A stretch of 64,000 nucleotides of DNA from Pseudomonadota bacterium (GTDB lineage: Bacteria; Pseudomonadota; Gammaproteobacteria; Burkholderiales; Burkholderiaceae_C): NCBI GenBank assembly GCA_963204815.1, contig CAUJHQ010000068.1, positions 21,771 to 85,770 of the forward strand, written 5' to 3'. Both the position numbers and the translations under genes were made by a program. Position 1 is the first letter of the stretch, and the number at the start of each line of letters is the position of its first letter. Positions 1-64,000 of this stretch are shown one piece after another. The notes beneath the pieces are model-generated. The model did not search any database, had not been told where the DNA came from, and was given only the letters and a program-made list of their open reading frames with translations.

Positions 1-944
1 TCGACGAGGCCGGCGGCGAGCAGCGCGCCGTTCAGCGTGGCACCGGCCTCGACATGCAGTTCGTTGACGCCCCGCTCGGCCAGCCCGCCCAGCAGCACCG
101 GCAGGTCGACCTGGCCGTCGCGGCCTGCCAGCACGACGACCTCGGCGCCGCGCGCGACGAGCGCGGCGCGGGCGGTCTGGTCGGCCGACGCGGTGGCCAG
201 CAGCACGCGGCCCGGCGGCTCGAGCAGGCGCGCGGTGGCCGGCAGGCGCAGGCGCGAGTCGACGATGACGCGCAGCGGTTGCAGCATGCTGGGCACCAGG
301 CGCACGTCGAGCCGGGGGTCGTCCGCGAGCACGGTGCCGATGCCGCTCAGCACCGCGCTCGCGCGGCGCCGCCAGGCATGGCCGTCGGTGCGCGCGGCAG
401 CGCCGGTGATCCACTGGCTCTGGCCGTTGGCGAGCGCCGTCACGCCGTCGAGCGACGCTGCCGCCTTCAGCCGCACCCACGGGCGCCGGCGCAGCACGCG
501 CGAGAAGAAGCCGATGTTCACGTCCTGCGCGGCGCGCGCGAGGTCGTCGTCGGCGAGGTCGACGGCAATGCCGGCGGCACGCAGCCGCGCGATGCCGGCG
601 CCGGCGACCTTCGGGAACGGGTCGGTGGCGGCGACGACGACGCGGGCGACGCGGGCGTCGACGAGCGCGTCGCAGCAGGGCGGCGTGCGGCCGTGGTGGG
701 CGCAGGGCTCGAGCGTCACCCAGACGGTGGCGCCCTCGACCGCATGGCCTTGGCGCGCGGCATCGCGCAGCGCCATCACCTCGGCATGGGGCCCGCCGGC
801 CTGCTGCGTGGCGCCGCGGCCGATGACGCGGCCGTCGGCGCTGGCGATGACGCAGCCGACGCGTGGGTTCGGCTCGGTGACGCCGAAGGCCGACTCGGCG
901 AGGGCGAGCGCCTCGCCGAGTCGCTCGCGGTCCAGCGGCGTCAT
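1..944 (-). CDS. ribD: Riboflavin biosynthesis deaminase/reductase RibD (3' end outside window)
   Basis: Manual translation from ATG at 944: MTPLDRERLGEALALAESAFGVTEPNPRVGCVI...GPHAEV...LEPCAHHGRTPPC; ATGA overlap with the upstream pilV stop. Not in the supplied ORF track. Confidence 0.95.
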   Translation of the reverse strand, partial: MTPLDRERLGEALALAESAFGVTEPNPRVGCVIASADGRVIGRGATQQAGGPHAEVMALRDAARQGHAVEGATVWVTLEPCAHHGRTPPCCDALVDARVARVVVAATDPFPKVAGAGIARLRAAGIAVDLADDDLARAAQDVNIGFFSRVLRRRPWVRLKAAASLDGVTALANGQSQWITGAAARTDGHAWRRRASAVLSGIGTVLADDPRLDVRLVPSMLQPLRVIVDSRLRLPATARLLEPPGRVLLATASADQTARAALVARGAEVVVLAGRDGQVDLPVLLGGLAERGVNELHVEAGATLNGALLAAGLV

Positions 945-2071
945 GAACGCGGCGGCTGGTGGTCCCAGGTGTTGGTGTTCAGCGCGTCGCTGGGACCGTC
1001 GTCCGGGCAGGCGTAGGGGTCGCTGTCGTTGCCGGCGCGGATGATGAGGTAGTTCTGGTTCGTCAGTGCGGTCGTGACCGCCGTGTAGGTGCGCGGGTGG
1101 TCGACGTTGCCACCGCTCGGCGTGTCGGTGTCCTGCGGCGTGTAGCGGCAGACGCGGAAGCGGTCCTCGTCGTCGTCTTCCACGCTGTTGGCGATGTCGA
1201 AGCCGCGCAGTTCAGGCGTGCCGCTCCAGCGCCGCGGCGAGCTGGTCGTCAACGGCATCGCGCAGTAGTAGGCGACGTAGTCGGTGCGGCGGTCGGTGAA
1301 GCAGTTGACGGTGCTGACCGCAGTCGGCAGCGTGGTGTTGACCCGCAACTGGAGCGGGAACGACGCGCCCGACGGCACCTCGGTGTTGAACGGCGGTGCG
1401 TAGTCGAAGCGCACGAAGCCGCTCAGCAGCAGCCCGTCGAAGACCTCGCAGGTCGTGAACGACGCGTCGCAGATCCTCGTGATGACGCCGGTGACGTTGT
1501 TGAACACCCAGCCGATGTCGCCGCTGCCGGGTGGCGTGAAGCGGCTGGTGCCGTCGCTCTGCGGCACCGCGTCGCGCGGGATCGCCGGGTTGCGCCCGTT
1601 GATCGGCGCGTTCGGCAGGCCGGCCGCCTGCACGCCGAGCGAACCGGCGAGTTCCGGTGCCACGCCGGCGATGCCGGTGTGCAGGTCGACCGCCTGGGCC
1701 TGGTTGTTGCGATCGGTCCAGGTGACGCGCACGGCGAGCGACCGCAGGGGCGGGTCGGTCATGGGCGTCGGCACGGTGGCCGTCCACTGATAGGTGGTGT
1801 TCGTCGTGTAGTCGGTGACGGTCACCGGTTCCACCACGCTGGCAATCGACGCGAACGAGCCCGTGTCGCCGGTCAGGGCCGTGTAGCCGCGCGCGCTCTC
1901 GATGCGTTCCTGCGCGATGCGCACGGCTTCCGACCGCTGCTTGGCGATGTCGGCGTTCATGCGCATCGAGGTCTGCATGCCGACCAGGCCGAGCATGCCG
2001 AACGCCATCACCGCGAGGGCGACGAGCGCCTCGACGAGCGACACCCCACGGACGAAACGGTGCGTGTTCAT
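941..2071 (-). CDS. pilV: PilV-like type IV minor pilin with long C-terminal domain
   Basis: Class III prepilin signal RG/VSLVEALVALAVMAFGMLGL; 376 aa. Confidence 0.8.
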   Translation of the reverse strand: MNTHRFVRGVSLVEALVALAVMAFGMLGLVGMQTSMRMNADIAKQRSEAVRIAQERIESARGYTALTGDTGSFASIASVVEPVTVTDYTTNTTYQWTATVPTPMTDPPLRSLAVRVTWTDRNNQAQAVDLHTGIAGVAPELAGSLGVQAAGLPNAPINGRNPAIPRDAVPQSDGTSRFTPPGSGDIGWVFNNVTGVITRICDASFTTCEVFDGLLLSGFVRFDYAPPFNTEVPSGASFPLQLRVNTTLPTAVSTVNCFTDRRTDYVAYYCAMPLTTSSPRRWSGTPELRGFDIANSVEDDDEDRFRVCRYTPQDTDTPSGGNVDHPRTYTAVTTALTNQNYLIIRAGNDSDPYACPDDGPSDALNTNTWDHQPPRS

Positions 2072-3402
2072 AGCGGCGTGTAGTCCTTCCAGGAGCCGGG
2101 CACGGCGACGAAGCTGCCGTAGCGCAGGCGCATCAGGCGCAGCAGCGTGGCGTCATAGACGTAGGTGCTGCTGCCGGAGCCTTCGAAGTCGTTCTCGGCG
2201 ATCGCGGCACCCTGGACCGTGCCGCCGCCGGCGGTGTTCCAGGTGGCGGCGCGGGCATAGACGGCGCCGTAGAGCGTGACGCCGGCCGTGGTGTGCGTGA
2301 GGCTGCCGTCGACGACGAGCATCGCCGGTTCGGTGGTGCTGCCGATGTCGCCCGTGCTGTCGATCGCGAGGTCGCCGTCGACCCACACCGGGCGCATCGG
2401 GCTGACCGCCAGCGCGTCGCGTACCTGGCTGGCGGTGCAAGGGCAGCCGGTCACGACCGACAGACTGGGCTGGTTGCGGTAGGTCGCCGGCGCGATGCCG
2501 AAGATGGTGCTGAACATGCGATCACCCAGCGTCGGCAGCAGCGTGCCGGCGGTGGTCAGGTTGGCGAGCCAGGTGTCGCCGATGACATAGGCGCTGTCGC
2601 GCGGCGTGCCAGGGGCGCTGTAGGCCTGCAGGTTCGCGGGGTTCGTCGGCGACAGCAGGGATCCGCCGACCTGCACCGCGACCGCGCCGGACCCGATGTC
2701 GGCATTGGTCATCTGCGGGCCGGTGCCGCTGACGTTGTAGTTGCCGCGCACGGTGAGCGCGGCCGACGGCGGCGTCTTCAGTGCGCTCTGCAGTGCCACC
2801 AGCGTCGAGACGACGGAGCGGCCCTCGGCGCTGTTCGCGTTGGCGATGTCCAGGCAGGTGGTGTCGAAGCGCGGGCAGGCGATGGCGTCGACGCGGATCA
2901 TGCCGGGCGGGATCGGTGGCGACAGCGTGGTGTCGCGGATGAAGCGCACCTGGAAGGCCGGGAACACGCCGGCGCCGGCCGGCAGCGTGGGCGACGGCGC
3001 GGCGTTGCTGGGGCAACTGCAGTTCCAGTCGGTGCCGGTGGACACGCAGGCGGCGTAGAGGACCGCGCCACCGCTGCGCGTGTTGGCGGTGATGAGGCCG
3101 CTGGTCGTGTCGATCGACAGGTAGCGGTCACGGAAGGTGTTGTTCGTCAGCAGCGTGCTCGGCGTGCAGTTGGCGTCGATGCGCGAGCCGTTGAGCATGG
3201 CCACCGCCCACTGCAGCCCGGCCTGCGCGGTCTCGAAGCTCTGCGTGGCGCGGTACTGGTTGGCCGAGGTGCGCTGTTCGAAGATCAGGTTGCGGTTGGT
3301 GTAGGCCGCGACGAGCGAGACGACGAAGAACAGCACCATGACGACGATCAGCGTCGCGACGCCGCGTTCGCGGCGCAGGGGGGCGGTGGGGCGCTGGCTC
3401 AT
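2068..3402 (-). CDS. pilX: PilX-like type IV minor pilin
   Basis: MSQRPTAPLRRERG/VATLIVVMVLFF, no Glu+5 as typical of PilX, then EQRTSANQYRATQSFETAQAG; ATGA-coupled start at 3402. Confidence 0.82.
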   Translation of the reverse strand: MSQRPTAPLRRERGVATLIVVMVLFFVVSLVAAYTNRNLIFEQRTSANQYRATQSFETAQAGLQWAVAMLNGSRIDANCTPSTLLTNNTFRDRYLSIDTTSGLITANTRSGGAVLYAACVSTGTDWNCSCPSNAAPSPTLPAGAGVFPAFQVRFIRDTTLSPPIPPGMIRVDAIACPRFDTTCLDIANANSAEGRSVVSTLVALQSALKTPPSAALTVRGNYNVSGTGPQMTNADIGSGAVAVQVGGSLLSPTNPANLQAYSAPGTPRDSAYVIGDTWLANLTTAGTLLPTLGDRMFSTIFGIAPATYRNQPSLSVVTGCPCTASQVRDALAVSPMRPVWVDGDLAIDSTGDIGSTTEPAMLVVDGSLTHTTAGVTLYGAVYARAATWNTAGGGTVQGAAIAENDFEGSGSSTYVYDATLLRLMRLRYGSFVAVPGSWKDYTPL

Positions 3403-4103
3403 AGCGGGCAGATGCGATCGGTGGCGCCGGTGTTGTTCGTGACCAGGTCGTTGGCCACGCGCACGCGGGTGCGCACGCTGCGCTGGATCTCGGCGTCGTT
3501 GGCGGCGCGTGCGCTGATGTCCACCGTGTACTCGCGCACCGTGATGGTCGGCCAGCAGGCCTGGCCGCCGCCCGGGCAGTCGTTCGGGCAGGGCAGCTGG
3601 GTCGCGGTGTTGGTCTCGGGCGTGAGGGTGAAGGCGGTCACCGTCATCACGTTGGCGTCGGTGAGGTCTTGCCAGGTGGTGCCGGTCAGGCTCTGCAGCT
3701 TGCCATTGGCGATGCGGAAGCCGTAGTTCTCGATCGCGCCCGTCACCTTGCGCTGGTAGTGGTAGACCACCTGCGTCGGCGAGGTGCTGGCGCTGAACTC
3801 GTTCGCGCTCGCCGCCAGCGCGGCGGCGATCGGCGTCGTGGCGGTCGCCTGGGAGTACCACACCGTGCGCAGTGCCGAGGTGTCGAGCATCGCGCCGGCG
3901 CGCCGCAACTCGCGCGTGACGACGTCGGCAGACACGCGCAGGTCCTGCTGCAGTTGAGTGTCGAGCAGCAGGCGCCGGTTGCTGGACAGTTGCGACGAGA
4001 CCACCATCGCGGCGGCGGCGACGACGAACAGGCCGACGGCGACGCCGACCATCACCTCGACGACCGACAGGCCGCGCTGGTGGCGGAGTCCGGAGTTCAG
4101 CAT
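3399..4103 (-). CDS. pilW: PilW-like type IV minor pilin
   Basis: HQRG/LSVVEVMVG prepilin motif and LQQDLR...RELRRAG; start ATG 4103. Confidence 0.82.
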   Translation of the reverse strand: MLNSGLRHQRGLSVVEVMVGVAVGLFVVAAAAMVVSSQLSSNRRLLLDTQLQQDLRVSADVVTRELRRAGAMLDTSALRTVWYSQATATTPIAAALAASANEFSASTSPTQVVYHYQRKVTGAIENYGFRIANGKLQSLTGTTWQDLTDANVMTVTAFTLTPETNTATQLPCPNDCPGGGQACWPTITVREYTVDISARAANDAEIQRSVRTRVRVANDLVTNNTGATDRICPL

Positions 4104-4708
4104 GCGTTGTACCCCCCCGAGACGACCGAGCCCGTGGGCAGGCAGACCGCGGGCCGACCCGACAGCGCGACCCGCGTGCGCAGCGTGCGGCCGCTGTCGA
4201 TGCGCGTGTCGACGACGAAGGCCGTCGGCACGGGCACCGGGATGTCCAGCGTCGGGATGAAGACGCTGCCGGTCACCGGGTCGAAGGCGAAATCGGTGGC
4301 CTGCACGCCGGTGTCGATGTTGAGCCGCACCGACAGGTCGGTCGGGATCTGCACCGTCTTCAGTTCGGTGGCGGTGCTGGCGCAGCGCGAGCCCGCCGGC
4401 TGCGTGCAGTCGCACTTCAGGCGCTGCGCCACGTTGACCGCGCTGGAGTCGGTGTACATCGTGTAGCAGGACATCGGCTGCGAGTTCGACGGCAGCTTGA
4501 AGTAGACCCAGACGTTCTTGCCGCGCGACACCGCCTCGCTGCGCGCGTACTGCATGTCGGTGATGAGCGCGGAATTGATGCTCTTCAGGCGCTGCAGCAC
4601 GACGAAGTCGCGCAGCGACGGTGCGGCCAGGCTCAGCACGACGGCCATGAGGGCCACCGCGATCAGCAGTTCGACCAGGGTGAAAGCGCGTTGTCGTCTC
4701 ATCGTCAT
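4097..4708 (-). CDS. fimT: FimT/FimU (GspH family) minor pilin
   Basis: QRA/FTLVELLI...APSL...DMQYARSEA. Confidence 0.8.
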   Translation of the reverse strand: MTMRRQRAFTLVELLIAVALMAVVLSLAAPSLRDFVVLQRLKSINSALITDMQYARSEAVSRGKNVWVYFKLPSNSQPMSCYTMYTDSSAVNVAQRLKCDCTQPAGSRCASTATELKTVQIPTDLSVRLNIDTGVQATDFAFDPVTGSVFIPTLDIPVPVPTAFVVDTRIDSGRTLRTRVALSGRPAVCLPTGSVVSGGYNAC

Positions 4709-5157
4709 CGGGCCCAGCAGCGGTTGGGGTCGGTCCAGTCGATCGTGCTCGTGGCGCTGGCGCCGTAGCTCAGGTTGCCGGCGTTCATCTGCACGCCGAG
4801 CACCTTGCAGTTGCCGTCGTTCGCCTGCGATGTGCCGTTGCGCGCGCTGGCGGTGGCGGTGTAGCCGGTGGCGGTGGCGGCGGTGATGGCGATGGCGTAG
4901 TAGCCCGACGCGGTGGTGGCGTTGACGCGAAGCGCGCTGGTCAGCACATCGTTTGCCGCGTAGGCGGCGTTGCTGCTGCGGAAGCGCTCCTGCGCCTGCT
5001 GCAACGCGGCCAGCGCGGTGATGGCTTCGGCGCGGCGGCTCTTGCGCATCGAGTCGAGAAAGCTGGGCAGCGCCACCATCGACAGCACGCCGATGATGGC
5101 GACGGCGATCATCACTTCGATGAGCGTGAAACCGCGGGCGCTGGCGCGCTGGGCCAT
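4705..5157 (-). CDS. pilE: PilE-like type IV minor pilin
   Basis: ARG/FTLIEVMIAVAIIGVL...RKSRRAEA...QQAQER, C-terminal CW. Confidence 0.88.
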   Translation of the reverse strand: MAQRASARGFTLIEVMIAVAIIGVLSMVALPSFLDSMRKSRRAEAITALAALQQAQERFRSSNAAYAANDVLTSALRVNATTASGYYAIAITAATATGYTATASARNGTSQANDGNCKVLGVQMNAGNLSYGASATSTIDWTDPNRCWAR

Positions 5158-5196
5158 TCGAATTCCCCTCCCGGGATGCCTGGTCTGTTGCGGTCG

Positions 5197-5267
5197 ATTA
5201 TCCCGACCGACCACGCATCCGCCGTGGGCGGCGCGTACCGCTCGTCGGCGCGGCGCCGCCGTTTGTC
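5197..5267 (-). promoter_or_regulatory. Putative pilE promoter with tandem AlgR/LytTR-type boxes
   Basis: + strand ACCGCTCGTC (5237-5246) and GCCGTTTGTC (5258-5267), 21-bp period; minus-strand -10 GATAAT at 5197-5202. Confidence 0.55.
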
Positions 5268-5278
5268 GGCCGGGGGGT

Positions 5279-5818
5279 TCAGCAGGCCCGGTAGCCGGCG
5301 ACCGCCGCGCCCGGCGAGCAGGTGCGCACGCGGCCCATCACGTTGACCACCTGGTGCAGCGCGACACCGCTGCGGCCCTGGAAGCGCACCGTCGCGGTCG
5401 GCACGATGGTGCCGAACTGGCCGTCGAGCGAGATCGAAGCGACGTTGGCCGTCATGGTCACCGGGGTGCCGGCGCCCAGCCGCACGGTGCGCAGCGGCTC
5501 GGCGTCACCGGTGCAGACCGGCGCACCGCCGGCGCCGCACCGGCAGTCGGCGCCGCTGCCGGTGTGGACGACGTAGCAGGCGGCGGCGGCATCGAAGCTC
5601 AGGCGCAGCGCCCGGCCGCTGGCGACCGCTGCCGAGCGCGCGAACTGGAGGTCCGTCTCGAACTGCGCGGCGGCGCCTTCGAGGTGACGGCGTTCGCGGG
5701 CACTCTCGAAGCTGGGCACGGCGGCGGCGGCGACGACCGCCGCGATCGCCAGGCCGACGGCGCATTCGACCAGGGTGAGGCCGCGCTGGAAACGGCGGGT
5801 GCGGAGGGCGGTGTTCAT
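5279..5818 (-). CDS. Second FimT/GspH-family pseudopilin
   Basis: QRG/LTLVECAVG...DLQFARSAA...MGRVRTCSP; RBS AAGGA before ATG 5818. Confidence 0.82.
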   Translation of the reverse strand: MNTALRTRRFQRGLTLVECAVGLAIAAVVAAAAVPSFESARERRHLEGAAAQFETDLQFARSAAVASGRALRLSFDAAAACYVVHTGSGADCRCGAGGAPVCTGDAEPLRTVRLGAGTPVTMTANVASISLDGQFGTIVPTATVRFQGRSGVALHQVVNVMGRVRTCSPGAAVAGYRAC

Positions 5819-5942
5819 CGGGGCTTCCTTCGGTGACGGCATGGCCCTCACTGTAGGAAGCGCACCCGCTGCCGACGATCCCCGCGCGGCGGGTTCGCGG
5901 AGGGGCTCCGGCCGGGGGTCCCCCGGACGGGGGAGCCGGGCC

Positions 5943-6386
5943 TCAGATGTCGCGGATCAGCTGCCGGAATTCGTCGACGTCTTCGAAGCTGCGGTAGACC
6001 GACGCGAAGCGCACGTAGGCCACCTTGTCCATGCGCTTCAGCTCGCGCATGACGAGCTCACCGACGCGCGTGCTCGGCACCTCGCGCACGCCGCTGGCGA
6101 GCAGCTTGTCCTGGATGCGTTCGATCGCGGCGTCGACCTGCTCGACGCTGACCGGCCGCTTGCGCAGCGCCAGCAGCATCGAGGCGCGCATCTTGGCGGC
6201 GTCGAACTCGACCCGCGAGCCGTCCTTCTTGACCACCGCCGGCAGCGCGATCTCGACCCGCTCGTAGGTGGTGAAGCGCTTGTCGCAGTGCAGGCAGCGC
6301 CGGCGGCGCCGGATGACGCCGCCTTCGTCGGACTCGCGCGTTTCGACGACCTGGGTTTCGTCGTGCGAGCAGTACGGACAGCGCAT
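5943..6386 (-). CDS. nrdR: Transcriptional repressor NrdR
   Basis: MRCPYC...[17 protein letters not shown]-cone, AYVRFASVY. Confidence 0.97.
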
Positions 6387-6401
6387 CCGGCGGGCGGCGG
6401 C

Positions 6402-7652
6402 TCAGCGGTAGACCGGGAAGTCGCGGGTCAGCGCCGCCACCTTGGCGCGCACGGCGGCGATGTTCGCCGCGTCGCGCGGGTTGTCCAGCACGTCGGCGAT
6501 CAGGTGCGCGGTGGCGCGCGCCTGCTCTTCCTTGAAGCCGCGCGTCGTCATGGCCGGCGTGCCCAGGCGGATGCCGCTGGTGACCATCGGCTTCTGCGGG
6601 TCGTTCGGGATGCCGTTCTTGTTGCAGGTCATGTGGGCCTCGCCGAGGATCGCCTCGGCTTCCTTGCCCGTCAGGCCCTTCGGGCGCAGGTCGACCAGCA
6701 TCACGTGGCTCTCGGTGCCGCCGGAAACGATGCGCAGGCCGCGCGAGATGAGGGTCTCGGCCAGCAACTTGGCGTTCTTCACCACCTGCTGCTGGTAGAC
6801 CTTGAACTCGGGCGACAGCGCCTCCTTGAAGGCCACCGCCTTGCCGGCGATCACGTGCATCAGCGGTCCGCCCTGCAGGCCGGGGAAGATGGCGCTGTTG
6901 ATCTTCTTGGCGATGTCTTCGTGGTTCGTCACGATGATGCCGCCGCGCGGACCGCGCAGGCTCTTGTGCGTCGTGCTGGTCACGACGTCGGCGTGCGGCA
7001 CCGGGTTCGGGTAGGCCCCGGCGGCGATGAGGCCGGCGTAGTGCGCCATGTCGACCATGAAGTAGGCGCCGACGGCCTTGGCCACCTTGGCGAAGCGCTC
7101 GAAGTCGATGCGCAGGCTGTAGGCCGAGGCGCCGGCGATGATGAGCTTGGGCTTGTGCTCGTGCGCCAGGCGCTCCATCGCGTCGTAGTCGATGGCCTCC
7201 CGGGCGTCGAGGCCGTAGCTGACCACCTTGAACCACTTGCCGCTCATGTTGAGCGGCATGCCGTGCGTGAGGTGGCCGCCTTCGGCCAGGCTCATGCCCA
7301 TGATCGTGTCGCCCGGCTGCAGCAGGGCGAAGAAGGCGGCCTGGTTGGCCTGCGAGCCGGAGTTGGCTTGCACGTTGGCGAAGCCGGCGCCGAAGAGCTG
7401 TTTCAGGCGTTCGATGGCGAGCGTCTCGACGACGTCGACGTTCTCGCAGCCGCCGTAGTAGCGCTTGCCGGGGTAGCCCTCGGCGTACTTGTTCGTGAGT
7501 TGCGAGCCCTGCGCGGCCATCACCGCCGGGCTGGTGTAGTTCTCCGACGCGATGAGCTCGATGTGCTCTTCCTGGCGGCGGTTCTCTGCCTGGACGGCGG
7601 CCCAGACCTCGGGGTCGACGTTGGCGATGGTGGATTGGGAACGGTCGAACAC
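6402..7652 (-). CDS. glyA: Serine hydroxymethyltransferase
   Basis: [39 protein letters not shown]; GTG start at 7652 after GAGGA. Confidence 0.98.
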
Positions 7653-7711
7653 GGCAGTCCTCTTCAGGGGTGAAGGGCCATCGAAGGCCACGCGCGGCGC
7701 GTGGTCGAGGG

Positions 7712-7812
7712 CTGCCCAGGCGAACGGCGGAAAGGCCGGCCGGCGGGCCGGTCTGCGCTTCCCGGTGGTCGGTCCACCTCGGGGCCGCAGCCCCTATCGC
7801 CAGTCGCGCAGG
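7712..7812 (-). promoter_or_regulatory. ZMP/ZTP riboswitch (pfl motif)
   Basis: Minus strand TGCGCGACTGGCG...GGTGG-ACCGA-CCACCGGGAAGCGCA...GCCGTTCGCCTGGGC upstream of glyA; -10 TACACT at 7818-7823. Confidence 0.9.
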
Positions 7813-7838
7813 GCTTCAGTGTATCGCCGGGGCGCGGA

Positions 7839-8684
7839 TCAGCGCAGCAGGGCCACCTGTTCGGCGGGCGCCGCAGTGTCGACGGCCGGTGCCGGCGGCG
7901 GCGTGCTGGACGCCGTGACCGGCACGCCCTGGCCGTCGGCCACGCGGCGCAGATAGCCCTGTTCGAGCATCACGCGGGCGGCGTAGCCGCCGTCGGTCTC
8001 GTGCAGTGCGGCGCCGACGTAGTACTTCAGGCCTTCCTGCAGGCTGCCGGCGCGCTGGATGCATTCCTTCAGCACCTGCACGCCGACGCGAAGGTTGCTG
8101 ATGGGGTCGAATGCCGCATGGGTGCCGCCGAAGGCCTCGTACTTGTCGTCATGGACGCGTGTCATCACCTGCATCAGGCCCTGGGCGCCGACCGGGCTCT
8201 GCGCGAAGGGGTTGAAGCTCGACTCGATGGCCATGATGGCCAGGATCAGCGTCGGGTCGAGGCCGGCGCGCTGGCCGATGGCCCACGCTTCCTGCACGAG
8301 GGCGCTGATCGGTTCCGGCGCCACCTTGTAGCGGCGCGAGATCCACTGCGCGACCGCGGCCTGCTGGCGCGTCAGGCCCTTCGGGTCGGTGGCCGTCGCG
8401 CGGGTGATCGCCTCGGGTTCCGCCACCGCGGCCAGCACGTTGCCGCTGGCGAGCTCGCGTTCCTCGTGGCGGGTTTGCAGCCACGCGTAGGCGTGGGCCT
8501 CGATCTCGTGGCGCAGGTCGGCGCGGCCGCCGGTGAAGACCAGCACCGCCACCACCGCCAGGCCCAGCACCGCCAGGGTGTTGTGCCCGACCTCGAGCAT
8601 GCCGTGGCCGACATCCCGGATCACCACCGCGAGCGATCGCCCGCAGGCTTGCTGCGCCTCACGCAGCACGTCCATGGCCTTCAT
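7839..8684 (-). CDS. Lytic transglycosylase (SLT domain), membrane anchored
   Basis: AIMAIESSFNP, GAQGLMQV motifs; N-terminal hydrophobic helix. Confidence 0.9.
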   Translation of the reverse strand: MKAMDVLREAQQACGRSLAVVIRDVGHGMLEVGHNTLAVLGLAVVAVLVFTGGRADLRHEIEAHAYAWLQTRHEERELASGNVLAAVAEPEAITRATATDPKGLTRQQAAVAQWISRRYKVAPEPISALVQEAWAIGQRAGLDPTLILAIMAIESSFNPFAQSPVGAQGLMQVMTRVHDDKYEAFGGTHAAFDPISNLRVGVQVLKECIQRAGSLQEGLKYYVGAALHETDGGYAARVMLEQGYLRRVADGQGVPVTASSTPPPAPAVDTAAPAEQVALLR

Positions 8685-8842
8685 CGCATTCCCTCTTCGA
8701 ACCTCGCCATGCCCGGGCCACCGTGGGTGCCTGGAGGGGCTGGCGATAATGAGCCCGCCGTGGCGGACCCCCTGAGAACTCCGGCTGCTTCCACCTCAAC
8801 GCGGCGGGCACGGGTTAACCCTGAAACATCAGGTTGAGGCGG

Positions 8843-8871
8843 ATTCTAGGAACCGCTTCATACACGGTCAA
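8843..8871 (-). promoter_or_regulatory. Sigma70 promoter of the SLT gene
   Basis: TTGACC (8866-8871), 17-bp spacer, TAGAAT (8843-8848) on minus strand. Confidence 0.7.
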
Positions 8872-8904
8872 GAATATGAAATTCACTCTTTATATCCCCC
8901 AAGT

Positions 8905-10458
8905 ATGAAGTACCGGGATCTGCGGGACTTCGTCGGCCAGCTCGAAGGGCTCGGGAAGCTTAGAAAAGTCGCCGATCCGGTGTCTCCGGTGCTGGAAATG
9001 ACGGCAATCGGCGACAAGCTCCTGCGGGCCGGCGGGCCGGCCGTGCTCTTCGAGCGGCCCGTCGGTTACAAGTTTCCTTGCCTCATCAATCTGTTCGGAA
9101 CCCCCGAACGTGTGGCTTTGGGCATGGGTGCCACCTCGGAAAACGAGCTTCGCGACGTCGGTCGGCTGCTCGCCGCGCTGAAGGAGCCGGACCCCCCGAA
9201 GGGCCTCAAGGATGCCGGTCGCCTGTTACACATGGCGAAGGCGGTGTGGAACATGAAGCCGGCGGTGCTGTCGCGCGCACCCTGTCAGGAGGTGACGATC
9301 GAGGGCGCTGACATCGACCTCGCGACCCTGCCGGTTCAGACCTGCTGGCCGGGCGACGCCGGCCCCCTCATCACCTGGGGGCTGGTCGTGACGCGCGGCC
9401 CGCAGGGCGTGCCGGCGCCGCGCCGGCGCCAGAACCTGGGCATCTACCGCCAGCAGGTGATCGGCCGCCGCGAGGTGATCATGCGCTGGCTGGCACACCG
9501 CGGCGGCGCGCTCGACTTCCGCGAGTTTGCGCGCGCCAACCCGGGCCGGCCGTTCCCGATCGCGGTGGCGCTGGGGGCCGACCCGGCAACGATCCTCGGC
9601 GCCGTGACGCCGGTGCCCGATTCGCTGTCGGAGTACCAGTTCGCCGGCCTGCTGCGCGGCGGGCGCACGGAAGTCGTTGACACGGCGGTGGGCGAAGGCC
9701 CGCTGCTGCAGGTGCCGGCGAGCGCCGAGTTCGTGCTCGAGGGCCACATCCCGACCGCGCCGGCCGGCTTCACCGGCGAGTCCGACCGGGGCGTGCGCCT
9801 GAAGGAAGTGGGTGGCTACCTCCATGCGCTGGAAGGTCCGTTCGGCGACCACACCGGCTATTACAACGAGCAGGACTGGTTCCCGGTCTTCCGGCTCGAC
9901 CGCCTGACGCATCGCCGCGACCCGATCTACCACTCCACCTACACCGGCAAGCCGCCGGACGAGCCCGCCGTGCTGGGCGTAGCGCTGAACGAGGTGTTCG
10001 TGCCGATCCTGCAGAAGCAGTTTCCGGAGATCGCCGACTTCTACCTGCCGCCCGAAGGCTGCAGCTACCGCATGGCCGTGATCTCGATCCGTAAGGCCTA
10101 CCCCGGCCATGCGAAGCGGGTGATGTTCGGGCTGTGGAGTTTCCTGCGCCAGTTCATGTACACGAAGTTCATCGTCGTCACCGACGACGACGTGAACATC
10201 CGCGACTGGCAGGACGTGATCTGGGCCATCACCACCCGCATGGACCCGGTGCGCGACACCACGCTGGTCGGCGACACGCCGATCGACTACCTCGACTTCG
10301 CCTCGCCGGTCAGCGGGCTGGGCGGGAAGATGGGGCTGGACGCGACGAACAAGTGGCCCGGCGAGACTGCGCGCGAGTGGGGCCGCACGATCCGCATGGA
10401 CGCGGCCGTCGAGGCGCGCGTGCAGGACCTCGTCGAAAGGCTGTCGAAACCGGCTTGA
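8905..10458 (+). CDS. ubiD: 3-octaprenyl-4-hydroxybenzoate carboxy-lyase UbiD
   Basis: [43 protein letters not shown]. Confidence 0.96.
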
Positions 10459-10489
10459 ACTGCGCCGGCGCGTAGCCTATCTTTTAGAG

Positions 10490-10620
10490 GCCTGCGTGCA
10501 GGCAATACCCCGATGGCGCAGTCCCTGCGCATCAGGAGCCCCGGACCTCATTCCTCTGGAGCTCCAAACGGTAGCCTCGCTACCCGCCCCTCCGATCCTC
10601 ACGGCTCGGAGGGGTTCGTC
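10490..10620 (+). ncRNA. Candidate sRNA made of tandem hairpins with C-rich loops
   Basis: Hairpins at 10512-10533, 10535-10565, 10570-10584, 10587-10614 with UCC/CCUC loops; TAGCCT/TATCTT -10-like sequence upstream. Confidence 0.55.
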
Positions 10621-11617
10621 ATTTGGGGAGGCCGAATTCCGCCGCCAGCAACGCGTAGGACTTGCGGCGCACCGCCGGGTCGTGCGCCCACGTGTTGACG
10701 ACCAGTTCGTCCAGCTCCAGTTGCGCCGCCAACGCACGCAACTTGGCACCGACCTCGGCGCCGGTGCCGACGAAGGCGCGCTCGCGCAGCGCGTTCACGG
10801 CCGGCATCTCGTCGGCCGTGAAGCCGCGTTCGGCAATGGCCGCCGGCGCCTGCAGCGGCCCCAGCAGGCCGCGCTGGCGGTCCAGGCGCCAGCGCTCGCG
10901 GCTGGTGGCGTGGAACGCCGCCTCGTCGGTGCTGTCGGCCGCGAGCGCCCAGACGCAGATCGTCGGCTGCGGGGTGGGGTGGCGCTCGCTCGGCCGGTAG
11001 AGCCGGCGGTACAGGTCCAGCGCCTGCTCGACGCCTTGGCCGTCCATGAAGAAGTAAGCGAACGCATACGGCAGGCCCAGGTGGGCTGCCAGCTGGGCGC
11101 CGTAGTCCGAGCTGCCGAGCACCCACACCTCGGGCGGCGCCACGCCGTCGCGCGGCCGTGGGTGGGCGACGATGCCCTGGTGGCGCCGCCCAAGCGTCCA
11201 GGCCTGCAGGTCCATCACCTGCTGCGGGAACTGCTCCGCGGCATGGCCGGCGTTCGGGTTCAGGGCCATCGCGGTGCGCATGTCGCCGCCCGGTGCACGG
11301 CCGACGCCGAGGTCGATACGCCCCGGCGCCAGCGCCTGCAGCACCCCGAACTGCTCCGCCACCTTGAGCGCCGAGTAGTGCGGCAGCATCACCCCCGCGC
11401 TGCCGATGCGGATACGCGACGTGCGCGCCGCGATCGCCGCCATCAGCACTTCGGGCGCGCTGCCGACGATGGTGGGCAGGCTGTGGTGTTCGCTGACCCA
11501 GAAGCGGTGGTAACCCAGCGCCTCGCAGTGTTCGGCCAGCGCCAGCGTGTCGGCGATGGCGTGCGCCTCGTCGCGGCCGGCGCAGCTGACCGATTGATCC
11601 AGGACCGAGAGTTTCAT
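10619..11617 (-). CDS. LLM-class (luciferase-like) flavin-dependent oxidoreductase
   Basis: MKLSVLDQS, RFWVSEHH, RIGSAGVMLPHY, GRIDLGVGRAPG. Confidence 0.92.
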   Translation of the reverse strand: MKLSVLDQSVSCAGRDEAHAIADTLALAEHCEALGYHRFWVSEHHSLPTIVGSAPEVLMAAIAARTSRIRIGSAGVMLPHYSALKVAEQFGVLQALAPGRIDLGVGRAPGGDMRTAMALNPNAGHAAEQFPQQVMDLQAWTLGRRHQGIVAHPRPRDGVAPPEVWVLGSSDYGAQLAAHLGLPYAFAYFFMDGQGVEQALDLYRRLYRPSERHPTPQPTICVWALAADSTDEAAFHATSRERWRLDRQRGLLGPLQAPAAIAERGFTADEMPAVNALRERAFVGTGAEVGAKLRALAAQLELDELVVNTWAHDPAVRRKSYALLAAEFGLPK

Positions 11618-11648
11618 CCCCCGATCATCGCGCCGAACCGCGAAACGC

Positions 11649-13238
11649 TCAGCGGCCGGCGCGGATGAGGTCGGCGGCCTTCTCGCCGATCATGATGACC
11701 GGCGCATTCGTGTTGCCCGAGACGATGGTCGGCATGATCGACGCGTCGACCACGCGCAGCCCCTCGACGCCGTGCACGCGCAGCGCCGCGTCGACGACGT
11801 CGCGCTCGCCCGGGCCCATGCGGCAGGTGCCCACCGGGTGGTAGATCGTGTCTGCGTGGCCGCGGATGAAGGCCTCGATCTGCTCGTCGGTGACGGCGCC
11901 GGCCGACGCCGGCAGCTCGCGCCCGCGCAGGCCGGCCAGCGCCGGCTGCGCGAGGATCCCGCGCATCAGCTTGAAGCCGCGCACCAGGCGCTCGAGGTCG
12001 TCGCGTTCGGCGAAGAACGCGGGGTCGATGGCGGGCGCGGCCAGCGGGTCGGCGCTGGCCAGCGTCAGGCGGCCGCGGCTCTTCGGCTGCAGCAGGCACA
12101 CATGGCACGAATAGCCGTGGCCGAACACCGTCTTGCGGCCGTGGTCGATCAGCTTGCCGATGACGAAGTGCAGCTGCAGGTCCGGCCGCGCCTCGCCCGG
12201 CTGGCTGCGGATGAAGCCGCCGGCCTCGGCGAAGTTGGTCGTCAGCATGCCGCGCCGCCACTGGCGCCATTCCCAGATGCCCTGCAGCACCTGCCAGGCG
12301 CCGCTGAGCGACAGCCCGAAGAGGTCGGTGACGTGTGGCGCGTCGACGACCTGCACCACGTCGACGTGGTCGTGCAGGTGCTGTCCCACGCCGGGCAGGT
12401 CGTGCCGCACCTCGATGCCGTGGCGCTGCAACTCGGCGCCGGGGCCGATGCCCGACAGCATCAGCAGCTGCGGCGACTGCAGCGCGCCGGCCGACAGCAG
12501 CACCTCGCGCCGCGCCTGCAGCGTGCGGCGTGCGCCACCTTCCTGGATCTCGACGCCGGTGGCACGCCGGCCCTCGAACAGCACGCGCGTGGCCTGCACG
12601 CCGGTCAGCACCTGCAGGTTCGGCCGCCCGAGCGCCGGCGTCAGGTAGGCCTTGGCGGCGCTGCAGCGCTCGCCGTTCTTGTGCGTCACCTGGTAGAGGC
12701 CGACGCCTTCCTGGCGCGCGCCGTTGAAGTCGGGGTTCACCGGGTGGCCGGCCTGTTCGCCGGCACGCACGAACACCGGCCCGAAGCGGCTCGGGCTGCG
12801 CAGGTCCATCACGTTGAGCGGCCCGCCGGTGGCGTGGAAGGCGTCGGCGCCGCGCTCGTTGTGCTCGGCCTTCAGGAAGTGCGGCAGCACGTCGGCCCAG
12901 CCCCAGCCGGGGTTGCCGGCGGCGGCCCAGCCGTCGTAGTCCTCGCGCTGGCCGCGCAGGTAGATCATGGCGTTGACCGAGCTCGAACCGCCCAGCACCT
13001 TGCCGCGCGGCTGGTAGCCGCGGCGGCCGCCCAGGCCGGGCTGCGGCACCGTCTCGAAGCCCCAGTTGGCCTGGCCGTTCTTCGCCAGCACCGCGAGCCC
13101 GGCCGGGCAGTGGATCAGCACGCTCTTGTCGGGCGGCCCGGCCTCGACGAGGCAGACGCTCGTGTCGCGGTCCTCGCTCAGGCGTGCGGCGAGCACGCAG
13201 CCGGCGGAGCCGCCACCAACGATGATGTAGTCGAACAT
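11649..13238 (-). CDS. GMC-family oxidoreductase (choline dehydrogenase-like)
   Basis: MFDYIIVGGGSAG, RGKVLGGSSSVNAM, YHPVGTCRMG, GNTNAPVIMIGEKAAD; start trimmed to ATG 13238. Confidence 0.93.
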   Translation of the reverse strand: MFDYIIVGGGSAGCVLAARLSEDRDTSVCLVEAGPPDKSVLIHCPAGLAVLAKNGQANWGFETVPQPGLGGRRGYQPRGKVLGGSSSVNAMIYLRGQREDYDGWAAAGNPGWGWADVLPHFLKAEHNERGADAFHATGGPLNVMDLRSPSRFGPVFVRAGEQAGHPVNPDFNGARQEGVGLYQVTHKNGERCSAAKAYLTPALGRPNLQVLTGVQATRVLFEGRRATGVEIQEGGARRTLQARREVLLSAGALQSPQLLMLSGIGPGAELQRHGIEVRHDLPGVGQHLHDHVDVVQVVDAPHVTDLFGLSLSGAWQVLQGIWEWRQWRRGMLTTNFAEAGGFIRSQPGEARPDLQLHFVIGKLIDHGRKTVFGHGYSCHVCLLQPKSRGRLTLASADPLAAPAIDPAFFAERDDLERLVRGFKLMRGILAQPALAGLRGRELPASAGAVTDEQIEAFIRGHADTIYHPVGTCRMGPGERDVVDAALRVHGVEGLRVVDASIMPTIVSGNTNAPVIMIGEKAADLIRAGR

Positions 13239-13311
13239 GCGCAAGGATCCCGGGTCCCGTGGTCTCGGGCCATCATAGGCAGCGCCATCGCGGCGGCCCC
13301 GGTTGCCTTCT

Positions 13312-13896
13312 CTATTTGCGCGAGTGGTCGAGCGCCGGCGCCGGCTTGAAGCCGAGTTCGAGCGCGCGCGCCTCGTACTGGTCGGCCAGGATCGGCTGGT
13401 CGGTGCGGCGGAAGTGCAGCGCCAGTTCGTAGCTGGCCGGCGCATCGCCCAGCCCGGAGGCCAGCTGCAGCCAGCCCACGTAGCGCTGTTCGCCGCCGGC
13501 GCCGCCGCGCTGCGCCTGCGCCAGGCGCACGGCGGCGGCGGCGTCGCCGAGCGCGGCGCGGCGCAGTTCGTCGCGTGCGGCGGCGTCGCCGGCGGGCGGC
13601 TCGAAGGCGCTGCGGAACAGCCGCAGTTCCCGACGCACCAGCACGGCCGCCGAACGCGCTGCGCGGTCGCGATCGTTCGCCACCGTCGCGGCCGCGGCGC
13701 CCTGGGGATACGCGCGCAGGTAGCGGTCGGCAGCGCGCACGATGTCGGCCGGCCACAGCGACTGCGCCACCTGGCTGCGCAGCGCGGACTCGTCGGCGTC
13801 GTCCGCGGCACGTGCCGCCGTGGCGCAGGCCAGTGCCGCGGCAGCACACGCCAGCGCCTGCCGCCGGTTCATCGTCTCGGTCCGCAACGTCGCCAT
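13312..13896 (-). CDS. Secreted helical protein, putative Tat signal, Sel1/TPR-like C-terminus
   Basis: MNRRQAL...ARA signal; GDAPASYELALHF Sel1-like repeat; alternative start 13872. Confidence 0.6.
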   Translation of the reverse strand: MATLRTETMNRRQALACAAAALACATAARAADDADESALRSQVAQSLWPADIVRAADRYLRAYPQGAAAATVANDRDRAARSAAVLVRRELRLFRSAFEPPAGDAAARDELRRAALGDAAAAVRLAQAQRGGAGGEQRYVGWLQLASGLGDAPASYELALHFRRTDQPILADQYEARALELGFKPAPALDHSRK

Positions 13897-14048
13897 GGGA
13901 GCCCCGGCGGGAAGATGCGCTGATTCTGGCCCCATTGCCATGCGCGCGGCGAGCGCGAGAGGCCTTCGACATAATGCCGCTCCCCGCGGCCGATCCGGCC
14001 CGCGGGACCCCACGCGACCCGCCCACCGGCGGACCAGGGAGATCGCGC

Positions 14049-15911
14049 TTGTTCCTGTTGTTCGAACGCCTGGTGCACCCTTACCCGGACGCACCGCCGA
14101 GGCCGCTGCCGAAGCGCTTCTTCGCCTTCCTCTGGCAGTGCACCGAGGGCCTGCGCCCGCACCTGCTGACGTTGACGCTGCTGACCGCCGCGATCGGCGC
14201 CTTCGAGGCGCTGCTGTTCTGGATGCTCGCGCAGGTGGTGGACCTGCTCGGCCAGGGCCCGCCGGCGGCGTTCTGGCAGCAGCACCGCGGTTCACTGCTG
14301 CTGCTGGGCGGCGTGCTGCTCGGCAGCATCGCGCTCGCCGGCGCGCAGGCGCTGGTCAAGTACCAGGCTGTCTTCGGCAACTTCCCGATGCGCCTGCGCT
14401 GGAACTTCCACCGCCTGATGCTCGACCAGAGCATGGGCTTCTACCAGGACGAGTTCGCCGGCCGCATCGCCACCAAGGTGATGCAGACCGCGCTCGCGGT
14501 GCGCGACACCTGGCTCGTGCTGGCCGACATCCTGGTGTACGTGGTCATCTACTTCCTGACCATCGTCGCCGTCGTCGGCGGCATGGACCCGTGGCTGATG
14601 CTGCCCTTCCTGGGCTGGCTGGCGGCCTACGTGGTGACGCTGCGCTACTTCGTGCCGCGGCTGGGCCGGGTGGGCAAGGCGCAGGCCGACGCGCGCTCGC
14701 TGATGACCGGCCGCGTGACCGATGCCTACACCAACATCGCCACCGTCAAGCTCTTCTCGCACTCGAACCGCGAGGCCCGCTTCGCGCGCGGCGCGATGGA
14801 AGAGTTCATGACCACGGTGCACGGCCAGATGCGGCTCGTGAGCGCATTCGAGGCCGTCAACCAGGTGCTCAGCGTGGCGCTGATCGCCGCCACCACCGGT
14901 GTCGCCGTCGTGTTGTGGATGGGGGGCGGCGTCGGCGTCGGCGCGGTCGCCGCCGCAACCGCGATGGCGCTGCGCCTGAACGGCATGTCGCACTGGGTGA
15001 TGTGGGAGATGGCCTCGCTGTTCGAGCACATCGGCACCGTGCAGGACGGCATGAACACGCTGTCGAAGGCGCGCAGCGTCGTCGACCGCCCCGACGCGGT
15101 GGCGCTCGAAGTGCCGCGCGGCGAGGTGCGCTTCGAGAACGTGCGCTTCTCCTACAACGGGCAGCGCCGCGTCATCGACGATCTCTCGCTCGTCATCCGG
15201 CCGGGCGAGAAGATCGGCCTCGTCGGCCGCTCGGGCGCCGGCAAGAGCACGGTCGTGAACCTGATGCTGCGCCTGTACGACATCGACTCGGGCCGCATCC
15301 TCATCGACGGCCAGGACATCGCCGGCGTCACGCAGGAGAGCCTGCGCCGCCAGGTCGGCATGGTCACGCAGGACACCTCGCTGCTGCACCGCTCGGTGCG
15401 CGACAACATCGTCTACGGCCGCCCCGACGCCACCGACGCCGACATGCTGCGCGCCGCCGAGCGCGCCGAGGCGCACGACTTCATCGGCGGGCTCACCGAC
15501 CCGAAGGGCCGCAGGGGCTACGACGCCCACGTCGGCGAGCGCGGCGTCAAGCTGTCCGGCGGGCAGCGCCAGCGCATCGCGATCGCGCGCGTGATGCTGA
15601 AGGACGCGCCGATCCTGCTGCTCGACGAGGCGACGAGCGCGCTCGACAGCGAGGTCGAGGCGGCGATCCAGCAGAGCCTGTACCGGCTGATGGAAGGCAA
15701 GACGGTGGTGGCGATCGCGCACCGGCTGTCCACCATCGCCGCGATGGACCGGCTGGTCGTGATGGACCACGGCCGCATCGTGGAGACGGGCGACCACAAG
15801 AGCCTGCTGGCGGCCGGTGGCATCTACGCCCGCCTGTGGGCGCACCAGAGCGGCGGCTTCCTCGGCGAGGACGCCGACGACGCCGAGCCGGCGGAACTGG
15901 CGGCGCGCTGA
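14049..15911 (+). CDS. ABC exporter, fused permease/ATPase (MdlB/MsbA-like)
   Basis: TM domain, Walker [28 protein letters not shown]; TTG start after GGAG. Confidence 0.93.
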
Positions 15912-15924
15912 TCGCGCCGCGCCG

Positions 15925-16299
15925 TCAGCGGCGGTCGGTCCGAATGTCGACGCCGGGCTCGGTGGCCGCGAAGTCGTAGCGCTCGACCGCCGCGTCGTGC
16001 GGCATGGTCTCGAGCCAGGGGAACTCGGCCGCCGGGCTGGCGGCGTCGAGTGCGCGCTCGAGAGCGCGCTTGCGTTCGGCGGTGGCGTCCGCGGGCGCAT
16101 CGGCGGCGGCCGGGCCGGCCCGCAGGTGCACGGCGAGTTCGCGCATCTGCTCGGCCAGGTCGCGCCGCGCCTGTTCGGCCTGCGCGAGCTGGCGTTTCAG
16201 TTCGGCCACGAAGCGCCGTTGCTGCCACAGCGCGGCAGCGCCGGCGGCCACGCCGAGGATCGCCAGCGTGGCCAGCAAGGGGATCGAGATTCCGTCCAT
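15925..16299 (-). CDS. Small single-TM coiled-coil hypothetical protein
   Basis: [29 protein letters not shown] then heptad segment; fills gap between + genes; sigma28 promoter immediately upstream. Confidence 0.7.
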
Positions 16300-16306
16300 G
16301 ACTCGC

Positions 16307-16334
16307 TTATCGGCCGCGGCGGCGGCCCGCTTGA
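16307..16334 (-). promoter_or_regulatory. Sigma28 (FliA) promoter
   Basis: TCAAG-N15-GCCGATAA. Confidence 0.65.
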
Positions 16335-16407
16335 GCGCCAGCCAACGCCCCCGGTGCCCCGGGGCCATCGGCCGGCGGCGACAATCGCACGCTTTTCGCC
16401 TGTTGTC

Positions 16408-18678
16408 GTGACCACCGCCACCCCCACCGCTCCCAAGGCCCTTACCGCGTACCGCCCGTTCTGGGCCAAGCGCTTCGGGCCCGCGCCCTTCCTGCCGACG
16501 AGTCGGCAGGAGATGGACGCGCTCGGCTGGGATTCGTGCGACGTGATCGTCGTCACCGGCGACGCCTACGTCGATCACCCGAGCTTCGGCATGGCCGTCA
16601 TCGGGCGCACGCTGGAGGCGCAGGGCTTCCGCGTCGGCATCATCGCCCAGCCCGACTGGAACTCGGCCGACGCCTTCCGCGCGCTCGGCCGCCCGAACCT
16701 GTTCTTCGGCGTCGCCGCCGGGAACATGGATTCGATGATCAACCACTACACCGCCGACCGGAAGATCCGCAGCGACGACGCCTACACGCCCGGCGGCGTC
16801 GCCGGCAAGCGCCCGGACCGCGCGACGCTGGTCTACACGCAGCGCTGCCAGGAAGCCTTCAAGGACGTGCCGGTGGTCATCGGCGGCATCGAGGCCAGCC
16901 TGCGCCGCATCGCCCACTACGACCACTGGCAGGAGAAAGTGCGCCGCAGCATCCTGGCCGACAGCAAGGCCGACCTGCTGCTCTACGGCAACGCCGAGCG
17001 CGCCATCGTCGAGGTGGCGCACCGCCTGGCGCGCCGCGAGCCCATCGAGGCGATGACCGACATCCGCGGCACCGCCTTCATGGTGCGCGACGCGCACGCG
17101 CCGCAGGGCTTCTTCGAGATCGATTCGACCGAAGTCGACCAGCCCGGCCGCATCGACGAGCACATCAGCCCGTACATGACCACGGCCGAGGCCGCCGCGT
17201 CGCAGGGCCAGGCCTGCGCGAAGGACGAGGCCGCCGCGGCGCCGGCCGTCGTCGCGATGCCGGTCTCGCGCAAGGTGGGCGCGGTGCGCCTGCCGGCGCG
17301 CGACAAGACCGTGATCCGCCTGCCGGCCTACGAGCAGGTCAAGAGCGACCCGGTGCTCTACGCCCACGCCAACCGCGTGCTGCACCTGGAGACCAACCCG
17401 GGCAACGCGCGTGCGCTGGTGCAGCGCCATGGCACCGGCGCTTCTGGGCGCGACGTGTGGATCAACCCGCCGCCGATCCCGCTCTCGACGGCCGAGATGG
17501 ACCACGTGTTCGACCTGCCGTATGCACGCGAGCCGCACCCGCGCTACGCCGACGAGCAGGGCGGCCACGACGGCGCGACCAAGATCCCGGCCTGGGAGAT
17601 GATCCGCTTCAGCGTGAACATCATGCGCGGCTGCTTCGGCGGCTGCACCTTCTGCAGCATCACCGAGCACGAAGGCCGCATCATCCAGAGCCGCAGCGAG
17701 GACTCGATCATTCACGAGATCGAGACCATGCGCGACAAGGTCAAGGGCTTCACCGGCGTCGTCAGCGACCTCGGCGGGCCGACCGCCAACATGTGGCGCA
17801 TCGGCTGCAAGAGCCGCGAGATCGAGGCCGCCTGCCGCAAGCCGAGCTGCGTGTACCCCGGCATCTGCCCGAACCTGAACACCGACCACGGGCCGCTGGT
17901 CAAGCTGTACCGCCGCGCGCGCGCGCTGCCGGGCATCAAGAAGATCCTCATCGGCAGCGGGCTGCGCTACGACCTGGCGGTGCAGAGCCCGGAGTACGTG
18001 AAGGAACTCGTCACGCACCACGTCGGCGGCTATCTCAAGATCGCGCCCGAGCACACCGAGAGCGGCCCGCTGTCGAAGATGATGAAGCCGGGCATCGGCA
18101 CCTACGACCGCTTCAAGGCGATGTTCGACAGGTTCAGCGCCGAGGCGGGCAAGAAGCAGTACCTGATTCCGTACTTCATCGCCGCCCACCCGGGCACCAG
18201 CGACGAGGACATGATGCACCTCGCGCTCTGGCTCAAGCGCAACGGCTTCAAGGCCGACCAGGTGCAGACCTTCTACCCGAGCCCGATGGCCACCGCCACC
18301 GCGATGTTCCACACCGGACTGAACCCGCTGAAGGGCATCAGCCGCCATCTCGACGGGCCGGGCCGGCGCGCCGAGCGCGTGGACATCGTGCGTGGCGACA
18401 AGCGGCGCCGCCTGCACAAGGCCTTCCTTCGCTATCACGACCCCAACAACTGGCCGCTGCTGCGCCAGGCGCTGAAGGACCTGGGCCGCGCCGACCTCAT
18501 CGGCAACGGCAAGCACCACCTGATCCCGAGCTTCCAGCCGGCCACCGACGGCAGCTACACGAGTGCGCGGCGCAAGAACAGCACGCCGGCGCCGGGCCGC
18601 GTGCTGACGCAGCACACCGGGCTGCCACCGCGGCCGGGCGTGAAGGCGGTGGCGAAGGCGAAGAAGCGCCCCGCCTGA
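16408..18678 (+). CDS. ygiQ: YgiQ-family radical SAM protein
   Basis: [36 protein letters not shown]; GTG start approximate. Confidence 0.93.
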
Positions 18679-19830
18679 TCAGGCGGCGAGCGCCGGCGCC
18701 GCGAGCAGGCGCTCCAGGTCGTCCTGCGTGTTGTAGCCCTGCACCGACAGGCGCACGAAGGTCCGGCCGCCATGCTGCGTGACCGGGATCTCGATGCGGC
18801 TCTCGTCGAACAGGCGCCGGCGCAAGGCCTCGGCGTCGGTGTGCGGCACCGGCATCACCGCCATCTGGGCGAAGTCGTCGTCGGTGCTGGCCGGCGCGAG
18901 GCCGAAGCGTTCGCACAGGCGCTGCAGCGTGGCGCGCGCCATCGCGTGGCAGCGCGCGCGCACGGCGGCCCAGTCGTGCGCGCGCTGGAACTCGATCGCC
19001 GCCGGCACCGTGAGCCAGGCGGTGACGTCGCGCGTGCCCTGCCACAGCAGCCGCCGCTCCAGCCGCGTGCGGCCGGTGTAGGCGTCGAAGCCGGTGTGGC
19101 CCGACACCTCGGCCGTGTAGCCCCAGCTCGTGACCGGCGCGTCGATCAAGTCTTGATGCTCCGGCCGCACGTGCAGGAAGCCGGCGCCCTTGGGCGCGCA
19201 CAGCCACTTGTGGCAGTTGCCTGTGTAGAAGTCGGCGCCCAGCGCGCGCAGGTCGAGGTCGATGTGGCCGGGCGCATGCGCGCCGTCGATCAGCGTCAGC
19301 ACGCCGCGCTCGCGCGCGCGCCGGCACAGCTCGGCGAGCGGGAAGACGAGCGCCGTCGTCGACGTGATGTGGCTGGCGAAGATCAGCTTCGTGTTCGGCC
19401 GCACTTCGGCGAGCAGGCGGTCGGCGAAGTCCTCGCGCTCGAACGGCAGCGGAATCGCCACCGTGCGGTAGCTGGCGCCGCGCGCTTCGCAGACACGGCG
19501 GAAGGTCGTCTCGCAGGCGCCGTACTCGTGGTCGGTGGCCAGCACCTCGTCGCCGGGCTGCAGCGCCAGCGAACGGGCGACGATGTTGACGCCGGTGGTC
19601 GCGTTCGGCACGAAGGCGAGGTCGTCCGACGCCGCGCCGACGTACGCGGCCAGCGCCTCGCGCGCCGTGCCCAGCAGCGCGGCCGAGCGGCGGCCGAGGA
19701 ATTCGACCGGGTTGCGCTCCAGTTCGAGCTGCCAGCGCTGCCAGGCGTCGAACACCGGCCGCGGGCAGGCGCCGAAGGAGCCGTGGTTCAGGAAGGTGAC
19801 CGAGGGGTCGAGCAGGAAGTGTTCGCGCAC
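18679..19830 (-). CDS. PLP-dependent aminotransferase class V (CefD/cysteine lyase-like)
   Basis: [31 protein letters not shown]. Confidence 0.9.
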
Positions 19831-19864
19831 GGGGCGCGAGTCTAGGGCCGCGCGCCGGCGGCCG

Positions 19865-20749
19865 TCAGACCGCGTCGAGCTGCGGCTGCAGTTCGTGCTG
19901 CCAGTGATCGATGTCGTCGGCGCCGATGCCCAGCCAGACCATCGCCGCGCTCGCGTGCTGCACCCATTCGCCCTCCGGCGGCAGGGCTTCGTGGCGGCGC
20001 ATCAGGTGTTCGGCGACGAGGCCGGCGGCGACCAGCGTGTGCACCTCGGCCTCGATGCCCGAGCCGCCGATCGAGTGCGGCTCGTGGTGCAGCCGGATCG
20101 CCGCCACCACCGCCGGCGCCAGGCGCCAGACACGGGCGACGAGCGCCCCCACCACCGCGTGGTCGGTCTTGTGGTTCGCGTTCTCGGTGGCGACGTAGGG
20201 GCGGTCGATGCGCGCGTCGGCCTCGACCATCGTGCCGCCGTAGCCCTTCATGCTCTGCAGCAGCACCGGGATGCCGACGTGGCAGAAGAGCCCGAAGGTG
20301 TGCGCGAGGTCGCTCGACAGGCCGGGCAACTGGTGCGCGATGTAGCCCATCGCGACCGCGCGCTGCTGCGAGCGTTCCCAGAAGCGCTGCAGCTGGCGGT
20401 GGTTCGCCGGAATCGTGTTGCGGGCGATGAAGCCGACCATGATCTCGGCCGTCTCCTGCAGGCCCAGGCGGTACATCGCCTGGCCGATGGTCTGCACCGG
20501 CTGGTCGGCGGCGAAGCGCGGGCTGTTCGCGTTCCTCAGCAGCGTGGCCGACATCGCGACGTCGCTGGCGGCGATCGCGGCCACCTCCTGCAGCACCGGC
20601 TCGGCCGGCGCCAGCGCAGCGTGCAGCCGCGTCAGCAGCGCGGGGCAGGGCGGAATCACGATCTGCTGCAGCGGCCCGCGCGTGCGGGCGTGATCGATCT
20701 CACGTTCGATGTCCGCGGTACGGCGGGGGGCAAGGGCGGCAGCGGTCAT
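19865..20749 (-). CDS. HDOD domain protein
   Basis: IPPCP, LLRNANSPRF, FWERS, GLFCHVG, DHAVVG...W.L....AIRLHH. Confidence 0.88.
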   Translation of the reverse strand: MTAAALAPRRTADIEREIDHARTRGPLQQIVIPPCPALLTRLHAALAPAEPVLQEVAAIAASDVAMSATLLRNANSPRFAADQPVQTIGQAMYRLGLQETAEIMVGFIARNTIPANHRQLQRFWERSQQRAVAMGYIAHQLPGLSSDLAHTFGLFCHVGIPVLLQSMKGYGGTMVEADARIDRPYVATENANHKTDHAVVGALVARVWRLAPAVVAAIRLHHEPHSIGGSGIEAEVHTLVAAGLVAEHLMRRHEALPPEGEWVQHASAAMVWLGIGADDIDHWQHELQPQLDAV

Positions 20750-20780
20750 CGAGCGAGGTCCGGGGCGGGCGACTCGTGTC

Positions 20781-20807
20781 TTATCGGCGGCCAGCGCGCG
20801 GAGTTGA
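20781..20807 (-). promoter_or_regulatory. Sigma28 (FliA) promoter of HDOD gene
   Basis: TCAA-N15-GCCGATAA. Confidence 0.7.
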
Positions 20808-20945
20808 ACGCTGACACCCCCCTTGTCGGAAGGATTCCGACACGTGGCGCAGTGCACGGCCGACAGCGCGCGTGGTGCCGCGCCACGCGCGGCGGCGCCG
20901 GGCGTCGCCTATGTTGAAGTCATGTTCCCCCGGCCACTGACGACC

Positions 20946-21161
20946 ATGACCCCGTACCCTGCGATGGCGGCCATCGGCCGCTTCGAATTGCGCTTCGAGT
21001 CGCTCTTCAACCCCGGCCGCGCGCTCGCCTTCCCCTGCGACGAACGCGGCCAGGTCGAGCTCGACACGCTGTCCGAGCGCGCGCGCCACAACTACCTGTA
21101 CGCCCGCGCCGTCGTCGGCCGCGAGTACGCGACGCCGGCGGTCGTGCGCGACCACGGCTGA
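20946..21161 (+). CDS. Small hypothetical protein
   Basis: [49 protein letters not shown] has globular composition and host codon usage; start uncertain (20922 possible). Confidence 0.75.
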
Positions 21162-21193
21162 GCCGGGCCCGCGCGGCAGGCCACAATCGCGGC

Positions 21194-22079
<886 letters not shown>

Positions 22080-22087
<8 letters not shown>

Positions 22088-22505
22088 TGCCCAGCAGCTC
22101 CACCTCGAACAGCAGCGTCGCGTTCGGCGGGATCACGCCGCCGGCGCCGCGTTCGCCGTAGGCGACCGCCGCCGGGCAGGCGAGCTTGGCCTTGCCGCCG
22201 ACCTTCATCTTCTGCACGCCTTCGGTCCAGCACTTGATGACGCGGTTCAGCGGGAACTCCGCCGGCTGACCGCGCGAGTAGGAACTGTCGAACTCCTTGC
22301 CGTCCGGGAAGGTGCCCTTGTAGTGGACGCGCACGGTGTCGGTGGCGGCCGGGCTGGCGCCGCTGCCGTCCTTCAGCGAGCGGTACACGAGGCCGCTCGC
22401 GGTGGTGACGGCGCCGCTTTCGGCGGCCGCCTTCGCGATCACGGGGTCGGCGTTCTGCGCCAGGGCGGCGAGCGGGAAGGCGAGGGCGATGAGGGCGGCG
22501 CGCAT
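22080..22505 (-). CDS. FKBP-type peptidyl-prolyl isomerase, exported
   Basis: Signal peptide, [28 protein letters not shown]; AGGAG RBS. Confidence 0.95.
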
Positions 22506-22525
22506 GGGGCTCCTGTCGGTCGTGG

Positions 22526-22999
22526 TCATTGGGGTCTGGCGGTGTCGAAGCGCTGCGCGAACCAGCGTTCGAGCATGCGCTTTTCGCGCGGCAGCACGCT
22601 GCTGTCGCTGCGCAGCGCGGCGTGGCGGTCGTCGGCGACGCCGGCGAGCGACTCGACGCCCTGGCGCAGCACGCGGCCGTCGGCCTCGAGCGCCCAGGCG
22701 AAGTCGATGCGCGGCCAGTCGAAGCCGTCGCGCAGCACCCGCACGTCGCCGCGCGGGGTGATCTTCGGCGTGCCGGCGAGGTCGAGGTCGGTCACGTCGA
22801 CGCGCAGCGTCTGGCCTTGCGGCAGCGTGGCGCCCAGCGTGCGGAACACGTCGCCGATGGCCGCGGTGGCGCGCTCGCGGTCGGCGCCGGCGCGGCCGGC
22901 ATCGCGGAACTTCTCGGGCGCGCTGAAGCGCACCTCGACATCGGCCGCCGCCGCCGGCCACGCGGCGGCGAGGGCCAGGACCAGCGCAGCGATCTTCAT
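22526..22999 (-). CDS. DUF3016-family exported protein
   Basis: Signal peptide, PEKFRD, VTDLDLAG, DWPRI, REKRMLERWF. Confidence 0.8.
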   Translation of the reverse strand: MKIAALVLALAAAWPAAAADVEVRFSAPEKFRDAGRAGADRERATAAIGDVFRTLGATLPQGQTLRVDVTDLDLAGTPKITPRGDVRVLRDGFDWPRIDFAWALEADGRVLRQGVESLAGVADDRHAALRSDSSVLPREKRMLERWFAQRFDTARPQ

Positions 23000-23025
23000 C
23001 ACGGTCTCCTCGGGCGGACGGTGCG

Positions 23026-24810
<1,785 letters not shown>

Positions 24811-24881
24811 GCGCGCAAGGGTGCGGAGGGAGCGTCGATTCTATCGGCGGGCCCCTCGTGCACCGGCACAATGCGCCCGCC

Positions 24882-26226
<1,345 letters not shown>

Positions 26227-26240
<14 letters not shown>

Positions 26241-27432
26241 ACAGCAGCGCGGCGTTCGTGCCGCCGAACGCGAAGGAACTGGAGATCGCCGCCTGCAACT
26301 GCGGCGCCTCGGCGGCGGCGCCGAGCACGAGGTTCAGCTTGCAGGCCGGGTCGGGCTCGCGGCAGTGCGCGTTCGGCGGCAGCTGGCGCCGGTGCAGCGC
26401 CAGGATGGTGATCACCGCCTCCAGCGCCCCAGCGGCGCCGAGCAGGTGGCCGTGCAGCGCCTTCGTCGAGCTCACGCGCAGCTGCGGCAGGGCGTCGCCG
26501 AAGGCCAGCGCCAGCGCCTCGCTCTCGACGACGTCGCCGATCTTCGTGGCGGTGCCGTGGGCGTTGCAGTAACCCACGTCGGCGGCCGACAGGCCGGCCT
26601 GCTTCAGCGCCTGGCGCAGCGCACGTGCCTGGCCGGCGGCGTCGGGCTTGGTGAGGTGGGTGGCGTCGCAGCTGATGCCCCAGCCGGCGATCTCGGCGTA
26701 GGCACGGGCGCCGCGGGCGGCGGCGCGCGCCGCCGATTCGATGACGACGAAGGCCGCGCCCTCGCCGAGCACGAAGCCGCCGCGGTCGGTGGCGAAGGGC
26801 CTGCACGCGCCGGCGTGCTCGCCGGGCGCGAAGGGCGCCAGCGTCTGCATCGCCTGCCACGCCAGCACGACGCCGGGCACGATCAGCGCTTCGCTGCCGC
26901 CGGCGATGGCGACGTCGACCTCGCCGCGCTGCACCGCCTTCGCGGCCTCGGCGATCGCGACCGCCGACGACGCGCAGGCCACCGAGTAGGTGATGACCGG
27001 GCCCTTCACGCCCTGGCGCATGGCGACGTGGCCGGCGGCGGCGTTCGGCATGAAGGCGGGAATGGTGAGCGGCGGCACGCGGCCGTTCGAACGGTAAGCG
27101 GCCTCCAGCGCCGCCGCGCCACCCATGCCGCAGCCGGCGTAGACGCCGATGCGCTCGGCGTCGGCGCCACCGTGGCCACCGGCGTCGTGCAGCGCCATGT
27201 CGGCGGCGGCGACGGCGAGCTGGCTGACGCGGTCGACGCCGGCCAGCTGGAGCTTGGTGAACCAGCGCGATTCGTCGAAGGCCACCGTGGCGGCGGCGGC
27301 GGGCTTGGCAAGCTCGCCCTCGTGCACAGGGCGCACGGCGGATTCGCCGCGCAGCAGCGCCGCGAACATCGTGTCGGGATCCAGGCCGTGCGGCGAGGCG
27401 ACGCCGAGGCCCGTGACCAGCGCCTTCGTCAC
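26227..27432 (-). CDS. Beta-ketoacyl-ACP synthase (FabF-like KS1)
   Basis: SVACASS, HGTAT, GHLLGAAG, SFAFGGTN (Cys-His-His intact). Confidence 0.93.
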
Positions 27433-27439
27433 GCGCGGG

Positions 27440-27679
27440 TCACGCGGTCTGCGAGGCGCGTACCGTGTCGACGACGTTGGCCAGCTCGGCCAGCGTGTCG
27501 ATGTTGGAGTACTGGTCGGGCACGGAGATGCCGAAGCGGTCCTCGACCTCGAACAGGAACTCGACGAGAGCCAGCGAGTCGATGCCCGCCGTGCGCATCG
27601 ACGCGTTCGGGTCCAGGGTGGCCGGATCGATGCCGTACTTCTCCTGGATCAGGTCTTGCAATTCCTTCAGCGAGCTCAT
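27440..27679 (-). CDS. Acyl carrier protein (ACP1)
   Basis: 79 aa acidic, GIDSLALVE motif. Confidence 0.92.
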   Translation of the reverse strand: MSSLKELQDLIQEKYGIDPATLDPNASMRTAGIDSLALVEFLFEVEDRFGISVPDQYSNIDTLAELANVVDTVRASQTA

Positions 27680-27784
27680 TTCGGCGGACTCCGAATCGGT
27701 GTCGGCGAGACCCGACCCCTCCCGTATCTTCGGGCGCGTTACCCCTTGCCCGTGAGGGCCGATGATAGCCGCTCCGGTGTCGGG

Positions 27785-28510
27785 TCAAGCACGGGCGCGG
27801 CGCCGCAGCGACACCCAGGCGAACAGCCCGCCGAGCAGGCAGCCGCCGACGACGTCGAGCACGACGTGCTGGCGCACCGCCACCGTCGAGTACGCGATGG
27901 CGACGAACCAGGCCACGTTGACCCAGCGCAGCGCGGCCGGCGTGCGCAGCTCGACGAGGATGCGGTCGACCCAGGCGGCCGCGAAGAGCGCCGTCGCCAC
28001 GTGCAGCGACGGGCAGGCGTTGCCGGCGGCGTCCAGCCCCTGCAGCATCGCGAACGACGGGTGGCGGGCGAGGTCGATCGCCGTCGGCGGCACCGCCGTC
28101 GGCCAGAAGTAGAAGATCGCCAGCCCGCTGGCGCACAGCACGGCCGCCCAGGCGCCGTAGAGCAGCGCCTGGCGCAGGCCGGCCGCCAGCCCGGCCGGGA
28201 TGCCGACGTAGAACCACAGCGACAGGTACACCGCCAGCATCTGCGGCTGGAACGGGATCGCCCGGTCCAGCGCCGTCAGCGGCATCGTCGTCACCGGGTA
28301 GGCGGGGTGGCGCAGCAGGTGGAAGTAGCCGCTGAAGAACACCCACATGAAGAGGCAGACCCCGGCGAACTTGAGGATCTGGTGCTCGCGAAAACGGCGG
28401 CCGATGGCTGCGACCCACGGCACGGCGGAGCCCTGCCCGGGGACAGCGGCAGCGGTGGAAGCGTCGTGCAAGGCGGTACTGCGGCTGGAGTGGAGAGCAA
28501 AGCCTAACAT
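27785..28510 (-). CDS. PAP2/inositol-phosphorylceramide-synthase-like membrane enzyme
   Basis: Multi-TM, LDRAIPF, FYFWPT, NACPSLHVA, RQHVVLDVVGG; start uncertain (TTG 28471 possible). Confidence 0.82.
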   Translation of the reverse strand: MLGFALHSSRSTALHDASTAAAVPGQGSAVPWVAAIGRRFREHQILKFAGVCLFMWVFFSGYFHLLRHPAYPVTTMPLTALDRAIPFQPQMLAVYLSLWFYVGIPAGLAAGLRQALLYGAWAAVLCASGLAIFYFWPTAVPPTAIDLARHPSFAMLQGLDAAGNACPSLHVATALFAAAWVDRILVELRTPAALRWVNVAWFVAIAYSTVAVRQHVVLDVVGGCLLGGLFAWVSLRRRARA

Positions 28511-28618
28511 CGTCGACCGCGGGCGTCGGTGACATGCACCGTCGCGCGGGGGGACTTTGAGATAATCCCGGCTCACCGCCCCCGGCAAACCTCGCCACCG
28601 AGCGCCACCCGCTGCCGC

Positions 28619-29974
28619 ATGACCCAGGCGACGTCTCCCGCCCCCTCCGCCAGCCCCGAACCCTGCGACGTGCTCGTCGTCGGCGGCGGCCCGGCCGGCG
28701 CCACCATCGCCACCCTGCTGGCCCGCCAGGGCCGCGACGTGGTGCTGCTCGAGAAGGAGCACCACCCGCGCTTCCACATCGGCGAATCGCTGCTGCCGGC
28801 CAACCTGCCGCTGCTCGAGGCGCTCGGTGTGCGCGCCGAGGTCGAAGCGATCGGCATGCCCAAGTGGGGCATCGAGTTCGTCTCGCCTCAGCACGCGCAC
28901 CACAGCTTCTTCGAGTTCGCCGACGCCTGGGACAAGAGCATGCCCTTCGCCTGGCAGGTGCGGCGCGACGCCTTCGACGAGATCCTGTTCCGCAACGCCG
29001 CGCGCCACGGTGCGCGCACGCTCGAAGGCTGCCGCGTGCGCCGGGTGGCGTTCGACGCCGACGGCGCCGACGTCGAGGCGACGCTGGACGACGGCGCCAC
29101 GCGGCGCTGGCGCGCCCGCTTCGTCGTCGACGCCTCCGGCCGCGACACGCTGCTCGCCAACCAGTTCGACTGGAAGCACCGCAACGAGCGCCACAACAGT
29201 GCCGCGCTCTACGGCCACTTCAGCGGCGCGAAGCGGCTCGAAGGCAAGCTCGAAGGCAACATCAGCATCTTCTGGTTCCGCCACGGCTGGTTCTGGTTCA
29301 TCCCGCTGGCCGACGGCAGCACGAGCATCGGCGCGGTCTGCTGGCCGCACTACCTGAAGACGCGCGTCAAGCCGCTGAAGGACTTCTTCGCCGACACGAT
29401 CGCGCTCGCGCCGGAACTCGCGGCGCGCCTGGAAGGCGCCACGCTGATCGGCGACCGCGTCTGGGCCACCGGCAACTACGCCTACGGCAGCCGGCGCGCC
29501 ACCGGCGAACGTTTCCTGCTCGCCGGCGACGCCTACGCCTTCATCGACCCGGTGTTCTCGTCCGGCGTCTACCTGGCCATGCGCAACGCCTTCGCCGGCG
29601 CCGAGGCCGTCGCCGCCGTGCTCGACCGGCCGGCCGACGCCGCCGCCGCGCGCCGCCGCTACGAGCGCCACGTGCAGCACGGCCCGCGCGCCTTCTCGTG
29701 GTTCATCTACCGCATGACCAGCCCGACGATGCGCCACCTGTTCATGCACCCGGCCAACCCGCTGCGCACGAAGGAGGCCGTGCTCTCGCTGCTGGCCGGC
29801 GACATCTACGGCAACGTGCCGATCGGGCCTTCGCTCGGCGCCTTCAAGGGCGTCTACTGGTGGCTGTCGCTGCTGGCGCTGCCGCGCACCTTCGCGGCCT
29901 GGCGCGCCCGGCGCGCCAACATCCGCGATGTCGGCGCGCTCGAGGGCGAGAACGTCATGTCCGCCCACCGGTGA
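28619..29974 (+). CDS. FAD-dependent halogenase-family oxidoreductase (Hal1)
   Basis: GGGPAG, RFHIGESLLP, MPKWG, GWFWFIP (WxWxIP), GDAYAFIDPVFSSG. Confidence 0.85.
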   Translation: MTQATSPAPSASPEPCDVLVVGGGPAGATIATLLARQGRDVVLLEKEHHPRFHIGESLLPANLPLLEALGVRAEVEAIGMPKWGIEFVSPQHAHHSFFEFADAWDKSMPFAWQVRRDAFDEILFRNAARHGARTLEGCRVRRVAFDADGADVEATLDDGATRRWRARFVVDASGRDTLLANQFDWKHRNERHNSAALYGHFSGAKRLEGKLEGNISIFWFRHGWFWFIPLADGSTSIGAVCWPHYLKTRVKPLKDFFADTIALAPELAARLEGATLIGDRVWATGNYAYGSRRATGERFLLAGDAYAFIDPVFSSGVYLAMRNAFAGAEAVAAVLDRPADAAAARRRYERHVQHGPRAFSWFIYRMTSPTMRHLFMHPANPLRTKEAVLSLLAGDIYGNVPIGPSLGAFKGVYWWLSLLALPRTFAAWRARRANIRDVGALEGENVMSAHR

Positions 29975-30930
29975 GCGCCGTCCTGCCCACCGCCGACCGC
30001 CCGACCCCGTTGCACGCCCACCGCCGCGCCGCGGCGGACGGCGCGCTGCTGGGCGCGCTCGACTACGCCGCCCTCGGTCTGACGCACCTGGCCGGCCCGC
30101 GCGTCGACGCCTGGGACGCCGGCCCGGCGCGCCGCCGGCCCGGCGCGCTGCAACTGGCCGACGCCGGCGGCTGGGCCTTCGGCGCCATCGACCTGCCGGA
30201 GGACGGCCGCGGCCTCACCGCGCTGGCGCGCCAGGCCTATGGCGAGGTCTTCGCGGCGCTGCACGCGCTGGGCCGGCCACCGCTGCTGCGGCTGTGGAAC
30301 TACCTGCCGCGCATCAACGACGAGAGCTCCGGGTTGGAGCGTTACCGCCAGTTCAACGTCGGTCGCCAGGAGGCCTTCGTCGCTGCCGGCGAGGATGCGT
30401 TCGCCGGGTCGCCCGCGGCCTGCGCTCTGGGCAAGGCCGAGGGATCGCTGTCGATCCGCTTCCTCGCCGGGCCGACCCGCGTGCTGCCGCTGGAGAACCC
30501 GCGCCAGGTGCCGGCCTGGCGCTACTCGCAGCGCTACGGGCCGAAGGCGCCGACGTTCTCGCGCGCCGTGCTGGCCGACGTCGGCGGCGGCCGCGTCGCG
30601 CTGCTCGTGTCGGGCACCGCCAGCATCGTCGGCGAGGACTCCGTGCACCCCGGCGACGTGCGCGCGCAGACCGACGAGACGCTCGCCAACCTGCGCGCGC
30701 TGCTCGCCACCGCGCACGCGCGCAGCGACGCCCGCTTCGCGCTCGACGCGCTGGCGCTGACCGTCTACCTGCGCCACCCGCAGGACCGCGCCGCGGTGCA
30801 GGAGCGGCTGGCGCTGGCGGCGCCGCAGGCGGGCGCGAACGCCATCTGGCTGCAGGCGGACGTCTGCCGCAGCGAACTGCTGGTCGAGATCGAGGCGCAT
30901 GCCATTGCGCCCGGAAGGTTGCCGACATGA
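29971..30930 (+). CDS. XanB2/FkbO/Hyg5-family chorismatase (hydroxybenzoate synthase)
   Basis: RLWNYLPRIN, RYRQFN, PAACALG, ENPRQ, SGTASIVG, DVCRSELLVEIEA; GTGA overlap with Hal1. Confidence 0.88.
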   Translation: MSAVLPTADRPTPLHAHRRAAADGALLGALDYAALGLTHLAGPRVDAWDAGPARRRPGALQLADAGGWAFGAIDLPEDGRGLTALARQAYGEVFAALHALGRPPLLRLWNYLPRINDESSGLERYRQFNVGRQEAFVAAGEDAFAGSPAACALGKAEGSLSIRFLAGPTRVLPLENPRQVPAWRYSQRYGPKAPTFSRAVLADVGGGRVALLVSGTASIVGEDSVHPGDVRAQTDETLANLRALLATAHARSDARFALDALALTVYLRHPQDRAAVQERLALAAPQAGANAIWLQADVCRSELLVEIEAHAIAPGRLPT

Positions 30931-31730
30931 AGCGTGCGTGGATCCTCGGCGCGCTCGCGCTGCCGGCGCTGGCCCCGGCGGCCGAGAAGCCGCTGTGGGA
31001 ACTGGGCGCCGGCGTCGGCGGCCTGCACCTGCCGTACTACCGCGGCTCGAACAAGGCCAACGCGTGGCTGCTGCCGGTGCCGTTCTACGTCTACCGCGGC
31101 AAGATCTTCCGCGCCGACCGCGACGGCGCGCGCGCGATGCTGTTCGAGAGCGAGCGCGTCGACTTCGACATCAGCCTGGCGGCCACCGCGCCGTCGAAGG
31201 CGAAGGACGACCCGGCGCGCGAGGGCATGCCCGATCTCGCGCCGACGATCGAGATCGGCCCCAAGCTCAACATCAACCTGCTGCACAGCGGGCCGTGGAA
31301 GGTCGACTTCCGCATGCCGTTGCGCGGCGGTGTCACGGTCGAGAAGTCGTCGCGAAGCATCGGCTGGACGCTGACCCCGGTGCTCAACCTCGACTGGAAG
31401 GCACCCTGGATCGACGTCGGCATGCAGGCCGGCCCGTTGTGGGGCAACCGCCTGCAGCACAAGTACTTCTACGACGTGCCCTCCGAGTACGCCACCGCCA
31501 CCCGGCCGGCCTACAGCGCGCCCGGCGGCTACGCCGGCTGGCAGGCGACGCTGGCGCTGTCGCGCCGCTACGGCGACTTCTGGGTCGGCGCCTACGCGCG
31601 CCGCGACAGCGTGGCCGGCGCGGCGTTCGTGGCCAGCCCGCTCGTCACCGCGCGCCAGCACTGGTCCTACGGGTTCGCCACCGCATGGGTGTTCGCGGCA
31701 TCGACGACGAACGTCACGGTCGAGGACTGA
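30927..31730 (+). CDS. MipA/OmpV-family outer membrane protein
   Basis: Signal peptide, PLWELGAG, PYYRGS, REGMPDL, YFYDV. Confidence 0.8.
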   Translation: MKRAWILGALALPALAPAAEKPLWELGAGVGGLHLPYYRGSNKANAWLLPVPFYVYRGKIFRADRDGARAMLFESERVDFDISLAATAPSKAKDDPAREGMPDLAPTIEIGPKLNINLLHSGPWKVDFRMPLRGGVTVEKSSRSIGWTLTPVLNLDWKAPWIDVGMQAGPLWGNRLQHKYFYDVPSEYATATRPAYSAPGGYAGWQATLALSRRYGDFWVGAYARRDSVAGAAFVASPLVTARQHWSYGFATAWVFAASTTNVTVED

Positions 31731-32479
31731 TGGCGCGCGTGTTCCAGCCCTTCGCCTGGCTCGCCCTGCAGGCGATGCTGGCGGTGCTGGGCCTCAGCTC
31801 GCTGGCGTGGAACGGTGTCGCCTTCGCGCTCTACCCGCTGCTGCCGGCGGCGGTGGGGCGGCGCATCGGCCGCGCCGCCATCGCGCACGGCTACGGCCTG
31901 TACTGGCGCTTCGCTGCGCTCACCGGCATGCTCTACCTGCATGCCGACGAACTCGACCGACTGCGCGACGAGCCCGGCCTCATCGTCGTCGCCAACCACC
32001 CGAGCATGCTCGACGCCGTGATGCTCGTCGCCCGCCTGCCGCGCGCGGCCTGCGTGATGAAGGCCAGCCTGATGCGCAACCCGTTCCTCGCCGCCGGCGC
32101 GCGGCTGGCGCGCTACATCCGCAACGACACGCCCAAGGGCCTGGTGCGGCGCGCGGTCGACGACCTGAAGCAAGGCGGCCAGCTGGTGCTGTTCCCGGAG
32201 GGCACGCGCACCACGCAGTGGCCGCTGAACCCGTTCCGGCCCGGCTTCACGCTGATCGCGAAGATGGCCGGCGTGCCGATCCAGACGGTCTTCATCGACA
32301 CCGACTCGCCCTACCTCGGCAAGGGCTGGCCGCTGTGGCAGCTGCCGCCGCTGCCGATCGTGTTCTCGGTGCGGCTGGGCCGGCGCTTCGAGCCGAGCGA
32401 CGACCCGGCGGCGCAGCTCGCCGAGATCGAGGCCTACTTCGCCGCCGGCGTGCGGCCTGCCAGCCCCAAGGTCCCCTGA
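31730..32479 (+). CDS. Lysophospholipid acyltransferase (PlsC/ApeD-like)
   Basis: ANHPSMLD (HX4D), FPEGTRT. Confidence 0.9.
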   Translation: MARVFQPFAWLALQAMLAVLGLSSLAWNGVAFALYPLLPAAVGRRIGRAAIAHGYGLYWRFAALTGMLYLHADELDRLRDEPGLIVVANHPSMLDAVMLVARLPRAACVMKASLMRNPFLAAGARLARYIRNDTPKGLVRRAVDDLKQGGQLVLFPEGTRTTQWPLNPFRPGFTLIAKMAGVPIQTVFIDTDSPYLGKGWPLWQLPPLPIVFSVRLGRRFEPSDDPAAQLAEIEAYFAAGVRPASPKVP

Positions 32480-33252
32480 TGGAAGCCTCGCGCAGCCACC
32501 TCGTCCTGATCCCCAGCTACAACACCGGCGCCACCGTCTACGAGACCGTGGCCCAGGCGCGCGCGCGCTGGAACCCGGTGTGGGTGGTCGTCGACGGCAG
32601 CACCGACGGCACCGCCGAGCGCCTGCAGGCGATGGCCGCCGCCGACCCCGGCCTGCGGGTGGAGGTGCTGCCGGCGAACCAGGGCAAGGGCTCGGCCGTG
32701 CTGCACGGCCTGGCCGCCGCGCGGGCCGCCGGCTTCACGCACGCGCTGACGATGGACGCCGACGGCCAGCACCCGGCCGACCTGATCCCCGCGTTCATGC
32801 AGGCGTCGATCGCGCGGCCCGAGACCATGGTGCTCGGCCGCCCGGTGTTCGACGCCAGCGCGCCGCTGCTGCGCGTGCGTGGGCGCAAGGTGTCGAACTG
32901 GTGGGCCAACCTGGAGACGCTGGGCGCCGGCATCGGCGACTCGCTCTACGGCTTTCGCGTCTACCCGATCGCCCACCTCGAGGCGGTGATGCGCGGCCAG
33001 CGCTGGATGCGGCGCTTCGACTTCGACCCCGAGGCGGTGGTGCGGCTGGCGTGGCGCGGCGTCAAGCCGCTGAACCTGGACGCGCCGGTGAAGTACCTGA
33101 GCGCCGAGGAGGGCGGCGTCTCGCACTTCCGCTACGGCCGCGACAACGTGCTGCTCACCTGGATGCACACGCGGCTGATGGTGGAGTTCGTGCTCCGCCT
33201 GCCGCTGCTGGCCTGGCGCCGGTGGCGCGGCGCGCCGCCGTTCCAGGCGTAG
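32479..33252 (+). CDS. Glycosyltransferase family 2
   Basis: LIPSYN, VDGSTDGT, NQGKG, MDADGQH, GFRVYP. Confidence 0.92.
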   Translation: MEASRSHLVLIPSYNTGATVYETVAQARARWNPVWVVVDGSTDGTAERLQAMAAADPGLRVEVLPANQGKGSAVLHGLAAARAAGFTHALTMDADGQHPADLIPAFMQASIARPETMVLGRPVFDASAPLLRVRGRKVSNWWANLETLGAGIGDSLYGFRVYPIAHLEAVMRGQRWMRRFDFDPEAVVRLAWRGVKPLNLDAPVKYLSAEEGGVSHFRYGRDNVLLTWMHTRLMVEFVLRLPLLAWRRWRGAPPFQA

Positions 33253-33265
33253 CCGTCGGGCCGCG

Positions 33266-34531
33266 TCAGGCGGCGCCGTCCTTCAGCGTGTCGCAGAGCA
33301 GGTCGAGCCGGCGCTGGTCGGCCGACGGCAGGTCGCCGGCGCGCAGGCGGGCGGCGCGCTCGATGCCCTGCAGGCGGTAGAACAGCTCGTCCTCGATCGA
33401 CTCGACCTCGGCGGCGTCGAGCGCGTCCAGGCCCTCGCAGCTCCACAGGCCGCTGGCGTACCAGCCGGCGCGCAGGCGGCCCAGCAGGTGCTGCGCGAGC
33501 GCGAGCGCGTCCTTCAGCGCGCCGGTCTCGGCGTCGGCGATCAGTTGCGTGGCCCCGTCCTGCGCCGCCTTCAGCGCGTGGTCCAGGTGCGCCAGCCGCG
33601 CCGTCACGTCCTGCGGCGTCAGCGTCGCGTGCAGCGCCGGGTGGGCGCGCGACGCGTCGGCGATGTGGCCGACCCAGCCGAGATCGAACTCGCCCGGCAC
33701 CGCGCGCAGCGCGACGCTGATGCGCGGCAGGTAGGGCTTGCGGCCGCGCAGCACCGCGAGCGCGGTCTCGGCGACGGCGAGCAGGCGGCCCAGCGGCGAC
33801 AGCGCGTCCTTGTGCAGGCCGTGCGGGTAGCCCGAGCCGTCGAGCCGCTCGTGGTGCTCGGCCACCGCGCGCGCGATCGCCGCCGGGTAGTTGGTCAGCT
33901 GCGCGATCAGCAACTGGCCGACGTGCGGGTGCACCACGAGGTGCTGGTAGCTCTGGAAGTCGAGCGCGCGGTCGGCGTCGGCCTCGCCGAAGCGGGGGTC
34001 GATGTACATCTCGCCGAGGTCGTGCAGCAGGCCGCAGAGCATGGCCAGGCGCAGCTCGGCGACGCTGCCGCCGCCGGCCGCCATCAGCGCGCCGGCCAGC
34101 ATCATCGCCCGCAGTGCGTGGTCGAAGGTCTCGGGGCGCGACGCCTGGCCGGCCGTCAGCAGCAGCTGCACCACCGAGTGCAGCGGCAGGTGCGGCACCT
34201 CGGCGGCCAGCCGCGCGGCGTGCGGCTTCAGCAGCGCGGCCAGCGGGTCGCTGCCGTCGAGCAGCGCCTGCGCGCCCTGCACCAGCGTCTGCGAGTTGAC
34301 GCCGTCCTCGGCGAGCAGGCAGCTTTCGAGCGGGTTGCGCAGCTGGCGGTCGAGCAGCTTGCGCTGCAGCGAGCTGGAGACCGGCTGGTCGCGCGCCCAC
34401 AGCTTGGTGCCGGAGATGTCGAAGATGTCGCGCGAGGCGATGATGCTCTTCGTCTGGCTCGCCTCGAGGATGGTGGCCAGCGCGTGCTGGTTGGCGGTGG
34501 CGAAGGCGGCGGGGCGGGCGTTCGGGGGCAT
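33266..34531 (-). CDS. HD-GYP domain protein, degenerate
   Basis: GLLHDLGE, HPHVG, HHERLDGSGYP, AVAE. Confidence 0.85.
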   Translation of the reverse strand: MPPNARPAAFATANQHALATILEASQTKSIIASRDIFDISGTKLWARDQPVSSSLQRKLLDRQLRNPLESCLLAEDGVNSQTLVQGAQALLDGSDPLAALLKPHAARLAAEVPHLPLHSVVQLLLTAGQASRPETFDHALRAMMLAGALMAAGGGSVAELRLAMLCGLLHDLGEMYIDPRFGEADADRALDFQSYQHLVVHPHVGQLLIAQLTNYPAAIARAVAEHHERLDGSGYPHGLHKDALSPLGRLLAVAETALAVLRGRKPYLPRISVALRAVPGEFDLGWVGHIADASRAHPALHATLTPQDVTARLAHLDHALKAAQDGATQLIADAETGALKDALALAQHLLGRLRAGWYASGLWSCEGLDALDAAEVESIEDELFYRLQGIERAARLRAGDLPSADQRRLDLLCDTLKDGAA

Positions 34532-34570
34532 GGCGGGTCTCTCCGGTGGGCGGCATGGGCCTCACCGTCG

Positions 34571-34597
34571 GTATCGGCCCGCCGGGCCGGGAACTGA
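34571..34597 (-). promoter_or_regulatory. Putative sigma28 promoter of HD-GYP gene
   Basis: TCAG-N15-GCCGATAC. Confidence 0.55.
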
Positions 34598-34631
34598 AGC
34601 GCGCGGGTGTGTCGCGCTGCAACGGCGCCGC

Positions 34632-36260
34632 TCAGGCGGCGGCGAGCGCCGGGAACAGCATGCTCTCGTGCGCCTGCGTCGGCTGGCCGCCGGCGGCGAC
34701 GGCGGCGCGCAGCGCGCTGTCGTCCAGCCCCGGATGCTCGCCGCAGGCGCGCTCGGCGATCTCGACGGCCAGCGCCTGCAGGCGTGCCGACGACTCGCGG
34801 ATGCGGCGCCGGAAGGCCTCGCTGTCCAGGCGGTCGTGCAGGCTGCGGTTCAGCTCCACGAACCACGGCACCGACGCCTGGTCGAGCATGATCGGCGCGT
34901 TGCGCTTCCCGCTCACCGCGCTCCACGCGCGCAGGAAGGACTGCACGGCGACGTTCAGGCGCTGGCAGGCGGCGAGCTCGTCGCGCAGGTTCGACAGCGC
35001 CGCGAGGTCGGTCAGGCGCTCCTGGAAGAACAGCTGCGACAGCACGCTCCAGTAGTACGTGTAGTCCCAGATCACCTTCACCGGCAGCACCTCGGGGTCG
35101 GCGAAGAGGCCGTACTGGTCGACGTACAGCGCCATCGTGCTGTCGTAGAACGAGCGGAAGATCTGCTCGTAGACCTGCACGTGCGCCGGCAGCCGCAGGC
35201 CGGCGCGGTCGCGCGCGATCAGTTCGGTGATGAAGGTGTTGCCGATGGCGATGAAGTCGCTGCCCGGCGAGTAGAACGGGTCGAGGAAACGCCCCGCCTC
35301 GCCGGCGAGCGCCCAGCGGTCGGCCGAGAACACCTGCTTGCAGTCGTACGAGAAGCGCTTGAAGAACGCGAAGTCCTGCAGCCTGTCGCGCTTGCCGTCG
35401 AGGTCGGCGTGCAGCGCCGGCTGGTACTTCGCGATCCAGTCCATCGCGCGCTCGAAGGTGTTCATCTCCTCCAGCGGGTGGTAGCGCGGGTCCGCGACGA
35501 TGCCCACCGAATGCGAGCCCGAGGCCAGCGGGATCAGCCAGACCCAGTAGCCGGCGCCGACGAGGTGGTTGGTCGACAGCCAGCGCGTCGGCGTGACGCA
35601 GCGAGCCTGCCATTCGGGGCTGCCGCTCCAGCGGTCGAGCTCGATGCGGTCCTGGATGCGGAACCACACCGCGTGCGCCGGGTGCGCGTTCTCCATCGCC
35701 AGGCCGAGCTGGCGCTTGAGCAGCCCGGCGCGGCCGCAGGCGTCGATGACCCAGCGCGCGCGGGTGGTCTGCAGCTCGTCGCCGGCACGCTGCCAGGTCA
35801 CGCGGTGCAGCGTATCGCCTTCGCCCAGCTCGACGCGGCGGATGAGCGCGTTGTCGACGAAGCGCACGCCCAGCGACTGCGCGCGCTCGGCGAGGAAGTT
35901 CTCGAAGATGCCGCGGTCGATCTGCCAGCTCGTCACCGGCAGCGGACGGCTGGCGCCGAGCTCGGTGACGTTCTCGATGTCGGTGCGGCCTTCGCTGAAG
36001 AAGAAGCGGAAGCCGAACTTGCGCAGCTGCGCCTGCTGAAGATGCTCGCGCAGGCCCAGCACCTCCTCGAAGTAGTGGGCGCCGATCTCGACGCTGGACT
36101 CGCCCACCTTGTGGCAGGCGGTGGGCACCGGGTGCGAGCGCCGCTCGACGACCAGCACGTCGATGTCGGCGAAGCGCCGCTTCAGCTGCAGGGCCAGCGT
36201 CAGGCCGGCGAGGCCGCCGCCCATGATGATGACGTCGTGCTGCGGGTCGGCGGCTGGCAT
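34632..36260 (-). CDS. Flavin-dependent halogenase (Hal2; AerJ/McnD/CrpH-like)
   Basis: GGGLAG, HKVGESSVEIG, LRKFG, QIDRG, LSTNHL..GYWVWLIP, DPFYSPGSD. Confidence 0.85.
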   Translation of the reverse strand: MPAADPQHDVIIMGGGLAGLTLALQLKRRFADIDVLVVERRSHPVPTACHKVGESSVEIGAHYFEEVLGLREHLQQAQLRKFGFRFFFSEGRTDIENVTELGASRPLPVTSWQIDRGIFENFLAERAQSLGVRFVDNALIRRVELGEGDTLHRVTWQRAGDELQTTRARWVIDACGRAGLLKRQLGLAMENAHPAHAVWFRIQDRIELDRWSGSPEWQARCVTPTRWLSTNHLVGAGYWVWLIPLASGSHSVGIVADPRYHPLEEMNTFERAMDWIAKYQPALHADLDGKRDRLQDFAFFKRFSYDCKQVFSADRWALAGEAGRFLDPFYSPGSDFIAIGNTFITELIARDRAGLRLPAHVQVYEQIFRSFYDSTMALYVDQYGLFADPEVLPVKVIWDYTYYWSVLSQLFFQERLTDLAALSNLRDELAACQRLNVAVQSFLRAWSAVSGKRNAPIMLDQASVPWFVELNRSLHDRLDSEAFRRRIRESSARLQALAVEIAERACGEHPGLDDSALRAAVAAGGQPTQAHESMLFPALAAA

Positions 36261-36325
36261 GTGGGGCTACTCCGGGGCAGGAACCTGACCCGCGATGATG
36301 CCCCAGAAGGTGCGCCCCGGCGCCC

Positions 36326-37060
36326 TCAGAGGGCTTGCAGATCCAACGCCAGCGCGAGTTGCGGCGTCAGCGGCAGCGCGAACGCCGCGCCGTGCCCGCC
36401 GGCCAGCGCCTCGAACAGCGGCAGCGCGTCGGCCATCGCGTTGCCGGCCAGCGCCGCCAGCGTGGTCGGCGCCGGCGCGGCGGCCGCCCCGGGCCGCACC
36501 GCCCAGCCGATCGACCACTGCGAGCGCGCGCTTCGCTGCGGCGCCAGCACGAGCGCCACGCCCAGCAGCCCGCGGCTGCGATTGACAGAGGCGAGCGCGC
36601 CGCGCGCGTCGGTGTCGAAGCCGGCCAGCAGCACCGGCCGCTGGTCGGCTTCGCACTGGCAGGCGGCTTCGAGCAGCCCGCCGGCGAAGCTGGCCCCGTG
36701 CGCCGACAGCGCCGTGCTCGGCGCGCGCGCGCCGGCGGCGATCGCCCAGTAGCCCGACGCCGCGTTGTGCACCGAGTGGTGGAAGCGTGTCGGCGACAGC
36801 AGCGTCGGGTCGCGTGCGAGCGTGGTGCAGAGCGCGTCGACGATCGCGAGGTCGCCGTGCGCCGAGGTGAACACGCTCGCCAGCGTCGCCGGGTCGTGGC
36901 CCGAGGCCTGCACCGCACGCTGCGCGACCTCGAGCGCGACGAGCACCGAATCGGGCGCGCGCCGGCGCTCGTTGGCGACCAGCATCGCCGGCGCCGGGCG
37001 TTCGCCCGCCACCTGCGATGACCAGAGCGCGTGGCCGTCGATGAAGAGCCGTTGCGTCAT
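36326..37060 (-). CDS. Ketosynthase chain-length factor (CLF-A, ApeC-like)
   Basis: NERRRAP, FTSAHGD, SPTRFHHSVHNAASGYW; no catalytic Cys. Confidence 0.87.
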   Translation of the reverse strand: MTQRLFIDGHALWSSQVAGERPAPAMLVANERRRAPDSVLVALEVAQRAVQASGHDPATLASVFTSAHGDLAIVDALCTTLARDPTLLSPTRFHHSVHNAASGYWAIAAGARAPSTALSAHGASFAGGLLEAACQCEADQRPVLLAGFDTDARGALASVNRSRGLLGVALVLAPQRSARSQWSIGWAVRPGAAAAPAPTTLAALAGNAMADALPLFEALAGGHGAAFALPLTPQLALALDLQAL

Positions 37061-38262
37061 GCGCCGGGCCCGAAGACGAGGACGGCGTTGTTGCCACCGA
37101 ACCCGAACGAATGGCTGGCCGCCCAGCGCGGGCGCCGCTGCGCCGGCGCCAGCCGCAGCTGCTGCACGAAGCGCGCGCCGAAGCCGGGGTCGATGCGCGT
37201 CGTGCCGGCGCTGCCGGCGGCCAGCCCGCGCTCCAGTGCGAGCAGGCAGACCGCCGCCTCCAGCGCGCCGGCAGCGCCCATCGTGTGGCCGGTGAGGCCC
37301 TTGGTGGCGCAGGCGTGCAGGTCGGGGGCGTAGCGGCGTGCCACCAGCGCGGCCTCGACCTCGTCGTTCTGCGCGCTCGCGGTGCCGTGCAGGTTCAGGA
37401 AGTCGATCTCGTGGGCGTCGAGCCCGGCGCGCGCCAGCGCGTCGTCGAGCGCCGCTTCGGCGCCCAGGCCCTGCGGGTGCGGGCTCGACATGTGGTGCGC
37501 GTCGTTCGACTCGCCATAACCCACCAGCCGCCAGGGCCCGCTGCCGCGCTGCAGCAGCGCCCACGCGGCGGCCTCGCCGATGCTGATGCCGGCGCGGTCG
37601 GCGCCGAAGGGCTGGCACGGCGCGCCCGACACGAGGTTGAGCGAGCGGAAGCCGTAGAGCAGGCTGTTCGACAAGGCCTCGACGCCGCCGACGACGACGG
37701 CGTCGCACAACCCCAGCCGCAGCCAGCGTTCGCCGACCGCGAACGCCTTCGCGCTCGACGAGCAGGCGGTCGACACCGTGAGGCATGGTCCTTCGAGCGC
37801 CAGCACGCGCTGCGCGAAGGCGGCCAGCGCATGCGGCGTGTTGAGCCCCTCGTGGCGCAGTTCGGGCGGAAACCCGCCGTCTGGCGCCAGCGCGCGGTAG
37901 GCCGCCTCGGAAGCGCCGATCGTCGATGCCGACGTGCCGAGCACGAGGCCGACGCGCGCCGCGCCGTGCGCCTCGCGCGCCGCCGCCACCAGGCTCGCGA
38001 AGCCGTCGGCCTGCAGGCCCAGCCAGGCCGGCCGCGTGACGCGGCAGTCGAAGGCGGCGTGCGCCGGCGGCAGCGGCAGGCCTTCGAGCCCGGCCACGCG
38101 GCCGCTGAAGCCGGCCAGCGGCGGCTCGCCGAAGGTGTTGGGCGTGAGCGCGCTGCGGTTGGCGGCCAGGGCATCGGCCAGCGCGTCCAGGCCGATGCCG
38201 GCGGCGCAGGTCGCGGTGCAGGCGGCCACCGCCACCGGCGCGATGGGCGCCGGCCGCGTCAT
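37057..38262 (-). CDS. Beta-ketoacyl synthase (ApeO-like KS2)
   Basis: STACSSSAKAF, LHGTAS, GHTMGAAG, SFGFGGNN. Confidence 0.9.
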   Translation of the reverse strand: MTRPAPIAPVAVAACTATCAAGIGLDALADALAANRSALTPNTFGEPPLAGFSGRVAGLEGLPLPPAHAAFDCRVTRPAWLGLQADGFASLVAAAREAHGAARVGLVLGTSASTIGASEAAYRALAPDGGFPPELRHEGLNTPHALAAFAQRVLALEGPCLTVSTACSSSAKAFAVGERWLRLGLCDAVVVGGVEALSNSLLYGFRSLNLVSGAPCQPFGADRAGISIGEAAAWALLQRGSGPWRLVGYGESNDAHHMSSPHPQGLGAEAALDDALARAGLDAHEIDFLNLHGTASAQNDEVEAALVARRYAPDLHACATKGLTGHTMGAAGALEAAVCLLALERGLAAGSAGTTRIDPGFGARFVQQLRLAPAQRRPRWAASHSFGFGGNNAVLVFGPGA

Positions 38263-39032
38263 GCCGCCACCCCGGCGCAGGCCTCCGGCAGCAGGCGGCG
38301 GTCGAGCCAGTCGTTCCAGAGCGCGCGCCAGGGCGGCCAGTCGTGGCCCCCCGGGGTGTCGAAGCTGCGCCCGGCCGGCAGGGCATTGGCCAGCATGCGG
38401 TGGGCGTCGGCGAAGCGGTCGGCGCGGCCGAAGCCCAGCCAGACCGGCGGACCCGGGGGCGCCGGCTGCGCCAGCCACTCCCAGAGGTCACGCTCGGCGT
38501 CGTCGGCCTCGCGCGGGTGCGGTGCGCTGCGCCAGCGCGCCGGGCCGCCGGCGTCGATGATCTCCTTCTGCAGCTGGCGCCGGCCGAGGTAGGGCGCCAG
38601 CGCGAGGATGCCGTCGACCTCGCCGCCGTGCCGTGCGCCGAAGGCCAGCGCGCCAAAGCCGCCGAGCGAGATGCCGACGAGCCAGACCTGGCGGTAGCCC
38701 TGCGCGCGCGCGGGCAGCACGATGTCTTCGCGCAGGCGGCGGATGGCGCTGCGGTCCTGGAAGTAGCCGACATGGGCGTCGGCGATGGCGATGTCCGCCG
38801 CCACGGCGCGGCGGCGAAGTTCACCGACGAAGCCTTCGTCGACGAACTCCTGCGGGCGGCTGTAGGCCCCCGGCAGCATGACGACCAGGGCCGGGGCGCG
38901 CCCGGCGCAGGGGCCGGGCAGTCGCGTCACGTCCATCGGCATGCGGGTGGCGGGGACCGTCAGGGCGCAGCCGCCCGTTGCGGCTGCGAGCGCCGACCAG
39001 CCCAACAGCTGCCGGCGGCGCGTGCAGGTCAC
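38259..39032 (-). CDS. Alpha/beta-hydrolase, putative Tat lipoprotein
   Basis: TRRRQLL signal ending GGC, GISLGG nucleophile elbow, GGHDW; GTGA-coupled start. Confidence 0.8.
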   Translation of the reverse strand: MTCTRRRQLLGWSALAAATGGCALTVPATRMPMDVTRLPGPCAGRAPALVVMLPGAYSRPQEFVDEGFVGELRRRAVAADIAIADAHVGYFQDRSAIRRLREDIVLPARAQGYRQVWLVGISLGGFGALAFGARHGGEVDGILALAPYLGRRQLQKEIIDAGGPARWRSAPHPREADDAERDLWEWLAQPAPPGPPVWLGFGRADRFADAHRMLANALPAGRSFDTPGGHDWPPWRALWNDWLDRRLLPEACAGVAA

Positions 39033-39571
39033 CGGTAGCCTTCTTCCTTCGGGTTGTGGATGATCCAGATGAGGTTGGCGTTGCCGCTGCTGCCCCAGCC
39101 CCAGCCGGCGCCGGCGGCGAAGATCAGCCGGCCCTGGCCCTTGTAGACGAGCTCGTGGCGGTGCTTGTCGGAGCCGAAGTACCAGGGGATCCAGGCCTTG
39201 CCGGTCATGTAGGCGCCCTGGTCGGTGGGCGAGCCGGCGAGGTCCATCACCTGGCGCAGGCCCATGCCGATCTTCAGCTGCGTGAACTTGCTGCCCGGGC
39301 CCGGCTTGCCGGTGATCTCGCCCTCCCAGTCGTCGATGCCCTTGACCTTCTGGCCATAGCCGGCCTCGACCTTGCGGCTGTCGACCACCTCGCCGTTGGC
39401 GTTCATGCCGGGGCCGACCTTCGGCTGCGCCGGGGCGGCCGCCGCGGCCGGCGCCGGTGCCGGGCTGCTGCTCGAAGAAGACCCTCCCGGCATGCTGCCG
39501 CAGCCCACCAGCGCCGCCGCCGCGACGAGGGCGCCGAGTGCGCTGCCCGATTGCCTCAATGTCCCGTCCAT
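39029..39571 (-). CDS. Lipoprotein, BamE/SmpA-like domain
   Basis: Lipobox LVGC, Ser/Pro/Ala linker, LKIGM...QV..LAGSP. Confidence 0.7.
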   Translation of the reverse strand: MDGTLRQSGSALGALVAAAALVGCGSMPGGSSSSSSPAPAPAAAAAPAQPKVGPGMNANGEVVDSRKVEAGYGQKVKGIDDWEGEITGKPGPGSKFTQLKIGMGLRQVMDLAGSPTDQGAYMTGKAWIPWYFGSDKHRHELVYKGQGRLIFAAGAGWGWGSSGNANLIWIIHNPKEEGYR

Positions 39572-39698
39572 GCAATGTCCCTTCCAGAGGTTGAAACGTG
39601 TGGGGATGTATCCACGCTGTCCATGCTAACCGCGCCGGCACGGGGTTTTGAAGCCCCGGATATCGTGGGTGTGGATGAACTTCCCGCCGACCGCACCG

Positions 39699-40601
39699 AT
39701 GACCGACACCCCCTGCACCCGGCGCCGCCTGCTCGCGCTCGGCGCGCTCGCGCCCACCGCCTGGCTGGCGGCCTGCGGCACGCCGTTGCCGCGCCCCGGC
39801 GGCCCGCCAGGAGGCGCCACCGCCGACGGCCAGGCGCTGCTGCGCGAAAGCGCCGACGCGCACGGCTGGGCTGCCTACCGCACGCTCACCGACATCAACA
39901 TCGCCTACGGCGGCGAGTGGCGGCCCTTCATCGACCGCATCCAGCCGGTGGTCGTCGACAAGGCCTTCCGCGGCGCGTCGGAAGAACGGCTGCTGCCGCG
40001 CGAGGGCGTGGTCGCGCAGGCCTACACCGGGCCGGCCGGGCGCAAGCACGTGTGGTGGCGGCGCGGCAGCGCGGCGCAGGCCGGCGAGGTCGGCGTGTGG
40101 GTCAACGGCACGCCGAGTGCCGACGCGGCGCTGCTCGACGCCTCGGCGCTGGTGGCCGAGGCCTACGGCCTGTTCCTGCTGGGCCCGCTGTGGGCGCTGG
40201 ACCGCGGCGCGCCGGTGCTGCGCGACGGCAGCGAGCGCTTCGACGGCCGCCTGCACGACCGCCTGCAGCTGTGGGTGGCGCCCGGCCTGGGCCGGGTCGC
40301 GCAGGACCGCGTCACGCTGCTGGTGGACCGCAGCACGCGCATCACGCGGCGCCTGCGCTTCACGCTGGAGGGCTTTGCCGGCACGCAGGGCGCGGTCGCC
40401 GAGGTCGACACCTACGACCACGAGCGCCGCTTCGGCGTGCTGTGGCCGATGCGCTCGTACGAAGAGGTGGTGCACCCGCTGCGGCTGCCGGCGCACGACT
40501 GGTTCGTGCGCGGGCTGGACGTCAACCGCGGCCACGGCGCCGACGCGCTGCGCGGCCCCGTCTTCACCGGCGCGGCGGCGGCACCGGCGAAGCCGGTCTA
40601 G
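39699..40601 (+). CDS. Putative Tat lipoprotein of unknown function
   Basis: TRRRLL...LAAC lipobox; beta-strand-rich body. Confidence 0.72.
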   Translation: MTDTPCTRRRLLALGALAPTAWLAACGTPLPRPGGPPGGATADGQALLRESADAHGWAAYRTLTDINIAYGGEWRPFIDRIQPVVVDKAFRGASEERLLPREGVVAQAYTGPAGRKHVWWRRGSAAQAGEVGVWVNGTPSADAALLDASALVAEAYGLFLLGPLWALDRGAPVLRDGSERFDGRLHDRLQLWVAPGLGRVAQDRVTLLVDRSTRITRRLRFTLEGFAGTQGAVAEVDTYDHERRFGVLWPMRSYEEVVHPLRLPAHDWFVRGLDVNRGHGADALRGPVFTGAAAAPAKPV

Positions 40602-41329
40602 ATCATCCCGCCGTTGATCGAGATCACCTGGCCGGTGATGTAGCCGGCGGCGTCGCTGGCCAGGAAGGCGGCCAGCGCGGCCACTTCCTCCGGCTTGCCG
40701 GCGCGCTTGGCGGGCACCAGGTTCTTCACCATCTCGGCGTCGAAGGCGCCGGCGGCCATCGGCGACTCGATGATGCCGGGCGCGATGGCGTTGACGGTGA
40801 TGCCGCGGCTGGCCACTTCCATCGACAGCGCCTTCGTCGCGCTGTTCAGCGCGCCCTTCGCGGCGGCGTAGTTCACCTGGCCGCGGTTGCCGGCGATGGC
40901 GGCCACCGACGAGACGTTGATGACGCGCCCCCAGCGCGTGCGGATCATCGGCAGCATCAGCGGCTGCGTGACGCGGAAGAAGCCGTGCAGCGAGACGTCG
41001 ATGACGCCGTACCACTGCGCCGCCTTCATGCCCGGGAAGACGGCGTCGTCGTGGATGCCGGCGTTGTTGACGATGACCTGCACCGGGCCGCCTTCGAGCA
41101 TCTTCGCGCAGGCGGCGGCACAGGCTTCGTCGCTGCCGAGGTCGAAGGGCCAGCACTCGGCCGCGCCGCCGGCGGCCTGGATCTCGGCGGCCAGCGCGGC
41201 CAGCGCGTCGGGGCGCGAGTGGCCGTGCAGCAGCACGGTGGCGCCGTCGGCGGCGAGCTTCAGCGCGATGGCGCGGCCGAGCGCGCCGCTGGCGCCGGTG
41301 ACGAGGGCGCGTTTGCCTTGCAGGCTCAT
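40598..41329 (-). CDS. fabG: 3-oxoacyl-ACP reductase (ApeQ/XanH-like)
   Basis: TGASGALG, NNAG, NYAAAK, GQVISINGG. Confidence 0.92.
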   Translation of the reverse strand: MSLQGKRALVTGASGALGRAIALKLAADGATVLLHGHSRPDALAALAAEIQAAGGAAECWPFDLGSDEACAAACAKMLEGGPVQVIVNNAGIHDDAVFPGMKAAQWYGVIDVSLHGFFRVTQPLMLPMIRTRWGRVINVSSVAAIAGNRGQVNYAAAKGALNSATKALSMEVASRGITVNAIAPGIIESPMAAGAFDAEMVKNLVPAKRAGKPEEVAALAAFLASDAAGYITGQVISINGGMI

Positions 41330-41784
41330 GGCGTGGGCAGGGGGCTGTTGAGGACGACGGTGGCACGGCCTTCGACGAGCACGCGGCCTTGCGTGTCCTC
41401 GAGCGCGAAGCGGTAGAGCGCCTGCTGCTCGTCGCCGGCCATCTTGGTGGCGACGACGACGAGCTCGCCTTCGATCTCGTCCAGGCGCGGCACGTGCATC
41501 TTCACGCCGCGTGCGGCGGCCAGGAAGCCGGGGCGCGGCGGCACGCCGGGGGCGGCCGCCAGGCCGCCGTGCAGCGCCATCGCCTGCGAGGCGTATTCGA
41601 TCGCCACCGGCGCCAGCAGCCCGCCGGCGCCGCGCAGCGGGTTGGCGGGGTCGCGGTGGCTGGTGGCGCGGCAGCGGATGGTCTGTGCGTCCCAGGCCTC
41701 GCAGCGGTCCAGCAGGCACATCGTGCCGGCGTGCGGCACGCGCGCCGCGATCGCGGCGTGGTCGAGCAGCGCCGGGCCGCTCAT
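41326..41784 (-). CDS. Hotdog 3-hydroxyacyl-ACP dehydratase subunit (ApeP-like)
   Basis: VPHAGTMCLLD, IEYASQAMALHG, GFLAA. Confidence 0.87.
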   Translation of the reverse strand: MSGPALLDHAAIAARVPHAGTMCLLDRCEAWDAQTIRCRATSHRDPANPLRGAGGLLAPVAIEYASQAMALHGGLAAAPGVPPRPGFLAAARGVKMHVPRLDEIEGELVVVATKMAGDEQQALYRFALEDTQGRVLVEGRATVVLNSPLPTP

Positions 41785-42563
41785 CTGACACTCACTTTCA
41801 GCGTCATGCCGTCGAGGCCTTCGACGAGCACGGCGCCGCTGCGGCCGGCGGCCAGCGCCTGCAGCAGCGGCAGCGCGCGCGCGGCCGGGATCGAGGTGCG
41901 CAGCGCGTCCAGCGCGGCGTCGCCGCAGGCGGTGGGCTCGGCCGCGCCGACGAGGTCGATCGCGAGCGCCGGGCCGGGGCCCTGCGGCGCCAGCACGAAG
42001 GCCATGCCGAAGGTGTCGGACAGCGGGCGCTTGGCGTGCAGCGGCTCGGGGTAGGGCACGTCGCAGGCCACCAGCAGCACCGGGCGGCCGCCGGCCACGC
42101 ACTGCGCGGCGGCTTCGAGCAGGCCGGCGCCGAAGCTGGCGTCGTAGGCGCCCAGGCTGGTCGACGGCGCCGTCGCATGCGCGGCGATGTGCCAGTAGCC
42201 GGCCGCCGCGTTGTGCACCGAGTTCGTGAAGCGCGTCGGCGACACCATGCGTTCCGGCGCGGCGAGCGCTTCGCACAGCGCGTGGCAGTTCGACGGCTCG
42301 CCGGTCGACGAGGTGAACACGGTGGGCAGCGCGGCCGCGTCCAGGCCCGACATCGCCACCGCCTGGTCAGCGACGACGATGGCGCACTTCACCACCGGCC
42401 CGGCGCGCCGCCGTTCGGTGGGCGGCAGGCGGCTCGGCGCCGGCACCACGGTGGCCGCGCGCTGCCAGCCGGCGGGGTCGCGCAGCAGCGCGGCGCCGCC
42501 CGCCCAGTCCGCCAGCCCGGGCCCGAGCAGCCCGATGCCCGCGACGTGCACGACGAGGCTCAT
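41781..42563 (-). CDS. Ketosynthase chain-length factor (CLF-B)
   Basis: LPPTERRRAG, FTSSTGE, SPTRFTNSVHNAAAGYW. Confidence 0.88.
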   Translation of the reverse strand: MSLVVHVAGIGLLGPGLADWAGGAALLRDPAGWQRAATVVPAPSRLPPTERRRAGPVVKCAIVVADQAVAMSGLDAAALPTVFTSSTGEPSNCHALCEALAAPERMVSPTRFTNSVHNAAAGYWHIAAHATAPSTSLGAYDASFGAGLLEAAAQCVAGGRPVLLVACDVPYPEPLHAKRPLSDTFGMAFVLAPQGPGPALAIDLVGAAEPTACGDAALDALRTSIPAARALPLLQALAAGRSGAVLVEGLDGMTLKVSVR

Positions 42564-42637
42564 GTGGCCCCCCAGGCGCTGCGCGCCGGCCCCCCGAGGG
42601 GGCATGAGCGCCTTCGGAGCGGCCGTGCGGCGCTCAT
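42560..42637 (-). repeat. Short palindromic (REP/MITE-like) insert encoding a 25-aa coupling mini-ORF
   Basis: ATGAGC at both ends, internal inverted repeat ATGAGCGCC/GGCGCTCAT, CCCCCTCGGGGG palindrome; ORF MSAARPLRRRSCPLGGPARSAWGAT. Confidence 0.65.
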
Positions 42638-43818
42638 CGCGCCCCCCCGAACACCAGGCAGGCGTTGCTGCCGCCGAAGCCGAAGGAGTTGCTGGCGACG
42701 ACGCGCATCGGTTGCTGGCGCGCCTCGCGCAGGTAGTGGGCGTGCAGCGCGGGGTCGGGCGTGCGCAGGTTCAGGCCGGCGGGCGCCAGGCCCTGCTGCA
42801 GCGCCAGGATCGAGATCACCGCCTCCAGCCCGCCGGCGGCGCCCAGCGTGTGGCCGGTGAAACCCTTCGTGCTGCTGCAGGCGAGGCGGTCGCCGAAGAC
42901 GGCGCGCACGGCCTGGTCCTCGGCGGCGTCGTTGCCGGGCGTGCCGGTGCCGTGCAGGTTCAGGTAGTCGACGTCGGCCGGTTGCAGGCCGGCGTCGGCG
43001 AGCGCGGCGCGCATCGCGGCCGCCGCGCCGGCGCCTTCGGGGTGCGGGCTGGACATGTGGTGGGCGTCGCTCGTCTCGCCGGCGCCGAGCAGCCAGGCCG
43101 CCGGTTGCGGCGACTCGCGCTCCACCAGCGCGAAGGCGGCGGCCTCGCCGATCGACAGGCCCGCGCGGTCGGCGTCCCAGGGGCGGCAGATGTCGCCCGA
43201 CACCAGCTCCAGCGCGTGGAAGCCGTACAGCGTGGTCATGCACAGGCTGTCGACGCCGCCGACGATGGCCGCGTCGATCACGCCCAGCGTGATGAGCCGG
43301 TTCGCGTTCGCGAACACCTTCGCGCTCGACGAACACGCGGTGCTGACGACGAAGGCCGGCCCGGTGAGGTCGAAGCGCGCGCGCACGTAGCGCGCCACCG
43401 AGTAGGTGTTGTGCGTCTCGGCGTAGTGCAGGTCGGCGGGCAGCGCGCCGGTGGCGGGGTCGCGGTGGCGGTAGGCGATCTCGGTGGAGAGGATCGCCGA
43501 CGTGCTGGTGCCCAGGAAGACGCCGATGCGCGCCGGCCCGAAGCGCGCGCGCGCTCGCCGCACCGCGGCGGCGAAGTCGTCGGCGCGCAGGCCGAGTTCG
43601 GCGAGGCGGTTGTTGCGGCAGTCGTAGGCCTCGAAACCGGCCGGCCAGGCGAGGTCGTCGACACCCTCGGCCACGCCGAGCCAGCTGCCGAGCGCGGCGG
43701 TCTCGAAGTCCTGCTGCGCGAGGCCGCTGCGGCCGGCCTGCAGTGCCGCCAGGTGCGCGTCGCGGCCGTGGCCGAGCGCGCTGACGGCGGTGAACTCGGT
43801 GATCGCGAGCGGCTTCAT
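42634..43818 (-). CDS. Beta-ketoacyl synthase (ApeO-like KS3)
   Basis: STACSSSAKVF, LHGTGT, GHTLGAAG, NSFGFGGSN. Confidence 0.92.
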   Translation of the reverse strand: MKPLAITEFTAVSALGHGRDAHLAALQAGRSGLAQQDFETAALGSWLGVAEGVDDLAWPAGFEAYDCRNNRLAELGLRADDFAAAVRRARARFGPARIGVFLGTSTSAILSTEIAYRHRDPATGALPADLHYAETHNTYSVARYVRARFDLTGPAFVVSTACSSSAKVFANANRLITLGVIDAAIVGGVDSLCMTTLYGFHALELVSGDICRPWDADRAGLSIGEAAAFALVERESPQPAAWLLGAGETSDAHHMSSPHPEGAGAAAAMRAALADAGLQPADVDYLNLHGTGTPGNDAAEDQAVRAVFGDRLACSSTKGFTGHTLGAAGGLEAVISILALQQGLAPAGLNLRTPDPALHAHYLREARQQPMRVVASNSFGFGGSNACLVFGGAR

Positions 43819-44606
43819 GCGCGGCCCGCCCCGGCGCCGGCGGCGCGGTCGGCCGCGCGGTCGGCGACGAGCAGCACGTTCGCGAACGGCGTGCCCTCGC
43901 TCATCGGCACCGGCTGCGCGGCAAAGCCCAGCCGCTGCAGCAGCGCCAGCCACTCGGCCACCGAGCGGCCCCAGGTCGGCGGCACCGTGTGGCCGCGCAC
44001 CATCGTGACGACGCGGTCGACCCACTGGCTGACCGCGAAGCCGCGTGCGCTGGCCATGTCGCCGATGCGCAGCAGCAGGCGGCCGTTCGGCGCCAGCGCG
44101 TCGCGCACGCGCGCCAGCAGTGCTTCCTGTGCCGCGTGGTCGACGTAGTGCAGCACGTCGAGGATGACGACGAGGTCGCAGGGCGGCAGCGCCGCCTCAC
44201 GCATGTCGGCGCAGACGAAGCTCGTCTGCAGCTTGAGGCCGGCAAGCGCGCCGCGCGCGCGCTCGACGTCGCGCGGCATCAGCTCGATGCCGGTGTAGGC
44301 GACGGCGCGCGGCGGCGCCGGCCAGCGGCCCGGCCAGGCGCCGGCGGCGACGAGTTCGTTGCAGCTCTCGAACAGGCTCGCCAGCAGGCTCTGGCCGCTG
44401 CCGATGTCGACGATGCGCGTGCGACCGCTCAGGTCGCCGCGTTCCAGCATGCCGCGGAACACCGGGTCGCGGCCGAGCTTGCCGCGCGCGAAGTGCCAGG
44501 CGAAGCGGCCCGACGCGCGGTAGCGCGCGGTGGCGGCGTCGTGCAGACGGCGCCAGGTGGTGTCGGCGTCGGGGGCGGGGCCGGCGGTCATCGTCTGGGA
44601 GCTCAT
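43815..44606 (-). CDS. Class I SAM-dependent methyltransferase
   Basis: GKLGRDPVF, VDIGSGQS, ILDVLHY, GTPFANV. Confidence 0.85.
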   Translation of the reverse strand: MSSQTMTAGPAPDADTTWRRLHDAATARYRASGRFAWHFARGKLGRDPVFRGMLERGDLSGRTRIVDIGSGQSLLASLFESCNELVAAGAWPGRWPAPPRAVAYTGIELMPRDVERARGALAGLKLQTSFVCADMREAALPPCDLVVILDVLHYVDHAAQEALLARVRDALAPNGRLLLRIGDMASARGFAVSQWVDRVVTMVRGHTVPPTWGRSVAEWLALLQRLGFAAQPVPMSEGTPFANVLLVADRAADRAAGAGAGRA

Positions 44607-45445
44607 GGTCGGGGGTGGCGCGGCGGCAGCGCGGCGGTCAGCGTCTCGGGGTGCAGGCCGGCGCCGCGGCAGCGTTCGGCCAGCGCCGGCAGCACGTCCA
44701 GCAGCACCGCGCGGCCGCTGCCGCTGCGGCGTGCGTGGCCGTCGTGCAGCAGCAGGATGTCGCCGCCGGCCAGGCCGCGCGCCAGCCTGGCCAGCACGCG
44801 GGCCGGGTCGGCCTCGCGGGTGTCGAAGCCGCGCCGCGTCCAGCTGACCAGGTGCAGCCCCAGCCCGTGCAGCACGGGGTCGAGGAAGGGGTTGCGCAGG
44901 CCGGCGGGCGCGCGGAAGGCATGCGGGCGGCAGCCGGTGATGTCGGCCAGGATCGACTGCGCGTCGCCGACCTCGCGCTCGAGGGCGCGCGGCCCCATCA
45001 CCGAGAAGTGGTGGCGGTGGTGCGCGCTGTGGTTCTGCACGTCGTGGCCGGCGGCGACGATGCGGCGCACCAGCGCCGGCTGCTGGCGGGCGCGCTCGGC
45101 GATGCAGAAGAAGCTGGCGTGCCAGCCCAGCGCGGCCAGCGTGTCCAGCACCAGCGGCGTGGTCTCGGCGTCGGGGCCGTCGTCGATGGTCACGGCGATC
45201 GCGCCGCGCGCCACCGCGGCGGGCGGCAGGCGCTGCACGTTCGGGCCCAGGCCCTCGCTGCGCGGCCACAGGCCGGTGGCGGTGATCAGCACGTGGTTCA
45301 GCACCACGGCACCCAGCGCCCACGGTGCGGCCCCCGGCAGCAGCGCGGCGGCGCCGAGCGCGGCCGCGTGCACGCCGACGCTGGCGCGCAGCAGCGGCGG
45401 CCAGGGCCAGCGGGTCGGGGGGGAGGCGGTGGGGGTGGACAGCAT
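44603..45445 (-). CDS. Membrane-anchored polysaccharide deacetylase (NodB/CE4)
   Basis: TIDDGP, NHSAHH, FRAPAG, ILLLHDG, N-terminal TM helices. Confidence 0.9.
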   Translation of the reverse strand: MLSTPTASPPTRWPWPPLLRASVGVHAAALGAAALLPGAAPWALGAVVLNHVLITATGLWPRSEGLGPNVQRLPPAAVARGAIAVTIDDGPDAETTPLVLDTLAALGWHASFFCIAERARQQPALVRRIVAAGHDVQNHSAHHRHHFSVMGPRALEREVGDAQSILADITGCRPHAFRAPAGLRNPFLDPVLHGLGLHLVSWTRRGFDTREADPARVLARLARGLAGGDILLLHDGHARRSGSGRAVLLDVLPALAERCRGAGLHPETLTAALPPRHPRP

Positions 45446-45477
45446 CGGCGGATCGCCAAAAATTGTGTCACACGCCC

Positions 45478-47832
45478 TTATGACCTTCGGGGTGCAAAGG
45501 CGGCGGACAGCACGAGCGCGAGCAAGGTGCCCGGCGCGACCACCCGGCCGATGGCCGACAGCGCCGGCATCGAGGACATCGCGATCAGCGCGAACGACAG
45601 CACCGTCGTCAGGTTGGCGAGCATCAGCGAGGCCAGCGTGTCGTCGTCCGGGTGCGCCTGGTCGGCGAGCATGTTGAAGAAGAGCGCGTAGTTCGAGCCC
45701 ACCGCCACCACGAGCAGCAGGCCGACGAGGTGCAGGATGCCCAGCGACACGCCCAGCGCCGCCAGCACGCCCATCGTCAGCAGCACCGCCAGCACCAGCG
45801 GCTGGCAGACGGCGAGCACGCGCCGCACCGAACGCAGCGCGAAGGCCACCAGCGCCAGCACGCCGAGCGAGCCGAACAGCGCCTGCGTCTGCGCCTCGTG
45901 CAGGTAGCGCGCGTACAGGCGGTCGAGCTCGGGCTTGATCTCGAGCATGGTCGTCTCCGGCACGCCCTGGATCGCGGCGGCGACGGCGGCCTTGTCGACC
46001 TCGGCGCCGACCGGCTGGATCGGCAGCAGCGCCGCCCAGCCGCCGTCGCCACGCCGGAACATCAGGGCCGACAGCAGCGGGGCCAGCGGGCCGGCGCGCG
46101 CCGACTCCGGCGTCGCGAGGTCGAGGGCGCGCGCCTTCTGCACCTCGTCGATGAAGGGCGCCAGGCGCTCGGCCTTCAGCGGGCCGCCGCGGGTGGCTTC
46201 GGTGAGCGCGGCCCGCAGCGCCTGGGCGTCGGGCAGCGCGGCGCGGCGTGCCTGCTGCGTGGCCTGGCTGGGCATCAGGCGCGTCACGCTCTCGAAGCCG
46301 GCGATCTTTCGCTGCTCGATCAGCGGCTCGAGCGCGGCGCTGGCGCGTTCGGCGCGCTGCAGCGTCTCTTCGGCGGTCGGGCCCTGCACGACGACGAGCG
46401 CGCCGGCGTCGGCCGAGCTGAGGTCGCCGCGCAGCGACTCGTCGAGCGCGATCGCCTCGCGCGGCACCGGCGACAGCGCGGCGAGGTCGGCGCGCCAGAG
46501 CTCGCCGCGCCACAGCAGCACGCCGACCGCCACCGCGCCCAGCAGCAGCCAGGCGCTGCGCGTGGCCGGCAACACCGCCATCGCGCGCGCCGCGAAGCGG
46601 CCGAGGTGGCGCCGCAGCCCCTGGCCGCGCGAGCCTTCGGGCATCAGCACCGGCAGCAGGAAGCGCGTGGTGATGGCCGCGGCCACCAGCCCGGTGACCG
46701 AGAACACGCCCAGCTGCGCCAGCCCCGGGAAGCCCGAGAACACGAGCGCGAGGAAGCCACACACCGAGGTCAGCACGCCCAGCCGGATGGTCGGCCAGCC
46801 GGTCGCCAGCCAGTGGCGCCAGCCGCGCTGCGCGCTGCCGGCGCCGCCGCCGTGGGCCTGGATCAGGTAGTAGATGGCGTAGTCGACCGCCTCGCCGATC
46901 AGCGTGGTGCCGAAGCCCAGCGTGATGCCGTGCACGCCGCCGAAGCCCAGCGCCACCGCGGCGATGCCGGCGACGACGCCGGTGCCCACCGGCAGCATCG
47001 CCACCACCAGCGCCAGCGGCGACGCGAAGGCCACCAGCAGCAGCGAGCACATCAGCAGCGTGCCGACGATCGCGAGCCACTGCACCTCGGCCTCGATGCG
47101 GGCGCGGCTGTCGACCGAGAACAGCGGCGTGCCGCTCATCTTCAGCGTCAGGCCCGGCGCCGCCACCTCGGCGAAGGTGCGGCGCACGCCGTCCATCGCG
47201 ACCAGCTGCGCGTCGAGGTCGGCGCCTTCGGCCTTCACCACCGCCAGCAGCACGGCGCGGCCGCCGGCGCGCGCGGCCCAGACGCCGTCCTCGGTGCGCG
47301 GCGCGCTGACCGGGATCATGCTTTCGGCGATGCGCTGCGTCTCGCCGGTGGGGTCGCGCTCGAGCAGCGGCTTGAGCGCGTTGCCGGCCGGCGTGCCCAG
47401 CAGCGACAACGACTCGTCGATCGCGTCGGCCAGCCCCGCGGGCGTGAAACGCTCCGGCGTCACCGCCGGGCTCAGCAGGTAGCGGCGCTCGAAGACCCAG
47501 GTGCCGATGTCCTGCCAGGCGCTCTGGTCGCCGTTCTGCACCTGCTCGAAGAGGCCGCTGGCGCGCAGCTTCTGGCCGAGCGCGCGCGACGCCGCGCCGC
47601 GCTGCTCGGGCGTGCCGCCGTCGATGCCCAGCATCAGCGTGCGCGCCGGCAGGCCGCTCTTCAGCTGGTCGATCAGCATGCGCTGGCCGGCATCGGGGCT
47701 GGCCGGCAGGAAGGCGCTGAGGTCGGCGGTGAAGGGCGTGCGCGTGATCTGCCACGCCGCCAGCGCCACCGCGGCGAGCCAGAAGAAGACGACGATCGCG
47801 GCGCGCGAGCGCGCCACCCGGTGCGGCGTCAT
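45478..47832 (-). CDS. MMPL/RND-family exporter (ApeM-like)
   Basis: TADLSAFLP, GFGTTLIGEAVDY, AVGSNYALFF; two TM blocks with periplasmic loops. Confidence 0.9.
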   Translation of the reverse strand: MTPHRVARSRAAIVVFFWLAAVALAAWQITRTPFTADLSAFLPASPDAGQRMLIDQLKSGLPARTLMLGIDGGTPEQRGAASRALGQKLRASGLFEQVQNGDQSAWQDIGTWVFERRYLLSPAVTPERFTPAGLADAIDESLSLLGTPAGNALKPLLERDPTGETQRIAESMIPVSAPRTEDGVWAARAGGRAVLLAVVKAEGADLDAQLVAMDGVRRTFAEVAAPGLTLKMSGTPLFSVDSRARIEAEVQWLAIVGTLLMCSLLLVAFASPLALVVAMLPVGTGVVAGIAAVALGFGGVHGITLGFGTTLIGEAVDYAIYYLIQAHGGGAGSAQRGWRHWLATGWPTIRLGVLTSVCGFLALVFSGFPGLAQLGVFSVTGLVAAAITTRFLLPVLMPEGSRGQGLRRHLGRFAARAMAVLPATRSAWLLLGAVAVGVLLWRGELWRADLAALSPVPREAIALDESLRGDLSSADAGALVVVQGPTAEETLQRAERASAALEPLIEQRKIAGFESVTRLMPSQATQQARRAALPDAQALRAALTEATRGGPLKAERLAPFIDEVQKARALDLATPESARAGPLAPLLSALMFRRGDGGWAALLPIQPVGAEVDKAAVAAAIQGVPETTMLEIKPELDRLYARYLHEAQTQALFGSLGVLALVAFALRSVRRVLAVCQPLVLAVLLTMGVLAALGVSLGILHLVGLLLVVAVGSNYALFFNMLADQAHPDDDTLASLMLANLTTVLSFALIAMSSMPALSAIGRVVAPGTLLALVLSAAFAPRRS

Positions 47833-48434
47833 CTGCCGGCGACGGGTTCGACCTGCATCAGCGAGCGGTCGCCGCCGGCCAGGCGCAGGTCGATGCTGCG
47901 CACGTCGGTGCGCTGGCCGACGATGTCGATGCGCGCCACCTGGGCCGCCAGGCGGGCGTCGATCGGCACCAGCGCGAGCTGCCAGCGCGTGGGCGCGCCG
48001 GTGACTTCGGTCTTGAAGTGGCGCTGCAGCCGCGCCGCGTCGCCCGACAGCGTGCCGCGCACGGCGTCGACCAGGGCGGCCAGTTCGGGAATGGTGTTCA
48101 GCGCCATCGTGCGCGTGCGCCCGCCGCGCTTGAGGATCGCGGTGTCGCCCTGCACCTCCATCGATTCGGTGCGCGGCTCGGTCTGCACGCGCGTGAAGCG
48201 GTCGGGCGCGGCGAAGCTGAGCGTGCCGCGCGAGTACAGCGGCGTGTCAAGCGACGAGACGGTGCGCTCCTCGGTGAAGCGCGCCTCGGCGCTCTTGCGC
48301 TGCGCCAGCAGCGCCATCAGCGCCGGCAGGTCGAAAGCCTGCGCGGCAGCGGGCAGCGGCAGCAGCGCCGCTGGCAGCAGCGCGAGCAGGAGGATCGCGG
48401 CCCGGCGGCCGCGCTCAGCGAGGGTGGTCCTCAT
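47829..48434 (-). CDS. LolA-like periplasmic lipid carrier (ApeL-like)
   Basis: Signal peptide, ARFTEER, SRGTLSF, WQLALVP, GGDRS. Confidence 0.85.
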   Translation of the reverse strand: MRTTLAERGRRAAILLLALLPAALLPLPAAAQAFDLPALMALLAQRKSAEARFTEERTVSSLDTPLYSRGTLSFAAPDRFTRVQTEPRTESMEVQGDTAILKRGGRTRTMALNTIPELAALVDAVRGTLSGDAARLQRHFKTEVTGAPTRWQLALVPIDARLAAQVARIDIVGQRTDVRSIDLRLAGGDRSLMQVEPVAGR

Positions 48435-49356
48435 GCCAGAAGTCGAGGAAGTTGAACCAGTTGTACGGCGCGTCGCGCACCCGCGCCTCCATTCGCCCGA
48501 CGTAGGCGACCATCGCCTCGCGCACCAGGCGGTCGCGCTCGGCGGGGTCGTCGGGCGGGTGGCTGAAGTCTGCCAGCGTCTCGAAGGTGATGTCGTAGCG
48601 GTTGCCGCCGCGGTACAGGCCGACCATGAAGATGACCTTGCGCTTGAGCAGCATCGCCAGCCGCAGCGGGCCGTCGACGAAGGGCGCCGGCACGCCCAGG
48701 AAGGGCAGCATCGTCGGCGTGGCGCGCAGCGCGTCGGCGGGCAGGAAGCGGTCGCCGAGCAGGCCGACGAGACCGCCCTGGTCGAGCCAGTCGCGGATCT
48801 GCAGCGTGCTGCCGCGCTGGCCGATCGGGATGATGCCGAGCTCGAACTCCGGCGCCACGGCCTGCAGCACGCGGTGGATCATGCGGGCGTTGTCGGGGTA
48901 CATCACCATCGCCACGCGCAGCCCGGGGCGGGTGGCGCCCACCGCGTGCAGCGCCTCGAAGCTGCCCACGTGGCCGCCGAGCAGCACCGCGCCGCGCCCG
49001 TCGAGCAGCGTCTCGTCGACGAGCGTGTCGCCGACGATGTGCAGGTCGAACACGTCCATGCGCCCCTTGACGAACCAGATGCGGTCCAGCGCCACCGACG
49101 CGAACGCGTGCACGTGGCGGTAGCCGTCGGCGATGGTCGGCGTGCGGCCGAGCACGCGCCCGAGGTAGCGCTTGCTGTGGCGTCGCGCGGTCGGCGAGAA
49201 CAGCACGTAGTACAGCGTGATCGGGTGCAGCACGAGGCGGGCGACGCGGCGCCCCAGGTGCACCGCGATCCACGCGATCAGCCAGAGCGCGAAGCGGTTG
49301 CTGCGCTCGCGCGCCTCGGTCCAGTCGGGGGGCGGCGGGGCCGCGGTGGAGCTCAC
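48415..49356 (-). CDS. LpxL/LpxP-family acyltransferase
   Basis: GHVGSFE, LLGDR, FLG, PYNWFNFLDFW. Confidence 0.88.
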   Translation of the reverse strand: MSSTAAPPPPDWTEARERSNRFALWLIAWIAVHLGRRVARLVLHPITLYYVLFSPTARRHSKRYLGRVLGRTPTIADGYRHVHAFASVALDRIWFVKGRMDVFDLHIVGDTLVDETLLDGRGAVLLGGHVGSFEALHAVGATRPGLRVAMVMYPDNARMIHRVLQAVAPEFELGIIPIGQRGSTLQIRDWLDQGGLVGLLGDRFLPADALRATPTMLPFLGVPAPFVDGPLRLAMLLKRKVIFMVGLYRGGNRYDITFETLADFSHPPDDPAERDRLVREAMVAYVGRMEARVRDAPYNWFNFLDFWHEDHPR

Positions 49357-49418
49357 GGGGCGACCCTCCGCACGGCGTGCTCCGGGATCCGCACTGGGGA
49401 GCGGCCCTGCACGATCAT
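49353..49418 (-). repeat. Second short insert encoding a 21-aa coupling mini-ORF
   Basis: ATGA overlap at 5' end, GTGA overlap at 3' end; MIVQGRSPVRIPEHAVRRVAP; shares GGCCGCTCC with the 42560 element. Confidence 0.55.
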
Positions 49419-51055
49419 GCCGACAAGCTGCCGCGCGCGACCACGGTGTCGCCGCGCGTGACCTCGAAGGCGACGCCGCGGCCGGCGTCGGCGAGCTTCA
49501 CGCGCACGCGCTGGCCGGGGCCGACCGGGGCGAGGAACTTGGCCTGGTCGATCGCCGGCGCGGCGCCCAGCTTCTGCGCCAGCGCCGGCTGCAGCGCCAG
49601 CGCCTCCATCACCCAGCCCAGCAGCACCACGCCGGGCAGCAGCGGGTGGCCGGGGAAGTGGCCGGCGAAGGCGGGGTGGTCGACGGGCACGGCGAACTCG
49701 GTGCCGTCCAGCCGCGCCAGCGTCTCGTGCGCGAAGCGCGCCAGCGTCTGCGCGGTGAGCTTGCCGGTGGCTTCGCGCGGGAAGCCGTCGACGTGGATCA
49801 CGCGGCGCGGCACGAAGGCGGGCTCGAGCCGCTCGCGCAGCGCGGCGACGACGGCCTTGGCGTCGAGCGTGGGCGCGACGACGAAGGCGATCGGCCGCAC
49901 GACGCCGTCCGGCGCCTCGTCGGGCAGCCAGAAGGCGCCGTCGTCGATGCCGTCGATGCGGTTGAGCTGGAAGTTCAGGTGCGCCAGCGAACTGCGCTTG
50001 CCGGCGACGTGGATCAGGTCGTTGGCGCGGCCGAGCAGCCGGAAGCGCGTGTCCGACAGCAGTTCCAGCACGTCGGCCTGCGGCGTCGGCGCGGTGACGT
50101 GGCCGCCCTGCACGAGGAAACGCTCGCCGTCGGCGCCGTCCTCGCGCCACAGGCGCAGCGCGCCGAGCGCGGCCCAGGTCTCGCCGTCCGTCGTGCGGCG
50201 CGCCGCCACCTGGCCGGCTTCGGTGCAGCCGTAGATCTCGACGAGGCGGCCGCCGAACGCGGCTTCGGCCTGCGCCGCCAGCTGCGGCGACAGCGGCGCT
50301 GTGGCCGACAGCACCAGGTCGACCGGCGGCAGTTCGACGCCGGCGAGCAGCAGCGTCTTCAGGTGGAACGGCGTCGTGACGAGGGCGCGCGGCCGCGGCA
50401 CGCGCGCCAGCGCGGCCGCCACGTCGGCGGGGTAGAAGGGCCGGCCGGCGTCGAAGGCGGCGCCGCCCAGCAGCGCCAGCAGCACCGTCGACTCGAAGCC
50501 GTAGCTGTGCTGCGCCGGCACCGTGGCGACGATGTTCAGGCCGGCGATCGACGGCGTGCCCATCAGTTCGGCCAGGCGTTCGGCCTCGGCGGCGATGTTG
50601 GCGACCAGCGGGCCCCAGCGCTTGGCGTGCGGCTGCGGCGCGCCGGTGGAGCCGCTGGTGAGCAGGCAGACGGCCTCGTGCCCGGCCGCGATCGCCGGCA
50701 CGCGCGTTGCCGGCACCGCGCCGGCCGCGCGCTCGACGCGGTGCACCGGCAGCGCCACCGGGTCGTCGTGGTCGACCAGGGCGTAGGGCGCCGGGCCGTC
50801 GCCCAGCTGCGCCAGCGTTTCCGGCAGCGCGTTCGGCGGCATCAGGCTGGTCTGGCCGCGCAGCAGCGCGGCGGCGAGGCCGAGCGCGAAGTGGTAGCGG
50901 TCCTGGCAGAGGTTGACCGGCCGGCCGGCCGGCAGGCGCTCGGCCAGCGCCTCGGCCTCGGCGACGAACTGCGCCGTGCTCACCGGCTGGCCGGCGCGCC
51001 ACGCGAGCGGCGCCGCCAGGTCGCGGGCGGCGATCATCGGCAGCGGCAGGCTCAT
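49415..51055 (-). CDS. AMP-dependent aryl/acyl-ACP ligase (XanA2/ApeH-like) fused to ApeI-like dehydratase
   Basis: TSGSTGAP, EIYGCTEAG, LLGRAND, TGKL, then HPAFAGHFPGHPLLPGVV hotdog motif. Confidence 0.88.
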   Translation of the reverse strand: MSLPLPMIAARDLAAPLAWRAGQPVSTAQFVAEAEALAERLPAGRPVNLCQDRYHFALGLAAALLRGQTSLMPPNALPETLAQLGDGPAPYALVDHDDPVALPVHRVERAAGAVPATRVPAIAAGHEAVCLLTSGSTGAPQPHAKRWGPLVANIAAEAERLAELMGTPSIAGLNIVATVPAQHSYGFESTVLLALLGGAAFDAGRPFYPADVAAALARVPRPRALVTTPFHLKTLLLAGVELPPVDLVLSATAPLSPQLAAQAEAAFGGRLVEIYGCTEAGQVAARRTTDGETWAALGALRLWREDGADGERFLVQGGHVTAPTPQADVLELLSDTRFRLLGRANDLIHVAGKRSSLAHLNFQLNRIDGIDDGAFWLPDEAPDGVVRPIAFVVAPTLDAKAVVAALRERLEPAFVPRRVIHVDGFPREATGKLTAQTLARFAHETLARLDGTEFAVPVDHPAFAGHFPGHPLLPGVVLLGWVMEALALQPALAQKLGAAPAIDQAKFLAPVGPGQRVRVKLADAGRGVAFEVTRGDTVVARGSLSA

Positions 51056-51684
51056 CGCGCCCCCGCCGAGTGCGACTGGTAGGCGCGCAGCGCATTCGCG
51101 ATGCTGACGCGCTCGAATTCGGGGTGGCGGCGGTAGCGCATCAGGTGCTCGACGGCGAAGAGCGCGATGGCGGCCAGCGGCGTCAGCGCGTTGCAGAAGA
51201 ACGACCACCACTCCCAGGGCGCCAGCGTGTACAGCAGCACCGAGATGACGACCATGGCGGCGAAGTACAGCGCCCAGACGCCGGTGAGCCAGCGCGTGTA
51301 GTCGCGCATCGCCTGGGTGAAGTTGGTGTGCACGCGCTCGCCGAGCATCGTGATGAGCGCCATCGAGCCCGGCCGCAGCGTCATCGCGAAGGTCCAGCAG
51401 AGCACCGCGTTGATGGCGCCGTGCTGCATGACGTACAGGCGCCGCACGTCGGCCACGCCGCCGTGCGCGACGACCGCCACGACGACGGCGATGCAGGCTG
51501 CCGCGAAGGCGAGGGTCGGCCAGTGGCGCCGCTTCAGCCCGGTGATGCCGATCGCCGCCAGCAGCGGGCCGAACAGCGCCGCCACCGTCCAGGGCTGGGC
51601 CGGCATGTGGATCATCAGCCAGTGCGACAACCAGCCATACCCGGCGAGGGCGATCACGGCGGCCAGGAGGCGCCAACCGGGCAT
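51052..51684 (-). CDS. Integral membrane protein (ApeG/COG4648-like)
   Basis: Multi-TM, FAMTLRPG, YTRWLTGVW, WWSFFCN. Confidence 0.8.
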   Translation of the reverse strand: MPGWRLLAAVIALAGYGWLSHWLMIHMPAQPWTVAALFGPLLAAIGITGLKRRHWPTLAFAAACIAVVVAVVAHGGVADVRRLYVMQHGAINAVLCWTFAMTLRPGSMALITMLGERVHTNFTQAMRDYTRWLTGVWALYFAAMVVISVLLYTLAPWEWWSFFCNALTPLAAIALFAVEHLMRYRRHPEFERVSIANALRAYQSHSAGAR

Positions 51685-51692
51685 GCGGCGCC

Positions 51693-52001
51693 TTACTTCG
51701 TGCGGTGCTGGGCGACGTGGGCGGCCAGGCTGCGCAGGGACTGGAAGATCTTGTGGTTGTTCTCGTCGTCCGAACGCAGCTGGAAGCCGTAGCGGTGCGA
51801 GATCTCGAGGGCGACTTCGAGGATGTCGATCGAGTCGAGGCCGAGGCCGTCGCCGAACAGCGGCGCGGCGGCGTCGATCTCGGCCGCCGGGGTCTCAAGG
51901 TTGAGCGCGTCGACGAAAAGCTGCGCGAGCTCGCGCTCGAGCGCCAGCTGCTCGGGGGACAGCGCGGCGGCGTCGGCGGAGGCGGAGGACTGCAAGGACA
52001 C
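51693..52001 (-). CDS. Acyl carrier protein (ACP2, XanC/ApeE-like)
   Basis: PLFGDGLGLDSIDILE; GTG start after GGGAG. Confidence 0.92.
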   Translation of the reverse strand: MSLQSSASADAAALSPEQLALERELAQLFVDALNLETPAAEIDAAAPLFGDGLGLDSIDILEVALEISHRYGFQLRSDDENNHKIFQSLRSLAAHVAQHRTK

Positions 52002-52144
52002 GGAATCAACTCCCACGGCACGGAAACCCCCGTGCCCAGAACCCGGCGATTGTAGGCGGGCGGCGGCCCGTGCCCGCCCGCCCGGGCGGCGGCGGGCCGC
52101 CCGGGTGGCGGCGGGCGTGACTTCCGAGCACCCGCCGCGCGGCC

Positions 52145-52933
52145 TCACATGCCGCGGAACAGGTGCGCGTACAGGCGGCTGGCGACCAGCGTCTCGGGGC
52201 GCTGGCGCAGCGCGAGGAAGACCTTGCCGGAGTCGTCGCGCCGCGCGCTGGCGATGCAGCGCGCCTGCACCACGGTGCCGCGGTGCACCTGCCAGAAGCG
52301 CGCCGGGTCCAGCTGCGGCAGCAGCTCCTTCAGCGAGGTGCGGATGAGGTGCTCGCCGTCGGCCGTCAGCACGCGCACGTACTTGTCGGCGGCCTCGAAG
52401 TACACCACCTCGTCGACCGGCACCAGGTGCACCAGGTTGCCGCTCTGCGCCTGGATCACCTCCAGCCGCGGCGCTGCCGCCGCCGGCGCGCCGAGCAGCC
52501 CGCGCAGCTGGCCGAGCGCCTGCTCCAGCGCCTGCGGCGCCGGCGCGCGGTCGGCCAGCCGGCGCTGCAGCCGCGCCACGCAGGCGGCCAGGCGCGGGCG
52601 GTCGACCGGCTTCACCAGGTAGTCGACCGCCTGCGCCTCGAAGGCGGCGAGCGCGTGCGCCTCGTAGGCGGTGACGAAGACGAGCAGCGGGAACGGCGTG
52701 CCGCCCGGCCAGTCCTCGGCCAGCGCCTGCGCCGCCTCGAGGCCGGTCTGGCCGGGCATGCGGATGTCCAGGAAGCAGACGTCCGGCCGCTCGGCCAGCG
52801 CGGTGGCCACGGCACGCTCGCCGTCGCCGACCATCGCGACGACGTCGAGCGCCGGCCAGACGGCGGCGAGGTCGGCGCGCAGGCCGGCGGCGAGCAGCGG
52901 TTCGTCCTCGGCGATGAGGGCGCGTGGCGTCAT
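52145..52933 (-). CDS. LytTR-family response regulator
   Basis: IAEDE, FLDIRMPG, DYLVKP, AADKY, FWQVHRG. Confidence 0.94.
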   Translation of the reverse strand: MTPRALIAEDEPLLAAGLRADLAAVWPALDVVAMVGDGERAVATALAERPDVCFLDIRMPGQTGLEAAQALAEDWPGGTPFPLLVFVTAYEAHALAAFEAQAVDYLVKPVDRPRLAACVARLQRRLADRAPAPQALEQALGQLRGLLGAPAAAAPRLEVIQAQSGNLVHLVPVDEVVYFEAADKYVRVLTADGEHLIRTSLKELLPQLDPARFWQVHRGTVVQARCIASARRDDSGKVFLALRQRPETLVASRLYAHLFRGM

Positions 52934-54000
52934 GTGGTCTCCCAGGGCAGTTCGATGCGGGCGAGGGTGCCACCGCCTTCGGCCGGTGCCAGCGCCAGCG
53001 AGGCGCGCACGCCGTACTGGGCGGCGAGCCGTTCGCGCACCTGCGCGACGCCGAAGCCGTCGGCGCGCGGCGTCGCGGACAGGCCGACGCCGCCGTCGCG
53101 CACCGTGAGCACGAGGCGTGCGCCCTCGCGCGCGGCGGTCACCTCGATGTGGCCGCCTTCCACCTTCGGCTCCAGCCCGTGCTGGATGCTGTTCTCCACC
53201 AGCGGCTGCAGCAGCAGCGCCGGCACCGGGCGCTGCGCCAGCGCCGGCGGCAGCGTCAGCGTCACCGCCAGCCGCGGACCCATGCGCACGGCCATCAGCG
53301 CGAGGTAGTCGTCCAGGCGCGCGAACTCGTCGGCCAGCGTGTGCGTGCCGGCGCGCGACGCCGACAGCGTGGCGCGCAGGTAGGCGATCAGGTGGTCGAG
53401 CATGGCCTGCGCGCGCCCGGCGTCCAGGCCGATCAGCACGCGCAGGTTGGCCAGCGTGTTGAACAGCATGTGCGGCTCCAGCTGCGACTGCAGCAGCCGC
53501 AGCTCCGCTTCGCGCGCCTGCCGTGCGAGCGCTTCGCCGCGGCCGCGCTGGTAGAAGTAGGCGACGAAGGCGATGCTGATCGCGACCGACGAGACCAGGA
53601 GCCCGGTGAAGCGGTTCGGGTTCAGCTGCAGCAGTTCCCAGGTCGAGCGGCCGGCGTAGGCGTCGCCCACCAGCGTGCCGCCGACGTAGCCCAGCGTGAT
53701 GCCGAACACGAGCATCAGCGCCGAGCGTGCCGGCGAGGGCCAGTACTTCGGCGGCTCCAGCCGCAGCAGCCGGCGCAGCGGGTAGCGGGCGAAGTCGACC
53801 GCGGTCCAGATGAACAGGCTGATCGCGATCGAGTAGACCATCGCGACGTCGAGCCGGCGCGGCTGCGTCGGGCTCATCAGCCAGTTCATCAGCCCGATGA
53901 CGATGGACAGCGACGCCACGATCGCCAGCCGCGCCGCCAGCGGCCGCCACTGGTCGGGCGGCACGATGCGGGCGAAGGCGGCGCGCAGGCGGTTCGTCAT
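52930..54000 (-). CDS. LytS-like sensor histidine kinase
   Basis: TM sensor, QSQLEPHMLFNTL, LQPLVENSIQHG, DGGVG, GFG. Confidence 0.93.
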   Translation of the reverse strand: MTNRLRAAFARIVPPDQWRPLAARLAIVASLSIVIGLMNWLMSPTQPRRLDVAMVYSIAISLFIWTAVDFARYPLRRLLRLEPPKYWPSPARSALMLVFGITLGYVGGTLVGDAYAGRSTWELLQLNPNRFTGLLVSSVAISIAFVAYFYQRGRGEALARQAREAELRLLQSQLEPHMLFNTLANLRVLIGLDAGRAQAMLDHLIAYLRATLSASRAGTHTLADEFARLDDYLALMAVRMGPRLAVTLTLPPALAQRPVPALLLQPLVENSIQHGLEPKVEGGHIEVTAAREGARLVLTVRDGGVGLSATPRADGFGVAQVRERLAAQYGVRASLALAPAEGGGTLARIELPWETT

Positions 54001-54004
54001 GGAC

Positions 54005-55084
54005 TCAATCCTGCCCGAGATGGCGGCGGTGGAAGTCGCGCAGCGCTGCGTGCGCCTCGGCCAGGCGCCGCGGGTCGAAGCCCGGCGCGGGCTCGCCGCC
54101 GCGCAGGAACTGGCGCGCCACCGGGCGCGCGATCGCCTCCGGCCAGGGCGACAGCAGGTTGAAGTGGCCGGCGCCGTCGAGATCCGCCAGCAGTTCGCAG
54201 CGCGTGCAGTGACGCCGCATGTGGTCGGCGTGGAAGGCGGGCGCCAGCACGCCGTCGGCCCCGGCGCGCACCAGCCCCACCGGCACGCGGATGCGCGCGA
54301 GGCTGGTGGCGTCGAACACCGCCGCCACCGGCACCGCCAGCGTGACCGCCGCGATGCGCGGGTCGGGCCGCGGGTCGAAGGCGCCATCCGCGCCGGCCGG
54401 CGGCGTGCGACCGCCGTGGCGCGCCGTCACGGCGGCCGGCAGGAAGGCCTCGGGCACGCCGCGTCCACGCTCGAAGCTGGCGCGGCGCTCGGCCTGGCGC
54501 GCCGGGTCGAGCGCGCCGTTGAAGCAGAAGGCGATGTCGGCCTCGAGGTTGGCGTTGCAGTGGCGCAGCAGGTCCAGCACGCGCCACTGGGCGCCGGCGA
54601 GCGCCAGCCCGGTCACGCCGCCGGCCGACATGCCGTGCACGCCGACGCGGTCGAGCTTCAGGCGCGGCGCCCAGCGGGGGTCGGCGGCGAGCGCGTCGAT
54701 GACGCGGCTCACTTCGCCAGGGCGGCGCTGCCACGATTCGGGCCCGGCCTTCGACGTGTCGGCGAAGTTGTCGCCGGCGTGCAGCGGCTGGGCGACGACG
54801 AAGCCGGCGCGCGCCAGCGTGGCCGCGAGGTCGTGGTCGACGGTCGCGCTGCCGCCGGTGCCGTGCGACAGGACGACGAGCCGCCGCGGCGCGCCGGCGG
54901 CGAGGGCGGCGTCCGGCGCGACCGTCAGCGTGACCGGGCCGAAGTGCTGCGGGCTGGCGACGGCGGCCGTCGGGTAGGTCAGCGTCACCGGCATGCCGCC
55001 GGCGTCGAACTGCGCGAGGCCGATCTGGGCGCCGGCGGTGCCGCTGGCAAGGGCGGCGGCCAGCAGCAGGGTGGTGCGTCGCAT
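54005..55084 (-). CDS. Secreted alpha/beta hydrolase (dienelactone hydrolase-like)
   Basis: Signal peptide, SHGTGG, GMSAGG, AGHF. Confidence 0.85.
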   Translation of the reverse strand: MRRTTLLLAAALASGTAGAQIGLAQFDAGGMPVTLTYPTAAVASPQHFGPVTLTVAPDAALAAGAPRRLVVLSHGTGGSATVDHDLAATLARAGFVVAQPLHAGDNFADTSKAGPESWQRRPGEVSRVIDALAADPRWAPRLKLDRVGVHGMSAGGVTGLALAGAQWRVLDLLRHCNANLEADIAFCFNGALDPARQAERRASFERGRGVPEAFLPAAVTARHGGRTPPAGADGAFDPRPDPRIAAVTLAVPVAAVFDATSLARIRVPVGLVRAGADGVLAPAFHADHMRRHCTRCELLADLDGAGHFNLLSPWPEAIARPVARQFLRGGEPAPGFDPRRLAEAHAALRDFHRRHLGQD

Positions 55085-55095
55085 GGTGGTGCTCC

Positions 55096-55590
55096 TCACA
55101 GCGGGGCGGCGACGAGGCGGCGCAGGCCGAGCGCACGGCCCAGCAGCAGCCCGCTGATGGCGCCGTAGGCCGCTGCCATCGGCAGCGCGACCGCGGGGTC
55201 GGCGCGCCACACCGGGTGCATCGCCAGCGCCACGCCGCCGGCATAACGCAGGCTGAAGACCGCCAGGATGACGACCAGCGGCAGCACGCTGCCCGGCAGC
55301 ACGAGGCGCTGCGCGGCGGCGTCCCAGCGCACGCCGGGCTGCGGCGGCAGCCGGCGCGCCAGCGTCGTCGTGACGAGCGCCGCCTTCGCCCAGACCAGCA
55401 AGGCCAGCGCCGGCATCGTGGAGGACTGCGCCGTCGACCACAGGCCCAGCGCCAGCAGCACGCCGGGCAGGATGAAGAGTTGCGCCTGCGTGACGCGGCG
55501 CTCGCGCCACTGCGCCAGGCCCAGCGCCAGCAGGCCGGCCAGCAAGGCCCAGACCCAGGTGGGCGTGCGGCTGAGGATCTCGTGAATCAT
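55096..55590 (-). CDS. DUF6622-like membrane protein
   Basis: TPTWVW, LPGS.LPL, hydrophobic; AGGAG RBS. Confidence 0.75.
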   Translation of the reverse strand: MIHEILSRTPTWVWALLAGLLALGLAQWRERRVTQAQLFILPGVLLALGLWSTAQSSTMPALALLVWAKAALVTTTLARRLPPQPGVRWDAAAQRLVLPGSVLPLVVILAVFSLRYAGGVALAMHPVWRADPAVALPMAAAYGAISGLLLGRALGLRRLVAAPL

Positions 55591-55719
55591 GGGGGTGCTC
55601 CTGCGCCGCGAAAGGGGCGGCATGGACGAGAGCATCGGCGGCCCGCGCCCGCCTGCCGAGCGCCGCGCGACGAAAGCGCGCCGGCCGGCGCGAAACGACG
55701 GCGGCGCGGCGCCGGGCGG

Positions 55720-56214
55720 TCAGCCGGCGGCGGCCCAGGCCGCCCGCAACGCCTCGATGCGGGCCCGGTTCACGCCCAGGTCGCTGCGCCCCACGCGCGA
55801 GGCCGAGCGCAGCTGCACCACGCCGGCGGCGGGGTCGAACCAGAACTCGGCGTCGTCGACGAAACGCAGCCAGCGTGTCGTGAAGCGCGCGTACACGTAG
55901 TCGGCGCGGGCTTCCACGATCTCGGCGCCCGGCAGCGCCGCGACGGCGTCGCGCAGGCGCGCCATCGTCGTGGCGGCATCGCCCCTGGCCGGCAGCGGCG
56001 CGATCTGCGCCGCCGCCGCCTGCGGGTGGCCGGGCCAGAGCCCGGCCTGGCTGCTGACGCTGTTGGGCGACTCCGACGGCGGCGCCAGGCGGCCGCCCTG
56101 CACCCCGAGCGTGGCCGGGGCGCTGCCCTGCAGCAGGCCCGCCTGCCCGGCGCCCAGGGTCAGCAGCGCGACGAGGGCGACGGCGGCGAACAGGCGCAGA
56201 CCCCAGCGAAGCAC
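55720..56214 (-). CDS. DUF1499 domain protein
   Basis: SPNSVSSQA, FVDDAEF, RSASRVGRSDLGVNRARI. Confidence 0.88.
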   Translation of the reverse strand: MLRWGLRLFAAVALVALLTLGAGQAGLLQGSAPATLGVQGGRLAPPSESPNSVSSQAGLWPGHPQAAAAQIAPLPARGDAATTMARLRDAVAALPGAEIVEARADYVYARFTTRWLRFVDDAEFWFDPAAGVVQLRSASRVGRSDLGVNRARIEALRAAWAAAG

Positions 56215-56223
56215 GGCCGGGCG

Positions 56224-57762
56224 TCAGCGGCGTCGGCCGCCGAGCAGCGAGCCGAGCACGCCGCGGATGATCTCGCGCCCCACCGCCGAGCCGATGCTGC
56301 GCACCGCCGACGTCGCCGCCGCCTCGGCCAGGCCGGGCTTGCGCCCGCCGCGCGGGCCGGTGCTGCCGAACAGCACGTCCTTCAGGCCGCCCATCACGCC
56401 ACCGCCGTCGTCGGCCGGGGCGGGCGCGGCGCCGCCGCCCGCGGGCGCGCTGCCGGCCATGCCGCCACCGGCGGGCGCCGGCGCCGCAGCGCGGCCCTTG
56501 ATCTTCTCGTACGCCGACTCGCGGTCGACCGTCTTCTCGTAGGTGCCGGCCACCAGCGAACCGGCGAGCAGCGCCTTGCGCTGCTCCGGCGTGATGGGGC
56601 CGATCTGGCTGCCCGGCGGCAGCACGAAGGCGCGCTCGGTCACGGTTGGCCGGCCCTTGGCGTCGAGGAAGCTGACCAGCGCCTCGCCGACGGCGAGCTC
56701 GGTGATGGCGATCGCCATGTCGCCGATCTTCGGGTTCGCGCGCATCGTCTCTGCCGCCGAGCGCACCGCCTTCTGGTCGCGCGGTGTGAAGGCGCGCAGC
56801 GCGTGCTGCACCCGGTTGCCGAGCTGCGCGAGCACGGTCTCGGGCACGTCGAGCGGGTTCTGCGTCACGAAGTAGACGCCCACGCCCTTGCTGCGCACCA
56901 GCCGCACGACGAGCTCGATGCGTTCGACCAGCGCGCCCGGCGCGTCCTTGAACAGCAGGTGCGCCTCGTCGAAGAAGAACACCAGCTTGGGTTTGTCGAG
57001 GTCACCCACCTCGGGCAGCATCTCGAACAGCTCCGACAGCATCCACAGCAGGAAGGTGGCGTACAGCCGCGGCGCGTTCATCAGCTTGTCGGCGGCGAGG
57101 ATGTTGACGACGCCCTTGCCGTCCACCGTCTGCATGAAGTCGGCGATGTCGAGCATCGGCTCGCCGAAGAACTTGTCGCCGCCCTGTTCCTCGATCTGCA
57201 GCAGCCCGCGCTGGATGGCGCCGATGCTGGCAGCGCTGACGTTGCCGTACTCGGTGGTGAAGTCCTTCGCGTTGTCGCCGACGAACTGCAGCATCGCGCG
57301 CAGGTCCTTCATGTCCAGCAGCAGCAGGCCCTGGTCGTCGGCGATCTTGAAGACGAGGTTCAGCACGCCGGCCTGCGTCTCGTTGAGCGCGAGCATGCGC
57401 GCCAGCAGCAGCGGGCCCATGTCGGACACGGTGGCGCGCACCGGGTGGCCCTGCTCGCCGAAGACGTCCCACAGCGTGGCCGGGCAGGCGAAGGGCTCGG
57501 GCGCCGGCAGGCCGCGTTCCTTGATGATGGCGGCCACTTTCGGCGCCAGGCTGCCGCTCTGCGTGATGCCGGTGAGGTCGCCCTTCACGTCGGCCATGAA
57601 GACCGGAACGCCGATCTTGCTGAAGTTCTCGGCCAGCGTCTGCAGCGTGATCGTCTTGCCGGTGCCGGTGGCGCCGGTGATCAGGCCGTGGCGGTTGGCC
57701 AGCGCGGGCAGCAGCTCGCAGGCGATGTCGCCATGCTGGGCGACGAGGATCGGGTCGGGCAT
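56224..57762 (-). CDS. DUF853 HerA-like ATPase (YjgR family)
   Basis: [34 protein letters not shown]. Confidence 0.92.
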
Positions 57763-57824
57763 GGAAGGCACTCCGGCGGCGTACAGGCGACGCGCGGGAG
57801 TCTAGCCCGAGCCGGCGGGCCCGA

Positions 57825-58250
57825 TCAGGCGGTGGCGTCCTCCGCCGCGTGGCGGCAGCAGGCGTGGATGAAGTCGACGACGCGCGCGCCGTCGAAGCGC
57901 GCCGCCGGCAGGCCGGGCGCGTAGCCGAAGGCGCTGCGCAGCGCCGCTGGCACCTGCTCGGGCAGGCGCAGCGCCATCCACTCGTCGGCGAACAGGCGCT
58001 CGCGCACCGGCGCGCGCAGGCGCAGTTCGAGCGCGCTGTGGCGCGGGTCGGCGGCGATCGCGCGGTAGCGCTCGTCGACGCGGTGGGCGTCGCCTTCCAG
58101 CACCTGCAGGAAGTAGCCGTCCAGCACCAGCAGGCCGCCGGTGAGGCCGTGGCGGCTGTTGCGGTTGACCGACAGGCGCACGAGGTCGTAGACGTCGGCG
58201 TTGGTCAGGCCCGGCCGGGCGCGGCTCACGTAGGCGATGCGTTCGATCAT
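57825..58250 (-). CDS. Short BLUF blue-light photoreceptor
   Basis: AYVS (Tyr), RN...TG.LL, FLQVLEG (Gln), DPRH, WM. Confidence 0.92.
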   Translation of the reverse strand: MIERIAYVSRARPGLTNADVYDLVRLSVNRNSRHGLTGGLLVLDGYFLQVLEGDAHRVDERYRAIAADPRHSALELRLRAPVRERLFADEWMALRLPEQVPAALRSAFGYAPGLPAARFDGARVVDFIHACCRHAAEDATA

Positions 58251-59962
58251 GCGCGGCGCTCCTCGGCCGGCGGCGCGCCGCCGGCCAGGCGTTCGATCAG
58301 GCCCGGCACCTCGGCGGCCGGACGCGGCTTGCTGAACAGGTAGCCCTGCACCTCGGAGCAGCCCTCGGCCGAGACGATGCGCAGCTGCTCAGCCGTCTCG
58401 ACGCCTTCCACGGTGGTGGCCATGCGCAGGCTGCGGCCGAGGCCGGTGACGGCGCGGATGATCGACAGCGCCTCCGGGTCGTGCGCGGCGTCGGCGACGA
58501 ACGAGCGGTCGATCTTGATGCGGTCGAACGGGAAGCTGCGCAGGTAGCTGAGCGACGAGTAGCCGGTGCCGAAGTCGTCCATCGCGACCTGCACGCCCAG
58601 CGCGCGCAGCGCCGCCAGCGTGCCGATCACGCCCTGCGTGTCGTGCAGCATCGCCGACTCGGTGATCTCGATCTCCAGCCGCTGTGGCGGCAGGCCGCTG
58701 TCGGCGAGCGCGGCCTCCACGTCCTGCAGCAGCGAGCCGCGGCGCAGCTGCACCGCCGACACGTTGACCGCCACGCGCACGTCGGCCGGCCAGGCGCAGG
58801 CGTCGGCGCAGGCGCGCTGCAGCACCCAGCGGCCGATCGGCACGATGAGGCCGGTCTCCTCGGCGAGCGGAATGAAGTCGGCCGGCGACACGCCGCCGCG
58901 CGCCGGGTGGCGCCAGCGCAGCAGCGCCTCGACGCCGCTGACGCGCCGGCCGTCCAGGGCCACCTGCGGCTGGTAGGCGAGCTCGAACTCGCCGGCGTCG
59001 AGCGCGCGGCGCAGGTCGGCTTCGAGGCCGCGGCGCGCCTGCACGCGGGCGTCCATCTCGGGCTCGAAGTAGCGGAAGGTGCCGCGCCCGTCCTCCTTCG
59101 CGCGGTAGAGCGCGAGGTCGGCGCTGCGCAGCAGGCGGTCGGGGTCGGCACCGTCGAAGGGCGCGACGGCGATGCCGATGCTGCTGCCGATGTGCACCGG
59201 GTGGCCGTCGATGTCGATCGGCTGCGCCAGCGCGGCGACGATGCGGCGTGCCAGCGCGGTCGAGGCCACCGGCTGGTCGACGCCGGCCTGCACGACGGCG
59301 AACTCGTCGCCGCCGAGCCGCGCCACCAGGTCGGACTGGCGCACGCACTGGCGCAGCCGCGCGGCGACGACGCGCAGCACCTCGTCGCCGGCGGCGTGGC
59401 CGAGGCTGTCGTTGACGGGCTTGAAGCGGTCCAGGTCCAGGCACAGCAGTGCCGCTTCGCCGCCGCGCGCGCCGCGCGCCAGCTGGCGCTGCAGTTCCTC
59501 GACCAGCGCGGCGCGGTGCGGCAGGCCGGTCAGCGGATCGTGGCGCGCCTGGTGCTCGATGTGCGAGTGCGCACGCCGCTGCTCGGTGACGTCCTCGTGC
59601 AGCGCGACGCAGCTGCCGTCGGCCTCGCGCGACACCGCCACCTCGATCGTGCGGCCGTCGTCCATCGCCCACTCGCGCAGCCGCGTGCCGGTGCCGGCGT
59701 CCTGGCCGCGTTCGCGGCTGGCCGCCGTTTCCTGGCCGCGGGTGGCGGCGCGGATGGCGCTGAAGGGCGTGCCGGGGCGGCCGAGCTCGGGCGGCAGCTG
59801 CCAGAGTTCGAGGTAGCGGCGGTTCGCCAGCAGCAGCCGGTCGGCGGCGTCGAACATGCACATGCCCTGCGGCAGCCGCTCCAGGGCGGCGCGCAGCAGC
59901 GCATTCTCGCGCTCGAGGCTGGCCAGGCGCAGCAGCTCTTGGGGCGGTAGGTCTCGGTGCAT
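58247..59962 (-). CDS. PAS-GGDEF-EAL diguanylate cyclase/phosphodiesterase
   Basis: PAS-like N-terminus, DLDRFK.VND, GGDEF, EAL, DDFGTGYSSL, EGVET, QGY. Confidence 0.94.
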   Translation of the reverse strand: MHRDLPPQELLRLASLERENALLRAALERLPQGMCMFDAADRLLLANRRYLELWQLPPELGRPGTPFSAIRAATRGQETAASRERGQDAGTGTRLREWAMDDGRTIEVAVSREADGSCVALHEDVTEQRRAHSHIEHQARHDPLTGLPHRAALVEELQRQLARGARGGEAALLCLDLDRFKPVNDSLGHAAGDEVLRVVAARLRQCVRQSDLVARLGGDEFAVVQAGVDQPVASTALARRIVAALAQPIDIDGHPVHIGSSIGIAVAPFDGADPDRLLRSADLALYRAKEDGRGTFRYFEPEMDARVQARRGLEADLRRALDAGEFELAYQPQVALDGRRVSGVEALLRWRHPARGGVSPADFIPLAEETGLIVPIGRWVLQRACADACAWPADVRVAVNVSAVQLRRGSLLQDVEAALADSGLPPQRLEIEITESAMLHDTQGVIGTLAALRALGVQVAMDDFGTGYSSLSYLRSFPFDRIKIDRSFVADAAHDPEALSIIRAVTGLGRSLRMATTVEGVETAEQLRIVSAEGCSEVQGYLFSKPRPAAEVPGLIERLAGGAPPAEERRA

Positions 59963-60008
59963 CGGCGTCGCGGCGGGCCGGCGCCGGCACGCTGCCGACC
60001 CCAGGCGT

Positions 60009-60824
60009 CTACCGTTTTCGGCCGTTCCGGGTGCGGACTTGAGCCCGCGGCGCCGGCGCGCCGCCGCCCTCGTCGATCGGGAAGCGGTGCGGCGTCGTGT
60101 AGCGGCCGGTGGGCTGGCGGCCGGCGAAGCTCTCGAAGTAGTCGTACCAGTGCAGCGCCGAGACCCAGATCGCCTCCGGGCAGGAGGCGCGCGACTCCAT
60201 GCCGGGCGTGAGGTCGAAGCGGGCGGCCGCGAAGGCGGTCTCGAGCATGCAGGCGCTGGGCAGGCCGATGCCGTCGGTCAGCGGGTTCGGCGTGCGCGCC
60301 GCGCCCCAGGCGAAGGCCAGCCAGCGCAGGATGTGCTCCAGCGCGTCCAGCGTGGCGCGGCCGTGCTGGAAGGCCTGCACCTTCTCGAGGATCTGCGCCT
60401 GCGGCACCGGCAGCGCGATGACGGCGACGTTGGGCCAGCGGCGCGCGTCGGCGAAGTCTTTCAGCGGCCGCTCGACGACGCCGTTGGTGCGCGTGGCCAG
60501 CGGGCCGTCGGCCGGCTGCAGCAGCGGCACGTGCACGGCCTTCGCGCGCGCCACGCTCAGATCGCGCAGCTTCACGAGCGCCGCCTCGGACCAGAACGAG
60601 GGCAGCATGTCGCGCCGCAGGTGCGACTGCGCCACGCGCAGCCGGAAGCTCAGCGTGTCGCTGCCGCCCAGCAGCAGCAGGTAGGTCCACTCGTCGGGGC
60701 CGCCGCTGCCCATCTCGCCGACGGCGCGCGTGGCCCACTGCAGGTTGTCTTCTTCGGCGCCGCGCTCCAGCTCCTTGAGCAGGCGGTTGCGGCCGTGGCT
60801 GGTGGAACGCAGTTGGCGCAGCAT
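60009..60824 (-). CDS. Hypothetical protein, possible permuted papain-like (YiiX/NlpC-P60) fold
   Basis: Host-like codon usage, GAAGGA RBS; SFWSEAAL, NGVVERPL, LPSACML, SCPEAIW. Fold call is inference. Confidence 0.7.
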   Translation of the reverse strand: MLRQLRSTSHGRNRLLKELERGAEEDNLQWATRAVGEMGSGGPDEWTYLLLLGGSDTLSFRLRVAQSHLRRDMLPSFWSEAALVKLRDLSVARAKAVHVPLLQPADGPLATRTNGVVERPLKDFADARRWPNVAVIALPVPQAQILEKVQAFQHGRATLDALEHILRWLAFAWGAARTPNPLTDGIGLPSACMLETAFAAARFDLTPGMESRASCPEAIWVSALHWYDYFESFAGRQPTGRYTTPHRFPIDEGGGAPAPRAQVRTRNGRKR

Positions 60825-60836
60825 GTCGGCTTCCTT

Positions 60837-62309
60837 CTACAGGGGGAGCAGCGTGAACGGCCCGGTGGTCTCGGGCCGCGCGACCGCGGGGTCGGGGTGG
60901 ATGGCGTGGTAGCTGACGCGCAGCTCGAGGCCGCGCCCGGCGCGCGTGAACTGCAGCAGCGCGACCTGGTCGCCGCGGCGGCCGAACACCTGCGTCGGCG
61001 CGAAGCGCCGCGCGCGCCCGAAGCGCGCCGGCGGCGTCAGTGGTTCCGCGTGGCGCGGCCAGGTCTGGCGGCGGCCGAAGAGGCCACGCAGCGTGTTCGC
61101 GAGCTGCGCCTTCTGGTCGGCGAACGGCGTCTCGATCAGGCGCGACGGCGAGCAGATCACCTCGTGCAGCAGGCGCCGCCCGCTGGGCAAGTGCAGCGCT
61201 TCGCAGACGCGGCCCCAGTGCACGTCGCCGGTGGCGTAGACCACCGGCACGCCGGCGTCGGCCAGGCGTTCGAGCGTGCGCTCGACGACATCGAACTGCG
61301 CGTAGTTCGACAGTTCGGCGTCCTTCAGCTTCGCGTCGCCGTCGCTCGGGCGCTCGACGAACAGCGCCTGGCCGCTGGCGAGCAGGCCGATACGCGGCGT
61401 GGCGCTGCCGCGCGCGGCCAGCAGGTCGGCTTCCCAGGCGGCGAGCGCGGCGACGGCATCGGCGGCCATCAGGCCCTGCGGCGCGGCCGGGTCGTCGCGG
61501 CGCGCGCAGCGCGTGTCCAGCACCAGCATCGCCAGCGGCGCCACGTCCACCCGCCAGGCCGCCGGCGCGCTGCCCGGCGCGCCGCCTTGCTGGTAGTCCT
61601 CGTACAGGGCCTGGGCGGCGGCCTGCCACATCGCGCGCCGTGCCGGCGTCCAGGTGCCGGGCAGCTGCACCTGCTTGAAGGGGTAGTTGTTCCAGAACTC
61701 GTGGTCGTCCGGGATGCACAGCGCGGGCGCGCGCGTCAGCACCGGTTCCAGCCCGGCGATGCCGAGCGCGGACGAGGTCCAGTTGCGCCGGTACTTGTCG
61801 CCCAGCACGTTCGACAGTGCGGGCTCGCTTCCGGGCAGGTCCTCGAACAGCGGCAGGTCGAGATAGACCTGGTCGCCGGCGAGCAGCGTCATGTGCGGGC
61901 GCACCGGCAACTGGCCGACGATGGTGCCGAGCAGCCCGCCGGCGTCTTCCGGCTGGAAGTAGCACGACGCGAGCAGCAGGTTGAAGCTGCCGTCCAGCGC
62001 CGCCGGCACCTCGGCCGGCGGCGTGTGCACCGCGCGTTCGATGCGCACGCCGCCGGCCGCGATGGCGATGCGGTGTTGCCGGTCGGCCCCCAGCGAGGCC
62101 AGCCGCACGACGGCCTGGTGGTTGCACGGCCGGCCGGCGGCGCCGGTCGTGCGGTCGCGGATCGGTCGCCAGGCCACCGCCTCCAGCGGGGCGGCGGGCG
62201 CGCCGTTCACCGTGAACGCCGGCGCCGGCGGCGCTTCGGTGCCGAAGGCGCCCAGCCACAGCCGCAGTTCGCCGGCGGGCGCGATCTGGGGCCAGGCGCT
62301 GAGCATCAT
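60837..62309 (-). CDS. PhoD-like metallophosphoesterase, no signal peptide
   Basis: LASC, GDQVYLD, DDHEFWNN, LDTR, GDVH. Confidence 0.8.
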   Translation of the reverse strand: MMLSAWPQIAPAGELRLWLGAFGTEAPPAPAFTVNGAPAAPLEAVAWRPIRDRTTGAAGRPCNHQAVVRLASLGADRQHRIAIAAGGVRIERAVHTPPAEVPAALDGSFNLLLASCYFQPEDAGGLLGTIVGQLPVRPHMTLLAGDQVYLDLPLFEDLPGSEPALSNVLGDKYRRNWTSSALGIAGLEPVLTRAPALCIPDDHEFWNNYPFKQVQLPGTWTPARRAMWQAAAQALYEDYQQGGAPGSAPAAWRVDVAPLAMLVLDTRCARRDDPAAPQGLMAADAVAALAAWEADLLAARGSATPRIGLLASGQALFVERPSDGDAKLKDAELSNYAQFDVVERTLERLADAGVPVVYATGDVHWGRVCEALHLPSGRRLLHEVICSPSRLIETPFADQKAQLANTLRGLFGRRQTWPRHAEPLTPPARFGRARRFAPTQVFGRRGDQVALLQFTRAGRGLELRVSYHAIHPDPAVARPETTGPFTLLPL

Positions 62310-62419
62310 GGGTCGCGTTTGTACGCGCCGGCGCGCCCGCCGGCATCCCCAAGAGTACCCACCCCCCGACCGCCTAGAATCAGGCCCCCGAACGCAGATC
62401 ACCGAGCGAGACGACACGC

Positions 62420-63145
62420 ATGGCCGGACACTCCAAATGGGCCAACATCCAGCACCGCAAGGGCCGCCAGGACGAGAAGCGCGGCAAGGCCTGGACCCGC
62501 GTCATCCGCGAGATCATGGTCGCGGCGCGGCTGGGCGGCGGTGACACGTCGGCCAACCCGCGGCTGCGGCTGGCGGTCGAGAAGGCGAAGGCCGTCAACC
62601 TGCCGGTCGACACCGTCAAGCGCAACATCGACAAGGCCACCGGCAACCTCGAAGGCGTCAGCTACGAGGAGATCCGCTACGAGGGCTACGGCATCGGCGG
62701 CGCGGCGATCATCGTCGACTGCATGACCGACAACCGCGTGCGCACCGTGGCCGAGGTGCGCCACGCCTTCAGCAAGCACGGCGGCAACCTGGGCACCGAA
62801 GGTTCGGTGGCGTTCCAGTTCAAGCACTGCGGCCAGCTCGTCTTCGCGCCCGGCACGAGCGAGGACGCGGTGATGGAAGCCGCGCTCGACGCTGGCGCCG
62901 AGGACGTGATCACTGGCGAGGACGGGAGCATCGAGGTGCTGACCCCGCCGTCGGAGTTCGAGGCTGTGAAGCTGGCGCTCGAGTCCAAGGGCCTGAAGCC
63001 CGAGATTGCCGAAGTGACGATGCGCGCCGAGAACACCATCGAGCTCGCCGGCGACGACGCCGCGCGCATGCAGAAGCTGCTCGACGTGATCGAGGATCTC
63101 GACGACGTGCAAGAGGTCTATCACAACGCCGAGATCGCCGAATGA
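62420..63145 (+). CDS. yebC: YebC/PmpR-family protein
   Basis: [31 protein letters not shown]. Confidence 0.97.
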
Positions 63146-64000
63146 AGGTGCTGGTGATCGGGTCGGGTGCGCGCGAGCACGCGCTCGCCTGGAAGCTGTC
63201 GCAGAGCCCGCGCGTGCAGATGATCTACGTCGCGCCGGGCAACGGCGGCACCGCCGCCGACCCCAACCTGCGCAACGTGCCGATCAGCGACCCCGAGGCG
63301 CTGGCCGACTTCGCGGCGGCCGAGAAGATGGTGCTCACCGTCGTCGGCCCCGAGGCGCCGCTGGCGGCCGGCATCGTCGACTTGTTCAAGAGCCGCGGCC
63401 TGCGCATCTTCGGCCCCACGAAGGCGGCGGCGCAGCTGGAGAGCAGCAAGGCCTTCGCGAAGGAATTCATGCAGCGCCACGGCATCCCGACCGCGCTGTA
63501 CGCGAGCTTCACCGACGCCGCCGCGGCGCATGCCCACGTCACGAAGCACGGCGCGCCGATCGTCGTCAAGGCCGACGGCCTGGCGGCCGGCAAGGGCGTG
63601 GTCGTCGCGCTGACGGCCGACGAGGCGCACGCCGCCATCGACGGCATGCTGTCGGTGCCGGGCGGCCGCGTCGTCATCGAGGAGTTCATGGACGGCGAGG
63701 AGGCGAGCTTCATCGTCGCCTGCGACGGCCAGCACGTGGTGCCGCTGGCCACCAGCCAGGACCACAAGCGCATCTTCGACGGCGACCAGGGCCCCAACAC
63801 CGGCGGCATGGGCGCCTACTCGCCGGCACCGGTGGTCACGCCCAACGTGCACGCCAAGGTCATGCAGGAGATCGTGCTGCCGACCATCGCCGGCATGGCC
63901 AAGGAAGGCATGCCGTTCACCGGCTTCCTCTACGCCGGACTGATGATCGATGCCCAGGGCCAGCCGCGCACGGTGGAGTTCAACGCGCGCCTGGGCGACC
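63142..64000 (+). CDS. purD: Phosphoribosylamine--glycine ligase (3' end outside window)
   Basis: Manual translation [19 protein letters not shown]...VGPEAPL...[11 protein letters not shown]...[12 protein letters not shown]...EFNAR. Confidence 0.97.

Follow-up and report, generated by a model that had tools for sequence, protein, structure and literature searches.

A predicted aryl-polyene lipid gene cluster of the xanthomonadin/arcuflavin subtype with two KS-CLF pairs in an uncultured Rubrivivax-like bacterium

The window analyzed here is a 64,000-nucleotide stretch from a MAG (82.8% complete) of an uncultured Rubrivivax-like betaproteobacterium. Using GC3-based gene calling in DNA of 72 to 75% GC, we identified exactly 27 open reading frames within positions 26227 to 52016, all of them intact. 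The sequence-only reading had counted about 27 genes, and Pfam and NCBIfam scans agreed with the function it had given to each; its cluster end, 52001, falls 15 nt short of the end of the final open reading frame at 52016. The genes encode three ketosynthases (KS), two truncated chain-length factors (CLF; Ketoacyl-synt_2), two acyl carrier proteins (ACP) whose serine motif reads DSL/DSI, one FabG-type ketoreductase (KR), and two dehydratases (DH). The true extent probably reaches 54000 and includes a two-component pair (52145 to 54000), since its LytS-type kinase and LytTR regulator are placed like arcW and arcX in Azoarcus. The features are as follows.

26227-27432, - strand: ApeR-type (FabF-like) ketosynthase, without a CLF partner; Pfam ketoacyl-synt N and C; Cys-His-His
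27440-27679, - strand: ACP1, AcpP-like acyl carrier protein; PP-binding (3e-12); GIDSL motif
27785-28348, - strand: PAP2/PAP2_3 membrane phosphatase or phosphotransferase; PF01569, PF14378; frame set by GC3 plot, start codon uncertain (range 28285-28510)
28529-29974, + strand: Hal1, flavin-dependent halogenase in the ArcA/XCC4013 position, adjoining the chorismatase; Trp_halogenase (4.5e-31)
29971-30930, + strand: XanB2/ArcB-like chorismatase; FkbO_Hyg5-like_N (1.7e-34) plus YjgF-like domain; TIGR04444, 201 bits
30927-31730, + strand: MipA-family outer-membrane protein in the ArcC position (arcC in PMC3949708 Table 1); PF06629 (5e-36)
31685-32479, + strand: PlsC-type lysophospholipid acyltransferase (ApeD/ArcD-like); PF01553; 33% identity to ApeD
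32479-33252, + strand: GT2 glycosyltransferase, N-terminal half of ApeJ (ArcE/XCC4000); PF00535; 38.5% to ApeJ residues 1-241
33266-34531, - strand: HD/HD_5 (HD-GYP-like) protein; PF13487, PF01966
34632-36260, - strand: Hal2, second, divergent flavin-dependent halogenase; Trp_halogenase (9e-17)
36326-37060, - strand: CLF_b, truncated chain-length factor (ApeC-like); PF13723 (2e-24); 40% to ApeC
37057-38262, - strand: KS_b, second ApeO-type ketosynthase; NF006618, 417 bits; triad; 40% identity to ApeO
38259-38942, - strand: alpha/beta-hydrolase, GISLGG nucleophile elbow; weak Esterase/Abhydrolase matches
39029-39571, - strand: 180-aa lipoprotein; lipobox LVGC; model pLDDT 70.8
39648-40601, + strand: 317-aa Tat-signal lipoprotein; RRR motif and LAAC lipobox
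40598-41329, - strand: FabG-type ketoreductase (ApeQ/XanH-FabG3/ArcH); adh_short; NF004200, 341 bits; 46% to ApeQ
41326-41784, - strand: putative hot-dog dehydratase in the ApeP/ArcI/XCC4004 position; weak ApeP-like Pfam match (E 0.005)
41781-42605, - strand: CLF_a, chain-length factor (ApeC/ArcJ/XCC3999); PF13723 (6e-30); 32% identity to ApeC
42634-43818, - strand: KS_a, ApeO-type elongating ketosynthase (ArcK/XCC3998); NF006618, 530 bits; triad; 47% to ApeO
43815-44606, - strand: SAM-dependent (O-)methyltransferase in the ArcM position; Methyltransf_2, _25, _12
44603-45445, - strand: NodB-type polysaccharide deacetylase (ArcN); PF01522 (3e-24); NodB model TIGR04243 (7e-25)
45478-47832, - strand: MMPL/RND exporter (ApeM/ArcP/XCC4005); PF03176; HpnN-like; 27% over 579 aa to ApeM
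47829-48434, - strand: LolA-like periplasmic carrier (ApeL/ArcQ); LolA_3 (1e-24); flexirubin LolA2 model match
48415-49356, - strand: LpxL-type acyltransferase, C-terminal half of ApeJ (ArcR/XCC4008); PF03279; 28% to ApeJ residues 250-550
49415-51055, - strand: aryl-acid:ACP ligase fused to FabA/ApeI-type dehydratase; AMP-binding plus FabA/ApeI-like
51052-51684, - strand: polytopic membrane protein in the ArcU/XCC4011 position; hydrophobic sequence; weak ApeG similarity (E 5e-4)
51693-52016, - strand: ACP2, aryl-polyene carrier protein (ApeE/ArcV/XanC); NF006617, 130 bits; 46% identity to ApeE
52145-52933, - strand: LytTR response regulator (ArcX-like); Response_reg plus LytTR
52930-54000, - strand: LytS/YehU-type histidine kinase (ArcW-like); His_kinase PF06580 plus HATPase_c

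The 27-gene cluster is real and intact, and its gene set is far beyond chance; other Rubrivivax genomes carry the same set in the same order at 60 to 94% protein identity. Rubrivivax MAG_AAO_H10.81 and Rubrivivax sp. RP6-9, the latter with a complete genome, hold 26 of the 27 genes in identical order, and the cluster core is kept in about 55 to 80 of 80 fetched loci. Accessory gene content is mosaic among relatives. This mosaicism would suit a silent or decaying remnant that yields no pigment in this organism, as would the frequent silence of aryl-polyene (APE) clusters in the laboratory, where the Xenorhabdus cluster needed promoter activation (bioRxiv 10.1101/2020.12.19.423268). We regard such a remnant as very improbable: besides the 27 intact frames and the conservation of order and sequence across species, the GC3 coding signal is strong, most of the genes show 4-nt translational coupling, and catalytic residues are kept (the Cys-His-His triad in all three KS, Lys and WxWxIP motifs in both halogenases).

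For starter supply and loading, the chorismatase falls in the FkbO/Hyg5 (XanB2-like) family by Pfam and NCBIfam, and the ligase-DH fusion, which covers ApeH residues 5 to 451 and ApeI residues 29 to 101, is equivalent to XanA2/ArcT plus ArcS and to ApeH plus ApeI. ACP1 is 94% identical in two Rubrivivax MAGs and had no BLAST similarity to ApeF in the E. coli CFT073 comparison.

Among the ten best PDB matches of Hal1 (to 2e-51), nine are halogenases (CndH, PltA, Bmp2-type, CmlS, and others) and one is an unnamed flavoprotein; for Hal2, the split is 11 of 12, again with one unnamed flavoprotein. Both proteins carry GxGxxG, joined by Lys112, WFWFIP, and DPVFSSG in Hal1 and by Lys81, WVWLIP, and DPFYSPG in Hal2. 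Halogenation of the product by Hal1 or Hal2 is plausible, yet Azoarcus has arcA (Hal1-type) and arcuflavin was found non-brominated.

For lipid attachment and export, the GT2, LpxL-type, PlsC-type, MMPL, and LolA proteins are homologues of ApeJ, ApeD, ApeM, and ApeL, which make and export aryl-polyene lipids (APELs) whose structures have been solved; the roles of ApeD and ApeJ in APEL assembly have been characterized (bioRxiv 10.1101/2020.12.19.423268). By this homology the attachment machinery is predicted to be of the APEL type, and we infer a lipid anchor for the product. In Azoarcus, a dialkylresorcinol (DAR) ester is the only product seen, which leaves the glycosyltransferase, deacetylase, and acyltransferase genes unexplained. 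An arcuflavin-like ester could arise here if darAB lay in the 17% missing from the MAG, which is only 82.8% complete; the Azoarcus arc cluster is the closest characterized betaproteobacterial one, its product is a DAR ester, and the dar genes lie apart from the arc loci (PMC3949708). The earlier observation that DarA and DarB are absent was borne out. The DarB model NF053539 had no match in the source MAG and scored ≤41 bits, the level of FabH, in the genomes of five Rubrivivax relatives, one of them complete and another assembled as a single 6.7-Mb contig, compared with 465 bits in the Uliginosibacterium positive control; tblastn with the Uliginosibacterium DarB and the DarA candidate upstream of it retrieved nothing from the source genome or the 80 loci. 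We therefore give the DAR ester scarcely any credence.

The polytopic membrane protein had no match in a Pfam scan. Foldseek matches of the 317-aa lipoprotein are almost exclusively to LolA-superfamily proteins, RseB, LprG, and LppX (E 2e-5 to 1e-3), tentatively suggesting a LolA/LolB/LprG-superfamily-like fold from a low-confidence model (pLDDT 55.6). The 180-aa lipoprotein is possibly BamE/SmpA-like, with matches to BamE that are not significant (E ≥ 0.25), and the alpha/beta-hydrolase is a possible thioesterase or esterase. The HD/HD_5 gene, limited among the 80 loci and the window to L001, L002, and the window itself, is accessory, with a probable regulatory role. The LytTR response regulator, linked to ACP2 in many loci, is the probable cluster regulator.

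The distinctive feature of the locus is that two ApeO:ApeC-type KS-CLF lineages are merged in one cluster. In a KS phylogeny, the ApeR-type, a-type, and b-type enzymes form distinct clades, that of KS_b at 100% support; the ApeR-type KS, 34% identical to E. coli ApeR over its full length, clusters with ApeR at 99% support. CLF_b and CLF_a are 45% identical. The DH at 41326 to 41784 is conserved in 76 of 80 loci, and its BLASTP comparison with ApeP was not significant; a sub-threshold Pfam match and its position hint at DH identity. In short loci (2.6 to 4.2 kb) from other families, the b-type pair is the only KS-CLF match, with a single KS match per genome, so some other Burkholderiales appear to have KS_b-CLF_b-halogenase as their single pair.

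The two systems could make two different chains: an aryl polyene built on ACP2 by KS_a/CLF_a, and another acyl chain, conjugated or halogenated, made by KS_b/CLF_b together with Hal2, ACP1, the ApeR-type KS, and the alpha/beta-hydrolase. Xenorhabdus APELs do have a further conjugated chain, a fatty acyl one, which has been attributed to a second ACP, ApeF (bioRxiv 10.1101/2020.12.19.423268), and the locus offers two ACPs, an additional KS:CLF pair whose lineage is independent, and a NodB-type deacetylase absent from the E. coli cluster; the b-type module is also intact and conserved in at least 12 Rubrivivax-type loci. The product would then be a lipid with two polyenes, or one whose polyene is joined by an amide bond to a de-N-acetylated sugar, and its scaffold would be as yet undescribed. 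However, either pair alone appears to be the sole KS:CLF in other genomes, so the two may be redundant or tune chain length. There is only one KR and one free-standing DH, ACP1 lacks BLAST similarity to ApeF, and no finding ties Hal2 to a non-aryl substrate. We consider two chains unlikely; such an outcome would elaborate the main explanation rather than point to another family.

That explanation, to which we assign a probability of about 0.85, is a predicted functional APEL-type cluster of the xanthomonadin/arcuflavin ("arc") subtype, with no dialkylresorcinol involved. The proposal of an aryl-polyene membrane-lipid cluster gains support in its chorismatase starter route, methylation, halogenase-family tailoring, lipid attachment, and export. 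In the mechanism, drawn throughout from homology, the chorismatase would convert chorismate to 3- (and 4-) hydroxybenzoate, which the ligase-DH fusion (XanA2/ArcT/ApeH-like) would adenylate and load on ACP2 (ApeE-like). The ApeR-type KS would prime, ApeO:ApeC-type KS:CLF heterodimers would extend with malonyl units, and the KR and two hot-dog dehydratases would leave a conjugated polyene. The ring would be O-methylated by the methyltransferase and, given halide, possibly brominated or chlorinated by one or both halogenases. The PlsC-type enzyme, the split ApeJ (GT2 plus LpxL-type), the deacetylase, and PAP2 would join the polyene to an aminosugar-phospho-glycerolipid anchor, and the ApeG-like membrane protein, MMPL/RND pump, LolA-like carrier, LolA/LolB-fold lipoprotein, and MipA would deliver it to the outer membrane. 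There, the product, a membrane-bound yellow aryl-polyene pigment lipid, may protect against photo- and oxidative stress, with the adjacent LytS/LytTR pair regulating the cluster.

By gene content, the cluster belongs to the xanthomonadin/arcuflavin/APE family, and nearly all of its genes have a counterpart in published clusters. We compared it with Azoarcus arcA-arcX and Xanthomonas XCC3998-4015 through published tables (PMC3949708 Table 1 and Table S4) rather than by our own alignment, and the gene set maps onto both. Functions and local adjacencies agree as well, for example halogenase-chorismatase-MipA-acyltransferase-GT and methyltransferase-deacetylase-exporter-LolA-acyltransferase-DH/ligase-hypothetical-ACP-HK-RR. 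The a-type unit (KS-CLF-DH-KR) is arranged as in Azoarcus, where the roles of ArcB and ArcT have been characterized (PMC3949708). The Xanthomonas pig cluster already has two halogenase genes (XCC4001 and XCC4013); Hal2 lies near GT2, with the HD gene between, much as XCC4001 adjoins the GT gene XCC4000. Further counterparts lie in apeB-apeR of E. coli and Xenorhabdus. In gene-by-gene BLASTP against the genetically characterized E. coli CFT073 ape cluster, KS_a and KS_b matched ApeO, the FabF-like KS matched ApeR, and both CLFs matched ApeC (ApeR initiates and ApeO:ApeC elongates, according to the literature); KR matched ApeQ, ACP2 ApeE, the PlsC-type protein ApeD, MMPL ApeM, and LolA ApeL, with GT2 plus the LpxL-like protein corresponding to a split ApeJ and the fusion to ApeH plus ApeI. 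The deacetylase has no counterpart there. The sequence-only reading had ranked the locus as a top candidate novel system, which these correspondences do not support; nor is its scaffold "unlike the characterised ones" supported, given the ApeJ/ApeD/ApeM/ApeL homologues and the earlier listing (Table S7) of xanthomonadin-type clusters that lack DAR genes in relatives, Methylibium petroleiphilum among them. Relative to known clusters, the alpha/beta-hydrolase and two lipoproteins are extras; what is unusual is the second chain-building enzyme pair, and the remainder is the well-known xanthomonadin/arcuflavin/APE family.

Because the window has a GC content of 72 to 75%, raw open reading frame lists were mostly noise; gene calls were made from third-position GC. 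These calls gave 27 intact genes between positions 26227 and 52016, mostly with 4-nt overlaps and in four transcription units, listed here with a lone lipoprotein gene (KS, ketosynthase; CLF, chain-length factor; ACP, carrier protein; Hal1, 28529-29974, and Hal2, 34632-36260, flavin-dependent-halogenase-family proteins; suffixes a and b, two ApeO:ApeC-type KS:CLF pairs).

28348 to 26227, minus strand: PAP2, ACP1, FabF-like KS
28529 to 33252, plus strand: Hal1, chorismatase, MipA, PlsC-type acyltransferase, GT2
39571 to 33266, minus strand: lipoprotein, alpha/beta-hydrolase, KS_b, CLF_b, Hal2, HD protein
39648-40601, plus strand: lone lipoprotein gene
52016 to 40598, minus strand: ACP2, membrane protein, ligase-DH, LpxL-type acyltransferase, LolA, MMPL (first half); deacetylase, methyltransferase, KS_a, CLF_a, DH, KR (second half)

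Housekeeping genes (GlnRS and a chromate transporter) lie on the left flank; on the right, the first genes encode a LytTR regulator and then a LytS-type kinase. The segment immediately upstream of the kinase (54005-56214) encodes proteins of the Hydrolase_4 (alpha/beta-hydrolase), DUF6622, and DUF1499 families, the Hydrolase_4 and DUF6622 genes being tightly spaced or overlapping with the kinase. At 57825-59962, a PAS-GGDEF-EAL gene and the gene for a short BLUF blue-light sensor are translationally coupled; this pair lies 4 to 8 kb from the presumed photoprotective pigment cluster and could be a light/c-di-GMP input.

The sequence-only reading had proposed a halogenated aryl-polyene (APE) (glyco)lipid cluster and ranked it as the top candidate for a novel system. 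The 27 intact genes and their Pfam and NCBIfam matches confirmed the cluster as described, and every function listed for it was borne out. The family core defined by Grammbitter et al. comprises KS (apeO/R), ACP (apeE/F), CLF (apeC), DH (apeI/P), KR (apeQ), and transporter (apeM) genes. The window encodes ApeO-type KSs with truncated ApeC-type CLFs, both of which match ApeC and PF13723, and an ApeR-type initiating KS (26227-27432), identified by identity to and clustering with ApeR. A dedicated ACP, a second ACP, a KR, and two hot-dog DHs are present, although the DH in the ApeP position is weakly supported, the 152-aa protein giving no significant BLASTP match to ApeP. An RND/MMPL exporter (ApeM) with a LolA-like partner and ApeD/ApeJ-type lipid attachment complete this set. 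Xanthomonadin-type features are a XanB2-type chorismatase (FkbO_Hyg5-like_N and YjgF-like domains), a XanA2-type aryl-acid:ACP ligase (an AMP-binding and DH fusion), and two flavin-dependent halogenase genes. Whether a chorismatase yields 3-HBA or 4-HBA is not readable from sequence (PMC3949708). NCBIfam models for two flexirubin proteins, the FlxB reductase and LolA2, were also matched weakly.

All three KSs retain Cys-His-His, and both CLFs are truncated to an N-terminal half, a type for which Lysobacter ORF16 was the first described example (PMC3691225). Hal1 and Hal2 retain GxGxxG, the catalytic-lysine context, WxWxIP, and the DPxxSxG motif. Apart from one unnamed flavoprotein in each list, their closest solved structures are all flavin-dependent halogenases (CndH, PltA, Bmp2-type, CmlS, RadH, and ChlB4), and assignment of both as halogenases rather than generic monooxygenases is credible. 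Two previously unannotated mid-cluster proteins (317 and 180 aa) are lipoproteins. Foldseek with a low-confidence model of the 317-aa protein (pLDDT 55.6) returned almost solely LolA/LolB-superfamily lipid carriers (DUF1329, NE2245, LolA3, LprG, LppX, and RseB; E values 2e-5 to 1e-3), and we tentatively regard it as LolA/LolB-superfamily-like. The 180-aa protein gave only BamE/BLIP matches in Foldseek, none significant. In hhalign comparisons of the two lipoprotein families with E. coli ApeN, the signal peptide and lipobox alone aligned.

The source genome (G000) is a 4.58-Mb metagenome-assembled genome (MAG) of 192 contigs, 82.8% complete. The closest relatives of KS_a are in Rubrivivax MAGs (85 to 86% identity), with other Sphaerotilaceae and Burkholderiales next. 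Extended regions were compared in Rubrivivax MAG_AAO_H10.81 and Rubrivivax sp. RP6-9 (complete genome, NZ_CP187368). In each, 26 of the 27 genes recur in identical order, MAG_AAO_H10.81 without the 317-aa lipoprotein and RP6-9 without the HD protein, and in both the cluster likewise adjoins GlnRS. We also compared 80 loci, the best 80 genome matches, all nearer relatives than Xanthomonas or Azoarcus. ACP2, the membrane protein, ligase-DH, acyltransferase, LolA, MMPL, deacetylase, methyltransferase, KS_a, CLF_a, DH, and KR are highly conserved across these loci, followed by GT2, PlsC, and MipA. The KR-GT2 interval is variable: KS_b, CLF_b, and Hal2 are present together in 12 of 55 informative loci, Hal2 alone in 5, and none of them in 38. 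The HD/HD_5 (HD-GYP-like) gene at 33266-34531, between Hal2 and GT2, was seen only in the window and its two nearest relatives (L001 and L002) and is thus a recent accessory gene; its product is perhaps regulatory.

The chorismatase gene also varies among relatives, several of which have MipA directly adjoining Hal1. Two Rubrivivax genomes (G003 and G005; loci L004 and L019) have no match to the window's chorismatase, though their clusters contain Hal1 and Hal2. Direct MipA-Hal1 adjacency was seen in these two loci and in L010 and L026. With no match in some Rubrivivax clusters, the aryl starter would have to come from elsewhere, and such clusters read as natural starter-route variants.

In a tree of 115 KS sequences, three groups were resolved: the a-type ApeO-like KSs, an ApeR-type clade into which the FabF-like KS falls, and a b-type clade with 100% support and a long stem. 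The b-type clade in this tree came only from Sphaerotilaceae loci that also carry KS_a. Origin of KS_b by recent duplication was rejected because KS_a and KS_b are only ~46 to 48% identical and KS_b falls in its own long-stemmed clade; the divergence of the two is about equal to that between KS_a and E. coli ApeO. ApeO-type KSs were next sought across 301 evenly sampled Burkholderiales genomes and were found in 91 (a tally that includes the unpublished G036 and G215, on which no individual claim depends); only 2 of the 301 had two. The only other genome with two, G149, carries them on separate contigs (C5:211163-212353 and C1:903124-904167). The five best non-self matches to KS_b (51 to 58% identity) are in short fetched loci of 2.6 to 4.2 kb, in which a b-type KS-CLF is the sole pair seen, a halogenase follows directly, and there is one KS match per genome. 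Published Variovorax genes vapar_0260-0262 have the same b-type KS-CLF-halogenase layout. The remaining loci of the sample have an a-type KS-CLF-DH-KR unit. Since b-type and a-type units are each found alone elsewhere, we read the Rubrivivax cluster as a merger of two lineages, each of which appears to be sufficient alone in other Burkholderiales. What is new here is that two KS:CLF lineages, each seemingly the sole one elsewhere in Burkholderiales, coexist in a conserved Rubrivivax architecture; RP6-9, with its complete genome and 26 of the 27 genes, offers a way to probe the role of each pair.

The second pair may alter chain length, build a second conjugated chain, or be redundant. To our knowledge, the full lipid product has been solved only for the Xenorhabdus/E. 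coli type. In the Xenorhabdus aryl-polyene lipid (APEL), the aryl polyene is esterified to a GalNAc-phosphate-glycerol that also carries two acyl chains, one a conjugated fatty acyl and the other saturated; the second conjugated chain is proposed to be built with the help of ApeF, attachment is by ApeD and ApeJ, and export is by ApeM/L/N/G (bioRxiv 10.1101/2020.12.19.423268). The KS:CLF merger in the window is accompanied by a second halogenase, an alpha/beta-hydrolase, a NodB-type deacetylase, and PAP2. We put at roughly one in five the chance that merger of two independent KS:CLF lineages yields a previously undescribed aryl-polyene lipid. Possible candidates are a single lipid with two distinct conjugated chains and a polyene amide-linked to a de-N-acetylated aminosugar, lipid-A-like, with up to two ring halogens.

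An alternative product is an ester with a dialkylresorcinol (DAR), which is made by DarA and DarB. The DarB model NF053539 served as the DAR marker, and the open reading frame upstream of Uliginosibacterium DarB served as the DarA candidate; NF053538 and NF053540 were rejected as DarA models, being a Kce-type enzyme and flexirubin LolB2. NF053539 had no match in the 82.8%-complete G000 and scored at most 41 bits, the FabH level, in five related Rubrivivax genomes (among them a complete genome and a single-contig assembly of 6.7 Mb). The Uliginosibacterium positive control scored 465 bits with NF053539 and 579 bits with the StlD/DarB model NF005293. tblastn with Uliginosibacterium DarB and the DarA candidate found nothing in G000 or in any of the 80 loci. 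The lack of DarA/DarB noted from the window thus holds beyond it, and with these searches negative an arcuflavin- or flexirubin-type DAR ester would be an unlikely product.

The two FabH-like genes of G000 were rejected as DarB: one lies in an unrelated ACP/FabZ/SDR/AsnB-like/ligase cluster, and the other encodes an HMG-CoA-synthase-like protein adjoining a thiolase. Elsewhere in G000, a lipid-type cluster (contig C113; locus L083, 5024-12227) encodes an ACP, a FabZ-like protein, an SDR, a FabH-like KS III, an AsnB-type amidotransferase (XrtA/PEP-CTERM-like), an exosortase-associated acyl-CoA ligase, a second ACP, and an NAD-synthase-like protein. In Uliginosibacterium sp. 31-16 (G007), a DAR locus on contig C4 (L101) has a StlD/DarB-family KS, a 328-aa upstream open reading frame (the DarA candidate, without an NCBIfam match), and a DarH-like acyltransferase, and is unlinked to the same genome's APE cluster (L055). 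With its DAR locus and APE cluster in separate places, the strain is probably a producer of the arcuflavin type.

Among bacterial biosynthetic gene cluster families, the aryl-polyene family is regarded as the most widespread; a literature search for aryl polyenes of Rubrivivax turned up no paper. Against the genetically characterized ape cluster of E. coli CFT073, BLASTP found homologues of all ape core genes in the window cluster. Identities to ApeO are 47% for KS_a and 40% for KS_b, and the FabF-like KS aligns to ApeR along its full length (34% identity). ApeC is matched by both CLFs, ApeQ by KR (46%), ApeE by ACP2 (46%), and ApeD by the PlsC-type transferase (33%). GT2 aligns to ApeJ residues 1-241 and the LpxL-type transferase to residues 250-550, so ApeJ is split in the window, and ApeH and ApeI are fused, since ligase-DH matches both. 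MMPL matches ApeM, LolA matches ApeL, and the membrane protein weakly matches ApeG. Both systems run from type II PKS through glycolipid attachment to RND/Lol-like export; the proposed (glyco)lipid attachment logic is therefore real, but it is that already known for APELs. The starter would come from a cluster-encoded chorismatase (3-HBA type) in the window versus the 4-HBA pool in ape, and the halogenases, NodB deacetylase, PAP2, MipA, and extra KS:CLF pair are in the window only. The window cluster has no sequence homologues of the ApeK thioesterase, ApeN (DUF3261), ApeA, or an ApeB-type methyltransferase.

Flexirubins of Bacteroidota share aryl-polyene chemistry with the window but require DarA/DarB and a tyrosine-derived starter, and DarB was not found in the window's genome. 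Lysobacter enzymogenes OH11, whose yellow pigment is a photoprotective xanthomonadin-like aryl polyene, shares a stand-alone KS with a truncated CLF-like partner (ORF17/ORF16), a XanB2 homologue, an ACP, a KR, two DHs, and a LolA-like gene; unlike the window, it has no halogenase genes, a non-brominated pigment, and a single KS-CLF pair (PMC3691225).

The Azoarcus and Xanthomonas comparisons were made from published tables. The X. campestris pig cluster (XCC3998-XCC4015) comprises KS 3998, CLF 3999, GT 4000, halogenases 4001 and 4013, KR 4003, DHs 4004 and 4009, exporter 4005, LolA-like 4007, acyltransferases 4008 and 4010, ACP 4012, XanB2 4014, and ligase 4015 (Table S4, PMC3949708). The window shares KS, CLF, GT, two halogenases, KR, DH, exporter, LolA-like protein, two acyltransferases, a further DH, ACP, XanB2, and AMP-ligase; neither has DAR, and a membrane-bound pigment would be common to both. 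With XCC4001 and XCC4013 both halogenases, the canonical xanthomonadin cluster already has two halogenase genes. Hal1 adjoins the chorismatase, the position of XCC4013 and arcA; Hal2 lies near GT2 with the HD gene between, whereas XCC4001 directly adjoins XCC4000. Hal1 is a candidate orthologue of XCC4013 and ArcA, and Hal2 of XCC4001. Gene order differs, and Table S4 lacks the methyltransferase, NodB deacetylase, MipA, PAP2, second KS-CLF, and ApeR-type KS and ACP found in the window. Xanthomonadin-type clusters without DAR genes occur in relatives, e.g., Methylibium petroleiphilum and Thiomonas (Table S7, PMC3949708).

The arcuflavin genes of Azoarcus sp. BH72 lie in two loci, arcA-arcL and arcM-arcX (Schoner et al. 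2014, PMC3949708), and match the single window locus almost gene for gene in function and local order, including the kinase/regulator pair. Shared orders are halogenase-chorismatase-MipA-acyltransferase-GT, KS-CLF-DH-KR, and methyltransferase-deacetylase-(hyp)-exporter-LolA-acyltransferase-DH-ligase-hyp-ACP-HK-RR; both have a betaproteobacterial host and a 3-HBA starter route, predicted in the case of the window. The window differs in its fused ligase and DH, and in having a second KS-CLF pair, second halogenase, alpha/beta-hydrolase, two lipoproteins, an HD protein, and PAP2 and an ApeR-type KS and ACP inside the cluster; DarAB, present in Azoarcus, was not found in G000. A xanthomonadin-type product would be a brominated, O-methylated omega-(3-hydroxyphenyl)polyene. 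The Azoarcus pigment is non-brominated despite arcA, and halogenation of the window's product is inferred from Hal1 and Hal2. Of the proposed novelty, the lack of DarA/DarB stands, but the functions and orders already occur in the arc, xan, and ape clusters. The proposed interpretation is supported in part: the window cluster belongs to the known APE/xanthomonadin family as a new architectural variant and founds no new class of system.
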